A DNA stretch of 64,000 bases from Lytechinus pictus. Taxonomy: Eukaryota. The notes beneath the pieces are model-generated. The model was not told the DNA's origin. It searched no databases and saw only the letters and a list, made by a program, of their open reading frames with translations. A program made the translations under genes and the position numbers. Position 1 is the stretch's first letter. Every line of letters begins with the position of its first letter. Of the stretch, positions 1 through 64,000 are shown piece by piece. The stretch spans positions 25,732,001-25,796,000 of the forward strand of contig NC_087250.1 of assembly GCF_037042905.1 (NCBI RefSeq), written 5' to 3'.

Positions 1-107
1 ACATTTTGGCCCCTAAACAAGAAAAACATACCCTAAATACGTTTTATCCCGCGTACTGACCAGATTTTCAAAACCACCTTTTTCTTAATGGGTATTGATA
101 CCCTTAA

Positions 108-1085
108 AGGAAAAGTCCACCCCAAACAGGGGTTGATTTGACTTTTTTAAAATCCAACAAGCATTACGCTAAAGATTTCATCAAAATCGCATGTAAAATA
201 AAAAAGTTAAGACATTTTAACGTTTTGCTTATTTTTTTCAAAACAGTTTTAAGCACATCCCGGTGGGTATGTAAATAAGGAGACTGATGACGTCATCCGC
301 TCACTAATTCTTTCGTATCTTATCATATGAAATAGGGAATATTATATTTTTCTCCTCATTGTCAAGTGAAACAACGATTAATTCCTCCCTGAACAATGTA
401 GAATGAGCATTGCTTAAAGTGATTGTTTAACATTGATTTGACTTTTTAAAAATCTGAGCTAGAAGGTCACACTTGTCCCCTGTGTCTGTGATATGTTACA
501 AAAATGAAGCCCAGAAAAAATTGCATTCGAATATAATTATTAAGTGCTTCAAAAATTGAAATATAAAGTGACCGGAAACACCACCTTAATTTCATCCCAT
601 ATACTTATGTGTACTATTTAGACGTCTATTAGACGCCTACTTACAAAATCGGGGTTTGCCTTGTAGTTTTAGCTTTTCATTCTCAATAATGGTTGTTTTC
701 AGGGTTTATTAGTTCTAATACATGCACTTGTACACATGTTTCATCTTGGTTTAATAATTTTTTAAATCAGCTGCTCACAAAGTTAAACAATACCTTTAAT
801 GATATATTAAGTCAAGTTGGTCCTTATTGTCATCTCTATAAAAATGAAATATTGTATAATTCAAAAAATAAAAAAGCAAAGGAAATCGTGATTGAGTGAG
901 TGACATCATCGACTGTCTTATTTGAGTTGTGCATATCACTGTTTTGTGAAAAATAAGCAAAAATTTAAATGTCATAACTTTTTTATTTTACATCCGATTG
1001 TGATGAAATTTTCAGCGTTGTGCTAGTTTGAATTTTTCTATTTATTAAGATCATCATTTTTTTTTGGGGGGGGGTGAACTTGATC
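108..1085. mobile_element. Non-autonomous TTAA-targeting DNA transposon (MITE, Kolobok-like) with long inverted arms
   Basis: TTAA at 104-107 and 1086-1089; termini AGGAAAAGTCCACC / GGTGAACTTGATCT; inverted arms (TTTCATCAAAATCG ~177 vs CGATTGTGATGAAA ~995); second copy at 7618-8217. Confidence 0.75.
418..795. mobile_element. TTAA MITE nested in the 108-1085 element
   Basis: TTAA at 414-417 and 796-799; imperfect TIR AGTGATTGTTTAAC / GTTAAACAATACCT; absent from the paralogue at 7618-8217. Confidence 0.75.
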
Positions 1086-2440
1086 TTAACTAAAGAGTGC
1101 ATGCATGGCCCTCGTCCAAAACTGAAAAAAAACGCCCCCTTTAAACGCGTTTTTTTTTTGTCACGCGTGTGTACAGCTATGTATTTGACTGGCCCCTGGG
1201 CACCAGTCTCCCCCCTTCCACCCTCTCCTCTCTCTCTCTATCTCTCTCTCTCTCCATGGCAGAAAAAATATTTTTGCTGGTTTGAGGAAAATCAATCCAA
1301 GATTATCAACAGACAAATTATTTCAAAAACTCACCTGAAAGCAAAAATATATAAATAGTTATATACTAGTAATATATCTTTTCTTACTCAATATCCTATA
1401 GACATGTCTTTGGAGAATGTACATTTATTGCTCTCCTTCTTAGCTAAAATTCTGAATAGACCCATATACTTCGTTCTTGATAACGAAGAGATGAAATGAC
1501 AGAGTAGATCATAAAGTCAAACAGGCATTTTGGGCATATTCTTATTTGTAAACATTTCCCTGCATTCTTAACTTGAATAATCCCTTAAAAAAAACAGAAT
1601 TTCCAATCGCTAACTTTAAAACTAGAAATGACGCTTCTTTAATCACTGACTATTTTTAATGCTAACTGGTTCGTTTCTAAATTTAATGAAAAGAACTCAC
1701 AAACCTTTGACAAACATCGTAAATCTTATGTAAACATAAAAATATTCAATGACAATTTGCACGGTAAAACCGATTTACGCTAATTTAAATGCCAAGAACA
1801 TTGAATAAAATGAAAATTTAGCGAATTCGCCGGGAAATACTAAATTATATTTGAGTATTGTACTAGTATTTTAAAACCTATCTGAATATTACATCTTTGC
1901 ATTTTTTTTCATTTTTTTTTTTTTTGATGTGAGAATATTTGCTCCCTAGCAGCGAGCTGTTTTTAAAGCCTCCGTTAAACGCCGAGTCTCGCCCCTCCAG
2001 TTTTTCACTCCTATGAGTTTCAACGATTAAAAAAAATCCGCAAGGATTGTAGTGTGTGTGTATCAGATGTGTTTCAATCAGATATGATTATTTACGTCTG
2101 GGACCTACCTTTATGTCACCATCCGAAAGACGTGACCAGGGCTCGAACCTCGGCATCAATTTGTAACTTCACCCACATAGCTTTGGATTACAGGCGCACG
2201 CCACAAGGATAGATAGATAAATGGATTTTATTAAAAACATCATGTCTCGCAGTAAAAACTGAAATGAAACATGAATTACAGATAAAAACAATTACAAGAC
2301 AATATACAGTATTAACGTAGGAATTTAAATTAAAGGGTCACTCTCGCAGTGAACTTAACTAGGCTAGCCTAACAACGCCCAGTTGTAGACTGTGACCAAA
2401 GTATGTGTAGGATGCAATGAACGTGTTCTTTGAGTATTAT

Positions 2441-2730
2441 AGACCACATCCAGTGGTGGTCCTCCAAAATGGATACAATTTTGTTACGACTAAATGTCGT
2501 CCGTCAACAAAAGACGGAGCTTCTCTTTCATATAAAATATATAGTCAGGGTATATCCTAGTTAGGAATTTAAGTTTTACTTATATGAAAAATAACTTCAA
2601 AATTATTACATCATATGTTTTTGGTTCATTATAAAAATTGAAAAATAAGGTCTGTTATATGATGTTCATTGTTCATTACTGACATAATTGTAATTTTTTT
2701 TCATGAGTATACATTTTTTTATAATCGATT
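2441..2730 (-). repeat. Tripartite module copy
   Basis: AATCGATT 2723-2730; CTAACTAG (minus) ~2557-2564; ATTTTGG (minus) then stem-loop AGACCA..TGGTCC 2441-2462; shorter tandem paralogue at 3090-3320. Confidence 0.6.
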
Positions 2731-4069
2731 ATGATGACAAATTGTATTTCTATTTTTATATGCGAATAGTGACAGTGGTACAATCCCAAACCGTTATTAT
2801 GATAACAGTGTTATTCGCAGACTCGTACCTGTCACAAGTTTCATTCTAGCTTATTACTGGTATGTTTAAATCTATCACAAAGTAAGATTTTTTTGTATTG
2901 AAGAGATCCAATATTTTGCTCGTTCACTTCGCTCACTGACAGCTACCTAAAAAGCCTCATATTTTCAGCCCGGACCATCCCTTTATAATAATCCCAAAAC
3001 GGTTGTAATCTGTGACCGTCCACACTTGAGCAGGTTTAAGAGGAAAGCTATATAATGAAAATGTACTTTCTTTCTTATTTAGTATAATAAACCACCTGTC
3101 GGTGATGGTCTTACACAACTTATTCAATTTTATTGCGACCAAAAGTTGTCCGTCCACATGAACAGTGTAGTCTCATGTCTTTATATAATATATAGGTATT
3201 GTATATTCTAGCTATTAATATAAATTTGTAGGTAAATACAAAAACTAGAAGAAATGTGCATCATATGTTTTTGCTTTAGATTGTAGTTTTTATTAATTCA
3301 TTTTTTTCTAACTATCGATTTGTGATTATTACTGACACAAGTATCAGTATAGTTTTTTCATTAGTTATTTCCTTTTACAATGCGAGTAATGATAATAATC
3401 CAATCCAAAAATCGGTTAGTATGATAACAGTGTCATTCGCAGACTCAGTGTCATCATCGGACACAGGTTTAGTTCTAGTTGTTTAATTTTGTGCATATAA
3501 GAATGCATTCATACAGAGCAAAGCTCTCCCTTTTTATTAGTTCCAGTTGGACGATCTCTTCGTATAAGCTAATAGAAAAAAGCTGTCCCATGAAGACGCC
3601 AGCTTCATGTTTCAATATAAAAAGTCTGGTAAATAGAAAAGGGGACATATGAAGTTCACTGCAGTCATGGAGAGGTGCACTCCGCCTCAACAAAATCCTG
3701 TCAAACAGACTGATTCTCTCTTTTAAGAGAGAAACATTACATGACAGAAACTTAAGTTTTATCTACGGATATGTGACATATCGTACATATTTCAAGAACA
3801 CGATGACTTCGATACGAACTGCCTTCGCAGAATGCTTTGTGCTAAATTGAATGGCATAAAACAGTTAAAGATGACTTTCATCTAACTGCTGTATCAATCA
3901 ACCCATCCAGTGGAATCCCCAATCGAGATGAACTGACATTTATTATTTAAGACCCTGATGGTAAAGGTTTATCAAGCTAGAGGAAGATGGCTGCCTCTGA
4001 GTTTGGCGAAGCGGCAATACTCAAGAAGACATGTGAAGTACTGCATTGGTAAAGATATTATGTTGAAAG

Positions 4070-4379
4070 ATTCTGAAGTCAGGTTTAAGTTAGACCATGC
4101 ATGGTCTAACTCTGTGCTAAAATTATGGGAAGCCAGAAGTGTCAACATTGTTATTAAGTTGTATGTTTCTTATGTTTACTGTGCTCTCTCCTGATTTGTC
4201 GATGGTGAAGACAATCATCTCTTTATACTTCCTTGACAATTATGAAAGAGTTGAGAACCAAATGGGCTGAAATATTGTATCTTTTCTGTTAGTGATTTAT
4301 GTAACAATTGGCTGGCAATACTTTAAAACACAGCTTTAAACCTGAGTTTAAGTTAAACCCGACTTCAGAATACGGGCCA
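4070..4379. mobile_element. MITE (Harbinger-like), left end truncated
   Basis: TTCTGAAGTCAGGTTTAA ... TTAAACCCGACTTCAGAATACGGGCCA inverted termini; homologous to 9884-10207. Confidence 0.65.
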
Positions 4380-6878
4380 TGTAATCCTTTAATGAAGTCC
4401 AATGCTCAAAATTCGTTGTTAGAAGTACGTGGAGTAAATTGTTCGTTGTGGAACTATAGAACATCCCAGTCTGACTTTTTAAAAGTCTACTTTATACGCA
4501 AAATAAAACATCAGATGGTTTATCTATGGGTTTATTTATGAGAAGTTTTGACATATTGGGACAGTCTGACCAGCATAATAGAGAAAAACACAGGACATCC
4601 CATTTTCAGCAGAATGTTTTAACTTCATGTTGCAAGAGAACACTCACTATTGTAATCAAGATTGTGTTCGGCGGGGAACATAACTTCACCTAAAAATATG
4701 TAATCTAATGCCATTGATTGTTAAAAAGGAAAAGATTACAGAGTTACATGTTTTATCCTCGTTTTACCATAAGGATCGATCAGCCCATAGAAACCAATGT
4801 ATCGGGCCATCAAAATTTCATTTTGTTAAAGTCAAATCGAATTGAAACTAAATGGATATTGAGGACAAAGTAGTATATCAAGTTTGTAAAATATTTTCTA
4901 GTTGATATTCTTAGTCATAAAACTTTTATTTAATTGATATTTTTATTAAAAGCATTTTTTAAGCAGGTTGGATTTTAAACATTTAATATTACAAGTGAAA
5001 TACACTATAGTAGACTTGTTAACTGCAAAAAAAGGGGTGAACGCTGCATTTTTTAGTACAAATGTCCCACTTGGCACAAATGTTCCTTGAGTCAAAAGAA
5101 AAAGATTCATCCAAAGAGACACGCTGTATCTATGCAAATAAGCAAGTAATTTGCATAAATTTGCATATTAGGTCGATATAGTGGAAACAAGTATTTAAGA
5201 ATATATATTTAACCAGAACTGCCCTAAAATTTGAAATAAAGACTTAGGGTAAAAAAGGGAAGAAAATTGACATAAAATGATTGGGATATCCTTGTTTATT
5301 ATTACCTAATTTACATGAATTATGCAAATTATAATTTATAACAAAGTATTTTTTCATGAATCCTGAACTGTTTCATAAATAACAGCAATTAATACACAAT
5401 GTCAACATTCTACATGAAAGAGAATATATTAGGGAAAACATCGATATGCTTCATGACAGTATTAGTGTCTTAAATTTGCTTAGAAAGAGGGCAAATATGT
5501 CAAAATGTATGACGTGATATTGCGCTAAAACGAGACCAAAACAACCTCTACGTCACAGTCACACTCACGAATAGGACAATAAAGCGACCAATGGTATGTC
5601 ATTCGAGATAACACAATCTCAACACATTAGCTTCCATCGGCTTCTCGTATCGCTTTTGTTGGTGTGTCTGCCACACCGTAATCTATGGTATATACGGACA
5701 AAATGTATTTCGGTATCGGTAAAACACTATTAATTTTGTTTTATTTGTTTCTAATTTGTTTCTCTTGGAAAATTTACAGGAGACATTGCTTTGCAGGTTA
5801 CTGCTTTAATGAAACTCTGGCACATGAATCATGACGAATGTACCCCAACTCAATCCATATTTTAATTTTGTTAAATTATATATCTTTTGGAGACCCCGAA
5901 GTGGCAAAACTGCATTCCCCGCGGCATTCCCGCTACTTTACAAAACCAGTTTGACTTGTATTATCGACTTGGAAAAGACAGATGTATGAGACATCAGTCA
6001 ACATGTTTCCTATAGAAAGTTTTTTGTTTATTTAAGCCTACGCCAACGGGAGCCCTTTGAATTTACCCCATCCTCTCTCCGTATTTTGACTTTAAACTCT
6101 GTTTGCGGATAATGATACAGATTTTTACACCCCCCCCTTTCTCCCATCCCCTCTCCCTACTTAGTCTAAAACCATAGTTTCCAGAGCATTTACAATTCAT
6201 CAGCTTAATTCAATTCCTTTCAAATTATGTGGGCCGATGTCATTTATTTATTTGTTATGTTTATTTGTAATTTATTTTGTTGGGGACCATAATCATTATT
6301 ATCATTATTATCAATATTATTACATTTTTATATTATTATTATATTAAAAAATCTGAATTTGAATGTCAATCGGAAGAAATAAGAAATGAAATTGATTGGA
6401 CAAACGATAAAAAACTTCTTATTTTGGTTTGATTTTGAAAACATAATAACCGTTTAGGTTACACAGAATCAAATTTGAAAATTTGTAAGCTCCTCGCAGG
6501 GGGGGGGGGGGGGCACATGATGATAAAATAGTGGTAATTCTGCATGGTCAGGGAGAAAACGCCAATGATAACCATTGTTATACCGTTCCAGTAAATCCAA
6601 AAATTGCTTTAGATCACTAAAAGTTTTTCAACATCACCTCAAAACACTCTTACGCACCCCCCCCCCCCTCTCTGTGGTATTAGTTAGAAAAATCAATAAT
6701 GGTGTTATTTTCATCATCGATATTACCATCATTATTCATGAGAAATGCACTGTAGTGGAAATATATATGCATTGTAATTTGTTCGAGGTAAAATCTTATT
6801 TTTCCTGGAATGTTGGAGCAGGTAGTTATCTCTGGGTTATTTGTTATAACACACAACACAAAATAGCAAATATCATGT

Positions 6879-7184
6879 GATCGATTATTTATTTTAACGA
6901 CCGTTTCCATCCAGAAATATCCAAACACCGACTTAAAAAAAGTTAATTAAATGTATTGGATTTTTTAAATAAAACTAACATATGAAAAAAAAATTATAAA
7001 AAATTGCCCTGTAAGATATAGATGAATAAAGATTCATAGACTAACAATTTATTAACTAGAACATATTTTACAAATAAAAATTACTGATAAGCAATTGCCA
7101 TTTTGTTGATCTTAACAATGAAGATTTAATTTTAAATTTGATTTCCAACTTTTGGCAGACCAAAGATTTACATTTTCTTGGTCT
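6879..7184 (+). repeat. Tripartite module copy
   Basis: GATCGATT 6879; TTAACTAGAA ~7052; ACTTTTGG then AGACCAA..TTGGTCT 7157-7184. Confidence 0.65.
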
Positions 7185-7617
7185 AATATCTTACCTATGC
7201 CTGTAAACCTTTCAACTGATTCCCGCAGTATGTTTTCACCTACCCTGAAAGCGGAAAATTTCGAGATATTTCGACTTTAGGTTTGGGAACTAAAAAATCC
7301 AGAAAATCCTAATATTACAACTAACAGCAAATAACGTACTAACTGTCAATATCCATGTTCCATGTGTATTTACATATTTTTTTTTACCTCGATACGTACA
7401 TTTCCGCTCGTGCTCCGTGAAATTCTGGATTCAGTTTCGGGAAATTTGTTTTGGATCTACGGAAACACTGTGATATCGTAATGGGTGTTACCATGGTGAT
7501 AATAGCCATGAATTAAAGACAACACCATCATTCACTTCATATCTTTGATGTGAATAGAAATCACCCATGAACAAATTGCAATACAGTCAGTCAGCAGGCC
7601 TTTAAAAAAAATCTTAA

Positions 7618-8217
7618 AGCTAAAGTCCACTTCAGAATTTTTTTTTATTTGAATCAATAGAGAGAAATCAGACAAGCATATTTCTGAAAATTTCATCAAA
7701 ATCGGATGTGAAATAAGAAAGTTATGATATTCTAAAGTTTCGCTTATTTTTCACAAAATAGTTATAGGCACAATTTAGCCACAAGCAAATGAGGGAATCG
7801 ATGATGTCCCTCACTCACTATTTCTAATGTTTTTCTTTGTTTGAATTATACGATATTTCAATTTTTACAGATTTGACAATAAGGACCGACTTCGCTGAAC
7901 CATAACATGTTAAACAATGGTAATGCCACATGTTCAGGGACAAATAAAACTTTGTTTCACAGGACAATGATGAGAAAATTAGAATATGTCATATTTCAAA
8001 TCATATAATACAAAAGAAACAGTTAGTGAGTGATGTCATCAGTTCCCTCATTTGCATACTGACCGGATGTGCATATAACTATTTTGTAAATTTAATGAAA
8101 CTTCAAAATGTCATAACTTTCTTACTTTACATCCGATTGGGATGAAATTTTCAGTGTTATGCTTGATGAATTTTTCATTTTTATTTGATTCTACATTGTG
8201 TTGAGATGGACTTGTCC
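7618..8217. mobile_element. TTAA MITE, same family as 108-1085
   Basis: TTAA flanks 7614-7617 and 8218-8221; AAGTCCAC / TGGACTTGTCC termini; long inverted arms. Confidence 0.75.
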
Positions 8218-8231
8218 TTAAATTTATTTCG

Positions 8232-9160
8232 GTGATATTCGTGACTGTAGAAGTTTTCCATATCTAATGAGCTTTAATAAGGTAGGTGTTGACCAAACAA
8301 CACTCTTAATTCGGTCATTACTACTCTAAAACATAGATCAAATTTCATAATTTTGGTACCATTGTAAAAAGGTAGAACCATTCTGTCATTGAATTTATAG
8401 TTTAAAAAATGTGACGTAGGTGAAACTTTTGATCTAAAACATGCTACAAAATATTAATTTTCACTAGACAAAAGCTGTTATTTTTTACACTTTATTTCTG
8501 TTCGAGCAAATATGATTTATGAATCACGATAAAGCTGAATATCTAATCTTTAATTAAATATACTATTGGTTATAAGAAGAGGTGTTGAAAGACAGTCAGC
8601 ATCCACCTATTGGAGAGCCACGTATATTTCACAGCTTACAAGCAAGAATGCTGCGCTCTGATTGGTCAAAGAGAAAACACACAAACCCACATTCAAAAGG
8701 ATTCCACTCCAGGTCCTATCCAAGGTGACACTCGCCATCTGGTAATCTCTTTAATTTGCTCGGGCATGTTGTTGTGAAACATTATCCAGCCAATCAGAAC
8801 TCTTGATTTCATGCTATTCAGAAATAAAAAAAATACCGGGTTTATCGTCTCGTATCTTAACGTTAATTGTTGGATCCTTGACCCATTTCCAAGTGCAACA
8901 TATCAAGAGTGACATTGTGAGGAAGTCCAGAGAATGAGCTTTATGATAATATAATTTTTTTTTTTGGCTGCGGCAAATAAAAAGTTTCGTACAATTTGCA
9001 AGAGAAAACAGAGGGAAGAAAAATCCATTTTGAGACGTTTTTTAAAGCCTAAAATTAACTTGTTTATGAAATTTTTTCATTCAAAATAAATGACTATTAT
9101 AGGAAATAAGCATTTACTCTTTCCGATAATGCAAGAATTTTTTTATTTCACTTGAAGATA
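8232..9160. repeat. Unclassified dispersed repeat, second copy at ~21223-22110
   Basis: Colinear blocks GTGATATTC.TGACT, CTCTGATT.GTCAAAGAG, CCAGCCAATCAGAACTCT and ACATATCAAGAGTG shared by both copies. Confidence 0.65.
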
Positions 9161-9425
9161 AAGTCGTTCTTAAAGTCGCTCTTAACTTACGAACAGAGAT
9201 TAATAAAACTGCGCCTTGTTATGACTCTCAGAATGATGGTAACAATTAGAGATAAATCCCATCACCATTTTTGCAAATACAAATGTGTATAGACTATCGT
9301 GCAGCTGAGACTAAGTTTAGAACCAGCCGGTCCGTTGTCATGGCATCATGACGTCACACTTCGGTACTCTATGATATGACATGACACAACAACGCGAAGT
9401 TATTATAGACAGCAAATAAATATGT

Positions 9426-9736
9426 AATCGAATATATAGTAATCATACGCTTTTCAATTTCTTTTCAATTATATCCACACACCAAGTTTTGGTAAATACT
9501 TTCGATGCAATCGCAAAGCAATGTATCATTTTTTTAAATCCCTTAATTAGAAAAAAAATTATGAAACATTGCGCTAAAAAGTATTAAAAAAAATAATCTT
9601 TACAGGCCGACATTTCGTAAACTAGAATAAAATTTCAATTTTTTTTTTTTTTTTCAGCATCTCATTCAAGTCAATTCCTACAATAATTTGATAAAAAACA
9701 AATTTTGGCAGACCAGGAGATATGATCTCTTTGGTC
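9426..9736 (+). repeat. Tripartite module copy
   Basis: AATCGAAT 9426; TAAACTAGAA ~9618; AAATTTTGG then GACCAGGAGAT..ATCTCTTTGGTC 9711-9736. Confidence 0.65.
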
Positions 9737-9883
9737 CCTTGTATACCAAATACTACTAATCATTTCATGGCTGTAATATTAATACCATGTGAATTCAAAG
9801 TGGAGTATAAGTGGAAAATTGATATCCGGGAAACCTGAAAGTTGTCTAAATCACCCACACTGTTGCAACGTCACCAAACACAT

Positions 9884-10207
9884 TGGTCCGTATTCTTATG
9901 TCAGGCTTAACTTAGACCATGGTCTAACTTTGTACTAAAATTATGGGGAGCCAAAAAATTCAAAAATTAAGTTTATATTGTATATTCCTTATGTTTACTA
10001 TTTTGTTTCCCTTGGCTTTCATAATGAAGAAAAATACTTCGGTTATCATTCATAGACAATTATGAACAATTTGGGTGTCAAATGAGATAATAAATTGAAT
10101 TTGTACTGTTAGGGATTTGTGCCACTATTGGCTTTCCATAGTTAACCCACAACTTTACATATTTTAAACCAGGGTTTAATTTAAACCCGAGTTCAGAATG
10201 CGGGCCA
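9884..10207. mobile_element. MITE (Harbinger-like)
   Basis: TIR TGGTCCGTATTCT / AGAATGCGGGCCA; homologous to 4070-4379. Confidence 0.7.
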
Positions 10208-10735
10208 CTAAGTTTACGAATAATGATCCTTATTTGTACCCTCCATTAATCATCTTTATCCCCTTCCGCTCTCTCATATTAGTGAAAAAACATAGTTACA
10301 GTTTTCATAGCAATGACAAATCATCAGCTTAATTTTTATTGTCTTTCAAAATCTTTGTGCCGATGTCATTTATTTATTTGTTACGTTTATTTGTCATTTA
10401 TTTTGTTGGGGACCAAAATAATTATCATCATTGTTATTATTATTATTATCATTATTGCTATTATTTAATGCTATTATTATCATTGTTAATATTGTTGTTA
10501 GTCTCATTATTAACATCATCATCACTATTATTATCATTATTATTATTATCATCATTTCATCATCCTTATTATTATCAGTATCATTAAGAATATCTAATAT
10601 AAAGTTATTGCAGTAAACAGATAAATATTTTGTTTGAGGTAAAACCTTGTTGTCTAGACTATAGACTATCTACCTACTTTGTGATTACTTATGGTAATAT
10701 AACACACAAAACAAAAAGACGCCAAATAGTTTTGT

Positions 10736-11042
10736 AATCGATTACACTATTTGAAAAACTATTTCTATAGGGAACTACCCAGACACTAATTTATGGAAAG
10801 TTGGTTTAAATTTCTCCTTTTCTCAAATACCTTCATATTAAATGAAAATATTTTTATTGAAAATAAACATTGCCTTTCAAAATAGAATAAACGAAAAAGA
10901 ATGATTGCCCGATACGATTAAACTAGATTATATTTTACACATAAAATATATTCATGATCCTACCTCACACTAGCCGGGTACGCTATCGATTTTATTTTTA
11001 AACAATAAATTTTGGCAGACCAGAAATTGTATTTCTTTGGTC
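10736..11042 (+). repeat. Tripartite module copy
   Basis: AATCGATT 10736; TAAACTAGA ~10919; AAATTTTGG then GACCAGAAAT..ATTTCTTTGGTC 11018-11042. Confidence 0.7.
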
Positions 11043-11394
11043 CAACGTCTTTTCATATAACCTTTCATTTGGGTCCCGGAAAGGGGTCTTAATCTATACC
11101 CACACTGAATATAAATGTGTTCATTATTATACATATTTTCACTACTGCAAATAAATTCATATTTATAAGTCTATTCATTATTGTAATTATGTTCATTTTT
11201 ATACGCATATTTATTGTTGTACATATGTTCATTTTTATCATTTTCCGCATCCACCGGCTGCGCCACCCCTTTAACTGCAAACATAATGTGCTGTAGTTTT
11301 TGTTGCTGATATTGTTTATGGTTACTTATGGTAATATGACACTTACTTACTTATGGTAATATAACAAAACAAAATAAAGAGCCAATAATGATGT

Positions 11395-12510
11395 AATTGA
11401 TTGCACTATTTGACAAAACTATTTTGGAACGGGAATACCCAGACACAAATTTATGGAAAGGGTTTTTACAATTTCTCCTTTTCCCAATACCTACATATTA
11501 AATAAAACCATTTGTTCTTTAAAAATAAACTTTGCCTTAGAATGGTGAGTAAAAACAAAGAATAATTGACCGACACGATTAAATTGGAATATACAGTGCG
11601 TACCACAAAAAACGAAACCGAGATTTAGCGATGATTTATCATAACTTAATCATAAAAACAATAGACAAATTACCTACCAACGTAAAGCTTATAATCTCCT
11701 CTTTCATCTGATACTACTTAGATTATTCCTCATTCATGCATGAGTGAGCAAAAACAATTCGAAGAAAGGATGTCAAAAACTCATTTGGCGGGGGGTATCT
11801 GAATTTTAAACAGAAAGTCACATGACTAATAAGTTCAATATTTGCTTTTGATTTGATACCTTAATCACAGAAAATGGTCAAGAAATAAAAAAGTTATGTT
11901 CCCTCGAAACAATGCTTGTATTTCCATAATTTCATTAAATAAACGTGTTTTCACCGGTTTCCCACAGAAGCTATCGCACGGTAACAAAATACTTAATGCA
12001 TGGCTGATCGTCGACAAAACGGAGTGTCGAGTGAGTCTGGCCGCTAGCTTGTAAAACCTCTTCATTTCATGAAATTATTGAAGATCAAGCCTTGTTTCAA
12101 ATAACCAGAACTTTCTTATTTCTTGACCATTTCCTTTAATTGAGGTGTCAAATAAAAGAGCAGATATTGAACTTTTTAGGCATGTGATTTTCTTTTTTAG
12201 ATTCAGATAGGCCCCGCCAAATGACTTTTTGGTATCCCCTCTTCAAATTGTTTTTGCTTACTCATGCGTGAAAGAGAAATAATCTAAGTAATTTCAGATG
12301 AAAGAGGAGATTCTAAGCTTTACAATGGTAGGTCATTTGTCTATTGTATTTGTGATTAAGTTATGATAAATCATCGATAAATCTCGGTTTCATTTTTTCT
12401 GGGACGCACTGTATATTACAAATAAAACATACTGATAAAATTGCGCCGCAAGGTTCGTGTATTTTCAAACATCAAGCTTTTGCAGACCGAGAATTGTTGC
12501 TTCTGTGGGC
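11395..12510 (+). repeat. Tripartite module copy split by a Tc1-like MITE
   Basis: AATTGATT 11395; TAAATTGGA ~11580; MITE 11594-12411; TTTTGCA then GACC..GGGC 12485-12510; removing the MITE restores the ~265-bp spacing. Confidence 0.6.
11594..12411. mobile_element. Tc1/mariner-type MITE
   Basis: TA flanks (11592-11593, 12412-12413); CAGTGCGT / ACGCACTG termini; ~300-bp inverted arms. Confidence 0.85.
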
Positions 12511-12851
12511 CAATGTTAACTTCTTTCGGGTTTTATATCTTTACTCACCTTGCTAATAAATATTTTCATTCTTATACACATATTCCTTACTGTAAATAAA
12601 TTCATGTACATATACTTATTCATTATTCTAAATGTGTTCTTTATACGCATATTTATCAGTTGTAAATATGTTCATTTTTACCAACAAATTCTTTATTGTA
12701 AACAAGTTCATTTTTATACACAAATTCTTCTTTTGGAAACAGTACGGGCATCCGTCTGGTGTATTGTAAATACGTTCATTTTTTTTTTATACGCAAATTC
12801 AAAGGAACTATTTTCTAGGTGGACTTGACCTTTGAATAAGGAAAATTAGAT

Positions 12852-13110
12852 AATCGATTACGCAGCCGATATAACTCTCCTTTGGTGTTTTGATTTCATT
12901 TGTTGTTTTACATCAGTTCAAAGTAGTACCTACCTAAATCATTGGTTTTTCCTCGTTATATATTCTGCAATTAATATAACTAGCACAAAAACCCTTATTG
13001 ATAATATATAATTAACATGCTAATTAATGTTATAAAATATAATTTTATATTTAAAAAATTGATATATTTTTGCACTTAAGTTGCTATATAGTTATGCGTG
13101 GTGCGATTCC
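12852..13110 (+). repeat. Tripartite module copy with degenerate hairpin
   Basis: TAATCGATTA 12851-12860; TTAACATGCTAA ~13012; weak GCAC..GTGC. Confidence 0.45.
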
Positions 13111-13258
13111 GGGAATAATTACTGTTCAGGTGGATTGTACTCCGTCAGTCAAATACACTACAAGGATAAGACTGGACAGTTCATAGAGCGCGCAAAAGCG
13201 CCCTCAAACGTTGAGTAAGTAAAGGACATTGTAATGCATTAGAATATGTAAATTAGAC

Positions 13259-13558
13259 AATCGATTAAAATATATTTTAAAAAATCCGAACTGTTTTAAT
13301 TTGTTCACCCCCCACAAAAAAAATTATCAATATACTAAGCTACGAAATTTATTGATTCATCATTTCGTGTAAATTTTTCACCGAAAAGGGCAAAAATAAA
13401 TAATATTTTCCTTCAAAAAGTAATTCGATACAATTAACTTGTTAATTTAAATATTTTTAATGGTATTACCGCAAACCCTGTACAGCACTTAATTATCATA
13501 CTTTGCATTTCATTTGAAATGAAATTTTGAAAGACACCGACATACATATGTGGTGTCT
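13259..13558 (+). repeat. Tripartite module copy
   Basis: AATCGATT 13259; TTAACTTG ~13434; AAATTTTGA then AGACACC..GGTGTCT 13532-13558; paralogue of 39595-39894. Confidence 0.7.
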
Positions 13559-15083
13559 CCATTTCTGCTATAAGGGGACGATCGGACACTTCAGCGATTT
13601 TTTCAAACGTTCCAAAACGCTCGATAATTGCTCATGGAGTAGGGCGCCCAACAGCGTTCATTAGGTAAACCATCGCACATCGGCACGGTGCTGTGTATAA
13701 AACATATGGGCGAAATGAGAGAGGGGATTTTGGAGAGGGCTCAAGGGTGGCGCATGGGAGAAAATCCACTTTTTATTACCTAGAAACCTCTTAAATATAT
13801 TCATCTTTGATTTATGAGAAAAAAATGCTACAATGTAAAAATCGTCTATTTCTTCACCCCTCGCGTTCCCTCATATATTTTGTACACAACCATCTCGCGA
13901 TATGCAAAGGTAAAAAAAGGTCGTTACTTACTCAACGCTGTAGGGCGCTCTTCCCGAGCGTTTCATTACGCGGTCTATGTTCTGTCCGATCATCCACTTG
14001 TAGTATCTCTGACTGAACACCAGGGGAAGTAGAAATGTACCCGACTTGTAAGGTATTGCCGAATCAAGAAAAACATTTTTATTGGTCGAAAATCGACGAT
14101 AAATTCGGATTATTCCACCAGTTAGGTCGTCTTATATCTATTTTGGTCAAATCAATATTCACGATACCATAGAATAGTCCGTCCTGGCAAGATCACGCCC
14201 TTCACATGCAAAACAGAAATTGAAAACATTTGTCAAAGCGGAGCAACTTCTATCAATTCGCCATCAACGTTTATTTTTGTTATCATTTTTGTCATAATAT
14301 GGCCTTTTATTTAAATAGGCGTATGTATGATTATGCTTCATGTGACAAATTATAATATTTACGATTATAACGTCATTGTTTGTAATCATGTGGGTTTTTG
14401 TGCGCATGCCGATCTTGTTATTGTACTCGGGTTGAGTACCAGAAATGCGTTCTGTTCAGTCCCGGGGCCCGTTCCATATAGGACTTGCAACTGTTGTATA
14501 TCACCTAAAGATAATGTTAACTAGTTGAAGAGGTGGATGCAGTAGATGACTGATTGTAATCAGTTCATCAGAAGAAACTTAACCTCCTCAGTCAAACTCT
14601 TATGAAATGGTAACCGGTATACCTTCTCCACGTTATAAACTCCACCATGCAAACCTACAAAGATCAAAATTGAATCTGATGAAGAAAAAATAGCAAATCA
14701 AACTGATAAAGCGCCAATTAACAGGCTTACCCTAATTATAAGACTGGGGTGGGGCTGACCTAACGCCTCCTCCTCCCATCGACATTTTTTTCGGATAAAT
14801 CTGCTGCGCGATTTTGTTTTATCGCCCCACTTGCTGACTTTTTTTATTTCAATTCTCGGCCAAGTTTTGAGACTAAATTTGCGACCCCCGTACGCGGTTC
14901 CGAAATTACGCAGCATTTCTTCAGAAGAGCTTCTGTTGTCTCGGTCAACCGAATTTTAAACGTCTGCGAAGAAATTGTAAAAATACGCAAACCTTTTAGC
15001 AAAGATAGCAAGGCAAAGGGAGTCAATAATCACTTTTTGGGGGGTGGGGCCTTCATATGCACTCCATAACAGGGATATTACAT

Positions 15084-15388
15084 AATCGATTACTCGAAGA
15101 ATACTAAAAAATGTATAATTATTGCACTTCGCCTGTCTTGATTTTAGTTTTTACATCAACCAAAACCAGTATTTATTTTCTTATTTACCTAACATTTAAA
15201 ATAAAAAAATAGAAAAAAAAATTAACATAAAAATAATTTACAAAAACAATGGTAAAAAATACAAGGTTAACTTTTTAATTATTAATTTTTGGGGTAATAT
15301 AACCTTAATGGATGATATAAAAAGTAAGTTTAAGCATAAATTAAAAAAGTACTAATCTAGTTTGACACTAAAATTGTGTGAGGTGTCA
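15084..15388 (+). repeat. Tripartite module copy
   Basis: AATCGATT 15084; TTAACTTT ~15266; TGACAC..GTGTCA 15363-15388; upstream 14916-15038 matches 43962-44152. Confidence 0.65.
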
Positions 15389-17277
15389 CTGTCATGTACG
15401 AAGCTGATATATTTTGAAAAATAAGTCCCTAATTAACATACCCCAGTTACTTCAAAATACATGTTGAATGAGGTCTAAATTTAAAAGCTGCAAAATGAGC
15501 AGAAATGGTCATGAAGGGTCAATACAGAACATGATTATTTTGTCTGTGTCAATGGTAGTCTAGTGTAGTGATGGTTCTGTGACATGGTTTGAGTCGTGGT
15601 TTGAAATACCCATCCATGTTTGTTTGTTTGTTTGTTATGTGTTTGCTTGTGCAGAGGTGTGTTTCATTCCATGTTATTGTTGATGTTAAGGTGCATGAAA
15701 ATAATTAAAAGAAACCGCTGAGAAACTCACTCATCACCACTGAAAAAAGAACAGTGACTTTCAATATTGTGTCATTTTGCAACTTTTGAATTTTGACCTT
15801 GCCCCACATTTCAAGGCACTGCACCTCTATGTGAACGACAATCGTATCATGTAGGGTATCATTTTAAAGAGAATTAACTTTTCTATTCATTGATATTAAT
15901 TTCACATTTATATTTCCTAAAACCGAGGAAGGATTATCGATCAAAGTCAGATTTCCAAACTTTTTTAAGGAGTTTATATAGATGTTCACAGACATTCAAA
16001 AGTCTTACTTCTTTTTTTTACGATTTTATCAGTCTAACAAATTTTGCAATGCACCATTCTGTGACAAGAATGAGTGCCAGATGATTTACTTGAATATCAC
16101 AGTCTTCCTAAGTTCTCACAGAAGGTTGCGCTGGTTTGCTGCGTTAGAAATGATTAAAAGACATCCCTTTCCTACACTACTTCAATCCCTTTTTTTTTGG
16201 GGGGGGGGGGGATGGGCAGCTCCACCATGGATATCGAAACTTCAAACTCTTTTGTTCCCCATGTTCATGTTCACAAAGTAGATATATCGCAACAATATCA
16301 ACATTAAACATAAACAGGGCGCTTTAGCAGAAAATTAATGAAATGTTATAAATTGTGATGAATGAAACACTCGAGCATATCAGTTTCACCCCCAAGAACC
16401 CACCGTATGGTTTCAGCCCCCTCCCCCGACCACACCGTATGGCAACGTAGCAATAAAGTAGAATGGGAGAATCGATAATAGCACATTTAACACACAAATT
16501 TAGAAAGAAAGGAACTCTGAATCTAAATCAAATTCATTGATAGATTTAGCAAAAAAGGCATAGGAAGATACATTAGAAAAAAAAAAAACATTCATTTCCT
16601 ACAACACGCTCTACTTCATTTATTGATTTTTTGGGGGGAGGGAGGGGCGGGGGGCAGGGCAGCTCGACCATCGATAACGAACTTTGAAACTCTTCATGGT
16701 CGCAAAGGTTTTTAAAAAATTGTATCGTATTGAATATAAAAATGAAGCAAAAAAAGGTCATATTTAGTATTAAATAAATATTGTAAATCATTTTGATATG
16801 ACGGAGGAAGAAATATTTGACCATATTAATTAGTTTCGTTTACCTCATGAGACAGTGTTTCCAATATGAAGAAAATTACCCGATTTCCGGGTATTCTGGA
16901 TTATTTTCAGGTTATTCCAGGTAATCCAAAAATTACAATAAAAAACAATCAAAAGTTTCAACTTTTAATATTCATGTTATATAATCTCAAAGAACTGTTT
17001 ACCTCCATAAGTAGCTCAAAATTTTCCGCTCGCTCTCCGCGCTCGCATTTCGAATTATATTCCAATTTCTAAAGAGGGAGTCAACAAAAAAATGTTTAAA
17101 TTCCTTGTTAGGCTCGCGGTATTATTGCCTGATTCTTATTAAAAATCAAGCTTGAAAATTACAGGAAATGTCTATGAATTTGGGATGCAGTTTCTGGATT
17201 TTTTTTTTAGAAACACTGCCCTGAGAACCATTCTATAGACATATTAAAAAAGTAAAACGAATAAAACTGAATTAGAG

Positions 17278-17299
17278 AATCGATCATACATATATTACC

Positions 17300-17332
<33 letters not shown>

Positions 17333-17620
17333 CATTAAGTTTTTTCAAATTTTAAGAAAAAGTAACATACCTCATACCTACTTTCCTTTCAATATTATGT
17401 TTTTTGGTGTTATTTTTGTGTTTTAGATAAAATTATTATTTATTATCACTTTAACATTATGTTAAAAAGAAAATATTCTACATCAACTATTAAAAAAAAT
17501 TACTTTATTGCCTATTAAATAAAATATCACTCTCTAAAACTTGGCGGAAATTTCGCAAAAAGTTTTTTTCAAATATTGCTACTTTTTGACCAGCGCCGTT
17601 CTAACTCGAGAATGAGCGCT
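17278..17620 (+). repeat. Tripartite module copy with expanded A-tract
   Basis: AATCGATC 17278; ACTTTTTGA then AGCGCCGTTCT..AGAATGAGCGCT 17592-17620. Confidence 0.5.
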
Positions 17621-18143
17621 TTATAATAATGTATATTCTGATGGAAAAAGTGTCGGTATGATATTCTGCACGCCGATGGCGTCCCGCATGAAGCGATTTG
17701 GGGGTACTTTTTTACGATAATTATTGTTTCTTGTTATGTACGTTTTGATTTTCAGGAGATCTACTTATTAATTAAAGACTTCGGCAAATTCACTGAATAG
17801 AATAACTGTCTCCTGCTGTGACGATGAAAAAATTATATCAAAGGGTATACAATCTATTTGTTCATTATAACAGAGTTTATTATTACCTATATAAATTAAA
17901 GTTTATGAATAATGATAGAAATTTTAAGTTAATATCGGCCTCATTTTAGTGGCTCAGTCATTTACCAAGTTCGACCTTTTTTCGGGATATGATGAACAAA
18001 AAAAATCCCCTTATCTGTTTCCAAAATCTGCACGAGGATTACCATGCCATACCATTTTTTGAAAAATCATTATCATAACTGACCTGTAACTTTAAAACTT
18101 ATTATTGGATGGGCACCCGCTGTACGTAGTAAAAACGAAATGT

Positions 18144-18450
18144 ATTTGATCATAATTTTAGGTTTACCCAGAATATCACAAAATATTCAGTAGGAAAAAA
18201 ATATATATTTTTTATTTGAGATTTACGCAAAAAAATGTATTTTTATGTATTCTTCCAAAATATTTTTTTTATTATTTATTTTGCTTATGAAAAAATACTA
18301 TAAAGCAATAATATAATCATAACTTTGTAAATTATATCTTTAAATCTAATATGCAATATTTGTTTCCTGCATTATTTGATATGAAGTCTTTTGGTGATCT
18401 TTAAAAAAAAAATCAATGTTTGGCCAGCCTGAACATTCGTAAGTTTGGGC
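18144..18450 (+). repeat. Tripartite module copy with degenerate first box
   Basis: ATTTGATC 18144; TAACTTTGTAAATTATAT ~18320 (same as ~22960); TTTGG then GCCTGAAC..GTTTGGGC 18427-18450. Confidence 0.55.
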
Positions 18451-18799
18451 CATATATCATTTGCAGTCCAGTAGAAAATATGCATACGTGGAAAAGTTGA
18501 AGATGAAGTACTAAGTTGTTTAGTTGATTGATGTTCTACATCGGTATTGAAGTTAATCCAGCTTGGTTGCATATGCCACCTTGGCGATCTTGAGCATTTT
18601 ACGCCTAATTAGCATAATCATCTAATTAGCATGCATACAATATGTAATATGCTACTTCTCTTAAACCATAAAGACTTAAACAGTAGAAAGATCTTAAATT
18701 CCGCAGATGTCAACGGGTCATCAGTCATGTCAGTAGCACACCAGGAATCGCTGATGTTCCGGTCATTTGAGTGCTGTACACCTCCTCCTGGAATCACCT

Positions 18800-19635
18800 G
18801 GACAGCATCCCCGTTGACACATAAGAAGAAATGTGAATTGTCCAGAAAGCACTAGGATGGCTTCTGAACATCCCTTTGCCAAAGCTCCCATCTCCTTCAA
18901 AAGCTGGTTATGCCTCCATGTGCACTGCAAAGCTCCGGTGTTGATTTAACACCAGCCCGGAATCTATATTTGTCCACACCAGAAAAGCATTGAAACGACA
19001 CCAGTTTGGAATCTAACCGATGTTGTTTTAAAACAAATTGGTGTTGTATAAACACCTTATGTGGTGTTAGACCAATACCAAAACCGGTGTTGTTTAACAC
19101 CTCTCTGATGTGAACATACATAGATTCCGGGCTGGTGTTAAATCAACACCAGAGTTTTTGCAGTGTATAGGCTTGCAATAATTTTGCACAGGCTGATAGG
19201 ACATGCTCTAACGATCCTCTTGCCTTCCTACAACCATGACAACAGACCTTGCAACTGTCATCCACCACACAACCCAACCTCTTCAAATTCACTGACTTTG
19301 GCAGGGCATCAAAGGTGGAACTTACCATAAAGAGTAAAGCTCCAGACGACATCGTCCTGAGTTGGTCCCAGGAGACCTTCCTCTGCTCCACCTCTTCCCA
19401 ATGAGTCCATGCGCCCTGCATACCCTGCTGTGCAGCTTTCGTCAACCGACATTCCCCTCTTTCTCCTTGATCGCCTCAACCACCAAAACCCTCCTGTCCT
19501 TCATGCCTTCTTTTCTATACCATCTCATGCCAGGATGATACCCAACCCCGCTCCGACCCACTTGAACCGCGCCACGCATCTCCTTCCACTTAGCCATTGC
19601 CACGGCTTCATCCGCAGCATCTTCTCCCTTCCAAT
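18800..19635 (-). pseudogene. Fragment of a HERO-clade (restriction-like endonuclease) non-LTR retrotransposon, zinc-knuckle region
   Basis: Translation QGAWTHWEEVEQRKVSW..FDALPKSVNLKRLG..C..C..GSLEHVLSAC..AYT continues as WRHN beyond the MITE; this motif order is typical of HERO/NeSL-type ORFs. Confidence 0.7.
18923..19165. mobile_element. MITE with CACTG termini inserted in the HERO fragment
   Basis: ~45-bp TIR CACTGCAAA..CCGGTGTTGATTTAACACCAGCCCGGAATCTA; apparent 2-bp TSD; second copy at 62139-62372. Confidence 0.8.
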
Positions 19636-19764
19636 AATATAATTTTTAAGAGGTCGTGTGACGAGGAATCGATTCATAACAATAATTTAAATTTTGCATT
19701 TATGCAATTATCGCCTAATTAGCATATGAGCTAATTAGCATAAGTGTAAATATGTACGTATTTT

Positions 19765-20360
19765 TGTTTTTGTTGTTGTTTGGTTTATTCACGATAAAAA
19801 ATATATAAATATAAACAAAATATACATTGTAAGATCAAATTAGTATAACATAATCATAACATAAATAATGAATATAATACAACATATAAAACTTATACAT
19901 ATCGTAGGGATGACTCGTTTCAGATGGGCTATTAATATAGCCCATCTGTTCTTCCCCGAGGTCCCTGGAAATAAATATCTTAAATTAACATTACAATTTC
20001 AATGACAACTTCTAATCAATATAAAGAGATATAAAAGTTAAGGTGCATGAACTTGCAGTGCAAGCTCAGATACCCCCCCCCCCCCACCCATGAAATCATC
20101 ATTACACAGTTCTAATTTTTTCTAGGATTTCTTTTTTATAGGTTGAAAAGTTGTTTAATTTTTGTATGTTAAGAGGTAGATTGTTGTTTAATGTACCACA
20201 ATGATATATGAATGTACGCTTACAATTTTCAGTCTTCGGTTTCGGCATTATAACTTGATTTCCTTTTCTTGTGGGGTACCTCGATGTCTTAAAAATCATT
20301 TTATCTTTTAAATAGGCACGAGACATATAATGACATATTTTATATAATAAACAATTATTT
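19765..20360 (-). mobile_element. 5'-truncated CR1/L2-group LINE (ORF2 C-terminus and 3' UTR)
   Basis: RYPTRK..PKPKTENCKRTFIYHCGTLNNNLP..FSTYKK; AATAAA and a CAA-rich tail on minus near 19765-19790. Confidence 0.7.
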
Positions 20361-22768
20361 GTGGATGTATATCCAGAGTAAGCCCAATACGTATATAATG
20401 CAGCCTGCTTATGGTTTTCTATGGCGAGGAATTCATTTATGACATTATTTTTCAATTCAACTAAAGGAATCGTTGTAACTACCATACTTCGCATACTGCA
20501 CTAATCAACATTACGTGTGTAATTATTGAATTATTTGTCAAAGTACTGTCTACAACAGCATGAAAAGATACATAATACAGGCCTTCTAATGTTTTTGATG
20601 TTGAGAATAATTATTTATGACAGTAATTTTCCCTTTTAAGAAATGACAATTATTTAATTAGAATAATTAGTATAATGCACTAATTAACATATATCTTCAA
20701 TATAAATATATTCCTTTGTCAGTTTGTATCAAGAATGCCCGAAAACATGAATGATACAACTACCTATCCCATGGTTTTCTATGACGAAGAATTCATTTAT
20801 GACATTAATTTCCTTTTTTACCAACGTAATTGTTGTATTTTTTCTTATGTTATTACATGAAATCATGATTGTTTTATTTCTTTCACAAATGTATAAATGA
20901 TGTGTCTCTATTATTATGAAGTAAGTTGCAGCAAGGAATAACTAATACACTTAATCAGTTGTCAATCCCATTGTTTTAGTTTTTGGTAGAAAAAAGGAAT
21001 AAACCTAATTGTATTTAATAAAATACAAAAGAACAAGTGGGGACATGACATCATCAGCCCACATAATGAATATTCATAAAGACATGCCTAGAACTGTTTC
21101 ACCAGAATAATGCAAATCTTTAAAATTTAATAAACTTTGTTATCCAATTTATGAAATTTTCAATACTTTGCTTTGTGAATTCTACGCTATTTATTTAGAT
21201 ATAAATATTTTCATCCCGGAGCAGTGATATTCATGACTAGAGAGTTTTTGCATACATCTATTTAACTAGCTTGATCTGGACCAAAATATTGCTGCTCTAA
21301 ATATTCATCAAATTTTATGATTTAGGTATCATTGTAAAGAAGAATAGTTATTTCTAGTCATGTGTTTGAATTTATTTAAAGATTGTTTTAATTTAGGTTA
21401 AACTTTTGATCTAAAATGTGCTACAACATAATTATTTTCACCTTACAAAAGTTGATATTTTACAATCTATATTTGTTTGAACCCAAATGATTTTCGATCA
21501 TGACTTAACAATCTATGCTTTAAAATGGTTTATGTTTCAAAACAAGAATTGGTTTAATCGGGTCAAGATCCCACTTTTCAATGGTCAAGTACATTAAGCA
21601 GCTTGAAAACAAGAATACTGCACTCTGATTCGTCAAAGAGACCACACTCCACTCATTCTAACGGTTCGAGTGCTGGGTTCACGGTAAGGTCACACTCTTC
21701 GTGAGGTAATCTCATAAAATTACCCGCGCTTGTTGTTTTGAAGCCTTATCCAGCCAATCAGAACTCTAGATGCCAGTGCTAGTCCAACGTTTTAGAGATC
21801 TCGTCTCGAACCTTGGTGGGAAAAAGTGTGATCTTGAGACCCGACTAAAAGATACCACATATCAAGAGTGGCATTGTGAGAAAGTACATATTTCCACCTA
21901 AGTATGTGGTGATATGGATATCATTGAGGATCAAAATAAAACGTTTTTGTATAATTTGCAAAACAAAACAGAGGACGAAAATTCAGTTTGAAGTACATTT
22001 CCAGGCCTGAAATTCACCTATTTATCAAAATAGTCAGTACAAAATAAATGACCAATATGAAAGAGAAACATTTACTCTGTCAAATGGTGCAATATTTAAT
22101 TTCACTTGATGATGAAGAAGGTAAGTTCTTAGAGAAAGAAAATTTCAGGATTCATAAGATTTTGCAGGGAGAAAAATTCAGCCACGAGAGGATTTGGTTG
22201 TATCTGGCTTATTTGCTCATTAGCATGGGGACCTGCGGTCTGAATGATTCACACCAAAATTAGTCATCTAAAATAACGGTTTCGCGAGTTTTTAGGTTTT
22301 TTGTGCAAAATCACCGAAGGGGATAGCTATGACTGTAAATAATGGGGGGAGGGGGTGGGCTTTCTGAAAGTTAAGCTGTTTGTTCAAAACCAACATAATT
22401 GCCAAAATAATAATAATAACAATAACACATGAGATTTGTATAGCGCACTTTCCATTTGATTAGATGCTCAAGGCGCTTCAGAGCAGAACAACAAAAAACT
22501 ATTTACATATAATACATGTCTGAACAATAAGTCAATGTCTATCAAAAAAATACTCTTATACAGGTATGTATGTAAGAAAACAAACCAACTCAATACTTTT
22601 GGAGGTCGTATTCACTGTACAGATATAAGTTCGTGTGGGACTACGCCCAGATTCTTGACCCAATAATTTCGGTTAATATATATTCAGGGTCATGTACAAC
22701 AAAACTTTTTTTTTTTCTTTTTGTTTGTCGGGTAGATCATCCCCTTTGAAAAATAAGTGAAATATAAT

Positions 22769-23084
22769 AATCGATTAAATTAAAGGTTAAGAGACATTCA
22801 TTACACATTATATATTTTTTGGAAACAAATAGGTTTGTTTTATTTCTAACATTATTTTTCAAATATTTATATATTTTCATGCTTTTAAATTAACTAAATT
22901 TTATTTTAGGCATGTATTGTTTCTTAAAAAAGTCTTTAAAACGGATTATTTGTATTCGTTAACTTTGTAAATTATATATTTTTATAAGGTATATTAATTT
23001 TCGGTACCACAATTCAGCGTATGGAAAGTGGTTTTTCAAACAAAAGTTAATTTTGACAAGCCCCATTTTATTTCAATTGGGGTT
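22769..23084 (+). repeat. Tripartite module copy
   Basis: AATCGATT 22769; TTAACTTTGTAAATTATAT ~22959; AATTTTGA then AGCCCCA..TGGGGTT 23059-23084. Confidence 0.7.
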
Positions 23085-23311
23085 ACGTATGCACCTTATC
23101 AATACTTGCGTAATAATCATCGGGTAGCAGAATAGTGATTAATCAAAATTTTATGGCATTCTGATGTTTCCTTATTTAAAAAGTTTATGTTCGAGATTTC
23201 ATGTATGTAGAAACTTGTTTAATATTTATGATATGATGATAAAAATATATTATTTGCCTCATATTTTGTATTTCTAGACTATGTGAGAACAAAACGTATC
23301 TTGAAGTCCTG

Positions 23312-23523
23312 GGGGGTGTTTCACAAAGATTTAAGTATGACTGAAGTCGCACTTAAATGCCGACGCGTACATGATATGCAACATGCGATCTTATTGATAG
23401 ACACGCATTAGTGCGCGTCCTCATGACACGATCTGACCAATGCGGTCAAGCCTTTCATACCGTACGCAACTCGGTATTTAAGTGCGACTCTAAGTCATCC
23501 TTAAATCTTTGTGAAACACCCCC
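23312..23523. mobile_element. PIF/Harbinger-like MITE
   Basis: TIR GGGGGTGTTTCACAAAGATTTAAG / CTTAAATCTTTGTGAAACACCCCC; CTG flanks. Confidence 0.75.
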
Positions 23524-24582
23524 TGGTATCTTTTTTCTTAATCTACACGCGGATTACCCTACCATTACAAAGGGCCCGTAACACATTTTCACGTGCAAAA
23601 TTTTGGGGTGGCTCCATCCCTTTTCATCCCCTCCAGACAATGGACAAAATAGGCGAACAATGAAATCACAGTGGACGGATGCTCGATGGATGTAGAGCGT
23701 ATGAAACAAGTAAATGGAAAGAGTAGGCATGCACAACTGATACATAACGTGTTCCAACGGATGGCAAGTTTTTTTTTTCGTTTTACATCCTCTTTGCATC
23801 CGTAAGTACAGTGGGACCAGTTGTGGTAACGATTTAAAATGAGTTAAAGCATAATCCAACAAAATGACCACCCAAGTGTTTATTATTTATGAACAAAAAT
23901 TATGTATCAAATGGTTCTGTGAAAAGCTTTGTAATTGCTGAGAAATAAGCGTTAAAAAGCATGGCATTCCATAAAATATTGGGATTTTTTCCCAGCAACA
24001 ATACCCGCAATGATGATTCACTGTCCGACGTGTGGTAATCTGTGTTAGCTATCATCAGTAAGCTTTCATTTCACTTTATGTAACTGTGCTGAGTCTAGAT
24101 CTAGGATAATAATTATGGAAACAATTAACATTGGTTTTACCGACTTTCTGATGAAGTCAGCGTTTACTTTAGCTGCTTCCTTTTACCCTATTTTCATATC
24201 AAGGCTTTGTTAATGTGTTTTTTTTTATAACTACACTCTAAAAAAAAACCGCTGTTTGTTATTTTAAACAATATTGGTATATTCTATTATGAACCGTCCA
24301 GGAGTTATTGAGACGTTTTAAACAAGTTTTTAAAACCTTATACAAAAGAGTTTCATTTTTATATTAAATTCATGTAATAACCTAAGAAAAGGGAAAGTGG
24401 GATGTAAACATCATCAGTCCACCTAATGAATATTCATGACGATGTGCATATAATTGTTTGCACAAAATATTAACAAACTTTAAAATTTAATGACTTCGTT
24501 ATTTGTGATCCGATTTTGATGAAACTTTCAGCCTATTGTTCTGTGAATTTTACTCTGTTTACGTTGTAACTGGGTAATATTT

Positions 24583-24905
24583 GGCCAAAGAAACCGACGA
24601 TTGTTCTTTGGCCTGTCAAAAAAACTTTAACCAATCACGTAACAGTATTGTTACGTACGCTACATAAGTAGGTCTATAAATATATATTTAACATTTTAAA
24701 ATAATTTTCTTAGTGAAAAAAGATTATCGATGCTAAAATTGTTCTTGATTTATCTATTTATTGTTTAAGTGACAAAAATAAAATCAAAAAAGGATTTTAG
24801 TAGTTTTTTGTGATTCTAAAATAATATAAAACTCGATACTATTTCAGTAAAAAAAGCATTAATAACATAATTTACGTGTGGATTAATTGTCGAATTGAAT
24901 CGATT
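24583..24905 (-). repeat. Tripartite module copy
   Basis: AATCGATT 24898-24905; on minus TTTTTGACA then GGCCAAAGAA..TTCTTTGGCC 24583-24613. Confidence 0.6.
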
Positions 24906-25308
24906 ATATTGAAGCTGTTCATGTCTAAGATTGATTGGGCCGGGTTGTATTTTGTTTAGAACGATCGGTTTTCAGCTAATAATATTATTACATGATTTCA
25001 CCAAGAAAAGTAAAATTAATGTACAGGATCGAGATCTACGATAATATGGTGACAATTATTCTTATTTCTGTAAGACTTTGCCATGAAATAAATATTTACT
25101 ACAACTAATTGAAATCCTCTAGAGGAGAATCGGTAACCAATGACTTTTTAAATACTAAAGGTTAGCTTCGTAATTCTTTTATACTGATCTGACCATATTG
25201 GGAAACAAAAGAAGATATTTGACGCAGACTAGATTATTTTTTCGCTTTCACACAAATAGACCTGCCTAATTATGAAAAAATAACAGCTATGGCTGTGGAT
25301 TCGAACAA

Positions 25309-28300
25309 TTTGATTTGATTTATTGTTTTCTTCTGCATCCATAACATTCGTATAATACATTCTTCATAACATAATAAACATAATATGCTAGCATTTTTGG
25401 CATGAATCATAAATAAAGAGTATTAAAAAGATAATTTCAGACAAAAATGATTAACTATATGATATTCACAATTTGCAGGAGAAGGATTGTCATCATAAGC
25501 AGATTGCTTGAAAAAAATGACAATCCCAAACTTATACTAATTGAATTAATTAATACATTTATAAAGCAGAATGGGCATACATTTTCAAATACGAAACATG
25601 AATTCATGCAATATTATAGTATGAAGATGAAGATGATAAAGCTGAGGGTGACGGTGATATGATGATGTTGATGATGATGATGATGAAGGCCATGGAGATG
25701 ATGGTGGTCATGATGAAGATATTGGTAATGACTAAATCGAAGGAGGAATAAATTCACGATAAAAAGGATACGACACAGAAATTTTACTTCAAATATTCTG
25801 ATAATAACATAGATTTAACGTTTGCCTTAAATGAATGAAGAGACGAAGATTGTTTTACAGGCTCTGGTAGAGAGTTCCACAAATCTGGACCATGGTGTCT
25901 TATGGATCTCTGCGCAATAAGCAATTTAGGGTTGATTAGATGGAAATTTGAAGAGTTACGGGTAGGGTAAGAATGAATAGATGTATTCAGAGTATAAAAA
26001 TTGTGGAATGAAGGTGGGAGCATGTTATTTACGTACTTAAACATAAGTAGTAAACTTTGAAGAGTATTTATGTCAAGTACTGTTAGAGTCTTTAGTTTAT
26101 GGAATAATGGATTTGTGTGTGATAAATATTGGGAATCAGTACAGATTCGAATTGCTTTTTTCTGTAATAAGTATATTGTATTAATTTTAGTTTTTGCACA
26201 TGTTGCCCAAACTATGTTGCAATATGATATATAAGGCAATATTAATGAATTGTAGAGTATGACAAGAGTTGTATGTGGAATTATGTTTTTCATTTTGTAA
26301 AGTATACCAACGTTTCTAGAAATACTAGTAGTTATACAACGTACATGTTCATTCCAATTTAAATTTTCATCTATTGTGACACCTAAAAACTTTGTTTCTC
26401 TTTTCCTGTTGAGAGGAGTATTGTCTATGTTTATATTGTAAGGAAATTCGTTATCATGTGAGTGTGTATGCTTGAAATATATAAAGTTTGTTTTATCTAT
26501 ATTGAGTGAAAGCTTATTACACTTAAACCACAAAGATAGTTTTGGTAATTCACGGTTAATTATATCTACTAAAGTTTCTAAGCTATTATGTGAACAAAAA
26601 ATGTTGGTGTCATCTGCAAATAATACATATGATAATAAAGGTGTTACAGAAGTCAAATCATTGATATATATTAAAAAAAAGCAAGGGGCCTAGGATTGAT
26701 CCTTGTGGAACTCCGCATTGTATTAACTGAAAATCAGAAGGAATATTATTGTGAATTACATATTGTTTTCTATTGGACAAATAACTCTTAAACCAAGATA
26801 GTGTAATTCCGCGAATTCCAAAATTTTCAAGTTTTTTAAGTAATATCTGGTGGTCAAGAGTGTCAAAGGCTTTGCTTAAGTCCATGAATACGCCTATTAT
26901 ATGTTCTTTTTTTGCCATTGCATTTGTAATTTTATCGTATATTTGTATTAACGCCTGATCAGTCGAATGTCCTTTCCTGAATCCATATTGGTTAGAATTT
27001 AGAAAATGAAAAGTATCTAGAAACTTATAAAGTCTATTGTAAATAATCTTCTCTAATATTTTGGAAATGCTGGGAAGAATAGAAATAGGCCTGTAATTTG
27101 TTATCTCATGCGGATTGTCTTTTTTTTTAACAGGATTTACCTTTGCAATTTTTAGGGAATCAGGACATATTCCGGTGCTAATCGACAGATTAAAAATATG
27201 ACACAAAGGAGAGGCAATATAGTGTATGATCTGCTTAAGAAGGAAAGTACTAATTCTATCAATTCCCTGTGATTTGCTTGATTTGAGATTTTTTGTTATT
27301 TCAATTAATTCCTGAACATTTGTTGGGTTAAAGAATAAAGAAGAGTTAATGGGTGTGGGAAGAAATTTTCCAAAATTTTCATCAGTTCTGTCAAGTTTTT
27401 TTGCCAATGAGGGTCCTAAGTTAACAAAAAAGGAATTAAAGGTATCAGCTACATCTTCTGAATTTATCGCAACCTCATGAGCTGTGAAATTATCTTTGGG
27501 TAATATTTTGGGTTTCTTGCCAATCAAATCATTTATAATCTCCCATGTTGCTTTCATGTTTGATTTGACTTTGTAAAGCTTCTCGGAATAAAATAATTTG
27601 CGAGAAGCTCGAATTGTATTGGTTAGTCTATTTCTATAAGTTTTGTATTTATTTTTGTTTTGAATAGAAGGGTTCTTCAAAAATGCCTTGTAAAGTTTAT
27701 TTCGGGTACGTATGGATCTTAAAATTGCTTTAGAAATCCATGGCATTTTTGCCTTCTTTCTTTTGACCAGTGGTATCAGAGGAAAATTTTTCTCGTATAA
27801 TGTCTGCAATTTATTGTTAAAATTTGTGTATGCAATGTTTGAATTAGACTCATGAAATACATCTAACCATTCTTCAATAGCAAGATCCCTTTTAAACGAT
27901 TCAATGTTATTTTGAGATTCTTTTCTATACATTGTCGATTTGAGTATATTTTCTTTTGGAATATCATTATCGCAAAATGAAAAAACCGGCAAATGATCCG
28001 ATATATCAGATATTAACAATCCGCTGGTCATATCTCTGTTTAATATATTTGAAAAAATGTTGTCGATAAGTGTTGATGAATGGCTATCAATTCTAGTCGG
28101 TTTATCTATATGGGGATAATAGCCAAATGAATGCATTGTGTGTAGGAATAAATCATGTTCATTATTTTGGGACAACAGGTTGATGTTAAAATCACCCATT
28201 AAATATATTTGTTTCTCTTCTTTTCTAATAGTATGAAGGCACGTTTCAAGGTCTTCACAAAATAAATTAACTTTATCATGAGGGGGTCTATAAATCAATC

Positions 28301-28721
28301 CAATAATTATATTTTTGCTTTTTGGCTTCGTGATTTCTATGAATAAAGTTTCACTCTGTTTTAATGATATTTCTTTCCTTACTTTGAATTGTAAATGTTC
28401 ACTGATGTAAAATGCTACACCTCCTCCTCTTTGATCTTCCCGGTCACGCCTAATGAGATTATAGTTTTCCAAACTGAATATGTTAGGTGAAGTATTGTGA
28501 AGCCATGTTTCCGTGACACCAATAATGGAAAATTTGAAATTGTTTAAAGTGAAAAGTAATGATTCCAATGACTCAAAATTTTTGTTCAAACTACGAGCAT
28601 TAATATGAAGCAAACTGAATTTATGTTCCATGTCTCTAAATCTAGAAGTAAAATCTTCGGTTGAGTAATAGTTATTATCAGATGATATATTGTTTGTATT
28701 GAAAATAGAAAAAATATCCAT
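25309..28721 (-). mobile_element. CR1/L2-group LINE (Crack/Daphne-like): ORF2 and 3' UTR
   Basis: APE plus RT ORF; 3' end on minus is AATAAA followed by a short (TCAAA)n tail at ~25309-25325. Confidence 0.9.
25784..28721 (-). CDS. LINE ORF2 (APE endonuclease plus reverse transcriptase) with one frameshift at an A8 run (26673-26680)
   Basis: HINARSL, VTETWL, GGGVAFY, IYRPP, MGDFN, SDHLPV (APE); NYRPISIL, QYGFR, DLSKAFD, GVPQGSILGP, FADDT (RT); removing one base restores GPLLFLIYINDL. Confidence 0.9.
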
Positions 28722-29248
28722 GTCATTACTCAGGAGGATAATTTGATATTACCAAAAACTTAAGATTATTGGTATGATATGTGATTTGTGTGTAAATTTT
28801 CTGTGTCATAACAGCAAGATGGTGGTAGTAATGGTGATGAGATGAAGAGAGGATGAAGTTTAAAAAAACTAATAAAGGATGAATGTGAAATCGAATTTGC
28901 TGTTGGTGATTATGATGATGATGATGATGATGAAAATGATGAAAATGATGACAATGATGATGGAGGTGATGATTGGAGAATTGAAATCCTACAACCGGAA
29001 CCTGATAATGAATATACATAATCGAAATGTAATGAACACTCTTATTTCTGAGTGTCTCAGCCATGATTTGTATGCGAAGGAACCTTTTAAACACGAAGTA
29101 TCAGTGGCACTGTAATAATAAAGATACAAAATAAAGGTTTCGATCCTATCAAATAAAAATATACATTTATATATATATTGATATAATTGGTCATCGACAT
29201 CACGAAGTGTCTCAGAGGTCAGTAGTTATGGGTGAGACCTCATCCTAA

Positions 29249-29560
29249 TTGACCTTTGACCCATGACCTTTGACCACATGACCTCATACCAACTTGACCT
29301 TTGACCCGGCCATGACCTTTGACCACATGACCTCATACCAACTTGACCTTTGACCACATGACCTTTGACCCATGACCTTTGACCCGGTCATAACCTTTGA
29401 CCCGGGCAGCCTTTGACCTTTAGTCCAGTCAGCCTTTGACCACATGACCTTTAGCCGGTCAGCCTTTGACCTTTAGCCCGGTCAGCCTTTGACCTTTAGC
29501 CGGTCAGCCTTTGACCGCATGACCTTTAGTCCGGTCACCCACGCCCTTTGACCACACGAC
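29249..29560. repeat. Subterminal TGACCTTTGACC (DR1-like) repeat array, left arm
   Basis: Dense TGACCTTTGACC, TGACCTTTAG and CAGCCTTTGACC units. Confidence 0.9.
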
Positions 29561-30745
29561 CCGATGGTTGACCCAGACTTCCGGTCAGCCACGACGTCAC
29601 CGTGAAATGGTATTACGACGCGGTTATGCAACCACCGTGATGTCATAGAATTACCCTTATCGCACCATCGGTATTGCACCACCGTTGCGTCATCGCCGCG
29701 TATGGGTGGTTTTCGGTCGACCTTATCACACGATGCAGCGACGTTGCACGGGTATTTTTAGCATACGATACGATGCACAAAAACAAGACATCTATACAGT
29801 TTCCTATTTAAAAAGTGATCATTCTCCGCCTACCGGCGGATATGTCAAGCGCCTCGCATGACGTCACCAGCTACGCAAGCATCGTGATGTCATCCCAGGG
29901 AATTACCCTTTACCCGGTATTGCACCACCGTGGCGCAATCGTCATCGCCACGTTTAGGATACGATGCACAAAACAGACGTATGATCTCTACACAGTTTCC
30001 TATTTAAAAGTTATCTTTCTCCGCCTACCAGCAGATATGTCAAGTGCCTCGCGGTTCACGAATCGATTACCCCATGCACGGCCAACGCGCGTCATTGAAC
30101 TTGGGATATCATATTGGAAAGGTGAAAGCCGACTCTCTCTCTGCCTCTTATTTCAACAATTATTGGTAATCCAACGTGTGATTATAATCATGAAAATAGT
30201 GACATCTCAGGCACTACTCCTTCCAGACTTTTCCCTATCAAAACTCTCTGACTTTTTCATACTGTTTTGTTCATCCTTTTCATTTAACTCACATGACCTG
30301 CCCGGCTCTCTGACTCGCAAAAAGTATATTAAAACCAGTAGATATGACTCCTTTAAATCAACTTCATTCATCCGCAGTACAGATGGTGATAACATGAAAC
30401 ACTATACAGTCAAGGGTGATTCTTTATTATTATCATCATTTATTCTATTCCATTTCAATGTAGATAGGTTCAGATAGTGTATAAACAGCAGATTTTGATA
30501 CAAATGTAAATAATGTAAGTTATGTTCTCAAATTATGTTGTAATAACCAAATAATTGTTAACTGTTCATTGTTAATATTAAAGTGAAGTTCTCGTTTTTC
30601 TATTTCTTCGCTTAACTTAATGGATTGTAACACATGTATATGGATGGCATTCAGAAAATATGAACAGAATGAAGTTCAAACTGTCATTTATGTTGACGGC
30701 GTTTTCTTGGATGATTATCATTTGACAAGCATGATGTCTGTGTCA

Positions 30746-31396
30746 TTAGTTGTAGACTCCATCTTCGACCTCCGTTTCTTCTCCACCATCATCATTATCG
30801 TCATCGTCACCTTGATACTGGAATAAACCATCGAATCGTGAACCATGCCTGGCTAACACTCTCTGTACGGCTTTCCGGAATTCCATGCCATTCTCTAATC
30901 TTTCCGAGAGATCGGACACGATGTCACGATTGATGTCAGCGTCTTCGAGGTACACGTTCTGCTGCAAGAACTGAGAGTAAAGATCGAAAAAGATGCGTTT
31001 GACTGCCCAGAGTAGTTTCACGTGAGCCTTTGCTTTAGCGTCTTCTTCTTCCATTCCTTCTGAGATGTATTTCTGATATTTTTCGTCTCTCAAGTCCTTG
31101 GTGGCCGTCATGGCTTGCTCTAACCATCCGCGATAAGCGAGGTTGTCTTCAGTTTCTTCCATGTTTGCTGTCATTGACGATTCGTGTCCATCGCTTTCTG
31201 ATACGCTCGTTTCGGAATCATCGTTGGATTCTTCAACTCTTTGCATTTGAGAGGATGGGTCGGAGTCTTCATCTTCACTCGTTTCTTGTCCAGTATCATG
31301 CTCGTTTTGTTCATGCCTCTGCATATCGTACCTCCTACTAAAGGTTTTATCGCATCGTGAACAAGCATAACGGTTGGACATATCCAACGTATTCAT
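30746..31396 (-). CDS. 216-aa protein: N-terminal C2H2 zinc finger, acidic linker, helical C-terminal domain (probable Maverick accessory protein)
   Basis: YACSRCDKTFSRRYDMQRHEQNEH fits C-x2-C-x12-H-x4-H; ATG start, intact; identical copy at 32384-33034. Confidence 0.75.
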   Translation of the reverse strand: MNTLDMSNRYACSRCDKTFSRRYDMQRHEQNEHDTGQETSEDEDSDPSSQMQRVEESNDDSETSVSESDGHESSMTANMEETEDNLAYRGWLEQAMTATKDLRDEKYQKYISEGMEEEDAKAKAHVKLLWAVKRIFFDLYSQFLQQNVYLEDADINRDIVSDLSERLENGMEFRKAVQRVLARHGSRFDGLFQYQGDDDDNDDGGEETEVEDGVYN

Positions 31397-31500
31397 GTTG
31401 ACTCAATGATTATTTGTTGGGAAATGAAGAAAATTAACGTTCAACCTTGTAATAATACGTAATCATGAAACGCGCGCGAAAGGACTTCGATTACTCACAT

Positions 31501-32279
31501 AATTTTACGGATTCTTAAGGATTTTTACGGATTTTTACGGATCCTTACGGATTTTTACGGATTTTTACGGATCCGTACGGATTCTTACGGATCCTTACGG
31601 AGTTTTACGGATTCTTACGGATTCGTACGGATTCTTACGGATCCGTACGGATTCTTACGGATTCTTACGGATTTTTACGGATTTTTACGGATTCTTACGG
31701 ATTTTACGGATTTTTACGGATTCTTACGGATTCTTACGGATTTTTTACGGATTTTTACGGATTTTTACGGATTCTTACGGATTTTTACGGATTCTTACGG
31801 ATTCGTACAGATTTTTACGGATGCTTTCATATAATCTTTCATATATTCTCAAGGAAAATACATGTATGTTCATCCACATTGGAATGACCCATGCAGCATC
31901 CGTAAAAATCGGTACGGATCCGTACGAATCCGTACGAATCCGTAAGAATCCGTAAGAATCCGTAAGAATCCGTAAAAATCCGTAAGAATCCGTAAAAATC
32001 CGTAAGAATCCGTAAGAATCCGTAAAAATCCGTAAAAAATCCGTAAGAATCCGTAAGAATCCGTAAAAATCCGTAAAATCCGTAAGAATCCGTAAAAATC
32101 CGTAAAAATCCGTAAGAATCCGTAAGAATCCGTACGGATCCGTAAGAATCCGTACGAATCCGTAAGAATCCGTAAAACTCCGTAAGGATCCGTAAGAATC
32201 CGTACGGATCCGTAAAAATCCGTAAAAATCCGTAAGGATCCGTAAAAATCCGTAAAAATCCTTAAGAATCCGTAAAATT
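31501..32279. repeat. Two inverted arrays of a 10-bp unit (GGATTYTTAC) around a 69-bp unique spacer
   Basis: ~32 units at 31501-31820; spacer 31826-31894; ~38 reverse-complement units at 31900-32279. Confidence 0.95.
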
Positions 32280-32298
32280 ATGTGAGTAATCGAAGTCC

Positions 32299-32306
32299 TT
32301 TCGCGC
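32299..32306 (+). promoter_or_regulatory. Candidate E2F site upstream of the zinc-finger ORF (mirror copy at 31474-31481)
   Basis: TTTCGCGC matches the E2F consensus TTTSSCGC, ~80 bp before the ATG. Confidence 0.35.
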
Positions 32307-32383
32307 GCGTTTCATGATTACGTATTATTACAAGGTTGAACGTTAATTTTCTTCATTTCCCAACAAATAATCATTGAGTCAAC

Positions 32384-33034
32384 ATGAATACGTTGGATAT
32401 GTCCAACCGTTATGCTTGTTCACGATGCGATAAAACCTTTAGTAGGAGGTACGATATGCAGAGGCATGAACAAAACGAGCATGATACTGGACAAGAAACG
32501 AGTGAAGATGAAGACTCCGACCCATCCTCTCAAATGCAAAGAGTTGAAGAATCCAACGATGATTCCGAAACGAGCGTATCAGAAAGCGATGGACACGAAT
32601 CGTCAATGACAGCAAACATGGAAGAAACTGAAGACAACCTCGCTTATCGCGGATGGTTAGAGCAAGCCATGACGGCCACCAAGGACTTGAGAGACGAAAA
32701 ATATCAGAAATACATCTCAGAAGGAATGGAAGAAGAAGACGCTAAAGCAAAGGCTCACGTGAAACTACTCTGGGCAGTCAAACGCATCTTTTTCGATCTT
32801 TACTCTCAGTTCTTGCAGCAGAACGTGTACCTCGAAGACGCTGACATCAATCGTGACATCGTGTCCGATCTCTCGGAAAGATTAGAGAATGGCATGGAAT
32901 TCCGGAAAGCCGTACAGAGAGTGTTAGCCAGGCATGGTTCACGATTCGATGGTTTATTCCAGTATCAAGGTGACGATGACGATAATGATGATGGTGGAGA
33001 AGAAACGGAGGTCGAAGATGGAGTCTACAACTAA
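32384..33034 (+). CDS. 216-aa C2H2 zinc-finger protein, second identical copy
   Basis: Translation identical to 30746-31396; AATAAA downstream at ~33336 and ~33352. Confidence 0.75.
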   Translation: MNTLDMSNRYACSRCDKTFSRRYDMQRHEQNEHDTGQETSEDEDSDPSSQMQRVEESNDDSETSVSESDGHESSMTANMEETEDNLAYRGWLEQAMTATKDLRDEKYQKYISEGMEEEDAKAKAHVKLLWAVKRIFFDLYSQFLQQNVYLEDADINRDIVSDLSERLENGMEFRKAVQRVLARHGSRFDGLFQYQGDDDDNDDGGEETEVEDGVYN

Positions 33035-34219
33035 TGACACAGACATCATGCTTGTCAAATGATAATCATCCAAGAAAACGCCGTCAACATAAATGACAGT
33101 TTGAACTTCATTCTGTTCATATTTTCTGAATGCCATCCATATACATGTGTTACAATCCATTAAGTTAAGCGAAGAAATAGAAAAACGAGAACTTCACTTT
33201 AATATTAACAATGAACAGTTAACAATTATTTGGTTATTACAACATAATTTGAGAACATAACTTACATTATTTACATTTGTATCAAAATCTGCTGTTTATA
33301 CACTATCTGAACCTATCTACATTGAAATGGAATAGAATAAATGATGATAATAATAAAGAATCACCCTTGACTGTATAGTGTTTCATGTTATCACCATCTG
33401 TACTGCGGATGAATGAAGTTGATTTAAAGGAGTCATATCTACTGGTTTTAATATACTTTTTGCGAGTCAGAGAGCCGGGCAGGTCATGTGAGTTAAATGA
33501 AAAGGATGAACAAAACAGTATGAAAAAGTCAGAGAGTTTTGATAGGGAAAAGTCTGGAAGGAGTAGTGCCTGAGATGTCACTATTTTCATGATTATAATC
33601 ACACGTTGGATTACCAATAATTGTTGAAATAAGAGGCAGAGAGAGAGTCGGCTTTCACCTTTCCAATATGATATCCCAAGTTCAATGACGCGCGTTGGCC
33701 GTGCATGGGGTAATCGATTCGTGAACCGCGAGGCACTTGACATATCTGCTGGTAGGCGGAGAAAGATAACTTTTAAATAGGAAACTGTGTAGAGATCATA
33801 CGTCTGTTTTGTGCATCGTATCCTAAACGTGGCGATGACGATTGCGCCACGGTGGTGCAATACCGGGTAAAGGGTAATTCCCTGGGATGACATCACGATG
33901 CTTGCGTAGCTGGTGACGTCATGCGAGGCGCTTGACATATCCGCCGGTAGGCGGAGAATGATCACTTTTTAAATAGGAAACTGTATAGATGTCTTGTTTT
34001 TGTGCATCGTATCGTATGCTAAAAATACCCGTGCAACGTCGCTGCATCGTGTGATAAGGTCGACCGAAAACCACCCATACGCGGCGATGACGCAACGGTG
34101 GTGCAATACCGATGGTGCGATAAGGGTAATTCTATGACATCACGGTGGTTGCATAACCGCGTCGTAATACCATTTCACGGTGACGTCGTGGCTGACCGGA
34201 AGTCTGGGTCAACCATCGG

Positions 34220-34531
34220 GTCGTGTGGTCAAAGGGCGTGGGTGACCGGACTAAAGGTCATGCGGTCAAAGGCTGACCGGCTAAAGGTCAAAGGCTGACC
34301 GGGCTAAAGGTCAAAGGCTGACCGGCTAAAGGTCATGTGGTCAAAGGCTGACTGGACTAAAGGTCAAAGGCTGCCCGGGTCAAAGGTTATGACCGGGTCA
34401 AAGGTCATGGGTCAAAGGTCATGCGGTCAAAGGTCAAGTTGGTATGAGGTCATGTGGTCAAAGGTCATGGCCGGGTCAAAGGTCAAGTTGGTATGAGGTC
34501 ATGTGGTCAAAGGTCATGGGTCAAAGGTCAA
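34220..34531. repeat. Subterminal GGTCAAAGGTCA (DR1-like) array, right arm
   Basis: Reverse complement of 29249-29560. Confidence 0.9.
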
Positions 34532-35529
34532 TTAGGATGAGGTCTCACCCATAACTACTGAGGTCAGAGTCAATACAGACTCAAAAAATAATTTTAATTT
34601 GTTAATTTCTAATGAGATGTCAATTGTTGAATATCTCGTAAAATTTCAGTCTTTTATTTTTCTTGATCGATCACTTGTGTTGGTATTCAAAATAAAAAAA
34701 GTAAATTCTAAAAGCTAGAAATTAAACACAAGTTTCTCAAAATTGGTTCATGACCTCTGAAAACATAAGGATGGTTCGTGAAAAGGATGATAAATTAGCA
34801 CATAATGCCATGTACAACCAAAGGGTGGTGCCATAATGGATATACTGCATGCATGCTGGTATAATCACATAATGCATGGTTGCATAGGGCCTATACACAT
34901 AATGGCTGCATACAGGTTGATTCAGCAAAAGCTGGTGGATGTAAGAAAGGGAAAATTTCACAATGTCCAATAAATTTGCTACTATTGTCAATAAATGTCT
35001 GGACGATCAAATGATTATTATAAAACCTGCCCTGACCTGGCAACGGGTAATACATGGACAACGTGATGAGTTTATTCACCGATTAATAACAATGGAACAC
35101 CCCGTCACGTCACATGGCCACCGAGATAACAAGAAACATGTATAAAGGTACGGTCCAGTAAACCGCAATAGGCACAGTTGATATTATCCGGGGACAAAGC
35201 AATGAGGTGTCCCTAAACTCACTCATATAGTGAATTGCAGCAATCAGGAAGTTGATTACATAAAACATTTTTTTTTTTTGTATTTCCCTTCCCTTTGTTT
35301 ATCGATTTAGTCTAATTTTTCACTTGAGGCGCCAAAAACAAGATAAAATAAAATGTAACAATTCGAGCCTTCCAATTTAGAGTTCACTTTTTCCGTAAAA
35401 GATTGATATCAGCTCACGGTGAATAAACTACATCCGCGTGTGCACCTTCACATTCTAGTTCTACAGCAATAAAAAAAAAAAAAAAAAAAAACGAGATCCA
35501 CAAAATACATCCACATGTCTTCATATTAG

Positions 35530-37010
35530 AGTCTCACAATATGTGATGAAATATGAAGTATACTAATCATGCTAATGGTAGTCACTTCTTTAACAATTTC
35601 TGCAGAAATTTCGCATCTCCAGTATGAAAAAACACAGATTCACAGAGAGCTAGATTTAGCGTACACTTTCATAACTAGCTAAATGAATATCATGATATAT
35701 TGAAATTGAAATTTAATTGTGGTGTTTACAAAGACAATATAATATATTCAATATTTTCCTTCTAGATAATCTAGAAATTATCGCATTTAACTGAAGCTCT
35801 ATAAAGACTTACAGGTAGTTGTTTTCCCTCGAACAAAACACAACCACATATTTTCATATTTTGTTGATTAAATCTAATAATGTATATTGAAACATAATTT
35901 GTATATTGAGGATAATCTTATATGTTTAATAAAAAATATCTGCAGAAAATGACAAATTTCAAATATTAGTTCCACATAGAATTAGATATGTTTGGATAAA
36001 ATATTACCTCATATCTTCACATTTGGCAAATGCATCTCACTGTATATATGGTTTGTATACTAATGATAGTTCAATGTTTAACAACTTTTGCGGAAATTGT
36101 CGGATCACATATAAATAAAAGATTTAACTGGAGCTAGATATATTTGATACAAAAAATGACATATTTTTTTTTTTTTAGTTATGATTGAAAAAAGTGTCTA
36201 CAGAGTCGTTACATTCCAAGTAAAAGATTGATAATGAATCGAATGTATTTTAATAAAATGCAACCGCGTGTAAACATTCACATCTATGAGTCTCACGATA
36301 TATTGTCAAATTATTCAGATTTGGTTGTTTACAAAAATAATTTATTTAATTATTCCTCGAACAAAACACAACCAAATATTTTCAACTTTTGGCTGAATGG
36401 ATCTGATAATATACAGTGAGATATGATTTATATACTAATGATAATCTTATGCTTTGATGACAATATCTGCAGTAATTGTCACATTTGAAACAGAAGTTCC
36501 ACATTGAATTAGATGTATTTTAGGATTATATATATTTCACATTTAGTGAAGGATTTATATACCTATAATAGTCTTGTGTTTAACATCTGCATAAATCGTC
36601 ACTATTTAAGTTAAAGATAGATCCCGACTCGGATTATTTGAGCAAGCTATACAACCGCGTGCAAATCCATATGTAGTTAGATGAAATACACACTGTATCT
36701 TCAATTCATTCAAATTGATTTGTTTACAAAATGTTTTTTCTCCATGTTCTTCCATTATACTATCTATATGAATTGTGACATTTATAGTTTTTCTTTTACC
36801 CAAACAACAAAACCACATAAGATCTGCACATCTGGCTGAATGGATATCATAATAAGTGCATAGTAAGGTATGAAGATAATATTATGTTTAGCAATCTCTG
36901 TAGAAATTGACAGATTTCAAATAAAAGATTCACATACTAGTACAAGTCCTCACATTTTGGCGAATGCATCTCACAATATATATTTTTTGTTTACTAATCA
37001 TTGCAGAGAT
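35530..37010. repeat. Degenerate tandem repeat of ~450-530-bp units
   Basis: ACAAAAC(ACA)ACCA..GATAAT.TTAT..TCTG.AG.AA.TG.CA.ATTT recurs at ~35830, ~36360 and ~36800. Confidence 0.55.
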
Positions 37011-37489
37011 TGTTTATTGCTTTAGGTGAAGGACTTATGAAGATTTGGATGTTGTTGTTTTGGTTTGTTTGGGGGATAAATTACAACCTTTACATTATAG
37101 CTGTATGAATATTAAAATGTGTTTCGTTTACTAATCGATTTGGAAACAACGTTTATGTCAAAATATGGATTATACACTACCAGGCCTATAAGAATTCGAT
37201 ATTACAGATATTTGGTAGAGACACTAACACAAGGTTAGCTTCTTTTAAGCAATTCAAACAGCATACACCTGTGTATAAAGTCTGTAGGCCTATGACCGTG
37301 TTGGTGAGCTTTGATCCAACTAAGGAGCTTTGATCCAACTAAGGCGTTTTGATTTTTACATAGGATATGAGTTACTAGAATTTGAAGAACATTCCGGAAA
37401 AATTGTTTGTGCTTATCATTATATTATTATTTTAAGACAACTTTGCTCTAGTATTAGGGCAACAAGAATAATCGTGGGTTCTTACTCTT

Positions 37490-38362
37490 TTATTCTTGGT
37501 AACGCTTCCATTCTGTTGATTCTTTTGATTTGGTGTACAGGATAACTTTTGTGCCGGCAACAACTATTTTGGTTGAAAGGTTGTCTTCTTTCCTGAATTT
37601 GTACGCTTTTGCAGCCAGAATTCCTCTCTCAGCCTTCAACACTGGGGGTAAGTCGGTGCGAACACTGATTCTTGCTTTGCTGGGTTGCTCATTTCCTGGA
37701 CGTTGTGGCCTCCTTTCAAATGCAGATAGCAACCGATTCCTTTGGGCCATGTAAACAAACTTGGCGATGATAGGCTCTGGTGCGTTGGTGTTGGTGGCTC
37801 TACGAGTTGATGGGAGACGGTGAGCATTGATCAAGGCTACGGACTGTGCTTCCTCGTCACTCAAACCAAGCGAAATAAATACATCACGAAGAACATTCAT
37901 AACATTTTCATTTTCTTTTCTTTCCAACCCATAAAACAAGAGATTTGATTTCCTTTGATATATTTCGGATAGTAGTAGCTTTTCCTTTAGAGAGTCGATC
38001 TCATCTTGTAACTTTTTTTCCAATTGAGGCAGTTTTTCTTTCTCCAGATTCAGCATTCGTACAGAATTATCCTCAGCAGCCGCTTCTAGATCCGATACTT
38101 TTTTCTTTATTGAAGACAGGTCTGTGTGAATGATATCAAGTTTAGCACATACCCGACTAGAGAACTCGGAGAATGATTTTTGAAGATCCGCGATCGATGC
38201 CTCCATAGCTGGCATGTTGTCGGCATTCATGTGCTTACGTGGCGCCGTTGGGTCTACCTGAAGTGGGCGTTGGCTCGATGCACTAGCACGCGCACTGGTA
38301 TTGGTATTGCGTTGATGTTGACCGGGTCTGGATTTACTTCTCAGATCGTATCCTTTCTTCAT
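37490..38362 (-). CDS. LINE ORF1 (L1 ORF1p / Transposase_22-like: coiled coil, RRM, CTD)
   Basis: ATG at 38362 (MKKGYDLRSK); heptad coiled coil, then RKSNLLFYGLE..AHRL..PIIAKF..R..ISVRTDLP; YY1-like AAAATGGCG ~38495 in the presumptive 5' UTR. Confidence 0.85.
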   Translation of the reverse strand: MKKGYDLRSKSRPGQHQRNTNTSARASASSQRPLQVDPTAPRKHMNADNMPAMEASIADLQKSFSEFSSRVCAKLDIIHTDLSSIKKKVSDLEAAAEDNSVRMLNLEKEKLPQLEKKLQDEIDSLKEKLLLSEIYQRKSNLLFYGLERKENENVMNVLRDVFISLGLSDEEAQSVALINAHRLPSTRRATNTNAPEPIIAKFVYMAQRNRLLSAFERRPQRPGNEQPSKARISVRTDLPPVLKAERGILAAKAYKFRKEDNLSTKIVVAGTKVILYTKSKESTEWKRYQE

Positions 38363-38584
38363 GAGGAGAAAATCCCCCAAAATACGTCAGATGATACACC
38401 GAATGTTATATTGATATAATAAACCGGTCTTTACCTCAAATAATGGTTCCTGACGATAAAAGTCATATTATGAAAATTTCATGACTAGAACTCAAAAATG
38501 GCGCTCCTACTCCATTCCGCTGCGCATGCGTAGCAACAATGGATGAGACGCTGCAACGAAACTGTTGTACCAAACTGTTAATGC

Positions 38585-38973
38585 TAAATGAAAGTAGTTG
38601 CAGTAAAACACAGATTTCGTGAGAAAGACTGTAAAACCAAGGTTAAGTATTACTATATTAACGTGGATCTAGATCTGGCACAGTTATATAAACTGAACTT
38701 TGTGAAATCATAAAATCTAAGCTGAAAAATGATCACACTGAAGATCGCCAACACAGATAGGCACACGTGGGACAGTTGTTGGAATAAGGACCCGACGGAA
38801 GTGCCCAAATCCGCGCTTATTTTGCTTATTTCTCAGCAATTACAAAATTTCTTCCAGAATCCTTTGGCACATATTTCTTATTCATACAAACAGACACTTG
38901 GGTGGTCATTATATTGGATTCGGTAAAAAAAGTCATTTTGAGATCGTTACCACAACTGGAATTTATTTATCTT
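38585..38973 (-). mobile_element. MITE, inverted copy of the 51762-52150 family
   Basis: GTAGTTGCAGTAAA..GATCTAGATCTGG..GATCGTTACCACAACTGGAATTT is colinear with the reverse complement of 51762-52150. Confidence 0.7.
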
Positions 38974-39594
38974 AAAGAATATACTTGCTCCTGAAAAGCA
39001 ATATGATTTTATTCATTCATTCATTCATTCAATCAATGCTTTTAATGTTTTATTATCTTATGTATTTTACTTATGTAAATATCTATGTTATACTAATTTC
39101 AGTTGTATGGTTTTCCGGGGAGCGACCCTGTACGGGTTATCTAACCTTTGTTGTCTCCCGGAGACATGTTTGTATATATACACTTGTCTAAATACATTCA
39201 ATTAAAAAAAAATAATAATCAAATCAACCATCGTTGGAGAATCTTGCACCCAATAATTCACCAATATAACTACACCTAAGACTATCAGGCCCTTAAAACC
39301 TGTGTCTTAAAAGTCTCAAGTACCAATCCTAATAAGTCTTGTTCCATTTTCTGGGATTCGGGTCGCAGTCACGCCATATTATTAATGGAATACAAATAAG
39401 GAAACAGAATATTCGATTAAAGAGTGTTTTTTCCCCATTAGAATACATGAAACACAATAGTGTGTTCGATCTCTTAAAAATAGAATCCTTTAGATGAAAT
39501 ATATACTTTGGCGAACAGTTAGCCAAAGAGAGCGAGGAGAAGCGAGAAATTCGCCTTTCGGCATTCTAAAAGGATTAAAATATGTAAATTAGAC

Positions 39595-39894
39595 AATCGA
39601 TTATAAATGGCATAATTATGTAAATGATATTTATTTTAATTTGTCCATAAAAAAACAACTATGTGTATATTATTTAGCTAAATTTTTTCATGAATTTATG
39701 ATCTTTTTATATTTTGCACCATACAAGGCAAAAAAATAACATTTTACAAAAATGAAATATTTTGATTAGCATAACTTTCTAATTGGGGTACCTTAAATGT
39801 TATATATTAGATTCCTTTCCCTCAATTGATGCCATCCTATGACAAATTTATATTTAAGAAATTTTGACAGATACCATTTAATGTTAATGGTGTC
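39595..39894 (+). repeat. Tripartite module copy, followed by a 5'-truncated copy at ~39930-40158
   Basis: AATCGATT 39595; AAATTTTGA then GATACCATT..AATGGTGTC 39870-39894; next copy has CTAACCTGCC ~40030 and AAATTTTGTCAGGCAC ~40124. Confidence 0.65.
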
Positions 39895-42800
39895 ATCATG
39901 CGTAGTGTGCCAAGAACATAGAGATGTAACCTCTACCCATCTGCTTATGAATTTTTTTTTATCTGAATAAAAGAAGCGAAAAATCAACAACAAATAATTC
40001 GGACAATACGTTAATTAATAAATATAGAACTAACCTGCCAAAATATACATTTTAAAACTATAAAAATATTTACAATGCGGTTAATTGCAACATTGTAACA
40101 GACTCCCGCAAATTTAATAAGAAAAATTTTGTCAGGCACTTCGCTTTCTTTGTTGTCCCAAAAAAGTGCTATCCGTATTTCCAATTGTAAATAAACAATC
40201 CATAGGAAGTCACAATACAACATACATCTTCTTACCTTACAAAAAACTGATATTGTGTAAACATTGACAAGCAGGGGCGGATCCAGGATTATCCAATGGG
40301 GGGGGGGGGGTGTAAACTTTTAGGAGTAAAATTTTGAAAAGCCAACCACAACTTGAAGCTATTTCGTACCAGATAAAAATTGACAAGCAAAAAAAGGGGG
40401 ATTTTCAACCACAAATTAAGGAAGCGCAAAAAAAGTATTCAATTTCAAACGAGGGGCACACCTCTGTTTTATTGGCATTTTTACATTACTAATCTTTAAT
40501 GTTGCTTCTCAAATCGGGGGGGGGGGGGTGGGGGATACGTGCCCCCTGGATGCGCACCTGTTGACAAGAGTAATAACAATTACTATGTAAAGTAATAGGT
40601 GCTATCAACTGCATCATGATTCTTGTCAAAAAAGAATTAATATTATTCCAAGAACTCTTGAGTCGGAGAATCCTGATATTATATAAAGTATTCACGTTAT
40701 CATGGTTTAACTTGCGTCGTTGTTTTTGTGGAGTAGGGGAATATCATAGTCATGTGTTTTGTGTGTAGATTGATTGTGCCATTGTAGTTTAATCATGCAC
40801 TACCAGTGCTTTCTGTTCGCAAAATGAGTTCGAACATAATCCAATGCAATTCATACCAAAGTGCTTGTATGTATATAAAAAAAAAACATGTGTCAAATAA
40901 CTCTGGAAGATAATGCGTAATTGCTGAGAAAATAACAAAAATAAGCACGGAATTCCATCAATTGTATTTTTTGTGCCTTTTAATTGGAATCCTCTTGGGT
41001 TTTGATTTGAATGTAGGTCCAGAGTTCGGATGGTCCCTGACCAGTCGGTCGATCTGGTGTTATGTAGTATGTATTTAACTTCCTGTTATCCTTTCAGTCA
41101 TTCACCTTCACTTGTTTACAAACTCCCCAAATGTCATCTAAGAATCCTCAAACCCTCAATACCATTTAACTCCTAAACCTTGACCATTAAGACCAACCCC
41201 CAGTGACGTCAGCTAACTTCAAGGAACAAAACTATGACTCACACTTCCAGTCCCATTCACTTGCACAGAGCATCACCACACCCCTTATACCAAACAAAGT
41301 TTGATAGACAATTACCTTTAGACCAATCAGATCAAGTTTAGAAATTCATCCCACTTTAAATTGTTACACTCCCAAAACTAATGATATGAATAAGACTTCT
41401 TGATTATTAGAAAGAGAGAGAGAATACTAGACCCACACTCATCGATACAGACTGACTGACTCAAGACGTCCATTAAATATTAGTTTAACTTCACAATCTC
41501 AATCTGATACCTCGAAATAATTATATTCATCGTCTCCTGTTATATCTGAATCTTCATGTACTTCGAATTGAAAAAAAAAGCTGAACATTGAGTATTAAAT
41601 ACTTAGTGATTTTAACTGTATAACTTTCTCCAAAATTTCTTCATTACGCTTCCCTTCTAAATTATATAATTACCGATCCCAACACGTCACTGGTATGTTT
41701 GGAATTAAAGGATATTGCTATATAATATTACATTACAATGTTAAGTATGGTGATGTGCCTTCTTCTTCCGCTCTAGCTCTCTGTGTTCTTTATACCTCAA
41801 CATATCCTTACCTTTAGTGGCGTACCTGGCATATTTCGTCAGGGGGGGGGGGGGGGGCAAGCGACAAGGATGAGCAAGGGGGGGGGTAGTAGGGATGGAC
41901 GTATAGGCACCTTTTTTCGAGGCGGCTGGTGATCATTGCCCAAATATTAACTTCACAGTACTTAATTTTTAGAGCAAGCGAACATTTTAAAAAGTTATTA
42001 TTTAGCCTTTTTACATGATGTGAAACGTGCAGAAATTATACATTCGGTCCTTTAATTACCAATGCACGAGGATATTTGGGCACCTCGCATTCCTCGTTGC
42101 CCTGCATTTTGCAGCCCCCCCCCCATACACGTTTGGATGTGTAGGTATGGCAGTGGCATTAAAGGTGGATAAAGTTACCCAGGAGGTGCCCGATAAAACA
42201 GTTGCACTTTATTGTCGAAATTATTTTTTTTCTAATGAAGTGGTCATTGAAATATGTTTATTAAAATACTTCTTTTATTCCTCTTCGAAGGTGTTTACAT
42301 TATTTTCCCAATTCTGCTCATTTGGAGACGTTACAAAAGAGGTATTTGACATTGAAATTAGTTGTATTCATTTTTGATTTGCATTTGTTTTATTTCCATA
42401 TACACAGATAAAACAAAAATAAATGCATCCATTCACTCATAAAAATGAATATGAACGTACAAATTTGGAGAAAGATAGATAGGCGGACGAAGGATCGGGT
42501 ATATAGGATAATATATAGATATATAGATATATATATAGGATATTAGGATAAAAAGGGGGACGGTAATAACCAGAGGAATGTGTAAGCAGGGGTATAGCTC
42601 GGCCTTTTCCAGGGGGGGGGGGGGTGAGGCCCTTGATTCCCGACAGATATCAGTACCGATTACCGACGACCAGTATTTATTTATATCCAACCCAGGGGCA
42701 GATCCAGGATTTTCAAGGTGGACATTTTTGTTTACAAAATTTTGTTAACAAAAATTTGACAAGCCCCATCCCAAAAGTCTTCACTTTCACTTGCACGTGC

Positions 42801-43258
42801 ATAACAATTTACACTAAAATAATACAAAAATAATAATTGCGTGCGCGAAGCGCGAGCTGAATTTTTTTTCTGAAAATTGAGATCTAAGACGCTACATTTT
42901 TGTGCACTTAATTCTGAATAGGATGGCTTCTTCCTTAATAAATTATGCAAGCGCGAAGCGCGAGCTAAATATTTTGTTATTCCTAACTGGACACTAGACA
43001 TTCTAAGCAGTTTTACAGGATGGGTATCTAAACAGTCGTGCGGGTGCGAAACACGAGCTAAAACTTTTGATATTCCGACTTGTCATATCCGTAGCTGAAA
43101 TAAAAATTATGTAGAGATAAGTCGTTGTGAAATTTTCACCAGATATTTCACAATATCGTATGTGGTCCTCTTACGTTGCCAATAATATCTTATTTAGAGG
43201 AAATAAAAAAAAAAATCAACACCTAAATATTTTTTTTACAATGCAGTGATGAATAAAA

Positions 43259-43384
43259 ATTACCCTGATGAATTATTTACTTTGTTCTTAAATATTTTTA
43301 CCAATACATTAATTTGTGTATATTATATACGGCATTTCATCAAAACAAATTTTGCCTGGCACGAATATTATCAAATTAGTGTCA
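43259..43384 (+). repeat. Partial tripartite module (first box lost to an upstream repeat)
   Basis: TTACCCTGATGAA ~43260; AAATTTTGCC then TGGCAC..GTGTCA 43357-43384. Confidence 0.5.
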
Positions 43385-44188
43385 TATTCGTAACCGAAAA
43401 TGTTTTAAAGTGAAGTCTGTTTCAATTACTTCCCAAATATTTCCCCGGCTCTTGCTCGAGCTACCACCACCGGCGCTCAGTGCATTCAAGGAATTAATCA
43501 TACCGGGTACCCATTCACCTCACCTGGGTCGAGTGCAGCACAGTGCGAATAAATTTCTTGCTGAAGGAAAACACGCCATGGCTTGGATTCGATATTTCGG
43601 ATATAAATCTGCGCCTGAAACATTTGAATTATCAATCGTTAAAAGATTTTCCTTTTTTGGGGATTCGGGTCATGCCATTAATCGAATAAAAAAAAAATGG
43701 AAAATTGAACAATCGATGATACAGTTTTCCCTAAATACATTATTGAAAGCAGTTTCGTTTTTTAACAAAGATAAGCAAGGCAGAGGGAACAGAGAGTCTT
43801 CGTGATCACTATGCAATACGTTATATTACGCAGAGCAGATAATTTCTCGTAAAATACCCTTAAGTGACAAAACAATCTTTGTCAAAATCTGTGAATCCAA
43901 ACATCAGTGTAATCCCGGACTCTGGACAAACGACACATTTGCAATTTTTCGTCCGGTCAGATTCTTCAGACGAGCTTCTGTTGTCTCAGTCCACCAACTT
44001 TCAACAAAAACCTCTCAGCTGTCCATTATGATTCGATTTTCACTTTCAAAGAAATTCGTACGTTGTAAAAAGTGTCTGCGTTTTAATTGCAAATAATACT
44101 AATACTTTGAGTAAAGATAGCAAGGCGAAGGGAGGAAACAATCGCATTTTTGGAATTGATAAATCAAAATGTAACAATGAGATGGTAT

Positions 44189-44482
44189 AATCGATTACAA
44201 ATCGAATTCTATTGCGGGTCTCTCTCTATTTTTTCCGGGGTGGGGGGTAAAATTAAAGAAACCTCTACTTGTCTGCCTATTTTTTATTTTCTTTAATGAA
44301 AAAAAAAAGAAAAGTGATAACTAAATAATTCGGGCAATACAATTATCAATAAATACAGAACTAACCTGCTAAAATATGCATTTGTTATTTATATATACTT
44401 TAACAACAGAATTTTTATTTGAATAAAAATTTTGAAAATTAACGCAAATTTTGACTGGCACCTAGCATTTTCTGTGGTGCCA
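44189..44482 (+). repeat. Tripartite module copy
   Basis: AATCGATT 44189; CTAACCTGCTAAA 44361; AAATTTTGAC then TGGCACC..GGTGCCA 44456-44482. Confidence 0.75.
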
Positions 44483-44964
44483 AGAAATGTAATTCGTATC
44501 CCCATTGTAAATAAACATATTATCGGAGACCGCATTACAACATCTATTTTCTAACCTCCCCACCAAAACAAATATATTGAGTAAACAATAATTACAATTA
44601 CCATCGAGCTATTATAGCCCTATGCAATTACTATGTACAGTGTAAATCAATAAGCGCTATTGACTGCATCATGATTCTTGACAAAAAATAATCGATATTA
44701 TTCCAAGAGATTGAGTCGGAAATTCTGATAAATGTTATATAAATTATTCACTTAATCATTATCCACTGGGCCACGACGCTCCACTTAATATGACGTCATA
44801 GCAGCCCGCGCTCTCATTGGATGATTTTCAACGACCAATTACTGGTCGGAATATCGGTAAAAACAATAACAAAACAAAAGAAAGTTGGTATTAAATTTCA
44901 GCTCAGATGAATGTCTCTAGCGAAACATTCACGTATCCGAGATTCGGGTCAGGCGATGTATGGC

Positions 44965-45275
44965 AACACTCAAACAACTCTTGGTGTCTTGCTAAGTTTT
45001 GATTTTGATTTCGAATTACAATAAAAACACTTGTTAAATGGTACAAAATATATGAATAAATAATATTTATTTTAGCAGGTTAATATTATAATTGCTTATC
45101 ATTTGTATTCTTTTCTCTTAAATTGATTTTTTTACTTAAAAAATAAACAAGGTTTTATAATATAAAGTAAATAGACAGATAGACACAGGGTTTTGCTGAT
45201 GTAGAAATAAAAACTTTTGAAAAGGAGGGAAGTACTACTTTTCTTATGATATCCTGCGTACATTATGATTTTCAT
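44965..45275 (-). repeat. Tripartite module copy with first box deleted
   Basis: TTAACCTGCTAAAA (minus) ~45070-45083; hairpin 44965-44988; paralogue of 53569-53871 lacking ATCGAT. Confidence 0.55.
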
Positions 45276-45888
45276 GTAATGCGTTGAAGTCACCAAAATG
45301 CGACTATTGCCTCACATTGCTTTGCTACATATACTAAATGGGAAGTTCACCCTGACAGAAAGTTCATAGTAGAAATAGCAGAAGGTTGGAGAAAAAGTCA
45401 CGAAAGATTAAGAAAGTTTACAAGAATTCTTATCTTTTGATTAGTGACATCTGTGCGAGCAACTTTCCTTCATATCGCATAGTAAAAAAAATCAATGAAA
45501 AGTCATTTTTCCAGAAAGAGAGAGACAAGAAATCTAATTTCTATGGTAGAAAATAGGCGGGGCTCCTAACTAAAGTTCGGGGGGGGGGCAACATTTGAGG
45601 TAGGGTGATATGAGACAGTCTTCACATCTTTTGTCATAACTTCTAAAGCACTCACGGTTTCATCTTGGTTCTTGAAAGCTGAACATATCAATATGTTTCG
45701 CTTTTGTGCAAATGGGCACAAAGCATAACCATCAATGTTACATTACTCTATTATGGAAGAAACATGATGGGAAACGAAGCAGGTCAAATGTACTATACAC
45801 AGATAGGCACATATGGGACTACATGAATGCCAGGGGACACCCTAGGGAAGTTATTTTGTACCGCATATAATCAAACATGAAGTGAAAC

Positions 45889-46196
45889 CATCGATTACAA
45901 TTGATAAATGACAGGAATAATACTCATTAATCAGAAAGAAAACAAGACTATTTTTCTGAATGATTTTTAAAAATAAATTTGCTTTAATATAATACAATAT
46001 TTTTTTGTACTTTCTTTAAAGCATTAGGGATTTTAACTGATTAATACTCAAATTAATATGGATAATTTATTGTTAACTATTTAAATTATATATTTTTGAA
46101 AATTTAAATAATTCATTTTGCAATAAGTAACTACTATATTAGTCTATCAATTCTAACATGTATTTTTGCAAGCCCCGACATGTTTGTTTGGGGCTT
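45889..46196 (+). repeat. Tripartite module copy
   Basis: CATCGATT 45889; TTAACTATTTAAATTATAT ~46073; ATTTTTGC then AAGCCCC..GGGGCTT 46170-46196. Confidence 0.7.
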
Positions 46197-46399
46197 CTAT
46201 TAGACACGTAATCCCTCTAACTCAGTGTTAAAGATAAATTCCAGTTCTGTTAACGATCTCAATTTTTTTTTTGTATTTCCCTCATGATCGAGGATTTATT
46301 GATGAAACAAAATTAAATTCAGCAATACAAAGTATACAAAATAATCAAGACAGTATCTTCTAGGGATCATCATGGCATATACAATATTACATCAGATGA

Positions 46400-49300
46400 A
46401 TTCAAATATAGTGAAATAGTCTTCTTGGTAGCCTATTATCTACTTTATGCATCTTTTCATTTAATCGGATTTTTCCTGCTATCTCTCTTTTAAACACATG
46501 AATAAGACCGTTTTCTCTTCTATCATACTGATTTAAATTTCTTTCCAGAACAAACTTATAAATACACCATAGAGCTATTACTAAAACGATGTATAAATCC
46601 TCATGTTCTAGAATGAATAGACAATTTATGTCGATTTGTATTTATTTATGAAAAACATCTTTGATAACTCTTTGTAAATAAACAAAAAAGGGTTCATTTA
46701 ACTCGCAAGTGAAGAATGCATGGGTAAAATCTTCTTCGACTTTACAGTGTAAGCATTTGTTATCGTTTGCAACACCCCATTTATGGAGGTTTCGCTGGGT
46801 TGGTAGTAAGTTATAAAAGAATTTGAAACAGAACTCACGTAATTTGTTTTCCTGAAGATTCAAGAAAAATCTTTTGAAAACATTCGACCATGTAATATCA
46901 ATAGACACGTTTGTTTCCCAAAATAAACAGTGCATATTTACGAATGGTATCTTATTACAAGACATAATTAATCTATGAAATGATTTACTGCTTAAATCTT
47001 GTATCAGTTTTTCTTTTTTGTTAACAATAATACAAGGGACTTCCATTCTTTTATTTAGTGGGTATTCTGCGTTCATATTTGTGATTTGATGTATCCATAC
47101 TTTTGGTATAGCTTGCTGGAGTTTCAAATAATCAAATATCAAATTTGCTTTACCTCTCTTCGTTCTCAACACACCAAAAGAAATTTATGTTCTCTTGAAT
47201 GAGCCGTTTTCAATTAAATCATTTAAAAATAGAATTCCAGCATTATACCAGTCTCTATAATAAAACATACTGCCATTAAACATTATACTTTGATTAAACC
47301 ATAAAATCTCTCGAGCTTTTTCATTTTCATGCTCTTTATATTCCAGACATACCTGAGACCTTATCATCATCCATGCTTGCAGCACCTCTCCATAAAATAT
47401 AGGTATTTTTTTTTCTTTTATAGTTCTAAGAATGGTTTTATCATAGTTACAGTTGAGCAATAACTTTATGCCACCTAACTGATCAAACCAAGCATTACTC
47501 ATGGTTTTCCATATACTATTAATCTCACTAGCTTCGTTCAAAAATTGACCCAGCCATTTCAATCTAAAACTCAATAATTGATAGTTTATGTCAGTCATGT
47601 TGATACCTCCATGTACACAACTTTTCGTTAAAACCACTCTTTTTAGTTTTTCTGTATTTGAACCCCAAATAAATTTGAAAATGATTCTATTTAATTTCTT
47701 TAAAAATTCATCTGGTATAGTGTCTATAATCATCAAATGAATGACTTGACTGAGTGCTAAAGATTTCAATACTATGACCTTTCCAAAAATTGTTAGGTTT
47801 CTTCTTTTCCAACTCTGAAGTATTTTTTCTAGTTTCATTAACCTATTCTTCCAGTCTGTTTTCAACGCCAGATCTTTATCCATATTGATATTATGACCCA
47901 AATATTTGACTGGTTTATCACTCCACATCAGGTCATAAGCCGATATATTCCATTTCAGATGTCTATCTCCAATCCATATCATAACACTTTTATCTTTATT
48001 CAATTGTGGCCCGGCTATTTTGCCAAATATTAACAATTCATCCAAAATATTTTGAAGAGAAGACGGATCACGAACAAAAAAACAAGGTGTCATCTGCATA
48101 TTGAAGTAACTTAATTTTCGTCTCGCAATTATTCATCTCAAGTTGTTTTATTTCTTTATTTTTTCTTATTCTATTTGCTAACAATTCGACAGCAATAATA
48201 AAAAGCAGAACAGACAAAGGACACCCTTGTCTTACTCCTCGTTTAACATAAAATGATTCAGACATCCACCCATTCACTATAACGCTACTTTGAATGTTTG
48301 TATACAGGATCTTCAGCCAGTTTCTAAAGGATGGTCCCAAATTAACCTTTTCTAAACATAAGTTTAGAAAATTTAAGTTTAGACAGTCAAATGCTTTTGT
48401 AAAATCTACAAGCATAATAGCACCGGTTTCATCTTTATTTATAAGGACCTGAATAATATCTTTGACTAGTCTCACATTATTGGATGCTAAGCGCCCTTTC
48501 ACATAACCTGTTTGAGTTTCAAGAATGATGTGGGAGAGAATCTTTTGAAGGCGTGTTGCCAAGACCGCCGCTATTATTTTGTAATCATAAATAAGTAGGG
48601 TTATAGGTCGCCAATTATTTAGGTCTTGGTTATCACCTTTTTTAAACAGAAGTGTGACAAGACCTTTTCTTTGTGTGTTCGACAATGTTCCTGTTGAGTA
48701 ACATTTGTTTAGAGCTTTTACAAGAATTTATTTTATGTGTGACCAAAACATCTGGTAAAACTCTATTGGTATTCCGTCGGAACCTCGGGTTTTATTTTTA
48801 CACATTGAGAAAACAGCACGTTTACATTCTTCTACGGTCAAAAGACCTTCACATGTGTTCATTTCTTCTTCGTTTAAATGATTAACAGTTTGGTTTAAGG
48901 TATAATTCTCAATTTCGTTTACATCAATGTCTTCTTTCTCGTACAACTTTGTATAATAAGAAAGTACTTCATTTATAATATCGTCATTTTCAACTAGAGT
49001 ACATTTTCCATTCTTCGATTTAAGTTGTTTTATTTCTCTTTTTTTCATATTACTTTTCTTTAAATTCAAAAAGTACCTTTTGTTTTTTTCGCCCTCCTCC
49101 ATCCACTTCATTCGGGCCCTGATGCCCGCTTCTCTCGCTTCTTATATATATATTTTTTCTAACTTATCTTTGACCGTAGTATACTCATTTTGTATTTCAA
49201 TTTTATCCAAATTACAATCCAACTGTCTTTGTAATGAAGTAAGCCGTTTTTCTAATTTCAGTTTGTTGTCTTTGAACATTAAAGACTTCTTTTGACAGTA

Positions 49301-50206
49301 ATTTTGTGTAAATTCACGGATTTTAATTTTCAACAGTTCCCATTTATCTATAACTGAGATTTGCATCTTCGCAATCCTGGAAATCAATTCAATTATTTGG
49401 TTTTGGTAATCTTTATCTTTTAAAATAGAAGTGTTCAACTTCCAGAAACCTGGACCTCTTTTCAATTCTTTAAATCTGATTTTCAACGAAATCGCATTAT
49501 GATCAGCACGTATCGCTGGCCTAATATCAGTTGACAGTGTTCTGTTATAAATATTAGAGTCAACCAGCCAGAAATCTAATCTCGAAGCTCTTTTAAGGTA
49601 AACATTACGCCAAGTAAATTGTTTGACGAGAGGATGTGTCAGTCTCCACACGTCACGTAATTTGTGTTTCACAATTATCTTTCGCAAATATGTAACTCTA
49701 CCATAGTAATTATTTTGGGTACCTATTATATCTTTTCTGGAATTCAGAACACAATTCCAGTCACCTCCAAAAATTATCTCGGTGTTTCGTGAGTTTTCAC
49801 CAAAGCAATGTTTTTTAATTTCATGAAAAGTTTCTTGAAAAAATCTTTCTCTGCATTTTCGTACTGTGGGTGCATATACATTCCCTAGCATTAAACTGAT
49901 ACCGTTTATCTTAACCTGCAGCAGAAGTAGTCTACCATCCTTTTCATATTTCTTCTGAACTTTTTCTAGAGTAACATTCTGTCGAAAAAATATTGCTACC
50001 CCACACGAGTGATTGCTTCCATGAGAAAAGAAACATGGACCACTTCATTCATTTCTAACAATATTTTCTATATCACAAGACCAAAATGTTTCCTGTACGA
50101 ATATAATGTCGGCGTTTTGGTGTCTAATCCAGCGGAATATTTGATTCCGTTTTTCTTTGTTTCTCAATCCACGTACATTTAGGCTCAGTAAATGACAACT
50201 CTCCAT
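46400..50206 (-). pseudogene. Tx1-like ORF2 (APE, RT, C-terminal zinc finger) with several frameshifts/stops
   Basis: Starts MESCHLLSLNVRGL..VQETF at 50206; NVYAP, GGDWN, SRLDFW, DHNAI, GPGFWKLN, WRPITL, DFTKAFD, GVRQGCPLS, QYADDT, CLHCKVEEDFTHAFFTC across 5+ ORF pieces; end approximate. Confidence 0.9.
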
Positions 50207-50262
50207 AGAAGTAGTAGATGATAGTTGTAGGATGCTATTTTGCCACTATACTACTTCTTTTT

Positions 50263-51483
50263 TTATCCTCTTTTACTAGATTTCTGTTTCCTTTTTACCA
50301 CTGTTGCTTTCTGTGGTACATATGCTTTGTTTGATTTGATAAGCTCCGGTGACTCTGGTGACAATTCGCTTTCGTTATCATCAGATTCTGCGGTTGAGAA
50401 TTCGTCGTCATGTGAAACGCTCGCATCATCTTCTACGTCACGGTCAGCTGGTTGTCTCCTCGAGCTCGTTGAGACGTATTGCGTAATCTTGGATTGCGAT
50501 CGTTGGTTTGGCGTCGTGTTGCTTGGTTGCTGCTTTTGTTGTGAAGCTACCTGAGAAGTAGTGGGTGTGTCGCACAGCTGATCACGAGTAATTGATAATG
50601 ATGGGTATTGGGTGATGTCAGAGGTCTCCTGCTGCATGCCCGACGGTTTCGGCTGGTGAAGTGTATGATGCTCCGAGGACAAGGAAGCCTGGTTGCGCTC
50701 AGTATCGACGAAGTGATCTATTGCTGCCTGGGTCCTGGGGGTGATATCCGCCGAGTTGCGCTGATCAAACTGCGAGGTGGGCGTGGTCGGGAGGTTGGAA
50801 TCAAGCTGGATGTGTCCGGGTTGTTTACATCGGATGCATAATACTGGGTTAGTACATCTTGAACGGTGGTGACCTTCGTTGAGACAATTCGAGCAGATCG
50901 TTTTCTTTGTAGTTGGGGGTATTTGTCCGGTATGAAAAACTCTACCTCTGAAGAGCCCGAAGGTCATGAAGCGGGGAAGGGGTTGGGGTGGTTGTTGGAT
51001 GTAGAGAACTCTATCACCTGTTAGGCAATGTGTCAGTTGTCCGTCTACGCGAAGTCGTTGATATGTAGTTTTTCCTACAACTTTACATTTCCTCTTTTCA
51101 AGCTCATCACATATCAGGGACTCGTGGGCGGAGAGGGGAATGTCCTTGACCACCAGGCGCAAACAGTCGTCCTTTCCTTCACCAAGAAAAGGGTTTGTAT
51201 CATAGACAGCAATGTTGACATGCCGTACATTCAATCCTTTTGTGATGAGATCTATGCGCGCTTTGTGAGAAGATAGATACAGTCGCCATAGACCTCCAAT
51301 TTTCTGGATTCCTCTGATTCCATTGCTTAACGTAGACCGAGCTATACATTTGAAAAGTTCTTCACTTGTCAATACTTTGTCATTTGTAGAAGGTATATCT
51401 TTATGTTTGATGAACACTGGTTTACCCCCGATAGTATCTACGGGAGGCTTGAATCCGGCTTTGTCTGCGTATGCAGTTGCCAT
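50263..51483 (-). CDS. Tx1-like ORF1 (gag-like, CCHC zinc knuckles)
   Basis: 406 aa; CSNCLNEGHHRSRC and degenerate CIRCKQPGHIQLDS; LTGDRVLY motif; directly upstream of ORF2. Confidence 0.85.
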   Translation of the reverse strand: MATAYADKAGFKPPVDTIGGKPVFIKHKDIPSTNDKVLTSEELFKCIARSTLSNGIRGIQKIGGLWRLYLSSHKARIDLITKGLNVRHVNIAVYDTNPFLGEGKDDCLRLVVKDIPLSAHESLICDELEKRKCKVVGKTTYQRLRVDGQLTHCLTGDRVLYIQQPPQPLPRFMTFGLFRGRVFHTGQIPPTTKKTICSNCLNEGHHRSRCTNPVLCIRCKQPGHIQLDSNLPTTPTSQFDQRNSADITPRTQAAIDHFVDTERNQASLSSEHHTLHQPKPSGMQQETSDITQYPSLSITRDQLCDTPTTSQVASQQKQQPSNTTPNQRSQSKITQYVSTSSRRQPADRDVEDDASVSHDDEFSTAESDDNESELSPESPELIKSNKAYVPQKATVVKRKQKSSKRG

Positions 51484-51761
51484 CTTAACAGCTAAACCTG
51501 GGCGTTGGTTACAAAGTCAAATCTAAAAAAATCCAGTCTCTTGTATACCATCAAGTCACAAAAATGGCAAAAGTACTAAATGTATGTATTTTCCTTTAAT
51601 CTCCTCTAAAAACAGATTCTCAAATATATTCCAAGTGTGAAAATTAGGGTTTAATCACTCTCCGCGAGAAAGGTCGTGACCATTTCCGTTGAAGGTAAAA
51701 AGCGCCCGACGTGTTTGTTTGGGGCTTCTATTAGACACGTAATCCCTCTAACTCAGTGCTA

Positions 51762-52150
51762 AAGATAAATTCCAGTTCTGGTAACGATCTCAAAATGACT
51801 TTTTACAAAATCTAATATAATTAACTAAGTGTCTGTTTGTATGAATAACAAATATGTGCCAAAGGATTCTGGAAGAAATTGTGTAATTGCTGTGGAATAA
51901 GCAAAATAAGCGCGGATTCGGTCACTTCCGTCGGGTCTTTATTCCAGCAATAATGATACACTGTCCCACGTGTGCCTATCTGTGTTGGCGGTCTTCAGTG
52001 TGATAGTTTTTAGCTAGATATTATGATTTCACAAAGTTTAGTTTATGTAACTGTACCAGATCTAGATCCTCGATGATATACTGTCAATAAGCCTGGTTTT
52101 ACAGACTTTCTCATGAAATCAGTGTTTACTGCAACTACTGGCATTTCTCT
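51762..52150 (+). mobile_element. TTAA MITE whose left end lies inside the Tx1 flanking duplication
   Basis: AGATAAATTCCAGT ... ACTGGCATTTCTCT-TTAA termini; absent from the paralogue at ~54490. Confidence 0.7.
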
Positions 52151-53568
52151 TTAAAAGTGGGCGGAGCGACTACGACCCTGTTAGCAACGCCTGTTAACAT
52201 CGTTTTGCACACTCGCCGTAATGTCTGCGATATTAAAATTCTAAGAACCAATGAAATCGTTACAATTTACTAAAGCTATGAATGTTTATTATTTACATTG
52301 ATTATCGGTGTACAAACTTATACCGAATTTACCAGCAAGTGTCGGTTATAATCAGTCATTTACGTAAGTGTTACAAAGTGCCAACATTTATGAAAATATA
52401 GCGTAAATTTTAAATGGCATTTCAAAATCCTTATTTTTCACTATCTTCATAGTTTTTAATTGTTTTTAAAACATCTTGTTACATTTACTAGAATTTTCCC
52501 GAACTGCGAAAGTTGGTAGAACATTTTCTCCCTTATTAATGAGGAAATGGCAGGCCTTCGAATTCAGGTTAATTTTTGTTATATTTCTAAACAAAAATCG
52601 TTAGATTCGAACTACTATACCAATTGTTCGCCCAAAGGAGGGTTATCATCTCATATTGTTGTGTAAATGATACATAAATTAGGAGTGTAGTTATCAATGT
52701 TGGACAACATTTTTCACGATGATTTTCGTAACGAAGAGAAAAATCAAGTTTATTCTTAGCACGCGAGCTGCAGGATGATAAATTTTAGCGCGCGCCGACT
52801 GAGCTGATCGCCCTGGCTGTCCGTTCAGATTATCCAGTCCAATACCGGTGTCGGGTGGTGTATTCCACGTACCTTTTCCCTGTGCGATGACCACTGTGCA
52901 ATTTCAGTGATTAATTTTGATACTCGATCTCTTTTTCGGTAATTATTATTTCTTTCCTGAATAACAAAACGTAAAAAAAAAATTTTTTAAAGGACGCAAG
53001 TTATTTTATATGATAATATTCTTTAGTGTGACCTTAAACCTTCGTTCAAAATCTTGTCCGTGACTCGTGAAATTTAATTTCGTATTAATGTAGCAATTCA
53101 AATGATAACAGCAGATTGGACGGTTATAAGGGGAAGCACCAACTGAACAACATGGCTCCAGCATTTCCTCGCCGCGGAGATATTCGACGCAAAGTGGAAT
53201 CGCATGAAAGATTACACTTTTTCCAAATCCTGTGGGTAGATTTACAAACCCATCCTTTCAGTGCATATTTAATTGCATCAACTTACAATTCCTGAAATCG
53301 GTCAATATACAGCATATTAGAAGCACATTCAATGCTCTTTGACATTTAGTCGTCTCTCTTCGCTAAGAATCCACGGGTCGCCATTTTCCTCCATTTCAAC
53401 ATGAGCTCTTGAATATTCAATATGACGTCATGACATGATTTTCAGGGACCAATTTTTGGTCGCAATATCGGTAGAAATAATATCAAAGCAAAAGATAGTT
53501 GGTAAGATTCAGTTCAGATGCCACTTCTAAAACTTTTTACGTTTCCGATAATGAGCTCAAATGAATAT

Positions 53569-53871
53569 GGCACCACTTCAATAAATATTGGTGCCTTGCT
53601 AATTTTTTATTAAGACTTTTAAATTTGTTCAAATATTACTAGGACTGAATAAAATCTTAGAATAAAAAGAAATAATATTATATTTACTTATCATTTGTAT
53701 TGCGTTCTCTTGAGTTGTTCTTCACTTAAAAACGATTCAAACGAGTTTAATTATTAAAAAAAAAATAGATAGAAAAATGAGTACAAGCTTTTGCTCATAA
53801 AGAAAGAAATAAAAATGTATAAAAAGGAAGGAAGACCTACTAATATATTATGTTTTCTTCCGTAATCGATT
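53569..53871 (-). repeat. Tripartite module copy
   Basis: AATCGATT 53864-53871; GGCACCA..TGGTGCC 53569-53595. Confidence 0.65.
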
Positions 53872-54157
53872 ATATGATTTCCAGGTAATGCGTTGAAGTC
53901 GCAAAAATGCGATTATTGCCTCACATTGCCTTGCTAAAATTACTAAAGGGGAAGAGCATAACTATGAATGTTAGATTGCTCTATCATGGAAGAAACAGGT
54001 ACTATACACAGATAGGCACATATGGGACTACATGAATGACAGGTGATACCCTAAGGAAGTTATACACATATTAAAGGTGTAACTCGGCACTGTTTGATGA
54101 GATTCGAACCTACAACTTTGACCTTTGAAATTATTTTGTACCGTAAAAAATCAAAAC

Positions 54158-54459
54158 AATCGATTACAATTAACAATGACCGGAATCATACTCAAGAATG
54201 AGGAGGAAAACAAACTTATTTGTATGAATGATTTATAAATATGATTTTTTTAAATATATTTTATTTTGTTTGGATGTTGTAAATATTTAAATCAAAATAC
54301 ATTTTTAATGATTAATAATAAAATTTATATGGGATATTTGTTTTATAACTGTTTAACTTATATATACTTGAATATTTATTTTATCCATTTTCCAACATAG
54401 TTGTATATCAATTCTAACATGCATTTTTTGCTAGTCCTGACGTGTATGTTTTGGGGCTA
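54158..54459 (+). repeat. Tripartite module copy
   Basis: AATCGATT 54158; ATAACTG ~54345; ATTTTTTGC then TAGTCC..GGGCTA 54432-54459. Confidence 0.7.
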
Positions 54460-54949
54460 ATCTTAGACACGTAATTCCTTCCAATTCCGAGTAAAAGTCG
54501 GCGAAGCGTTTAACAACTCTCTTGGCAACGCCTGTTAGCATCGTTTTTCTCACTCTCCATAATGTCTGCAGTATTAAATCCTAAAAACCAACGGAATCGT
54601 TGAAATTTAGTAAGGCGATGAATGTCAATTATGTACATTGACTATTGGTGTACAAACATACCGAATTTACCAGCAAGTGTCGGTTACATTACGAATTATC
54701 AGTCATTTAGATAAGTTACAAAGTGCCAAAATTTATGAAAATATAGCGTAAATTTTATATGGCATTTCAAAATCCTTATTTTCAATATCTTCATAATTTT
54801 TAATTGTATTTAAAACATCTTGTTACATTTACTATAATTTTTCCGAACTGATAACGTTGATAGATTACTGTTTCTCGGCTTTATGAGGAAATGGCAGGCC
54901 TTCGAAATCAGGTTAACTTCTGTTATATTTCTAAAAGAAAATTCAATAT

Positions 54950-55360
54950 ACTCAAGAATGTCATTAATTGACTGAATGGCCCATTATCCTTGGCAGTCCT
55001 GGCCGGGGCTTTGGGTTTAAACGAGAGTTATAAATTTTAGAGAATGGCAAGTGTGCAAGCCTTGATTCATAAGCAGGTTGTTTTTAAAGGGATTGAGTAC
55101 ATCACATGGCTTATAATTAATGGGTGGGGTAAAAAAAGGAGGGAGGGGGGCCGAAATAGTTTTCGTACAAAGGTGCCAACTTGTTACCGTGGTTTTACAC
55201 TTGACTGTTTACTTCTGCTGATGTTCTTAGTTGAAGTTTTCTGTTATGTATAAGCGTTTGGAGTGTAGTATTTTACTGTATGCATGGTATGTGTATTACA
55301 TGTACTGAGTGTATGTAAATATTGTATAAATGTTGATATTTTGATGAATAAAATTATTGA
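54950..55360 (+). mobile_element. 3' UTR-only copy of the Tx1-like family at 62686-63420
   Basis: Matches the reverse complement of ~62700-63100; absent from the paralogous site ~52590; AATAAA near the end; flanked by AAAGAAAA. Confidence 0.65.
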
Positions 55361-55435
55361 AAGAAAACAAACTCGAAATACTATACCTAACTGTTCGCCC
55401 GAAAGAGGGTTATCATCTCATCTTGTTGTGTAAAT

Positions 55436-56658
55436 CAGTGCTTCTCAACCTTTTTTTACTCGAGGACCACTTTGACTTTCAATTTTTTTTCGAGGCCCAC
55501 TTACCAAAATGTTAAAAAAGCGATATGACTACTTGTCTCGACTCAAAGATAGACAATGATTATAATGGGCAAATTAGTGCGTATAACTTTTAGTAGCCCG
55601 GCCTTTGAGCCCCTCCTCCAAACATAATTTATACAACCATGACAACATAACAACTTAATAACAAGAATGCTGAAAATACCTTCAACATTCGACACATAGT
55701 GCTTATGATTTTGCGTCACTGCAAGTGATGATGAATCCAAAATTAGTGTATTCAGGGTCATATTTCCTTATAGTTACATTCAGAGACTTTTCAATTTGTT
55801 TCCTCCCTCGCCCTTTTTAAATCGCTTAAAAAAAAGGTATATTTTGATGAAAGTATGTTTTCGTTAAATTTGAACACAAAGCCCTGAAGCAAGTTCAAAA
55901 CAAACAATTCAAGAACTTACTGCATTTGCAAAGGTCCGGTAAATGGGTGACAATTAACTAAATTCTACACAATATGCATACACGATAAGGTACACATTAA
56001 ATTTAGATCGAAACCATCATAACCTGTATGCATATTGCAACATTCATAAAGCATGCTTTACATTTGTTTGACCAACACTGTTAGAAAATTTATCCTTAAA
56101 ATAAAAGAAGTTCCTGCAGCAGAGTCTCGAGAACACCTGTACTCTTACCAGATTGCGTAATCGTACAGGAAATTGGTATTTGGTGTATGGAACCTTACAA
56201 ATTTCCTTGAATAAAACAGCCTTTTCCCCTTTTTAAACAGACCTGGGGTCCGTTGCAGAAAGATTTGCGTTTAAACGCAAGCCAAAAAATCAATCGCACG
56301 TCCCAAATGCGCGCCGTTGATTGGTTGATAATCTAGTTGCACAAGATTTTTAGAGTTACGATTGATTGCAACTCTTTCTGCAACGGGCCCGTGTTCTGTT
56401 AAATTGCAGAAAAAATCCTCTTTATGAATTTACAGAATGATTCTGTTATTGCTTTCTGCAAAATCTTTTGTTTTTTTCCCCCTGTAAATCAGGTTTTTTT
56501 TAACAGTGCACGTAGACCGATCAAACATAACATATTCGGGCTGTCGGACAGGTCTAGGTCTGTAAAACATACTATTGTTTTCCCCCATTTTTTTATTCCT
56601 CTGGAGCTTCTAGCGGCCCACCGGGAGAGCTTCGCGGCTCACCGTTTGACAAACGCTG
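55436..56658. mobile_element. hAT-like non-autonomous transposon with a nested Harbinger-like MITE (56246-56390)
   Basis: CAGTGCTTCTCAAC / TTTGACAAACGCTG termini; 8-bp TSD GTGTAAAT (55428-55435, 56659-56666); empty site seen at ~52661. Confidence 0.85.
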
Positions 56659-57669
56659 GTGTAAATGATACATATATTAGGAGTGAAGAAATCAATGTTG
56701 AATAACATTTTTCACGATGAGTTCGTAATAAAGAGAAAAAAGTCATTCTCAGCACGCGAGCCGCAGAATGATAAATTTTAGCGTGCGCAGACTGAGCTGA
56801 TCGCCCTGGCTGTCCGTTCAGATTATCCAGTCCGATACTGGTGTCGGGTGGTATATTCCACGTACCTTTCCCCTCGCGAAGACCACTGTGCAGTTTTAGT
56901 GATTAATTTTGATACTCTATCTGTGAAATTAATAGTTTACCGATATCAAAAAAATGCTTGGAATTTACTTGACACATAAATTATTTCATTTTCGGTAATA
57001 ATTATTTCTTTCCTGAATTACAGAAAGTATATAACTTATGTCAAGAATGTGATAACATTGACTGTATATAACATTGTCAAGGTTTGGAAAATATGTTAAT
57101 TTTGCCCAATGTCATCAGTAATACAGAACATCTGTATATTATGTAAATTCCACAGCCGCCTCCACCATCATGTTACAGAATGAAGCCGACCTGGCCGCCG
57201 AGGGGAGAGGGGGGGACTATTTGTTAAAATCAAAGTAATAGCAATATTGCAATAGGCCTATTACCAGGCTCTCGTGTTTAATGAATTATAATCATGGTGA
57301 GTTGGGGGAAGTAAAAGCGGGTCAGTTGAAATAGATTGGGGGAGGGGGGTCGATGAGGAAAGAGAAAGAATTAAGGGGCCAACATGAGATTGCAGGCCGG
57401 TAGAATGACAGAGGGGCAAATAATAACAGAATATAGGGTAAGCTTTATTGGAGGAGAGCTTGACCATGACAGAAGGGAAGGAATAATATAATAACAGGTA
57501 TAATGTACTATACACAGATAGGAGCATATGGGACTAAATGAATGCCAGGGGATACCCTAGGGAAGTTATACACATATTAATGATGTAACTCGGCACTGTT
57601 TGATTAGATTCGAACCTAGAACTTTGACCTTTGACATTTGTACCGCTAATAATCAGAATGAAATGAAAC

Positions 57670-57967
57670 AATCGATTAAAACTAAAATTCGAGAAAAAAA
57701 AAAATAACCGGAATAATACACACCAATCCGGAGGAAAACAAACATATTAAAAAAAAAAATTAAGAATATACTTTTGTTCAAAATCTTTCATGTTGAATTC
57801 CTTTTTCAAAGCATAAGGGGTTTTATTTATTATATCTAAAACTAACTATGTAAATTATATATTTCTATATATATGCCATTTCCATTCCTTAATGACACAG
57901 CCGATTTTAATTATTACTATCAATAATATATATTTTGGCGAGCCCCCAACATGCTTAATTTGGGGGC
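57670..57967 (+). repeat. Tripartite module copy
   Basis: AATCGATT 57670; CTAACTATGTAAATTATAT ~57842; ATTTTGG then GCCCCCAA..TTGGGGGC 57942-57967. Confidence 0.7.
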
Positions 57968-58030
57968 ATGCATTAGAAGAAATAGCAGAAAAAAAGGATA
58001 TTGTCGCACTTGATCATATATATATGTATG

Positions 58031-58080
<50 letters not shown>

Positions 58081-58346
58081 GTATATATGACCAAGTACGA
58101 CAATATTTGACTACTCATCATGGGGTAACTTTGTTTAAGTAATACGTAATAAATTAAAATCAAAATCATCAATTTAGTTCCAAACCGTACGTGAACAAGC
58201 AGGGTGTGTTTGTATCCCTATCGTTTTCATTAGTCCCCCCCCCGCCCCGCCCCGCCCCCATCTAAAAAGGTGAGATTGTGTGTTTACAACCATATAGGTA
58301 TTAGTACAACGACTATGTACAAGGTTTCTTGGTACCGATTATGTAG

Positions 58347-58612
58347 AACACTACAATGACAATTGCAGTGCCAGATACAATTAAGATTAAAAATTCGAAA
58401 TAAACATACAAATCTTTGTGACGTTTAATAAATGACATGAAGAAAAAATAGTTCATTTAGCAGGTTAATGCTGCATTTTACTTATGATTGTATTGCAACA
58501 ACTATTCCTACGTTTTTTTTTTTTTTTTTTTTTTAAAGTACAGGTATTTGTTGGGGTGAAAAATAGAAATAAAAGCAGTGGAAAAGTAAATTGAATATCT
58601 GTAAAATCGATT
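58347..58612 (-). repeat. Tripartite module copy
   Basis: AATCGATT 58605-58612; TTAACCTGCTAAA (minus) 58456-58468; GGCACT..AGTGTT (minus) 58347-58372. Confidence 0.6.
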
Positions 58613-58677
58613 ATATATATTTTTTTTTTTTTCATGAATGCCCAACATGCGATCGTTGACTCCATTCTCCTTGTTAC

Positions 58678-58962
58678 AATAATGTAATAATAATAATATA
58701 GGATTTGTAAAGCGAACGTATCCACCTTGCTAGGTGCTCAAGGAGCTCCTATATTACCCCGGCCAAGCTAGTCAACCGATTCTAGTGCGCACAACTTTTT
58801 GAGGAAAGACTTCCTGCCGGTACCCATGTACCTCACCTGGGTCGAGTGCAGCACAGTGTGGATAAATTTCTTGCTGAAGGAAAACACTCCATGGCTAGGA
58901 TTCGAACTCACGACCCTCTGTTTGAACGGCGAGAGTCAGAACCACTAGACAACGACGCCCCC
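58678..58962 (-). mobile_element. tRNA-derived SINE with conserved core and L2-like tail
   Basis: Minus-strand head GGGGCGTCGTTGTCTAGTGG (A box) .. GTTCGAATCC (B box); core TGCACTCGACCCAGGTG..GGGTACC; (ATT)n tail; partial copy at ~43440-43592. Confidence 0.8.
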
Positions 58963-59493
58963 ACCACTGTACTAAAGAATGTACATTTTTAACTCAACAC
59001 ATATTAATTAGCACTTGCCATTTGATATGCTACATTTTCATACAAAATTAATATTACCGCAGTCATCGGCAATAATGTGATCACGAGGTCACACTGGTGA
59101 TTTCCATTTTCTTTTTAATGTAAAGCTTAACCGAACAGAAAGCAGTGCTCGACTAAAGTAAAGTTGAATGATCAATCGATACGCAAAACGCATGCGTTGA
59201 ATAGTCACATTCTTCAATAAAGTATGTAACTTGTTCATGATATCGACATTTTTAGTGGCATAATTCTCGGCACAATAAGATTTTTAGTGATAATGATAAT
59301 ACTAATAATATGATCGATAGCGTTTAATACTTTAATTCTCTAAGCGATTTACCTTGCATTTATCAAACATATTAATGCACCCATATCGTTTTTAGAATAG
59401 TCATCCCCCTCAATATCGGAAGGTAAAATATTGTATTTACGTAACATCTGGAAAATAATATAACCCGCTTTCATTCAACGTTTTCTCAATTAT

Positions 59494-59774
59494 GGACACC
59501 AAATGTAGCAATATTGGAGTCCGCCAAAATTTAAAAACTTATTTATTTGTTAATTATAACTGCGTATAATTGTTCAAATGAATTAATATTAAAAATAAAT
59601 ACATAAAATAAACGGTTATTCTCTTGTTCATAGTTGGATAATAAAAGTTATTTTTTGTTGATTTTTAAAGATTTTTTTTCAAAGGCAAAGGAGCAGATAA
59701 TTACAGGGTTTTTTTCATACAAAAACAAATGAAATAAAAACATGAAGAAGTATTATTTCGTCTTATAATCGATT
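59494..59774 (-). repeat. Tripartite module copy
   Basis: AATCGATT 59767-59774; on minus AAATTTTGGC then GGACTCCAA..TTGGTGTCC 59494-59522. Confidence 0.65.
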
Positions 59775-60372
59775 GTTGTCTTAACTATTAACGCGTGTAC
59801 AAAGTGAACTTAAACATATATATTAATTACAATTTGTTTTTTATTAGTTACATTTTTATACAAAATTCATTCTAGTATTACAGTAGTCATGGTAAAGAAT
59901 TTGACTGAGTTTCAAAGGTCACAATGAAAAAAAAAAATATATGATAATTTTTTTTTTAGTTGAGCAAGACCAAACAGAAAGCATAAGTAGTGCTCGCTTA
60001 GAGTACAATGGTAAGATCAATCCATACACAAACACGTGACTTCAATAATTACAGCCTTCACAAAAATGACATAAATTGTTTTCTCTGACACAATTCTCGG
60101 AATGGTATGAACTTTTCGTGATAACAATAATAATAGTGTCAACTAATATACAAATGATGCATGGGTTAGAGTGGGTCAGTAGGAACTGCACACGGTAACT
60201 TTGGCATGGTTTAGACCATAATACCAAAGTTACCGCGTGCACACAGTTACACTGACCCAAGAAAGAAACACATGCATCATCCATTTAATAGAATGGAAAA
60301 AAATATTGAACAAACAACAAAGTTAAATACCTTTAAAGATGGCAACATGAATATTATTACACGCACATTCTA

Positions 60373-60886
60373 AGGCACATACATTCGTAATTCCGAAGCT
60401 TCGTTATTCCGAAGGTTCGGATATTACGAAGGTTCGTTATTCCGAAGGTTCGTATTTCCGAAGGTTCGTATTTCCGAAGGTTTGTAATTCCGAAGGTTCG
60501 TTAGTCCGAAAACGAAATGAGGTTCGTAATTCCGAAGGTTCTTTACTCCTAAAACGAAGTGAGGATCGTAATTCCGAAGGTTCGTTAATCTGAAAACGAA
60601 AATATTTATTCCGAAGGTTCGTTAGTCTGAAAACGAAATGATTAACAAACCTTATTTCGTTTTCGGACTAACGAACCTTCGGAACAACGAACCTTATTTC
60701 GTTTTCGGATTAACGAACCTTATTTCGTTTTCGGATTATCGAACCTTCGGAATAACGCCACAAATGTTCGGATTAACGAACCCTTTTACGTTTTCGGATT
60801 AACGAACATCGAGGTATAGGCAATTTACGTGTTTTGGAATTGCGAACCTTCGAAATACAGAACCTTCGGAAATACGAAGTGTAACC
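60373..60886. repeat. Foldback element built of ~16-17-bp ATTCCGAAGGTTCGT repeats
   Basis: Tandem units on plus ~60385-60640, reverse-complement units ~60645-60880; ATTCTA on both flanks. Confidence 0.8.
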
Positions 60887-61083
60887 ATTCTAGGTCTCTT
60901 TAATGTAACGAGAATTTGAGATGTGGTAGTATGGTGATTGAGTGACCGAGTCCATAACAGGCACTCTCGGATTTTTATCGTTAGTCATGTCTCATCGTTT
61001 TGGAAGTTAAACTAATGAATCTATGGTATCACTGAATACAATTACAACACGGCCCTAGGTTCGATTGTGTTATATACGTTACA

Positions 61084-61368
61084 GGCACCACGTAAATAAT
61101 ATTGGTGCCATACAAAATTTAAGTATGACAAAGCATACTTTGAGCTGAAATTGTCGAATTAGAATATGTATATACAATACAAAAATGCATAATTTAGAAA
61201 GTTACTTTTTGAACTTTGATCAACGGATGGTAGTTATTATTTTGCTGTCAATATTTTAAACTTTTTTTTTTAAACGGTAAATAACTAATAAATAAAGGTC
61301 GTCGTTGACCAAAAAAAAATGAAATCAAATCAAAGAAAAGTAATATTATTTCTTCCTCATAATCGATT
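61084..61368 (-). repeat. Tripartite module copy
   Basis: AATCGATT 61361-61368; TAACTTTCTAAATTAT (minus) ~61189-61204; AAATTTTGTAT then GGCACCA..TGGTGCC 61084-61109. Confidence 0.7.
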
Positions 61369-62685
61369 GTTGTCTTACTAAATATCGAACTCAAGATATA
61401 TTAGGGGGGGGGGGGTTGGGAGGTAGAACAACACTTTTTATCTTTTTTTTCTCTCTTATCACTTCATACATCTTGTTCATATTTTATTTTGTAATTGCTG
61501 AAATGCATTAGTATTAATTTCTAGTATCTTTGAAGTTTGATGTATAATTTGTATAATTATAGTTGTTATGGATTTATTGTATAATTTATAATAATGTTTC
61601 AAATATTTTTAACTTGCTTATTGAATGTGAATGTTTATTTTCATTTGAGAGAATACAATAAAACATCCTTAAAAAAAATAGCATTTGTTATTTCATTTCT
61701 TACATTTCATACAAAATTCATATTGCAGTAGTAAACCTCAATAATTTGACAGAATATGATCATATGCTAATTTTTTTTTTTTTATTAAGCAGGAGCGAAC
61801 AGAAAGCATTGATTGTGCTTGCCTAACATAAAATGACACAGTAAATTTACACAATTAACGTATCCAAATCCATCCCTATTCATTTTTCAAAATAGACATG
61901 AAATGAAATACTCCGAAAATTTGCTTTGATCGTAGGTCCGATGTAGCGGTGGATCCGGTGCTAAGCAGATACGGTTCAAGGAACATTATCTGAGGGCGGG
62001 TCGTGTTCCAACTCCGGCGGATGGAGAACAAATATCGGTGTTTTTTTTATTTGGAAAATAAACAACAATAATAATAATAAAATCAAACCTGACAGATAGG
62101 TTAAGAGTAAAGAACAATATATGCCTTTAAGAATGATACACTGCAAAATATCTGGTGTTTATTTAACACCAGCCCTAAATCTATATATGTCCACACCAGA
62201 GAAGTGTTGAACACCGGTTCTGGTATTAGTCTAACACCAGATATTTTTTTTTATTTTTTTTTATTTTTTTATTAATTTGTATTAAAACAGCATTGGTTTG
62301 ATTCCAAACTGGTGTTTCAATACTTCTCTGGTGTGGATATATATATATAGATTCCGAGCTGGTGTTAAATAAAAAAGAATGTTACACATAACAAAAACCC
62401 CAAGTAAGAACATCGACAAAAGTAAACGGTCAATTATATATCACCATGGTAACATAAGGGGAAATAATATCACCCAAAACATATTGCGTGAATTATTAAT
62501 GATGTCCTCAATATTCTATGACAAAGTTATCGGTATCATTTTTTTTTTATCTAGTAAATAACAATGACAATTTCAGTAAGGCTTACCACTTTTCTATTCT
62601 AAGCGCTTTGCTATGTATTCCTTAAGTAATGCTGTCGTGTTTTATTAGTCATAGTCTCCAATTTGGTGAGTAAGAACTTTCCTCG

Positions 62686-63420
62686 TTTTTTTTTTTTTTT
62701 TCTTACAATAATTTTATTCATCAAAATATCAACATATGTACAATATTTACATACACTCGGTACATGTATTATACATACCAATAAAATACTACACTCCAAA
62801 CGCTTATACATAACAGAAAACTTTAAGTAAGAACATCAACAAAAGTAAACAGTCAAGTGTAAAACCACCACGGTAACACGTTGGCACCTTTGTACGAAGC
62901 CTAATTCGACGAAAAGGCCCTCCCCCAACCATTACTCTAAGCCAGGTGATGTACTCACTCCCTTTAAAACTACCCGCTTATGAATCAAGGCTTGCACACT
63001 TGCCATTCTCTAAAATTTATTACTTTCCCTTTAAACCCAAAGCACCGGCCAGGACTGCCAAGGATAATGGGCCATTCAGCCAATTATGTGACATTCTTGC
63101 AATTTCTGAGATGCCATAAAAAAAAAACATTGTGAGGTCATGATAACTCACACAAAGTATATTCTAACTTTACCCCCTTCTATTGAACATAATCTTGACC
63201 CTTTTACCCACAGCTGTTCAAACTGTCCCCTAGGTACTCTGTTAAAATCTATCTCTAATCTTAATCTAATCTCATTTTTAATTCTCAAAATTAACCCGTC
63301 ATCTGTAATTCTTTCCTTCGAAAACAAAAACCCGCATCGCTTAGCCCAAATAGCATTTTTTACAACGGTAAAAACAAACCAGGTTCGAGGCCAAGTAATA
63401 AGACTCTAACCGTACAGATT
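62686..63420 (-). mobile_element. 5'-truncated Tx1/L1-group LINE (ORF2 C-terminus, 3' UTR, poly(A))
   Basis: Minus frame reads KNAIWAKRCGFLF..IKNEIRLRLEIDFNR..FEQLWVKGSRLCSIEGGKVRIYFV, stop at 63148; poly(A) 62686-62701. Confidence 0.7.
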
Positions 63421-63479
63421 TCTAATTAATTACGTAAAGAGATGTTGATGAAATATTTATATTATTAATTATATATACT

Positions 63480-63652
63480 TTAGCAGGTTAATTCAATGTT
63501 TGCTTATCATTGCATTATGACATTATTTTACAGTTGATTTTTACCTTATTTGACTTTTCAATAAGGTAAAGAGGCAGATAGATAAAGGTGTTCGTTGATG
63601 CAAAAATGAAATCAAAATGAGAAAAGTAATTTACTAGCCAGTGTAATCGATT
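63480..63652 (-). repeat. Tripartite module copy truncated by the LINE
   Basis: AATCGATT 63645-63652; TTAACCTGCTAAAG (minus) ~63479-63492; the LINE occupies the expected hairpin position. Confidence 0.6.
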
Positions 63653-64000
63653 GTTATCTTCACAATTATTTTTTTTAAATATCAATTTGTAGCTCCCGAT
63701 CATTTAGCAATACATTTGTCTCTTAATGATAAGTCTTTTTTATTATTTCAGTGATTCTATTCATGGAAATATTAACACATATAGATTATTTACATACACT
63801 CAGTTCATGTAATGCATGCAATGCAGTAAAAGGAATGTTACACATAACATAAAAACCTTGACTAATTACATCGACAAAAGTTAACAGTCAATAATTATAC
63901 CACCAAGGTAGATAGAGGGGAAATAATTTCACTCAAAACATAATTATTGCGTGAATTATTAATGATATCATCATTATTCTATGACAAAATTATCGGTATA

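Follow-up and report, generated by a model that had tools for sequence, protein, structure and literature searches.

Assembly of the seven-membered Sm ring is signaled by an Sm site with an adjoining 3' hairpin. The SmY RNAs of nematodes and the "snRNA-like" RNAs of C. elegans are lineage-specific, clustered Sm-class RNAs of ~70–90 nt that have snRNA-type promoters and a canonical Sm site beside stem-loops. SmY is linked to spliced-leader trans-splicing, and the spliced-leader RNA genes themselves encode short Sm-site RNAs and are often clustered in tandem. U4 and U5 place a terminal hairpin directly past the Sm site. U7, the smallest Pol II snRNA type (57–70 nt), combines a single-stranded 5' arm, an Sm-type site, and a 3' hairpin with snRNA-type upstream elements, and U7 genes are reported to be clustered in sea urchins, frogs, and zebrafish (PMC5054213). 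The HSURs of Herpesvirus saimiri are reported to be small Sm-class RNAs with snRNA-type promoters whose 5' regions pair with host mRNAs and microRNAs (PMC6763288, PMC13158664, PMC4526738). All of these systems share features with a module that recurs in a 64,000-nucleotide stretch of Lytechinus pictus DNA, called the window.

A recurrent three-part module

The recurrent module in the window is genuine and is confirmed here. It begins with the palindrome TAATCGATTA (box 1), continues with TAAC and an AT-rich stretch 155–190 bp on (box 2), and ends with AAATTTTGR and a 7–10-bp hairpin 85–97 bp further. Measured upstream of TTTTG, ATCGAT lies at 244–283 bp and TAAC at 85–97 bp (80 bp in one copy). 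Fourteen copies have all or nearly all parts and ~9 are partial or decayed, so the ~25 modules of the original prediction are reached only when relics are counted. Its eight box-1-to-hairpin pairs were all found where it had placed them, and its box 1 is real but extends over the 10-bp palindrome RTAATCGATTA. It had the layout recurring every 0.3–4 kb, whereas the gaps among intact modules are 1.3–15 kb. The DNA between the boxes, which it called unalignable between subfamilies, is so only there; within a subfamily paralogs align over 430–560 bp.

On the forward strand, the intact module w7150 (6879..7184) consists of box 1 GATCGATT, TAAC at −97, the Sm-like site ACTTTTGG, and the hairpin GACCAAAGA/TTCTTGGTC. 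Box 1 of w9703 (9426..9736) has one change (AATCGAAT), and it is followed by the box 2 variant TAAACTAGAAT at −85, the Sm-like site AAATTTTGG, and the hairpin GACCAGGAGAT/ATCTCTTTGGTC; the paralogs of this copy are L091 and L092. The Sm-like site AAATTTTGG is also present in intact w11010 (10736..11042), which has box 1, the box 2 variant TAAACTAGAT at −91, and a hairpin, and in intact w59529 on the reverse strand (59494..59774; box 1, TAAC at −89, hairpin GGACTCCAA/TTGGTGTCC). Two intact forward-strand modules with box 1 have the Sm-like site AAATTTTGA: w13525 (13259..13558; TAAC at −90, hairpin AGACACC/GGTGTCT), with a small extra hairpin in its 5' arm, and w44449 (44189..44482; TAAC at −87, hairpin TGGCACC/GGTGCCA). 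The other intact forward-strand modules are w23051 (22769..23084; box 1, TAAC at −91, Sm-like site TAATTTTGA, hairpin AGCCCCA/TGGGGTT), w39862 (39595..39894; box 1, TAAC at −90, AAATTTTGACAG, hairpin GATACCATT/AATGGTGTC), w46164 (45889..46196; box 1 CATCGATT, TAAC at −90, TATTTTTGC, hairpin AAGCCCCGAC/GTTTGGGGCTT), its paralog w54426 (54158..54459; box 1, TAAC at −80, ATTTTTTGC, hairpin TAGTCCTGAC/GTTTTGGGGCTA), and w57933 (57670..57971; box 1, TAAC at −90, ATATTTTGG, hairpin GCCCCCAA/TTGGGGGC of −19.5 kcal/mol). The reverse strand carries intact w2469 (2441..2730; box 1 at 2723–2730, TAAC at −94, Sm-like site CCATTTTGG, hairpin GGACCAC/GTGGTCT, and a shortened 3' box, CAAAGAAC), one of six paralogs that all lie on contig C6, and intact w61117 (61084..61368; box 1, TAAC at −87, AAATTTTGT, hairpin GGCACCA/TGGTGCC), which has the paralog L079:1083. 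It also carries w24621 (24583..24905), with box 1 at −284, a degenerate box 2, a run of seven U residues then GA as the Sm-like site, a 10-bp hairpin, and a strong hairpin, ACGTAACA/TGTTACGT, in the 5' arm; L078:4827 is its paralog.

Loss of parts is seen in the remaining copies. The partial module at 15084..15388 (forward) has box 1 and TAAC at −92 with a degenerate Sm-like site (CTAGTTTGA) and a weak hairpin, GACAC/GTGTC (R1 E = 1.9), and the one at 16990..17285 (reverse) has GATCGATT at −264, TAAC at −89, and AAATTTTGA without a stable hairpin (−4.6 kcal/mol). Box 1 is lost from the decayed module at 18320..18455 (forward), which retains box 2 as TAACTTTGTAAATTATAT, a degenerate Sm-like site (ATGTTTGG), and a hairpin (E = 0.12). 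The decayed module at 53560..53871 (reverse) retains box 1 (53864–53871) and the hairpin GGCACC/GGTGCC and has lost the Sm-like site and box 2 (E = 0.0093). A relic at 43347..43392 (forward) consists of the Sm-like site AAATTTTGC and a weakened hairpin, GGCAC/GTGTC, without boxes (E = 0.0095).

The motifs are more frequent in the window than in shuffled or simulated DNA, and their spacing is tight. There are 20 copies of AATCGATT in the window compared to 2.80 ± 1.61 (maximum 7) in 100 shuffles. At 22 TTTTG words a perfect hairpin of at least 6 bp with at least 3 G-C pairs starts within the next 7 nt, compared to 6.6 ± 3.7 (maximum 16) in 30 second-order Markov simulations and 8 in the reversed sequence. 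Linkage was measured at 733 TTTTG sites in the window and 40 kb of flanks, with the hairpin not used as a selection criterion. Both boxes were at module distances from 13 sites compared to 3.3 expected under independence, and 11 of these 13 are followed by a stable hairpin, defined as a fold at least as stable as −8 kcal/mol in the 42 nt that follow. Such a fold was seen at 12.1% of the sites that lack both boxes (n = 647), 5% of those that have TAAC alone (n = 40), and 15% of those that have box 1 alone (n = 33). These data show that the parts are linked. The three-part pattern has 157 matches in the genome compared to 71 for a backwards control, and AATCGATT-N244-274-TTTTGRCRG, which pairs box 1 with the Sm word, has 75 compared to 9 for its control.

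The clustering suggested by the original prediction was borne out by this genome-wide scan. True modules are restricted to a few clusters, chiefly on C6 at 20–26 Mb (20 of the 75 matches are at 20.06–26.07 Mb), with smaller arrays on C9, C16, and C19, among them a 2.02-kb tandem array on C9. The clusters resemble the tandem U1, U2, U4, and U5 arrays of the same genome. A non-autonomous mobile element (a Helitron end, MITE, or SINE), with the terminal hairpin and palindrome as transposition signals, would also give numerous short, AT-rich units with a hairpin on either strand among LINE and LTR-type elements, and some other AATCGATT matches genome-wide are dispersed repeats. This origin is extremely unlikely. 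Homology limits differ among paralog pairs, starting 35 to ~170 bp before box 1 and ending 25 to ~235 bp past the hairpin; the DNA past the hairpin in paralog pairs and modules showed neither terminal repeats nor target duplications, nor did it show poly-A tails or a CTRR end; and true modules are confined to the four contigs above, with the six-copy w2469 subfamily wholly on C6. The plainly dispersed AATCGATT-bearing matches include the AATCGATTGTAATTTCCCTGTAAG family on C2, C5, C8, and C10, and L086–L090.

Sm-like site, hairpin, and 3' box

A run of U4–7 followed by G and a purine is present in 26 of 32 modules, and the hairpin in most copies starts 2–3 nt past the G of this site. Thirteen copies, aligned by sequence alone with MAFFT, were used to measure covariation in the 7-bp helix, and 44 sites chosen blind to the hairpin were folded to measure strand preference. 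Pairing was 83.5% compared to 72.3% in shuffled alignments (0 of 500 as high), sixteen cells were altered on both sides compared to 7.3, the covariation score was 0.485 compared to 0.286 (0 of 500; slid controls ≤0.178), and at 32 of the 44 sites the sense strand gave the better fold (the antisense did so at 10, with 2 ties; Wilcoxon p = 0.002; background 49% versus 46%), although the shuffle controls for covariation and strand bias overstate independence because the module sequences are related. Three stem pairs change sequence with pairing kept (GC in 7 and AU in 3; GC in 5 and AU in 4; AU in 7 and CG in 5). Pairing is kept in L040, a paralog of w39862, through C/U changes opposite G, the w54426 hairpin has two G·U pairs relative to w46164, and, as we read the alignment, both sides of one stem pair have changed in L098 (C-G to U-A). 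The hairpin has a sense-strand G·U bias. In L032 and L033 the 3' box of the genome's snRNA genes, CAAAGAAAGA, lies 10–12 nt past the hairpin; w2469 has it in shortened form. A 3'-box-like word within 40 nt was found in 6 of 32 modules from three subfamilies compared to a 7.5% background, a weak excess when paralogy is allowed for.

Promoter likeness and the predicted transcript

Among the loci listed, TAAC precedes the genome's snRNA genes at −58 to −60 in 7 of 7 U1, −58 or −69 in 2 of 4 U2, −54 in 4 of 4 U4, and −59 in 1 of 5 U5 loci, and at −65/−66 in three U6-variant loci. A weight matrix was built from the flanks of 14 canonical snRNA TAAC elements with the core left out. Its mean score was −1.69 for module box 2, −4.75 for all 567 window TAAC sites (Mann-Whitney p = 5e-5), and −1.18 for the canonical elements in leave-one-out. 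The agreement of core, flanks, and implied start distance supports the likeness of box 2 to the genome's snRNA proximal element. AATCGATT is upstream of a bona fide U4 gene (L065) at −260 and the best U6 gene (L041), also bona fide, at −296, which are 2 of the 28 canonical loci listed; the distal palindrome of the U1 genes, ATGAATATTCAT, differs from box 1. Strong conservation in the six copies of the w2469 subfamily, which carries the genome's 3' box, begins ~58–61 bp past TAAC. Module G+C rises from ~10% at +10 to +35 from TAAC to ~40% at +40 to +65, and CAG/AGC peaks at +47 to +68.

The snRNA-gene interpretation in the original prediction gains from the box 2 match, the presence of box 1 at U4 and U6 genes, and the Sm-like site with its covarying hairpin, but not from the 3' box, which so few modules have, or from the U7 and SmY hallmarks. 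The snRNA-gene architecture holds up in every test run, and the interpretation as a whole is partly supported. Judged from sequence, the modules are probably snRNA-type genes transcribed by Pol II, and their products would be Sm-class RNAs of ~70 nt whose variable 5' arms are largely unstructured. Each would be a small RNA gene patterned on the genome's spliceosomal snRNA genes. TAATCGATTA would be the distal element ~235 bp upstream of the start, a putative enhancer for a dimeric, homeodomain-type factor. TAAC(Y) would be the proximal element, recruiting the snRNA-activating complex and setting a start ~59 bp downstream, inside the G+C-richer island and ~31 nt upstream of the U-run. The predicted RNA polymerase II transcript of ~65–75 nt would have an AT-rich, highly variable 5' arm of ~30 nt, the canonical Sm site AAAUUUUGR, and, 2–3 nt on, a hairpin of 7–10 bp with a 7–13-nt loop. 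Because an Sm site and adjacent 3' hairpin signal Sm-ring assembly, the predicted product is a capped nuclear Sm RNP. Specificity could come from the variable arm alone, and our best guess, by analogy with U7 or the herpesvirus HSURs, is that it may recognize other RNAs as an antisense.

The stretch from box 2 to the predicted start is ~90% A+T and TATA-like, and in many animals such a stretch beside the proximal element marks a polymerase III gene. Type-3 polymerase III genes, built like U6 from distal element, proximal element, and TATA, would yield ~30-nt RNAs that end at the U-run as terminator and leave the hairpin outside the RNA. TATATAT-like words in the 25–30 bp past box 2 agree with this, as do box 1 upstream of the best U6 gene and the U6-variant genes that pair TAAC at −65 with TTTATATA at −31. 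We consider it very unlikely, however, because the hairpin beyond the U-run is among the best-kept parts, covaries as an RNA stem does, and has G·U pairs on the sense strand. In 10 of 32 arms, T4+ runs at differing positions before the U-run would halt polymerase III ahead of the Sm site and hairpin, and TATA-like words are nearer TAAC in modules (+13 to +33) than in U6 variants (~+33). Sea-urchin U2 genes require a TATA sequence, yet they are transcribed by polymerase II.

Divergence of copies and comparison with described RNAs

Pooled paralog identity is highest in the Sm site (0.85), hairpin (0.80), and box 2 (0.79), compared to 0.57–0.69 downstream. The inter-box spacer (0.75) is conserved close to box 2, and the 5' arm (0.67) and pre-start stretch (0.66) diverge about like flanking DNA; constraint is therefore weak over most of the unit and many copies are young. 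Such fairly even identity, 0.66–0.85 over segments, fits a decaying pseudogene cluster, in which tandem and segmental duplication multiplied an ancestral snRNA-type gene and the silent copies still show motifs and hairpins only through their recent origin. About 9 of ~23 window copies are broken, most lack the 3' box, and the Sm site is damaged or the stem shifted in 3 of the 6 w2469-subfamily copies. We regard this as unlikely because box order, distances (85–97 and 244–283 bp), Sm word, and hairpin position persist across subfamilies with unalignable spacers, the stems vary in sequence and still pair, the G·U bias is specific to one strand, and conservation peaks in the Sm site and hairpin. 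Read as snRNA-type genes, the modules would form a lineage-specific multigene family on the order of 10^2 copies that gains members via local and tandem duplication and sheds them via decay.

An Rfam search of the window and module loci matched no family, in agreement with the original prediction, and if expressed the modules would provide a family of ~70-base candidate RNAs outside all catalogued Rfam families. The U7- or SmY-like idea stands for layout only, because defining features of both are absent. None of the 32 modules has the U7-type Sm site RUUUNUCYNG, a UCUUU box was found in 3 of 32 arms, and the window and loci had no Rfam U7 match (E up to 10 or 1). The module arms resemble the U7 arm in being unstructured on average (mean z = −0.28), but U7 has one conserved guide, whereas the arms of this large family differ. 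The window and loci had no Rfam SmY match, most module arms are unstructured, no sequence besides the Sm site and stem is conserved, and there is no sign of trans-splicing. Spliced-leader RNAs were rejected as candidates: the arms have no common leader sequence, no Rfam SL match was found, and some (e.g., w57933) are without any GT from the inferred start to the Sm site. The genome's snRNA genes share the TAAC proximal element, a distal palindrome, the 3' box, and tandem arrays with the modules, but most modules are missing the 3' box. Unlike U4 and U5, the predicted RNA has only ~30 nt ahead of the Sm site and no resemblance to their functional loops, and its Sm word AAAUUUUGRCRG differs from U4 AAUUUUUCC and U5 AAUUUAUUUCUG. 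Compared by description, the HSURs are the nearest model for a function of variable arms on an Sm core, although they come from a virus, number only seven, exceed the predicted RNA in length, and have AU-rich conserved 5' elements. A 5' hairpin, an SmY-like trait, is present in 7 of 32 modules.

Module organization in the window

A single layout recurs between a LINE (25,784–28,721), an inverted duplicated element (29.8–34.0 kb), and a reverse-transcriptase element (47.2–51.5 kb) in a window of ~33% G+C, C6:25,732,001–25,796,000 of an 812-Mb eukaryotic assembly. Each module begins with a palindrome around AATCGATT (box 1), and TAAC (box 2) lies 155–190 bp past the palindrome, followed by 25–30 bp of nearly pure A+T. 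AAATTTTGR is found 85–97 bp downstream of TAAC, and a hairpin with a 7–10 bp stem and a 7–13 nt loop begins 2–3 nt further on. Fourteen modules have all or nearly all of these parts, with U-runs at 7150, 9703, 11010, 13525, 23051, 39862, 44449, 46164, 54426, and 57933 on the plus strand and at 2469, 24621, 59529, and 61117 on the minus strand. About nine further copies are partial or decayed. They are found at 15360, 18418, and 43350, at 17021 and 53600 on the minus strand, and as remnants adjoining the AATCGATT sites at 12852, 19667, 58605, and 63645. The original prediction of ~25 copies therefore stands for 14 full or nearly full modules, the others being partial or decayed, and all eight of its box 1 to hairpin coordinate pairs hold.

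The counts and the spacing of the parts are above chance, confirming the recurring module. The window contains 20 AATCGATT words compared to 2.8 ± 1.6 in shuffles, and 22 U-runs with a perfect hairpin compared to 6.6 ± 3.7 in Markov simulations and 8 in the reversed sequence. Linkage was measured at 733 TTTTG sites in the window and its 40 kb flanks, with the hairpin unused in selection. Both boxes were at the right distances from 13 sites compared to 3.3 expected, and a fold of ≤ −8 kcal/mol was present just downstream of 11 of these 13 versus 12% of the 647 sites lacking boxes. Genome-wide, the three-part pattern gave 157 matches and the same pattern read backwards gave 71, and AATCGATT-N244-274-TTTTGRCRG gave 75 matches versus 9 in the control.

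The LINE-type retrotransposon is on the minus strand and has a 687-aa ORF with Exo_endo_phos and RVT_1 domains; a 290-aa ORF carrying the end of RVT_1 follows after a single break in the reading frame. The inverted duplication (29815–33965) consists of mirrored ORF pairs, one of 220 aa (29815–30477, plus; 33303–33965, minus) and one of 216 aa with one C2H2 zinc finger (30746–31396, minus; 32384–33034, plus). Starting at its AATCGATT sites (30061 and 33712), 340 bases match exactly in opposite orientation. Four successive minus-strand ORFs at 47185–51483 (304, 205, 249, and 406 aa), one with a reverse-transcriptase domain, are probably an LTR-type or other retroelement.

Putative promoter elements of the modules and those of canonical snRNA genes

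The genome contains U1, U2, U4, and U5 genes in tandem arrays plus dispersed copies, and U6 was found too. The array periods are 1,405 bp for U1, 1,037 bp for U2, ~1,362–1,371 bp for U5, and 1.2–1.7 kb for U4; the tandem 1.4-kb U1 and 1.0-kb U2 arrays are reminiscent of sea-urchin snRNA genes. An upstream TAAC is located at −58 to −60 in all seven U1 loci examined, at −58 or −69 in two of four U2 loci, at −54 in all four U4 loci, at −59 in one of five U5 loci, and at −65/−66 in three U6-variant loci that also have TTTATATA at ~−31. A weight matrix was built from the flanks of 14 canonical TAAC elements, leaving the core out. Mean scores were −1.69 for module box 2, −1.18 for the canonical elements (leave-one-out), and −4.75 for all 567 TAAC sites in the window (p = 5e-5). 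Both the core and the flanks of module box 2, TAAC(Y) located 85–97 bp upstream of the U-run, are like the U1, U2, U4, U5, and U6 elements.

If box 2 acts like the canonical element, it would set the transcription start ~59 bp past TAAC, ~31 nt upstream of the U-run. Relative to this predicted start, box 2 occupies the position of the proximal element of a Pol II snRNA-type (SNAPc-dependent) gene, ~55–60 bp before the start. Two features agree with a start at ~TAAC+59. The G+C content after TAAC rises from ~10% at +10 to +35 to ~40% at +40 to +65, with a local CAG/AGC peak. In a six-copy subfamily that is entirely on C6 (the window module w2469 and loci L032, L033, and L097–L099 elsewhere in the genome), a strongly conserved block starts at TAAC+58–61 and continues across the arm (the predicted 5′ segment between start and Sm site), Sm site, and hairpin as far as the 3′ box CAAAAGAAAGAAC.

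The full form of box 1 is RTAATCGATTA, located 155–190 bp upstream of box 2 in nearly all modules; in Pol II snRNA-type genes the distal enhancer is ~200–250 bp upstream. Because RTAATCGATTA comprises two inverted TAAT half-sites, we infer that box 1 may serve as the distal site for a dimeric homeodomain-type factor. The AATCGATT word also precedes L065, a U4 gene, at −260 and L041, the best U6 gene, at −296. A different palindrome, ATGAATATTCAT, is found at ~−255 to −290 in the U1 genes and in one U2 gene. Downstream, CAAAGAAAGA is found 9–20 nt past most U1, U2, U4, and U5 genes. The 3′ box is exact in L032 and L033 and weaker in w2469, w39862, L040, and w57933; a 3′-box-like word occurs in only 6 of 32 modules versus a 7.5% background. 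At the level of sequence, the likeness of box 2, the spacing, and the Sm site with its hairpin support the snRNA-gene architecture of the original prediction.

Pol II is the favored polymerase for the modules. The AT-rich, TATA-like stretch past box 2 recalls U6-type genes and would suit Pol III mini-genes of the U6-like type 3, a reading we consider improbable: the conserved hairpin sits beyond the U-run, and earlier runs of T4+ occur at varying places in 10 of 32 arms. Type 3 genes have a PSE with a TATA box at −30, and their first T4+ run marks the RNA end. Sea-urchin U2 genes are themselves transcribed by Pol II and have a TATA sequence.

The U6 genes of this genome fall into two kinds. 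The canonical copy L041 (C18:14.85 Mb; 117 bits) has AATCGATT at −296 and lacks the TAAC element, and the variant copies L042–L044 (C2:21.56 Mb, C6:16.10 Mb; 96 bits) differ in the 5′ stem-loop and carry the textbook promoter combination of TAAC (−65) and TTTATATA (−31). In the U5 array at C13:21.63–21.68 Mb, some neighbors are on opposite strands ~540 bp apart, as in the pair at 21,636,019–137 (minus) and 21,636,560–677 (plus).

The predicted Sm-class RNA and known families

Counted from the predicted start, the module RNA would be 65–75 nt long. U4–7 followed by G-R is present in 26 of the 32 modules scored in the window and at other loci, and the hairpin begins 2–3 nt later. This corresponds to the Sm-class arrangement, RAU(3–6)GR in a single-stranded stretch beside a 3′ stem-loop. 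Hairpin covariation was analyzed in a 13-copy MAFFT alignment built from sequence alone, using a named 7-bp helix and 500 shuffles. The controls for covariation and strand bias overstate independence because all module sequences are related; with this limit, 83.5% of helix cells were paired compared to 72.3% in shuffles (reached by 0 of 500), 16 cells compared to 7.3 were altered on both sides, the covariation score was 0.485 compared to 0.286 for shuffled and ≤ 0.178 for slid partners, and at 44 sites selected independently of the hairpin, the better fold was on the sense strand in 32 cases and on the antisense in 10, with 2 ties (p = 0.002; background 49% versus 46%). A sense-strand bias of this kind would be expected of G·U pairing in the transcript. 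Three pairs of the helix switch between G-C and A-U types, C/U changes opposite G distinguish w39862 from its paralog L040 and w46164 from its paralog w54426, and a C-G to U-A double change was read by eye in the L098 stem.

RNAalifold gave no consensus structure on a 23-sequence MAFFT alignment because the subfamilies are out of register, so the 13-sequence alignment and the named helix were used instead. A covariance model from the 13-sequence alignment recovers its nine window seeds and reaches other subfamilies weakly (w11010, E = 0.017; w9703, 0.14; w2469, 1.4; w7150, 1.9; w24621, 7), and so does not detect the family as a whole. For the hairpin part, mean z is −3.17, and the arms are AT-rich and unstructured on average (mean z = −0.28; 7 of 32 below −1.5). 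A TAAC or branch-site-like word in the arms was dropped as a feature; it was seen by eye in ~6 of ~22 subfamilies compared to ~20% expected.

The original prediction could assign the modules to no known family, and the database searches agree. Rfam (release 15) gave no matches in the whole window at gathering thresholds and none on any module at E ≤ 10 in the window or E ≤ 1 in 20 loci; the low-stringency matches listed were on tandem or AT repeats, or were chance. The Rfam U7 model likewise had no match in the window (E ≤ 10), in the 20 loci (E ≤ 1), or among the 65 of 190,597 genome candidates scored. U7 is characterized in PMC5054213 by a deviant Sm site, RUUUNUCYNG, and by a UCUUU box that is located in the 5′ arm and can pair with the histone downstream element. 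By these features U7 identity was rejected: none of 32 modules has the deviant site, and only 3 of 32 arms have the UCUUU box. SmY has two conserved stem-loops flanking the Sm site, whereas the modules mostly lack a 5′ hairpin (z < −1.5 in only 7 of 32 arms), and with no Rfam match this identity was also rejected. The U7- or SmY-like layout of the original prediction thus survives as an Sm site and 3′ hairpin but not as membership in either family. A spliced-leader RNA was rejected because there is no shared leader exon with a GU donor and no Rfam match; arms of different subfamilies do not align, and some lack GT altogether. Literature searches turned up no account of a comparable family.

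Divergence, genomic distribution, and interpretation

Segment identities pooled over 13 paralog pairs were 0.85 for the Sm site, 0.80 for the hairpin, 0.79 for box 2, 0.75 for the inter-box spacer, 0.73 for box 1 ± 15, 0.67 for the 5′ arm, 0.66 for the pre-start stretch, and 0.69 and 0.57 downstream. Of the parts predicted to be transcribed, the arm is thus under the weakest constraint in most pairs, with the w2469 subfamily as an exception (arm identity 0.93–1.00). The limits of homology vary by pair, from 35 to ~170 bp upstream of box 1 and from 25 to ~235 bp past the hairpin, and therefore fit DNA-level duplication, not a mobile element with fixed ends. The paralogs share no common word past the hairpin, and the copies are clustered, not dispersed, which also argues against a Helitron or other mobile element, an origin we regard as very improbable. 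Fixed termini, a hairpin 10–12 nt before a CTRR end, target-site duplication, and dispersed copies were not found.

The predicted clustering was borne out in the genome-wide spaced-motif scan. Matches to AATCGATT-N244-274-TTTTGRCRG are concentrated at 20.06–26.07 Mb of the 28.5-Mb C6 (20 of 75) and on C9 (14 of 75), where they include a tandem array with a 2.02-kb period at 26.36–26.51 Mb; smaller groups are on C16 (19.18 Mb) and C19 (4.68 Mb). Among the loci examined, L028–L037, L039, L040, L084, L085, and L091–L094 are modules, each with an arm and stem of its own, and some other matches are unrelated dispersed repeats (L086–L090 and a AATCGATTGTAATTTCCC family). The three-part pattern catches 7 and the two-part pattern 2 of the 14 intact window modules, with genome excesses of 86 and 66, and a crude extrapolation puts the copy number very roughly at ~150–450.

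We think it probable, from sequence evidence, that the modules are Pol II snRNA-type genes, a lineage-specific clustered birth-and-death family that would encode ~70-nt Sm-class RNAs in which variable arms are attached to a constant Sm-plus-hairpin handle. That the cluster is largely dead and consists of pseudogenes is an unlikely reading, yet one to be weighed. Ordinary paired RNA-seq (two raw runs and two contig sets) was mapped on window positions 44001–64000 in 667-bp bins. Module-bearing bins had depths of 0–0.9, a value that speaks neither for nor against expression, since such libraries lose 70-nt RNAs and the bins are wide. If the copies are silent, the cluster would still be a record of how snRNA-type genes arise and disappear.

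The modules also offer a clean natural series for the distal/proximal promoter code of this organism's snRNA genes and for the minimal Sm-core assembly signal. A more speculative and rather doubtful extension is that they form a programmable Sm-RNP guide RNA family of ~10^2 copies, in which a constant handle would carry a fast-diversifying, single-stranded 30-nt arm with its own RNA target, the cellular equivalent of U7 and the viral HSURs, expanded to a repertoire. To our knowledge, new cellular Sm-class RNA families are rare, the last examples being SmY in nematodes and the single 'Like-U' RNA in flies. A family this large, with variable arms on an invariant Sm handle, could represent either a broad range of RNA-guided functions yet to be described or a remarkable instance of snRNA genes multiplying and decaying.

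The C9 array (26,361,369–26,514,811; L081 and L082, with L083 at C9:14.12 Mb) is a distinct module type. In it, box 1 and TTTTGRCAGATCT are accompanied by a bulged hairpin, the word GGCGAAAT is conserved, and a CAAAGG-type word lies downstream. The array matches no Rfam family and is possibly the branch of the module family that most resembles genuine genes. Loci L088–L090 (C22:1.34 Mb, C3:79.59 Mb, and C2:40.19 Mb) are a dispersed repeat that starts with AATCGATT, contains two inverted octamer-like words (ATGCAAAT) and one TGACGTCA word, and lacks the hairpin; the Sm-word match there is chance.

Read pile-ups in the mapped interval were only on dispersed repeats (51.3–52.7, 56.0–56.7, 58.7–59.3, and 60.0–62.7 kb). 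At 51338–52671, 56007–56673, and 58675–59341, RNA-seq depth was 20–100 with very high contig depth, and most reads continue into unlike sequence (share 0.86–0.91); these are dispersed repeats transcribed within other loci. At 60384–60875 there is a tandem array on the 16-bp unit TTCGTAATTCCGAAGG and its 42–68-bp multiples, with weak, chance-like Rfam matches to MIR2606 and rox1. Its read and contig depths are high, and related copies are therefore abundant elsewhere.

Follow-up and report, generated by a model that had tools for sequence, protein, structure and literature searches.

The U7 snRNA has a short 5′ segment that is single stranded, followed by an Sm-type site and one terminal hairpin, and its promoter is of the snRNA type. 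Nematode SmY and spliced-leader (SL) RNA genes are clustered, multi-copy genes for Sm-class RNAs of ∼70 to 100 nt, in which a AAUUUUGG-type site adjoins stem-loops, and they have SNAPc-type promoters. In HSURs and U7 Sm-OPT RNAs, a constant Sm site and 3′ hairpin carry a variable 5′ segment that pairs with targets. As far as the cited accounts go, the HSURs of Herpesvirus saimiri and the engineered U7 Sm-OPT antisense RNAs are small Sm-class RNAs (PMC6763288, PMC3390224). The C. elegans 21U-RNA (piRNA) mini-genes are described, in the accounts cited here, as many tiny independent units in one chromosomal region, each combining a conserved motif upstream, akin to the snRNA promoter, with unit-specific sequence after it (PMC6436959, PMC7884074). 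These mini-genes number >15,000, give precursors of ∼28 nt, and are not known to have an Sm-type site or a hairpin.

Here, we describe a ∼125-nt module common to 20 sites in a 64,000-nt stretch of Lytechinus pictus DNA (NC_087250.1), hereafter the window. In the module, the upstream box TAAC(Y)..TAAAtTAT is followed ∼28 nt from its start by a TATA-like stretch and then by a spacer, the sequence A(A)UUUUG(R)C, and a hairpin with a 6 to 9 bp stem and a 7 to 16 nt loop, located 0 to 5 nt past the Sm-type site. The loop starts with R-A-Y-A-U in many copies. The predicted module RNA is similar to U7 (RF00066) in size (∼65–70 nt) and layout. However, the module site is of the spliceosomal type (AAUUUUGR) rather than the U7-specific type, the loop is 7 to 16 nt, the 3′ box is absent, and there are ∼23 copies with unrelated 5′ segments, whereas U7 has one conserved guide. 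Unlike nematode SL RNAs, the modules have no conserved leader exon or splice donor before the site (spacer information of 0.16–0.18 bit), and unlike 21U-RNA units, they form a family of ∼23 with a conserved 3′ handle. The HSURs are viral and the U7 Sm-OPT RNAs man-made, unlike these genomic modules, and no target complementarity was found for the one module 5′ segment tested. An Rfam search gave no family match for the module even at E up to 10; the U7 model did not match the modules at that limit, nor was there a match to SL, SmY, U4, or U5.

Architecture and copies of the module

The geometry of the module is fixed, with a box-to-hairpin distance of 94 to 99 nt in 13 of 18 copies (full range 86–107). 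Mean information per position is 0.80 bit in the box and 0.74 bit in the U-rich site and only 0.16 to 0.18 bit in the spacer between them, a segment of fixed length whose sequence is not conserved. When box-motif anchors were found independently of the hairpin, 10 of 59 had a hairpin of ≥6 bp at +86 to +100, as compared to a background rate of 3.0% at that distance (544/18230, binomial p = 9e-6). A covariance model of the Sm-like site and hairpin, built from six seeds (E ≤ 1e-8 for the seed copies), retrieved six further copies in the window at E < 0.05 (1e-4 to 0.04), five of which have TAAC 94 to 103 nt upstream. At least three more copies lie nearby on the same contig outside the window and likewise have box, site, and hairpin, for a total of ∼23. 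One could argue that any AT-rich sequence of 64 kb would contain such hairpins and that these were selected by eye, as the window contains 84 perfect hairpins with stems of ≥6 bp, AATTTTG alone is not enriched (50 matches versus 49.8 ± 6.4 in shuffles), and two previously listed examples fall outside the family. This chance reading is refuted by the box-hairpin association, the model E-values, and the outside copies with all parts, and we give it practically no probability.

The leftmost copy, 4783..4904 on the minus strand, has box CAACTAGAAAAT at 4904, AAATTTTG, and a hairpin at 4783 to 4810 (GGCCC/GGGCT, one G-U). Plus-strand copies follow at 7053..7184 (box TAACTAGAAC, CTTTTGG, hairpin AGACCAA/TTGGTCT at 7157–7184), 9619..9737 (box AAACTAGAAT, AAATTTTGG, hairpin GACCA/TGGTC at 9710–9737 with an inner helix and an outer A-C), 10920..11043 (box AAACTAGATT, AAATTTTGG, hairpin at 11017–11043), and 13435..13558 (box TAACTTGTTAATTT, AAATTTTG, hairpin AGACACC/GGTGTCT). 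An unrelated high-copy repeat begins at 13568, 10 nt past the hairpin at 13532. Further copies on the plus strand are located at 15268..15389 (degenerate Sm-like site AATCTAG, hairpin TGACAC(T)/(G)GTGTCA), 22960..23084 (box TAACTTTGTAAATTAT, AATTTTG, hairpin AGCCCCA/TGGGGTT with a G-U), and 39772..39894 (box TAACTTTCTAATTG, AAATTTTG, hairpin GATACCAT/ATGGTGTC with a U-G), together with a probable copy at 18320..18450 (+) that has box TAACTTTGTAAATTAT, ATGTTTGG, and hairpin GCCTGAAC/GTTTGGGC with two G-U, 107 nt from the box. The decayed copy 40031..40159 (+), a paralog of 44362, keeps box and AAATTTTG intact but has three stem mismatches. In 43260..43384 (+), the box is weakened (TTACCCTG) and is followed by AAATTTTG and hairpin TGGCAC/GTGTCA (G-U), while 44362..44482 (+) has box TAACCTGCTAAAATAT, TATA-like TTTATATATAC at +27, AAATTTTG, and hairpin TGGCACC/GGTGCCA.

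The decayed minus-strand copy 44962..45082 has an intact box, has lost the Sm-like site (AACTTAG), and carries one A-C and one C-U stem mismatch. Copy 46074..46196 (+) has box TAACTATTTAAATTAT, TATTTTTG, and hairpin AAGCCCC/GGGGCTT, and its paralog 54346..54459 (+) has box TAACTGTTTAACTTAT, CATTTTTTG, and hairpin TAGTCC/GGGCTA (U-G). Between them lies 53569..53699 (−), with a perfect hairpin, GGCACCA/TGGTGCC, but without a TAAC box and with its Sm-like site degenerate (AAATTAG). The remaining copies are 57843..57967 (+; box TAACTATGTAAATTAT, TATTTTGG, hairpin GCCCCCAA/TTGGGGGC), 58347..58467 (−; weak Sm-like site TTAATTG, hairpin GGCACTGCA/TGTAGTGTT with three G-U), 59494..59618 (−; box TAACCGTTTATTTT, AAATTTTGG, hairpin GGACTCCA/TGGTGTCC with one U-U mismatch), 61084..61204 (−; box TAACTTTCTAAATTAT, AAATTTTG, hairpin GGCACCA/TGGTGCC), which has a close paralog 1 kb past the window end, and 63365..63490 (−), decayed, with box TAACCTGCTAAAGTAT and no clear Sm-like site or hairpin. 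The Sm-like site is degenerate in four copies (15363, 44962, 53569, and 58347), and decay is visible in five or six (40031, 44962, 53569, 58347, 63490, and the site of 15363).

The initial annotation had described an Sm-site-like AATTTTG(R) followed by a hairpin with compensatory stem changes. This was borne out in part: the family is larger than claimed, extending from the hairpin at 4783 to the box at 61204 plus the decayed copy at 63490, but AATTTTG alone is at chance level. The ten perfect stems that it gave are all present and eight belong to the family; 17592 is doubtful, since its only upstream box is degenerate and wrongly spaced, and 24583 was rejected, as it adjoins another repeat and has no box. 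Its four G-U stems are likewise present, at 23059, 39870, 54432, and 43357, and all four belong to the same family. AATTTTG had been placed beside the stem in most copies, which is true only of a looser pattern, a T-run followed by G, because the exact form occurs in three of the ten perfect-stem examples (13532, 44456, and 61084). Across the 20 copies, the looser pattern lies 0 to 5 nt 5′ of the stem in 16 and exact AATTTTG in 11.

Stem covariation and strand bias

In an alignment of 17 copies fitted with the model, 83.6% of the cells are paired, as compared to 73.0 ± 2.1 in shuffles and 35 to 42% in a control with slid partners. Six of the eight stem pairs change on both sides (equalled in 1/500 shuffles), and 16 alignment cells change on both sides (reached by 0/500). 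The covariation score was 0.350 versus 0.172, with 0/500 shuffles reaching 0.350; it should be noted that the alignment was guided by the structure, that the copies are related, and that the statistic, unlike R-scape, carries no phylogenetic correction. A 15-copy alignment gives an agreeing result.

Stability was also compared between the promoter-sense RNA and its antisense in 22 copies. The sense strand was better in 17, equal in 1, and worse in 4 (sign test p = 0.007), a result that is inflated because membership in this set was assigned partly by criteria tolerating G-U but not A-C. With strand-symmetric scoring and hairpin-independent anchoring, the ratio of G-U to A-C was 9:1 (p = 0.02), or 7:1 (p about 0.07) once two sites of unproven membership were removed. 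Covariation and an excess of G-U over A-C had both been predicted, and both analyses came out in that direction. The accompanying proposal, that selection acts on an RNA structure, is favored by the covariation, the strand bias, and the snRNA-like box, whereas the missing 3′ box and the chance frequency of AATTTTG lend no support.

Confinement to one locus

A genome-wide search (811 Mb) with the site and stem pattern returned 29 matches versus 6 for the control, and 6 of the 29 fall at 25.745 to 26.068 Mb of the contig containing the window. The box pattern had five matches, four of them in the same contig region. The family lies in LINE- and repeat-rich surroundings, and it would be possible to read the palindrome as double-stranded or cruciform DNA, whether as a site for protein binding or recombination or as a conserved mobile-element end. 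Some transposons typically have perfect inverted repeats beside T-runs at their ends, the hairpin at 46170 coincides with the left boundary of a 94-bp duplication that flanks a LINE (46170–46262 is repeated at 51700–51793, across the inserted element), and the hairpin at 13532 has an unrelated repeat inserted 10 nt beyond it. However, the family occupies a single region of one contig and is therefore not a dispersed transposon, paralog pairs align for >150 nt beyond the module on both sides with no shared boundary, and none of the 29 other copies of the repeat beside 13532 has a hairpin. A G-U strand bias is also not expected from a DNA palindrome. We consider a DNA-level element rather improbable.

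Promoter likeness and the predicted RNA

The module box is similar to the proximal sequence element found in U1, U5, and U6 genes of the same genome. The snRNA genes of this genome are in tandem arrays, and U1 starts with ATACTTACCTG. Among the 13 promoters compared (6 U1, 4 U5, and 3 U6), TAAC(T/C).. is found at −58 to −60 in the U1 and U5 genes and at −65 to −66 in two of the U6 genes; in the third, the box was counted by hand at −65, where the automatic pick was −54. By hand count, U4 gene L094 has TAAC at about −54. With a weight matrix of the 13 promoters, 14 of 20 modules score above the 99th background percentile in a 22-nt search window, where ∼4 are expected, and 6 fall below the threshold; the box is short and AT-rich. 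In addition, U1 gene L067 has TTTATATATAC 28 nt past its box, the identical string found at +27 in module 44362. This resemblance suggests a start ∼35 to 40 nt before the hairpin and an RNA of ∼65 to 70 nt, the start site being placed from promoter geometry alone. The U1, U4, and U5 genes carry the 3′ box AAAGAAAGA 10 to 15 nt downstream. After the modules, 0/19 match it at ≤1 mismatch, and 5/19 at ≤2 mismatches, versus 16% background (p = 0.17).

A U6-type polymerase III unit, in which the box and TATA drive an RNA of ∼25 to 30 nt that ends at T4-6 and leaves the hairpin outside the transcript, would agree with this absence. Box and TATA-like stretch have the layout of the same genome's U6 genes, no intact copy has fewer than four T at the site, and the T4 run is a possible polymerase III stop that counts against a standard snRNA gene. 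Nevertheless, the U6 TATA is ∼34 nt past a box at about −65, whereas the module stretch is at ∼+28, as in U1 gene L067; U6 genes end in T5 to T9 or longer and most modules have T4; and a covarying, strand-biased hairpin is left unexplained. We judge this reading very unlikely.

The modules share their promoter box with U4 and U5, whose 3′ ends are also loosely similar: U4 ends with AATTTTTCC and hairpin AGATCTC/GAGATCT, and U5 with a U-rich site and a hairpin with a ∼10-nt loop. The modules differ in having no upstream snRNA domains, ∼26 nt before the site rather than 90 to 115 nt, and no 3′ box. A single ancestral gene for a small RNA, perhaps a spliceosomal snRNA gene in shortened form, could have been duplicated locally to leave mostly pseudogenes, with no more than a few copies, or just one, still working. 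Consistent with such a relic cluster are the U4 and U5 likeness, the loss of site or stem pairing in several copies, the missing canonical 3′ box, and the LINE- and repeat-rich surroundings. However, box, site, and stem pairing persist where spacers and flanks show no similarity, the stem differences are compensated changes and not decay, and G-U is commoner than A-C, evidence that calls for purifying selection on many copies rather than one. A relic cluster is unlikely, at perhaps one chance in several.

The explanation that we favor, at about an even chance, is that the cluster is a local birth-and-death family of predicted Sm-class-like small RNA genes in which the 5′ segment is free to vary. 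Counting against it are the missing 3′ box, the lack of an Rfam match, and the visible decay of several copies. The module and its fixed geometry, the stem covariation, the strand bias, the resemblance of the box to genuine snRNA promoters, and the confinement to one locus are observed; that the modules are transcribed, by which polymerase and between which ends, and that they bind Sm proteins or have any function, is inferred. SNAPc (the snRNA-activating complex) would bind the box, and RNA polymerase II would start ∼58 to 60 nt past the box start, as in the same genome's U1, U4, and U5 genes. The product would be ∼65 to 70 nt, with ∼26 nt of copy-specific 5′ sequence, the Sm-type site, and the hairpin. 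Most of the family, which is small and restricted to this locus, lies in the window; its compact gene-like units match no catalogued RNA family and, judging from their sequence, appear to be built like Sm-class small nuclear RNA genes. Such a family would evolve through local duplication and decay, with selection retaining the box, the U-rich site, and base pairing in the stem but not the intervening segment.

A conserved module with an Sm-type site and a hairpin

The window contains 20 recognisable copies, and a decayed one at 63490, of a ~125-nt module that consists of an upstream box, a TATA-like stretch, a spacer, an Sm-type site, and a hairpin. Copies are named here by the window coordinate of the box or of the hairpin. 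The initial annotation had described an AATTTTG site followed by paired stems, and every stem that it listed was found at its coordinate in the window. However, the stem at 24583 proved not to be a family member, and the one at 17592, while perfect, is of doubtful membership. The AATTTTG motif alone is not enriched (50 occurrences versus 49.8 ± 6.4 in shuffled sequence). Its exact form lies 0 to 5 nt before the stem in 11/20 copies.

Aligning the sites from the T-run to the hairpin exposed a second conserved block ~95 nt upstream, TAAC(C/T)NN(C/T)TAAAtTAT. A scan of the window with this block only, allowing up to one substitution, led to a TTTTG-preceded hairpin at a fixed offset in 22960, 39772, 54346, and 58467, none of which had been used for deriving the block. 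A hairpin was present at +86 to +100 in 10 of 59 box anchors, compared to a background of 544/18230 (3.0%; binomial p = 9e-6). A first covariance model was built from just the U-rich site and hairpin of six copies. In the window it recovered six copies beyond these at E<0.05, along with four that scored less well, and the recovered copies have the upstream block where expected. A broader model, R2, gained only two copies (9694 and 11001). Copies 4783, 7157, 15363, 18427, 54432, and 58347 fall short of E = 0.5 with R2 and were assigned by box, spacing, and their own hairpins. Two other sites, 17089 and 36369, carry a box-like motif, TTTG, and a 7 to 9 bp hairpin at the family spacing and were missed by the covariance models. 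The module is real and non-random, and it is new to Rfam; an Rfam scan of the window gave no family at gathering score and, with E relaxed to 10, none that overlapped a module.

The distance from box to hairpin is 94 to 99 nt in 13/18 copies, with a range of 86 to 107. Per position, the mean information is 0.80 bit for the box, 0.74 bit for the ten positions up to and including the G of the site, and only 0.16 to 0.18 bit for the spacer. By eye, the TATA-like stretch lies ~28 to 37 nt past the box start in most copies. The site reads A-A-(A/U)-U-U-U-U-G, followed by G or A and often by C. The T-run and G stand 0 to 5 nt before the stem in 16/20 copies and the site is degenerate in the other four; a purine follows the G in about 11/18 copies. 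The modules therefore carry a site of the RAU(3-6)GR type beside a stem-loop, as do Sm-class snRNAs. Stems are 6 to 9 bp long and loops 7 to 16 nt, with a loop start of R-A-Y-A-U visible by eye in many copies. Downstream, an ACGT(A) motif is enriched, with ACGT present within 45 nt in 9/19 copies versus 1.7 expected, a count in which related copies share the motif. Copy 13532 was excluded from this count because a repeat is inserted there.

Pairing and strand bias of the hairpin

To evaluate the proposal that the stems are kept paired by compensatory change, a model-fitted alignment of 17 copies was compared with shuffled controls. Pairing cells amounted to 83.6% versus 73.0 ± 2.1 in the shuffles (0/500 as high), and slid partners gave 35 to 42%. 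Six of the eight pairs change on both sides (1/500 shuffles), 16 cells are changed on both sides (0/500), and the covariation score is 0.350 versus 0.172 (0/500), in an alignment that leans to structure and against controls that leave the relatedness of the copies in. This outcome is in the direction that the proposal predicts. A 15-copy set gave 4/8 pairs and 12 cells changed on both sides. The outermost pair is formed in just 6/17 copies, and the stems at 57942 and 23059 stay paired only by register slip, a kind of case that column counts miss.

The expected bias toward G-U pairs in the module sense was also recovered. RNA of the box sense is predicted to be more stable in 17/22 copies, equal in one, and less stable in four (mean difference -1.8 kcal/mol, p = 0.007), in a set that was partly ascertained by criteria tolerating G-U and not A-C. 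G-U and A-C mismatches were therefore recounted with hairpin-blind anchors and strand-symmetric scoring, which revealed nine G-U versus one A-C among 12 strong hairpins (p = 0.02). The ratio is 7:1 when 17089 and 36369, which are membership candidates, are dropped from the 12. Taken together, the covariation and the strand bias support that a 3′ terminal stem-loop is kept as RNA, as is expected of the Sm class.

Comparison with snRNA genes and mobile elements

The U1, U5, U4, and U6 genes of Lytechinus pictus were found with Rfam models and their flanks were then read. U1 and U5 genes have TAAC(T/C)(G/A).. at -58 to -60, and U6 genes have the same TAAC box at about -65 and a TATA box at about -31. 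A 3′ box, AAAGAAAGA, follows the U1, U4, and U5 genes at 10 to 15 nt. These snRNA genes (loci L064-L087 and L094) lie in tandem arrays at C2:31.96-32.01 Mb, C13:21.63-21.68 Mb, and C14:25.10-25.12 Mb. The arrays are long, with a spacing of about 1405 bp for U1 and about 1.36 kb for U5, the latter with some inverted pairs, and U4 is arrayed as well; the arrayed U1, U5, and U4 genes have in common a TAAC(T/C).. box and AAAGAAAGA as their 3′ box.

A promoter weight matrix made from 13 snRNA promoters of this genome, with no module input, put 14/20 modules above the 99th background percentile (22-nt search window), versus about 4 expected. In addition, TTTATATATAC is found 28 nt after the box in the U1 gene L067, and the identical string is found at +27 in module 44362. 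Based on snRNA promoter geometry, the predicted start would fall about 58 to 60 nt past the box and 35 to 40 nt before the hairpin, and the RNA would thus be about 65 to 70 nt long. Relative to this putative start, the modules would have a proximal sequence element at about 55 to 60 nt upstream, as in Sm-class genes. The 3′ box that such genes carry 9 to 19 nt past the RNA end is missing: AAAGAAAGA was found in 0/19 modules at up to one mismatch and in 5/19 at up to two, versus a background of 16%.

Our best reading of the sequence is that the modules form a local family of small RNA genes resembling the Sm class, to which we give about an even chance of being correct. In view of the missing 3′ box and the decay of some copies, the modules may instead be a cluster of pseudogenes or an element that acts at the DNA level.

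The modules were also compared with known small RNAs. Even with E relaxed to 10, the U7 model RF00066 had no match in the window, and none was over cut-off genome-wide among the 65 scored of about 190,000 candidates. U7 snRNA has a 5′ segment complementary to the histone downstream element; the 5′ segments of the modules have no common sequence. Spliced-leader RNAs have a conserved leader exon and a GU donor before the Sm site, which the modules lack, and conservation of the module spacer is at background. Compared to a U6-like polymerase III type-3 gene, the TATA-like stretch starts at about +28 in the modules versus about +34 in U6, and the only consistent T-run of the modules precedes the hairpin.

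The genome was searched for further copies with IUPAC patterns. The site with a G.C.CC/GG.G.C stem gave 29 matches versus 6 for the reversed control, and 6 of the 29 fall within C6:25.745-26.068 Mb, on the contig of the window. Both free pairs are complementary in five of these six, versus only three matches elsewhere. A 17-nt box pattern had five matches in the genome, four of them in the window region or the 26.068 Mb region of C6. Box, site, and hairpin are also present together in copies outside the window, 1 kb beyond its end and at 26.068 Mb, and the 44456 region has just two genome relatives, both on the same contig. Alignments of paralog pairs extend over 150 nt past the module in either direction, and therefore the copies arose by local segmental duplication.

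The module is not part of a transposon. The hairpin as a LINE/SINE 3′ tail was rejected, since the neighboring LINE ends in poly(A) at 46263 and hairpin 46170 lies within the 94-bp duplication that flanks it. Transposon terminal hairpins in general (a LINE/SINE tail or a Helitron end) were dismissed as the module occupies one contig region only, the adjacent repeats and the LINE end elsewhere, and paralog homology runs through the module on both sides. Membership in the high-copy dispersed repeat that runs from 13568 onward (consensus start ...CAAAGATA/CTACAAGGGGAAGATCGGACAC) was discarded because that repeat begins 10 nt after hairpin 13532 and the 29 other copies examined have no upstream hairpin. 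The repeat had 271 genome candidates at first look, and the 40 that were scored are 81 to 89% identical.

The window (33% G+C) is situated on C6, 2.7 Mb from the contig end, in a eukaryotic assembly of 811 Mb. A tRNA scan of the window found none. A search of 76 open frames against protein families returned only the domains of two LINE elements, C2H2 fingers, and two weak DUF matches, and no host gene was recognised among them. The LINE with poly(A) spans 46263-51699 on the minus strand, has RVT_1 and zf-RVT frames, and is bracketed by a 94-bp direct duplication (46170-46262 and 51700-51793, 95.7% identity). This duplication is target-site-like but unusually long, and its left edge coincides with the 5′ arm of module hairpin 46170. 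The second LINE (25784-28748, minus strand) has endonuclease (Exo_endo_phos) and reverse transcriptase frames. A local repeat family, 85% identical, is present at 38574-38966 and 51765-52158 (inverted), and also at 23817-24168, and abuts the LINE insertion site. Old local duplications are abundant across the region. A large inverted duplication at 29250-34530 holds paired open frames of ~220 aa, for which no Pfam match was found, and paired C2H2-finger frames; the central block between the paired frames (31500-32280) is made up of TACGGAT-type repeats, both tandem and inverted.

The variable 5′ cassette and its implications

In the predicted RNA, the 5′ part would come from the stretch between the promoter part and the Sm-type site. 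This stretch, the cassette, was analyzed in five paralog pairs over 34 positions, +48 to +81, which cover the predicted 5′ part and about 10 nt before the putative start, and was compared with the other 366 aligned positions by one-sided Fisher test. In the first pair, 18/34 cassette positions match (17.4 when shuffled) and the other 366 positions are 81% identical (p = 3e-4). The third pair has 20/34 matches (shuffled 18.1) with the rest at 75% (p = 0.03). For the second, fourth, and fifth pairs, the matches are 23/34 (shuffled 21.1; rest 69%; p = 0.48), 20/34 (shuffled 20.8; rest 67%; p = 0.23), and 19/34 (shuffled 16.8; rest 69%; p = 0.08), respectively. Cassette matches of about 17 to 23 of 34 therefore equal the shuffled-cassette baseline, and no residual homology is seen, not even in the pair with 81% identity in the flanks. 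These comparisons suggest that the cassette may have been diversified or replaced, with two pairs in support and three below significance. A genome search with one cassette (61112-61175) returned only its own locus, in a search that is blind to short or imperfect pairing.

Because the cassette is without residual similarity between paralogs that are otherwise 67 to 81% identical, a more specific, though unlikely, possibility is that the modules encode Sm-class guide RNAs. These would combine an snRNA promoter and a constant handle (Sm site and hairpin) with a cassette of ~26 to 35 nt that is replaced or diversified from copy to copy, so that each RNA is directed at a different nucleic-acid target. 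Such RNAs would be the cell's own equivalent of U7 or the engineered U7 Sm-OPT antisense RNAs.

To our knowledge, beyond the spliceosomal set almost no Sm-class RNAs are known except for U7, a handful of viral RNAs, and the SmY and spliced-leader RNAs of nematodes. No clustered family of such units is described in the portions of the literature that our search covered. If transcribed, the family would add to the Sm-type small RNAs a multi-copy class that is specific to its lineage, and its variable 5′ ends would invite the idea of programmable targeting. If untranscribed, it would still be unusual, with a hairpin preserved via compensating changes across about 20 paralogs. The cluster is a natural experiment on the reuse of snRNA-type promoters and Sm handles.

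Follow-up and report, generated by a model that had tools for sequence, protein, structure and literature searches.

Polintons, or Mavericks, end in (AGT)2 or (AG)3 and are flanked by a 6-bp duplication of the target site (TSD) (PMC8097293). Reported elements span 12.7–24.6 kb, with TIRs of 46–1,447 bp in those from vertebrates. Non-autonomous Polintons appear by name in Repbase, among them Polinton-1N1_DR and Polinton-N1A_NV (PMC9341505, PMC11296320), the latter with a capsid gene. Snap-back defective viral genomes are complementary over nearly their full length and need the replication machinery of a helper (PMC13506859); those described there come mainly from negative-strand RNA viruses, are non-coding and derive from the helper. 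Transpovirons of mimiviruses parasitize a larger DNA virus as small linear elements bounded by TIRs, and they carry a conserved zinc-finger gene (PMC8877843, PMC5499653), and the same accounts give them an SF1 helicase, about six ORFs, short TIRs and a giant-virus host. A 6-bp TSD is also typical of IS3EU/GingerRoot, for which TA..TA (or TG..CA) termini are given (PMC10045372).

Here we describe a palindromic element from Lytechinus pictus, found in a 64,000-nucleotide stretch of genomic DNA (hereafter the window, to which positions refer). The element proper spans 29221–34559 (5,339 bp), as judged from a mirror comparison of its halves and from its genome-wide family; a preliminary description had recognized the palindrome and placed it at 29215–34565, a span that includes both copies of the TSD GAGGTC (29215–29220 and 34560–34565). 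Ungapped comparison of 29221–31803 with 31977–34559 revealed two substitutions over the 2,583-bp arm, one at 29356/34424, which had been noted as the sole difference between near-identical arms of ~2.6 kb, and one at 31764/32016. Direct reading of the termini gave AGTAGT..ACTACT, as described before. The left terminus (29221–29370, plus strand) is an (AGT)2 end with ~150 bp in common with the TIR of a 16.9-kb Polinton (77–85% to this copy), and the right terminus, ending in ACTACT (34410–34559, minus strand), was assigned by mirror comparison and by similarity to the same TIR. Repeat analysis placed subterminal imperfect repeats on a TGACCTTTGACC unit at 29236–29537 (plus strand) and 34243–34544 (minus strand). 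Each arm carries a gene for a 216-aa protein, at 30746–31396 on the minus strand and 32384–33034 on the plus strand, the two copies being identical. Upstream of the left gene lies a 10-bp tandem array of the TTACGGATTC type (31505–31826, plus strand, 32.2 copies), and an inverted counterpart occupies 31898–32275 (minus strand, 37.8 copies). Long arms with internal tandem repeats are likewise a feature of foldback transposons. The arrays enclose a unique spacer of ~71 bp (31827–31897), which sits off the mirror axis because the arrays are unequal in length; the unique centre reported earlier is therefore real, and its length of 69 bp was slightly short.

The coding content sets the element apart from a Polinton. 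An ORF Pfam scan and a genome-wide PF03175 search found no pPolB gene at the locus, a Pfam scan of both >200-aa ORFs in one arm found no rve integrase gene, and no ORF in the element was of fitting size or family for an ATPase, protease or capsid gene. The sole Pfam-matching ORF, one per arm, encodes the 216-aa C2H2 protein, in agreement with the earlier report that PolB and integrase are absent; a 211-aa ORF (29842–30477) lacked a Pfam match and an Rfam search returned nothing. Elements of this family (2.5–6.9 kb) are smaller than reported Polintons, and the 2.6-kb arms exceed vertebrate TIRs. Our preferred reading, to which we give a probability of about 70%, is that the element is a young insertion from a non-autonomous Polinton/Maverick satellite lineage, mobilised in trans, whose palindromes arise via template switching at the central inverted arrays. 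By name, the Repbase non-autonomous Polintons offer an existing category for such an element. Like snap-back genomes, the element is self-complementary over nearly its full length; unlike them, it is DNA, germ-line integrated and coding, and beyond its ends does not come from the helper examined. Transpovirons differ in their SF1 helicase, and no SF1 (Tlr1-like) helicase gene occurred among the scanned ORFs of the element.

The insertion interrupts a host repeat on the minus strand, which consists to the left (25784–29214) of LINE ORF2 pieces (endonuclease, reverse transcriptase) and an upstream region, and continues to the right from 34566, compared as far as 34900. We compared both flanks with 37 paralogous copies of this repeat, an empty-site check akin to the search for empty-site alleles suggested in the preliminary description. 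The flanks overlapped by exactly 6 bp in 32 copies, where GAGGTC is single, and by 5 bp in one; one further copy was split by 1.2 kb and three lacked a partner. One uninterrupted site, G000:C3:81643508-81644083, was 100% identical to both flanks, and the exact 6-bp TSD was thereby upheld. The earlier view of a recently integrated, non-autonomous element is likewise supported. A double insertion at one target was rejected, as the centre contains neither a third GAGGTC nor an element end. A fold-back artefact of assembly or sequencing could mimic arms that are 99.9% alike, and the support comes from the assembly rather than from spanning raw long reads; we nonetheless regard an artefact as extremely improbable, since the flanks are unmirrored and match a known empty site once the 6-bp duplication is allowed for, the arms differ at two sites and in array length, and dozens of other copies have TSDs of their own and a common spacer.

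These copies form a genome-wide family. Satellite-type ends gave 145 matches against 1 for the control, there are at least 51 divergent gene pairs, and ~50 palindromic units with a common spacer occur among the gene matches listed. The spacer was present at 18 of the 19 centres examined, on different contigs. A search for further palindromic copies with different TSDs, suggested earlier, therefore succeeded, and the idea of a one-off defective product did not survive it, given a gene under purifying selection. Two convergent gene pairs among the matches listed (C20:8818179 and C17:9749496) fall outside the scheme proposed below.

The genome also contains a full-size Polinton with matching ends, which bears out the Polinton-type termini. 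This putative helper (G000:C6:1299810-1316732) is 16.9 kb long, with TSD CATATT and TIRs of ~540 bp, and it holds an internal PolB match, an rve integrase (E 1e-10), a Pox_A32 ATPase (E 1e-7) and PC4. Two different satellite copies agree with its two ends without a mismatch, one over 57 nt and the other over 43 nt, and its similarity to the satellites is confined to the terminal ~60–150 bp. No zinc-finger gene, array, spacer or other similarity was found in three pieces covering 15.3 of its 16.9 kb, the rest lying inside PolB. The ends are thus those of a coding Polinton, and an interior derived from the helper was not found in this one helper over those 15.3/16.9 kb. Together with the (AGT)2 motif, the commonest in Mavericks as characterized in PMC8097293 and different from the TA..TA ends given for IS3EU in PMC10045372, the identity of up to 57 nt to an element coding for PolB and integrase largely refutes a non-autonomous element of foldback type that would depend on a cut-and-paste transposase, be it IS3EU/GingerRoot or a similar one, which the 6-bp TSD alone would also fit; we found no link to a transposase, and hold this origin to be very improbable.

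The preliminary description had further proposed a direct copy-back or a near-total deletion of an autonomous Polinton with the zinc-finger gene in its end region. The ends common to a full Polinton fit this proposal, as do the accessory regions that adjoin core modules in the vertebrate Mavericks of PMC8097293 and a repeated fold-back within the gene at codon ~51 (three loci among the matches listed). Because only the terminal ~60–150 bp are common to both, and no zinc-finger gene was found in the 15.3 kb of the helper compared, neither deletion nor copy-back of that helper gave rise to the element; the helper's TIR stops at ~540 bp. Gene content was compared at one of ~18 PolB loci, and a second locus was covered at a single end; the gene could reside on a different Polinton. 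A Polinton locus at C3:320-340 kb had neither related ends nor the gene, and ten PolB loci were viewed at ±1.5 kb, a span too short for element ends. Among the 150 + 150 gene matches listed (299 and 1,785 candidates), none was 20 kb or less from any PolB match listed. These results, purifying selection across satellite lineages and the existence of single-gene satellites make descent straight from an autonomous parent unlikely.

Other loci bear on how the two arms came to be alike. The partner arm was closer than any arm from another locus in 14 of 15 pairs, and over 1.09 kb 8 of the 15 did not differ at all, as opposed to medians of 3.0–4.3%. Both ends carried the same variant in 37/37 satellite-type end pairs and 0/1 helper pair (38/39 overall; chance, 0.12). 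At C17:2977, by contrast with such pairs, the arms are 3.8% apart, each lies 0.3–0.4% from a different locus, and this chimera has one TSD (GTTATA) and a spacer of the left-arm type. Array lengths were unequal between arms, with motif counts of 39/15, 32/5 and 67/71.

Alternatively, an element might enter as an ordinary TIR insertion and acquire or retain its symmetry within the chromosome, through duplication in inverted orientation or through gene conversion between the arms. Palindromes are indeed unstable in place, with half-lost arms and local tandem amplifications among the copies, and at two of the loci listed each arm has a single stop, with the codon type in common. Against this, in 7/7 pairs checked the mirror extends no further than the element itself, which is bounded by a direct TSD (in one pair after an extra ACT), the same spacer recurs at centres on different contigs, the chimera retains two unlike arms, and older-looking copies have arms that have diverged, by 5–10 differences in 1.09 kb. 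We therefore consider a chromosomal origin of the symmetry quite unlikely.

Polinton termini serve as the origin for a protein-primed polymerase and as the integrase substrate, and the terminus at 29221–29370 is probably both. From the ends and the TSD we infer mobilisation in trans by helper proteins. Under the satellite reading, copying by the helper polymerase would run through one arm and the spacer and partway into the second, inverted 10-bp array; within the arrays the nascent strand would then change template, fold back and copy its own first arm. The product would have arms identical to each other, a divergent pair of genes and arrays of unequal length, and the helper integrase would insert it as a duplex. 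If the strand switched to a different satellite molecule, a chimera would result. A displaced palindrome strand could snap back at once into a full duplex origin, likely a replication advantage. Like arms would also be expected from mismatch repair in a hairpin or from gene conversion in the chromosome.

A sister lineage, with 53% protein identity to the window's element, suggests where such palindromes may come from. Its palindrome at C18:24397748-24405310 has arms 99.7% alike, AGAAGA..TCTTCT ends and TSD ACCTTC. About 440 bases of the sister termini match at 71–90% an end 3.0 kb upstream of the PolB match C2:41965640, a helper link that rests on one end. Five sister-lineage loci have one gene between TIRs, of ~2.4 kb in the case of C10. 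By coordinates, the C18 palindrome follows C10:20378590-20384401 in colinear order across the gene and for ~490 bp into the second TIR, after which it mirrors. This supports derivation of the C18 palindrome by snap-back from a single-gene giant-TIR element, in the sister lineage only. Short single-gene copies also occur in the window's own lineage (for example C1:14961273-14964363 and C15:18239402-18242336) and may be either parents or deletion derivatives. Of the origins first suggested, snap-back and a parent with giant TIRs are supported in the sister lineage, where the parent looks like a single-gene satellite; copy-back of a helper itself and an autonomous parent are not supported.

A broader proposal, which we put at a little below even odds, is that these elements form an undescribed, old class of marine-invertebrate Polinton satellites: several lineages tuned to the ends of different helpers, with a common C2H2-helical gene, a central inverted array as a built-in template-switch site and snap-back as a selected replication strategy. 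A literature search, mostly below full-text level and with supplements outside its scope, returned no description of palindromic Polinton satellites. If true, the family would be a natural satellite or defective-interfering system, archived in the germ line, that accompanies Polintons in animals, and it would indirectly prove that these have a linear, protein-primed extrachromosomal phase; we know of no direct observation of Polinton replication in animals. The putative template switches (identical arms, chimera, unequal arrays) are predictions of a protein-primed strand-displacement model. Small elements sharing only ends with the helper would narrow the sequences required in cis, both to replicate and to integrate, to ~60–150 bp. 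Satellites outnumber the helper by dozens to one, and leave unstable palindromes in the genome.

A conserved gene of the satellite's own points to a parasite-of-parasite conflict, as in phage satellites and transpovirons. Its 216-aa product has one C2H2 finger (aa 10–33), an acidic linker and a helical domain (aa ~84–192), and relatives reach down to 35% identity. Purifying selection is indicated by a pN/pS of 0.34 over 21 distinct ORFs (pooled, non-independent pairs) and by dN/dS values of 0.11/0.70 against L048 and 0.03/0.29 for L049 versus L050. Because the homologue L048 lacks a mirror arm and a recognised end (it has an extra 168-aa ORF), not every carrier of the gene fits the satellite reading. 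Neither single-protein nor alignment queries found relatives in viral contigs, and the ESM Atlas gave generic C2H2 clusters only, with no match to the helical domain. The AlphaFold model was of low confidence (pLDDT 59.5, pTM 0.25); with it, viral Foldseek gave no match at E≤0.001, with weak fold matches to giant-virus C2H2 proteins (best E 0.06) and no homology to transpovirons in this fold comparison, and VIA-align gave generic helical hairpins only (best Z 8.2). With a low-confidence model and generic fold matches, no function can be assigned. We think it most likely that the protein works within the cycle of the satellite itself, either binding the arrays or modulating the helper or silencing machinery; binding to the 10-bp arrays is a tentative prediction, of less than even probability.

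No record that holds the element sequence is labelled as RNA. A raw RNA run, sampled at ~6%, gave 66 reads on 29900–31490, in both directions and deepest over the ORF, and 0/66 had ≥99% identity to this copy; the element family, rather than any particular copy or strand, is likely transcribed. As a separate observation, family elements appear joined into host gene models.

The palindromic Polinton-type element is genuine and recently inserted. It belongs to a family of several lineages that appears from its sequences to behave as a Polinton satellite and to include palindromes of snap-back form. It occupies window positions 29221-34559 (5,339 bp), starts with AGTAGT, ends with ACTACT and carries GAGGTC on either side. 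An ungapped mirror comparison found two substitutions across the outer 2,583 bp of the arms, one more than the preliminary description had noticed in reporting near-identical arms with these ends. Each arm carries subterminal TGACCTTTGACC repeats, an outward-pointing 216-aa ORF and a 10-bp tandem array, and the two arrays (32.2 vs 37.8 copies) surround a unique spacer of ~71 bp. The insertion hit a repeat lying upstream of a LINE ORF2. The preliminary description had proposed to look for empty-site alleles; empty sites were found among paralogous copies of this repeat. Of 37 paralogous left-flank copies, 32 overlap the right-flank match by exactly 6 bp and one by 5 bp; another is split by 1.2 kb and three have no partner. 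Because 32 of the 37 overlap in this way and one is 100% identical across both flanks, the 6-bp target-site duplication (TSD), GAGGTC, is real and the insertion very recent, as had been claimed.

Among the 22 scored of 219 candidates, a single arm used as query recovered ~20 loci at 87–96% identity, mostly in both orientations. A 19-letter end motif matched the genome 145 times, compared to once for a control. Among the 100 ends listed of these 145, 78 formed 39 pairs and the rest were unpaired; 37 of the 39 span 2.5–6.9 kb (median 5.1 kb), one spans 16.9 kb and one 26 kb. We counted by hand at least 51 divergent gene pairs among 150 listed of 299 protein-search candidates, nine of them in one tandem cluster. 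Seven end pairs were checked for the TSD: it was exact in six, and in the remaining one it was exact once an extra ACT was skipped. Two further pairs also had an exact TSD, and the central spacer is common to 18 of 19 centres examined. Other palindromic copies with their own TSDs, whose existence had been put forward as a check, were thus found. On sequence grounds, a genome-wide family with its own TSDs and a common spacer excludes a fold-back artefact as the origin of the palindrome.

Several loci have a different layout. At G000:C17:8136542-8181441 (L025, L034, L035), nine palindromic units with repeated ends and an identical ATACGC flank stand in tandem over ~45 kb, a local amplification after insertion. 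A 26-kb structure with family ends and a single TSD, TACATG, at G000:C6:21765963-21792011 (L031-L033) contains a pair of 99%-identical palindromic cores along with ~11 kb of unrelated DNA, possibly through host DNA capture or nested rearrangement. Three loci of the P0003 subfamily (G000:C4:16281144, C5:45622891 and C15:18525298) have their fold-back within the gene itself, at about codon 51, and represent a second amplified fold-back point. Gene pairs are convergent rather than divergent at G000:C20:8818179-8820910 and C17:9749496-9752503. At the right end of L026 (G000:C8:28570235) an extra ACT lies ahead of the TSD, which would fit trinucleotide-end slippage during protein-primed initiation. 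The spacers of L003, L004, L022 and L029 contain an extra perfect hairpin (stems of 13–26 bp) absent from the window copy, and the centre of L024 is an unrelated 190 bp.

The end pair G000:C6:1299810-1316732 encloses a PolB match, and this element (hereafter the helper) is a candidate for the autonomous partners that had been sought. It is flanked by a CATATT duplication and has rve integrase, A32 ATPase and PC4 genes by Pfam; ORFs with protease and capsid motifs but no Pfam match we take to be protease and capsid genes. Among 33 ends compared, one satellite copy matches its left end perfectly for 57 nt and a different copy its right end for 43 nt; similarity to the window copy (77–85%) is limited to the terminal repeats. 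On whether a partner's TIR stops before the zinc-finger gene, the helper TIR is ~540 bp, and blastn, tblastn and profile searches of three helper pieces, which together cover 15.3 of 16.9 kb and are interrupted inside PolB, found neither that gene nor other similarity. The helper is the one of ~18 PolB loci examined to this extent. Seven of the first 28 bases distinguish its two ends (L052, L053), each of which matches a different satellite subgroup; ends have possibly been exchanged between helper and satellites.

With loci within 30 kb excluded, an arm resembles its own partner more than it does any arm at another locus in 14 of 15 arm pairs, and eight of the 15 show no differences in 1.09 kb, with medians to other arms of 3.0–4.3%. 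The end variant agrees within 38 of the 39 end pairs (chance, 0.12), the helper being the sole exception. The fifteenth arm pair, C17:2977, lies outside the 39; its arms, 3.8% apart with one TSD, are each 0.3–0.4% from a different locus. This copy is a chimera, and its spacer, of the left-arm type, places the crossover in or adjoining the right array. Array lengths are unequal between arms, and unique sequence is equal. We propose that the protein-primed polymerase of the helper, as it carries out strand-displacement synthesis, would switch templates inside the central inverted arrays. A switch onto its own nascent strand would produce identical arms, a switch onto another molecule would produce a chimera, and the helper integrase would then integrate the product; this one mechanism would account for identical arms, chimera and unequal arrays. 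Arms could instead be equalised by mismatch repair in a snapped-back hairpin or by conversion in the chromosome. Strong in-place conversion is made less likely by the chimera, which was left uncorrected, and by copies whose arms have diverged.

The 216-aa gene is maintained. The ORF has one C2H2 finger (E 1.4e-4, below the Pfam cut-off), an acidic linker and then a predicted helical domain, and near-identical public proteins carry the name Lytechinus pictus, which makes the host a sea urchin. Pooled over non-independent pairs of 21 distinct family ORFs, pN/pS is 0.34; dN/dS is 0.11/0.70 against a P0003-type copy, and a comparison of two foreign homologues gives 0.03/0.29. By hand count, ~129 of 150 listed gene matches lack an internal stop. 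RNA reads from one raw run, counted for the family as a whole and in both directions, are deepest over the ORF. Fold and feature searches with the protein revealed no function. In public gene models P0013 and P0016, the first 65–90 residues of the satellite protein are fused to host genes (sialyltransferase-like and hydroxylysine-kinase-like), possibly reflecting promoter/exon donation or annotation error.

A 7.56-kb palindrome, C18:24397748-24405310, contains a 53%-identity homologue; its arms are 99.7% identical, its ends are AGAAGA..TCTTCT and its duplication is ACCTTC. Its end motif has 27 matches at ≤2 mismatches (control, 2), eight of them the AGATGA variant. One such end lies 3.0 kb upstream of a PolB match that contains a stop and, in this one comparison, aligns with the C18 satellite over ~440 bases at 71–90%. 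This second lineage has one gene between long TIRs at five loci. By coordinates, colinearity of the C18 copy with C10:20378590-20384401 extends across the gene and ~490 bp into the second TIR, beyond which the copy mirrors; a single-gene satellite that had undergone copy-back would look like this. In L048, a 168-aa ORF without a Pfam match (1205-1708, minus strand) lies downstream of a single P0003-type gene, with TGACGTCA-rich repeats beyond it; a search for element ends there found none.

Three metagenome contigs from another source encode 35–40% homologues; on two of the contigs an inverted repeat and an array lie upstream. A short ATGCGT-type tandem array and inverted repeat precede the distant homologues at L051:1-324 and L049:219-366, and the first 94 bp of L051 mirror 231-324 perfectly, which is what a collapsed palindrome would show. 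The 42 representatives that a protein profile search returned at E≤1e-30 are almost all alike in size and coverage, and two are multi-finger proteins; of ten looked up, eight belong to unnamed clusters and two have uninformative names.

Vertebrate Mavericks have TIRs of 46–1,447 bp and agree with the window element in ends and TSD (PMC8097293); the window element does not qualify as an autonomous Polinton (gene list in PMC4028283). IS3EU/GingerRoot elements have 6-bp TSDs like the element's, but their TA..TA ends are unlike it (PMC10045372). Transpovirons are parasites bounded by TIRs and possess a zinc-finger gene, but they require a helicase gene (PMC8877843, PMC5499653). Snap-back defective genomes, mainly of RNA viruses, are described as non-coding (PMC13506859), and non-autonomous Polintons are known by name (PMC9341505, PMC11296320). 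Our search found no literature account of palindromic gene-bearing Polinton satellites; Repbase and Kapitonov and Jurka 2006, outside that search, may describe similar elements.

Small foldback-like elements lie at window 11083-12727 (271-bp inverted arms with 18/36-bp repeats) and 60381-60875 (inverted arrays of a 16/42-bp repeat). A coiled-coil gene at 37490-38362 (minus strand) we take to be ORF1-like, perhaps of the host LINE, and 46642-51483 (minus strand) to be another LINE, L1/Tx1-like and fragmented, whose ORF1 carries a zinc knuckle, both with weak Pfam support. A 124-bp inverted repeat, 94% complementary, joins 38776-38899 and 51827-51950, 12.9 kb apart.
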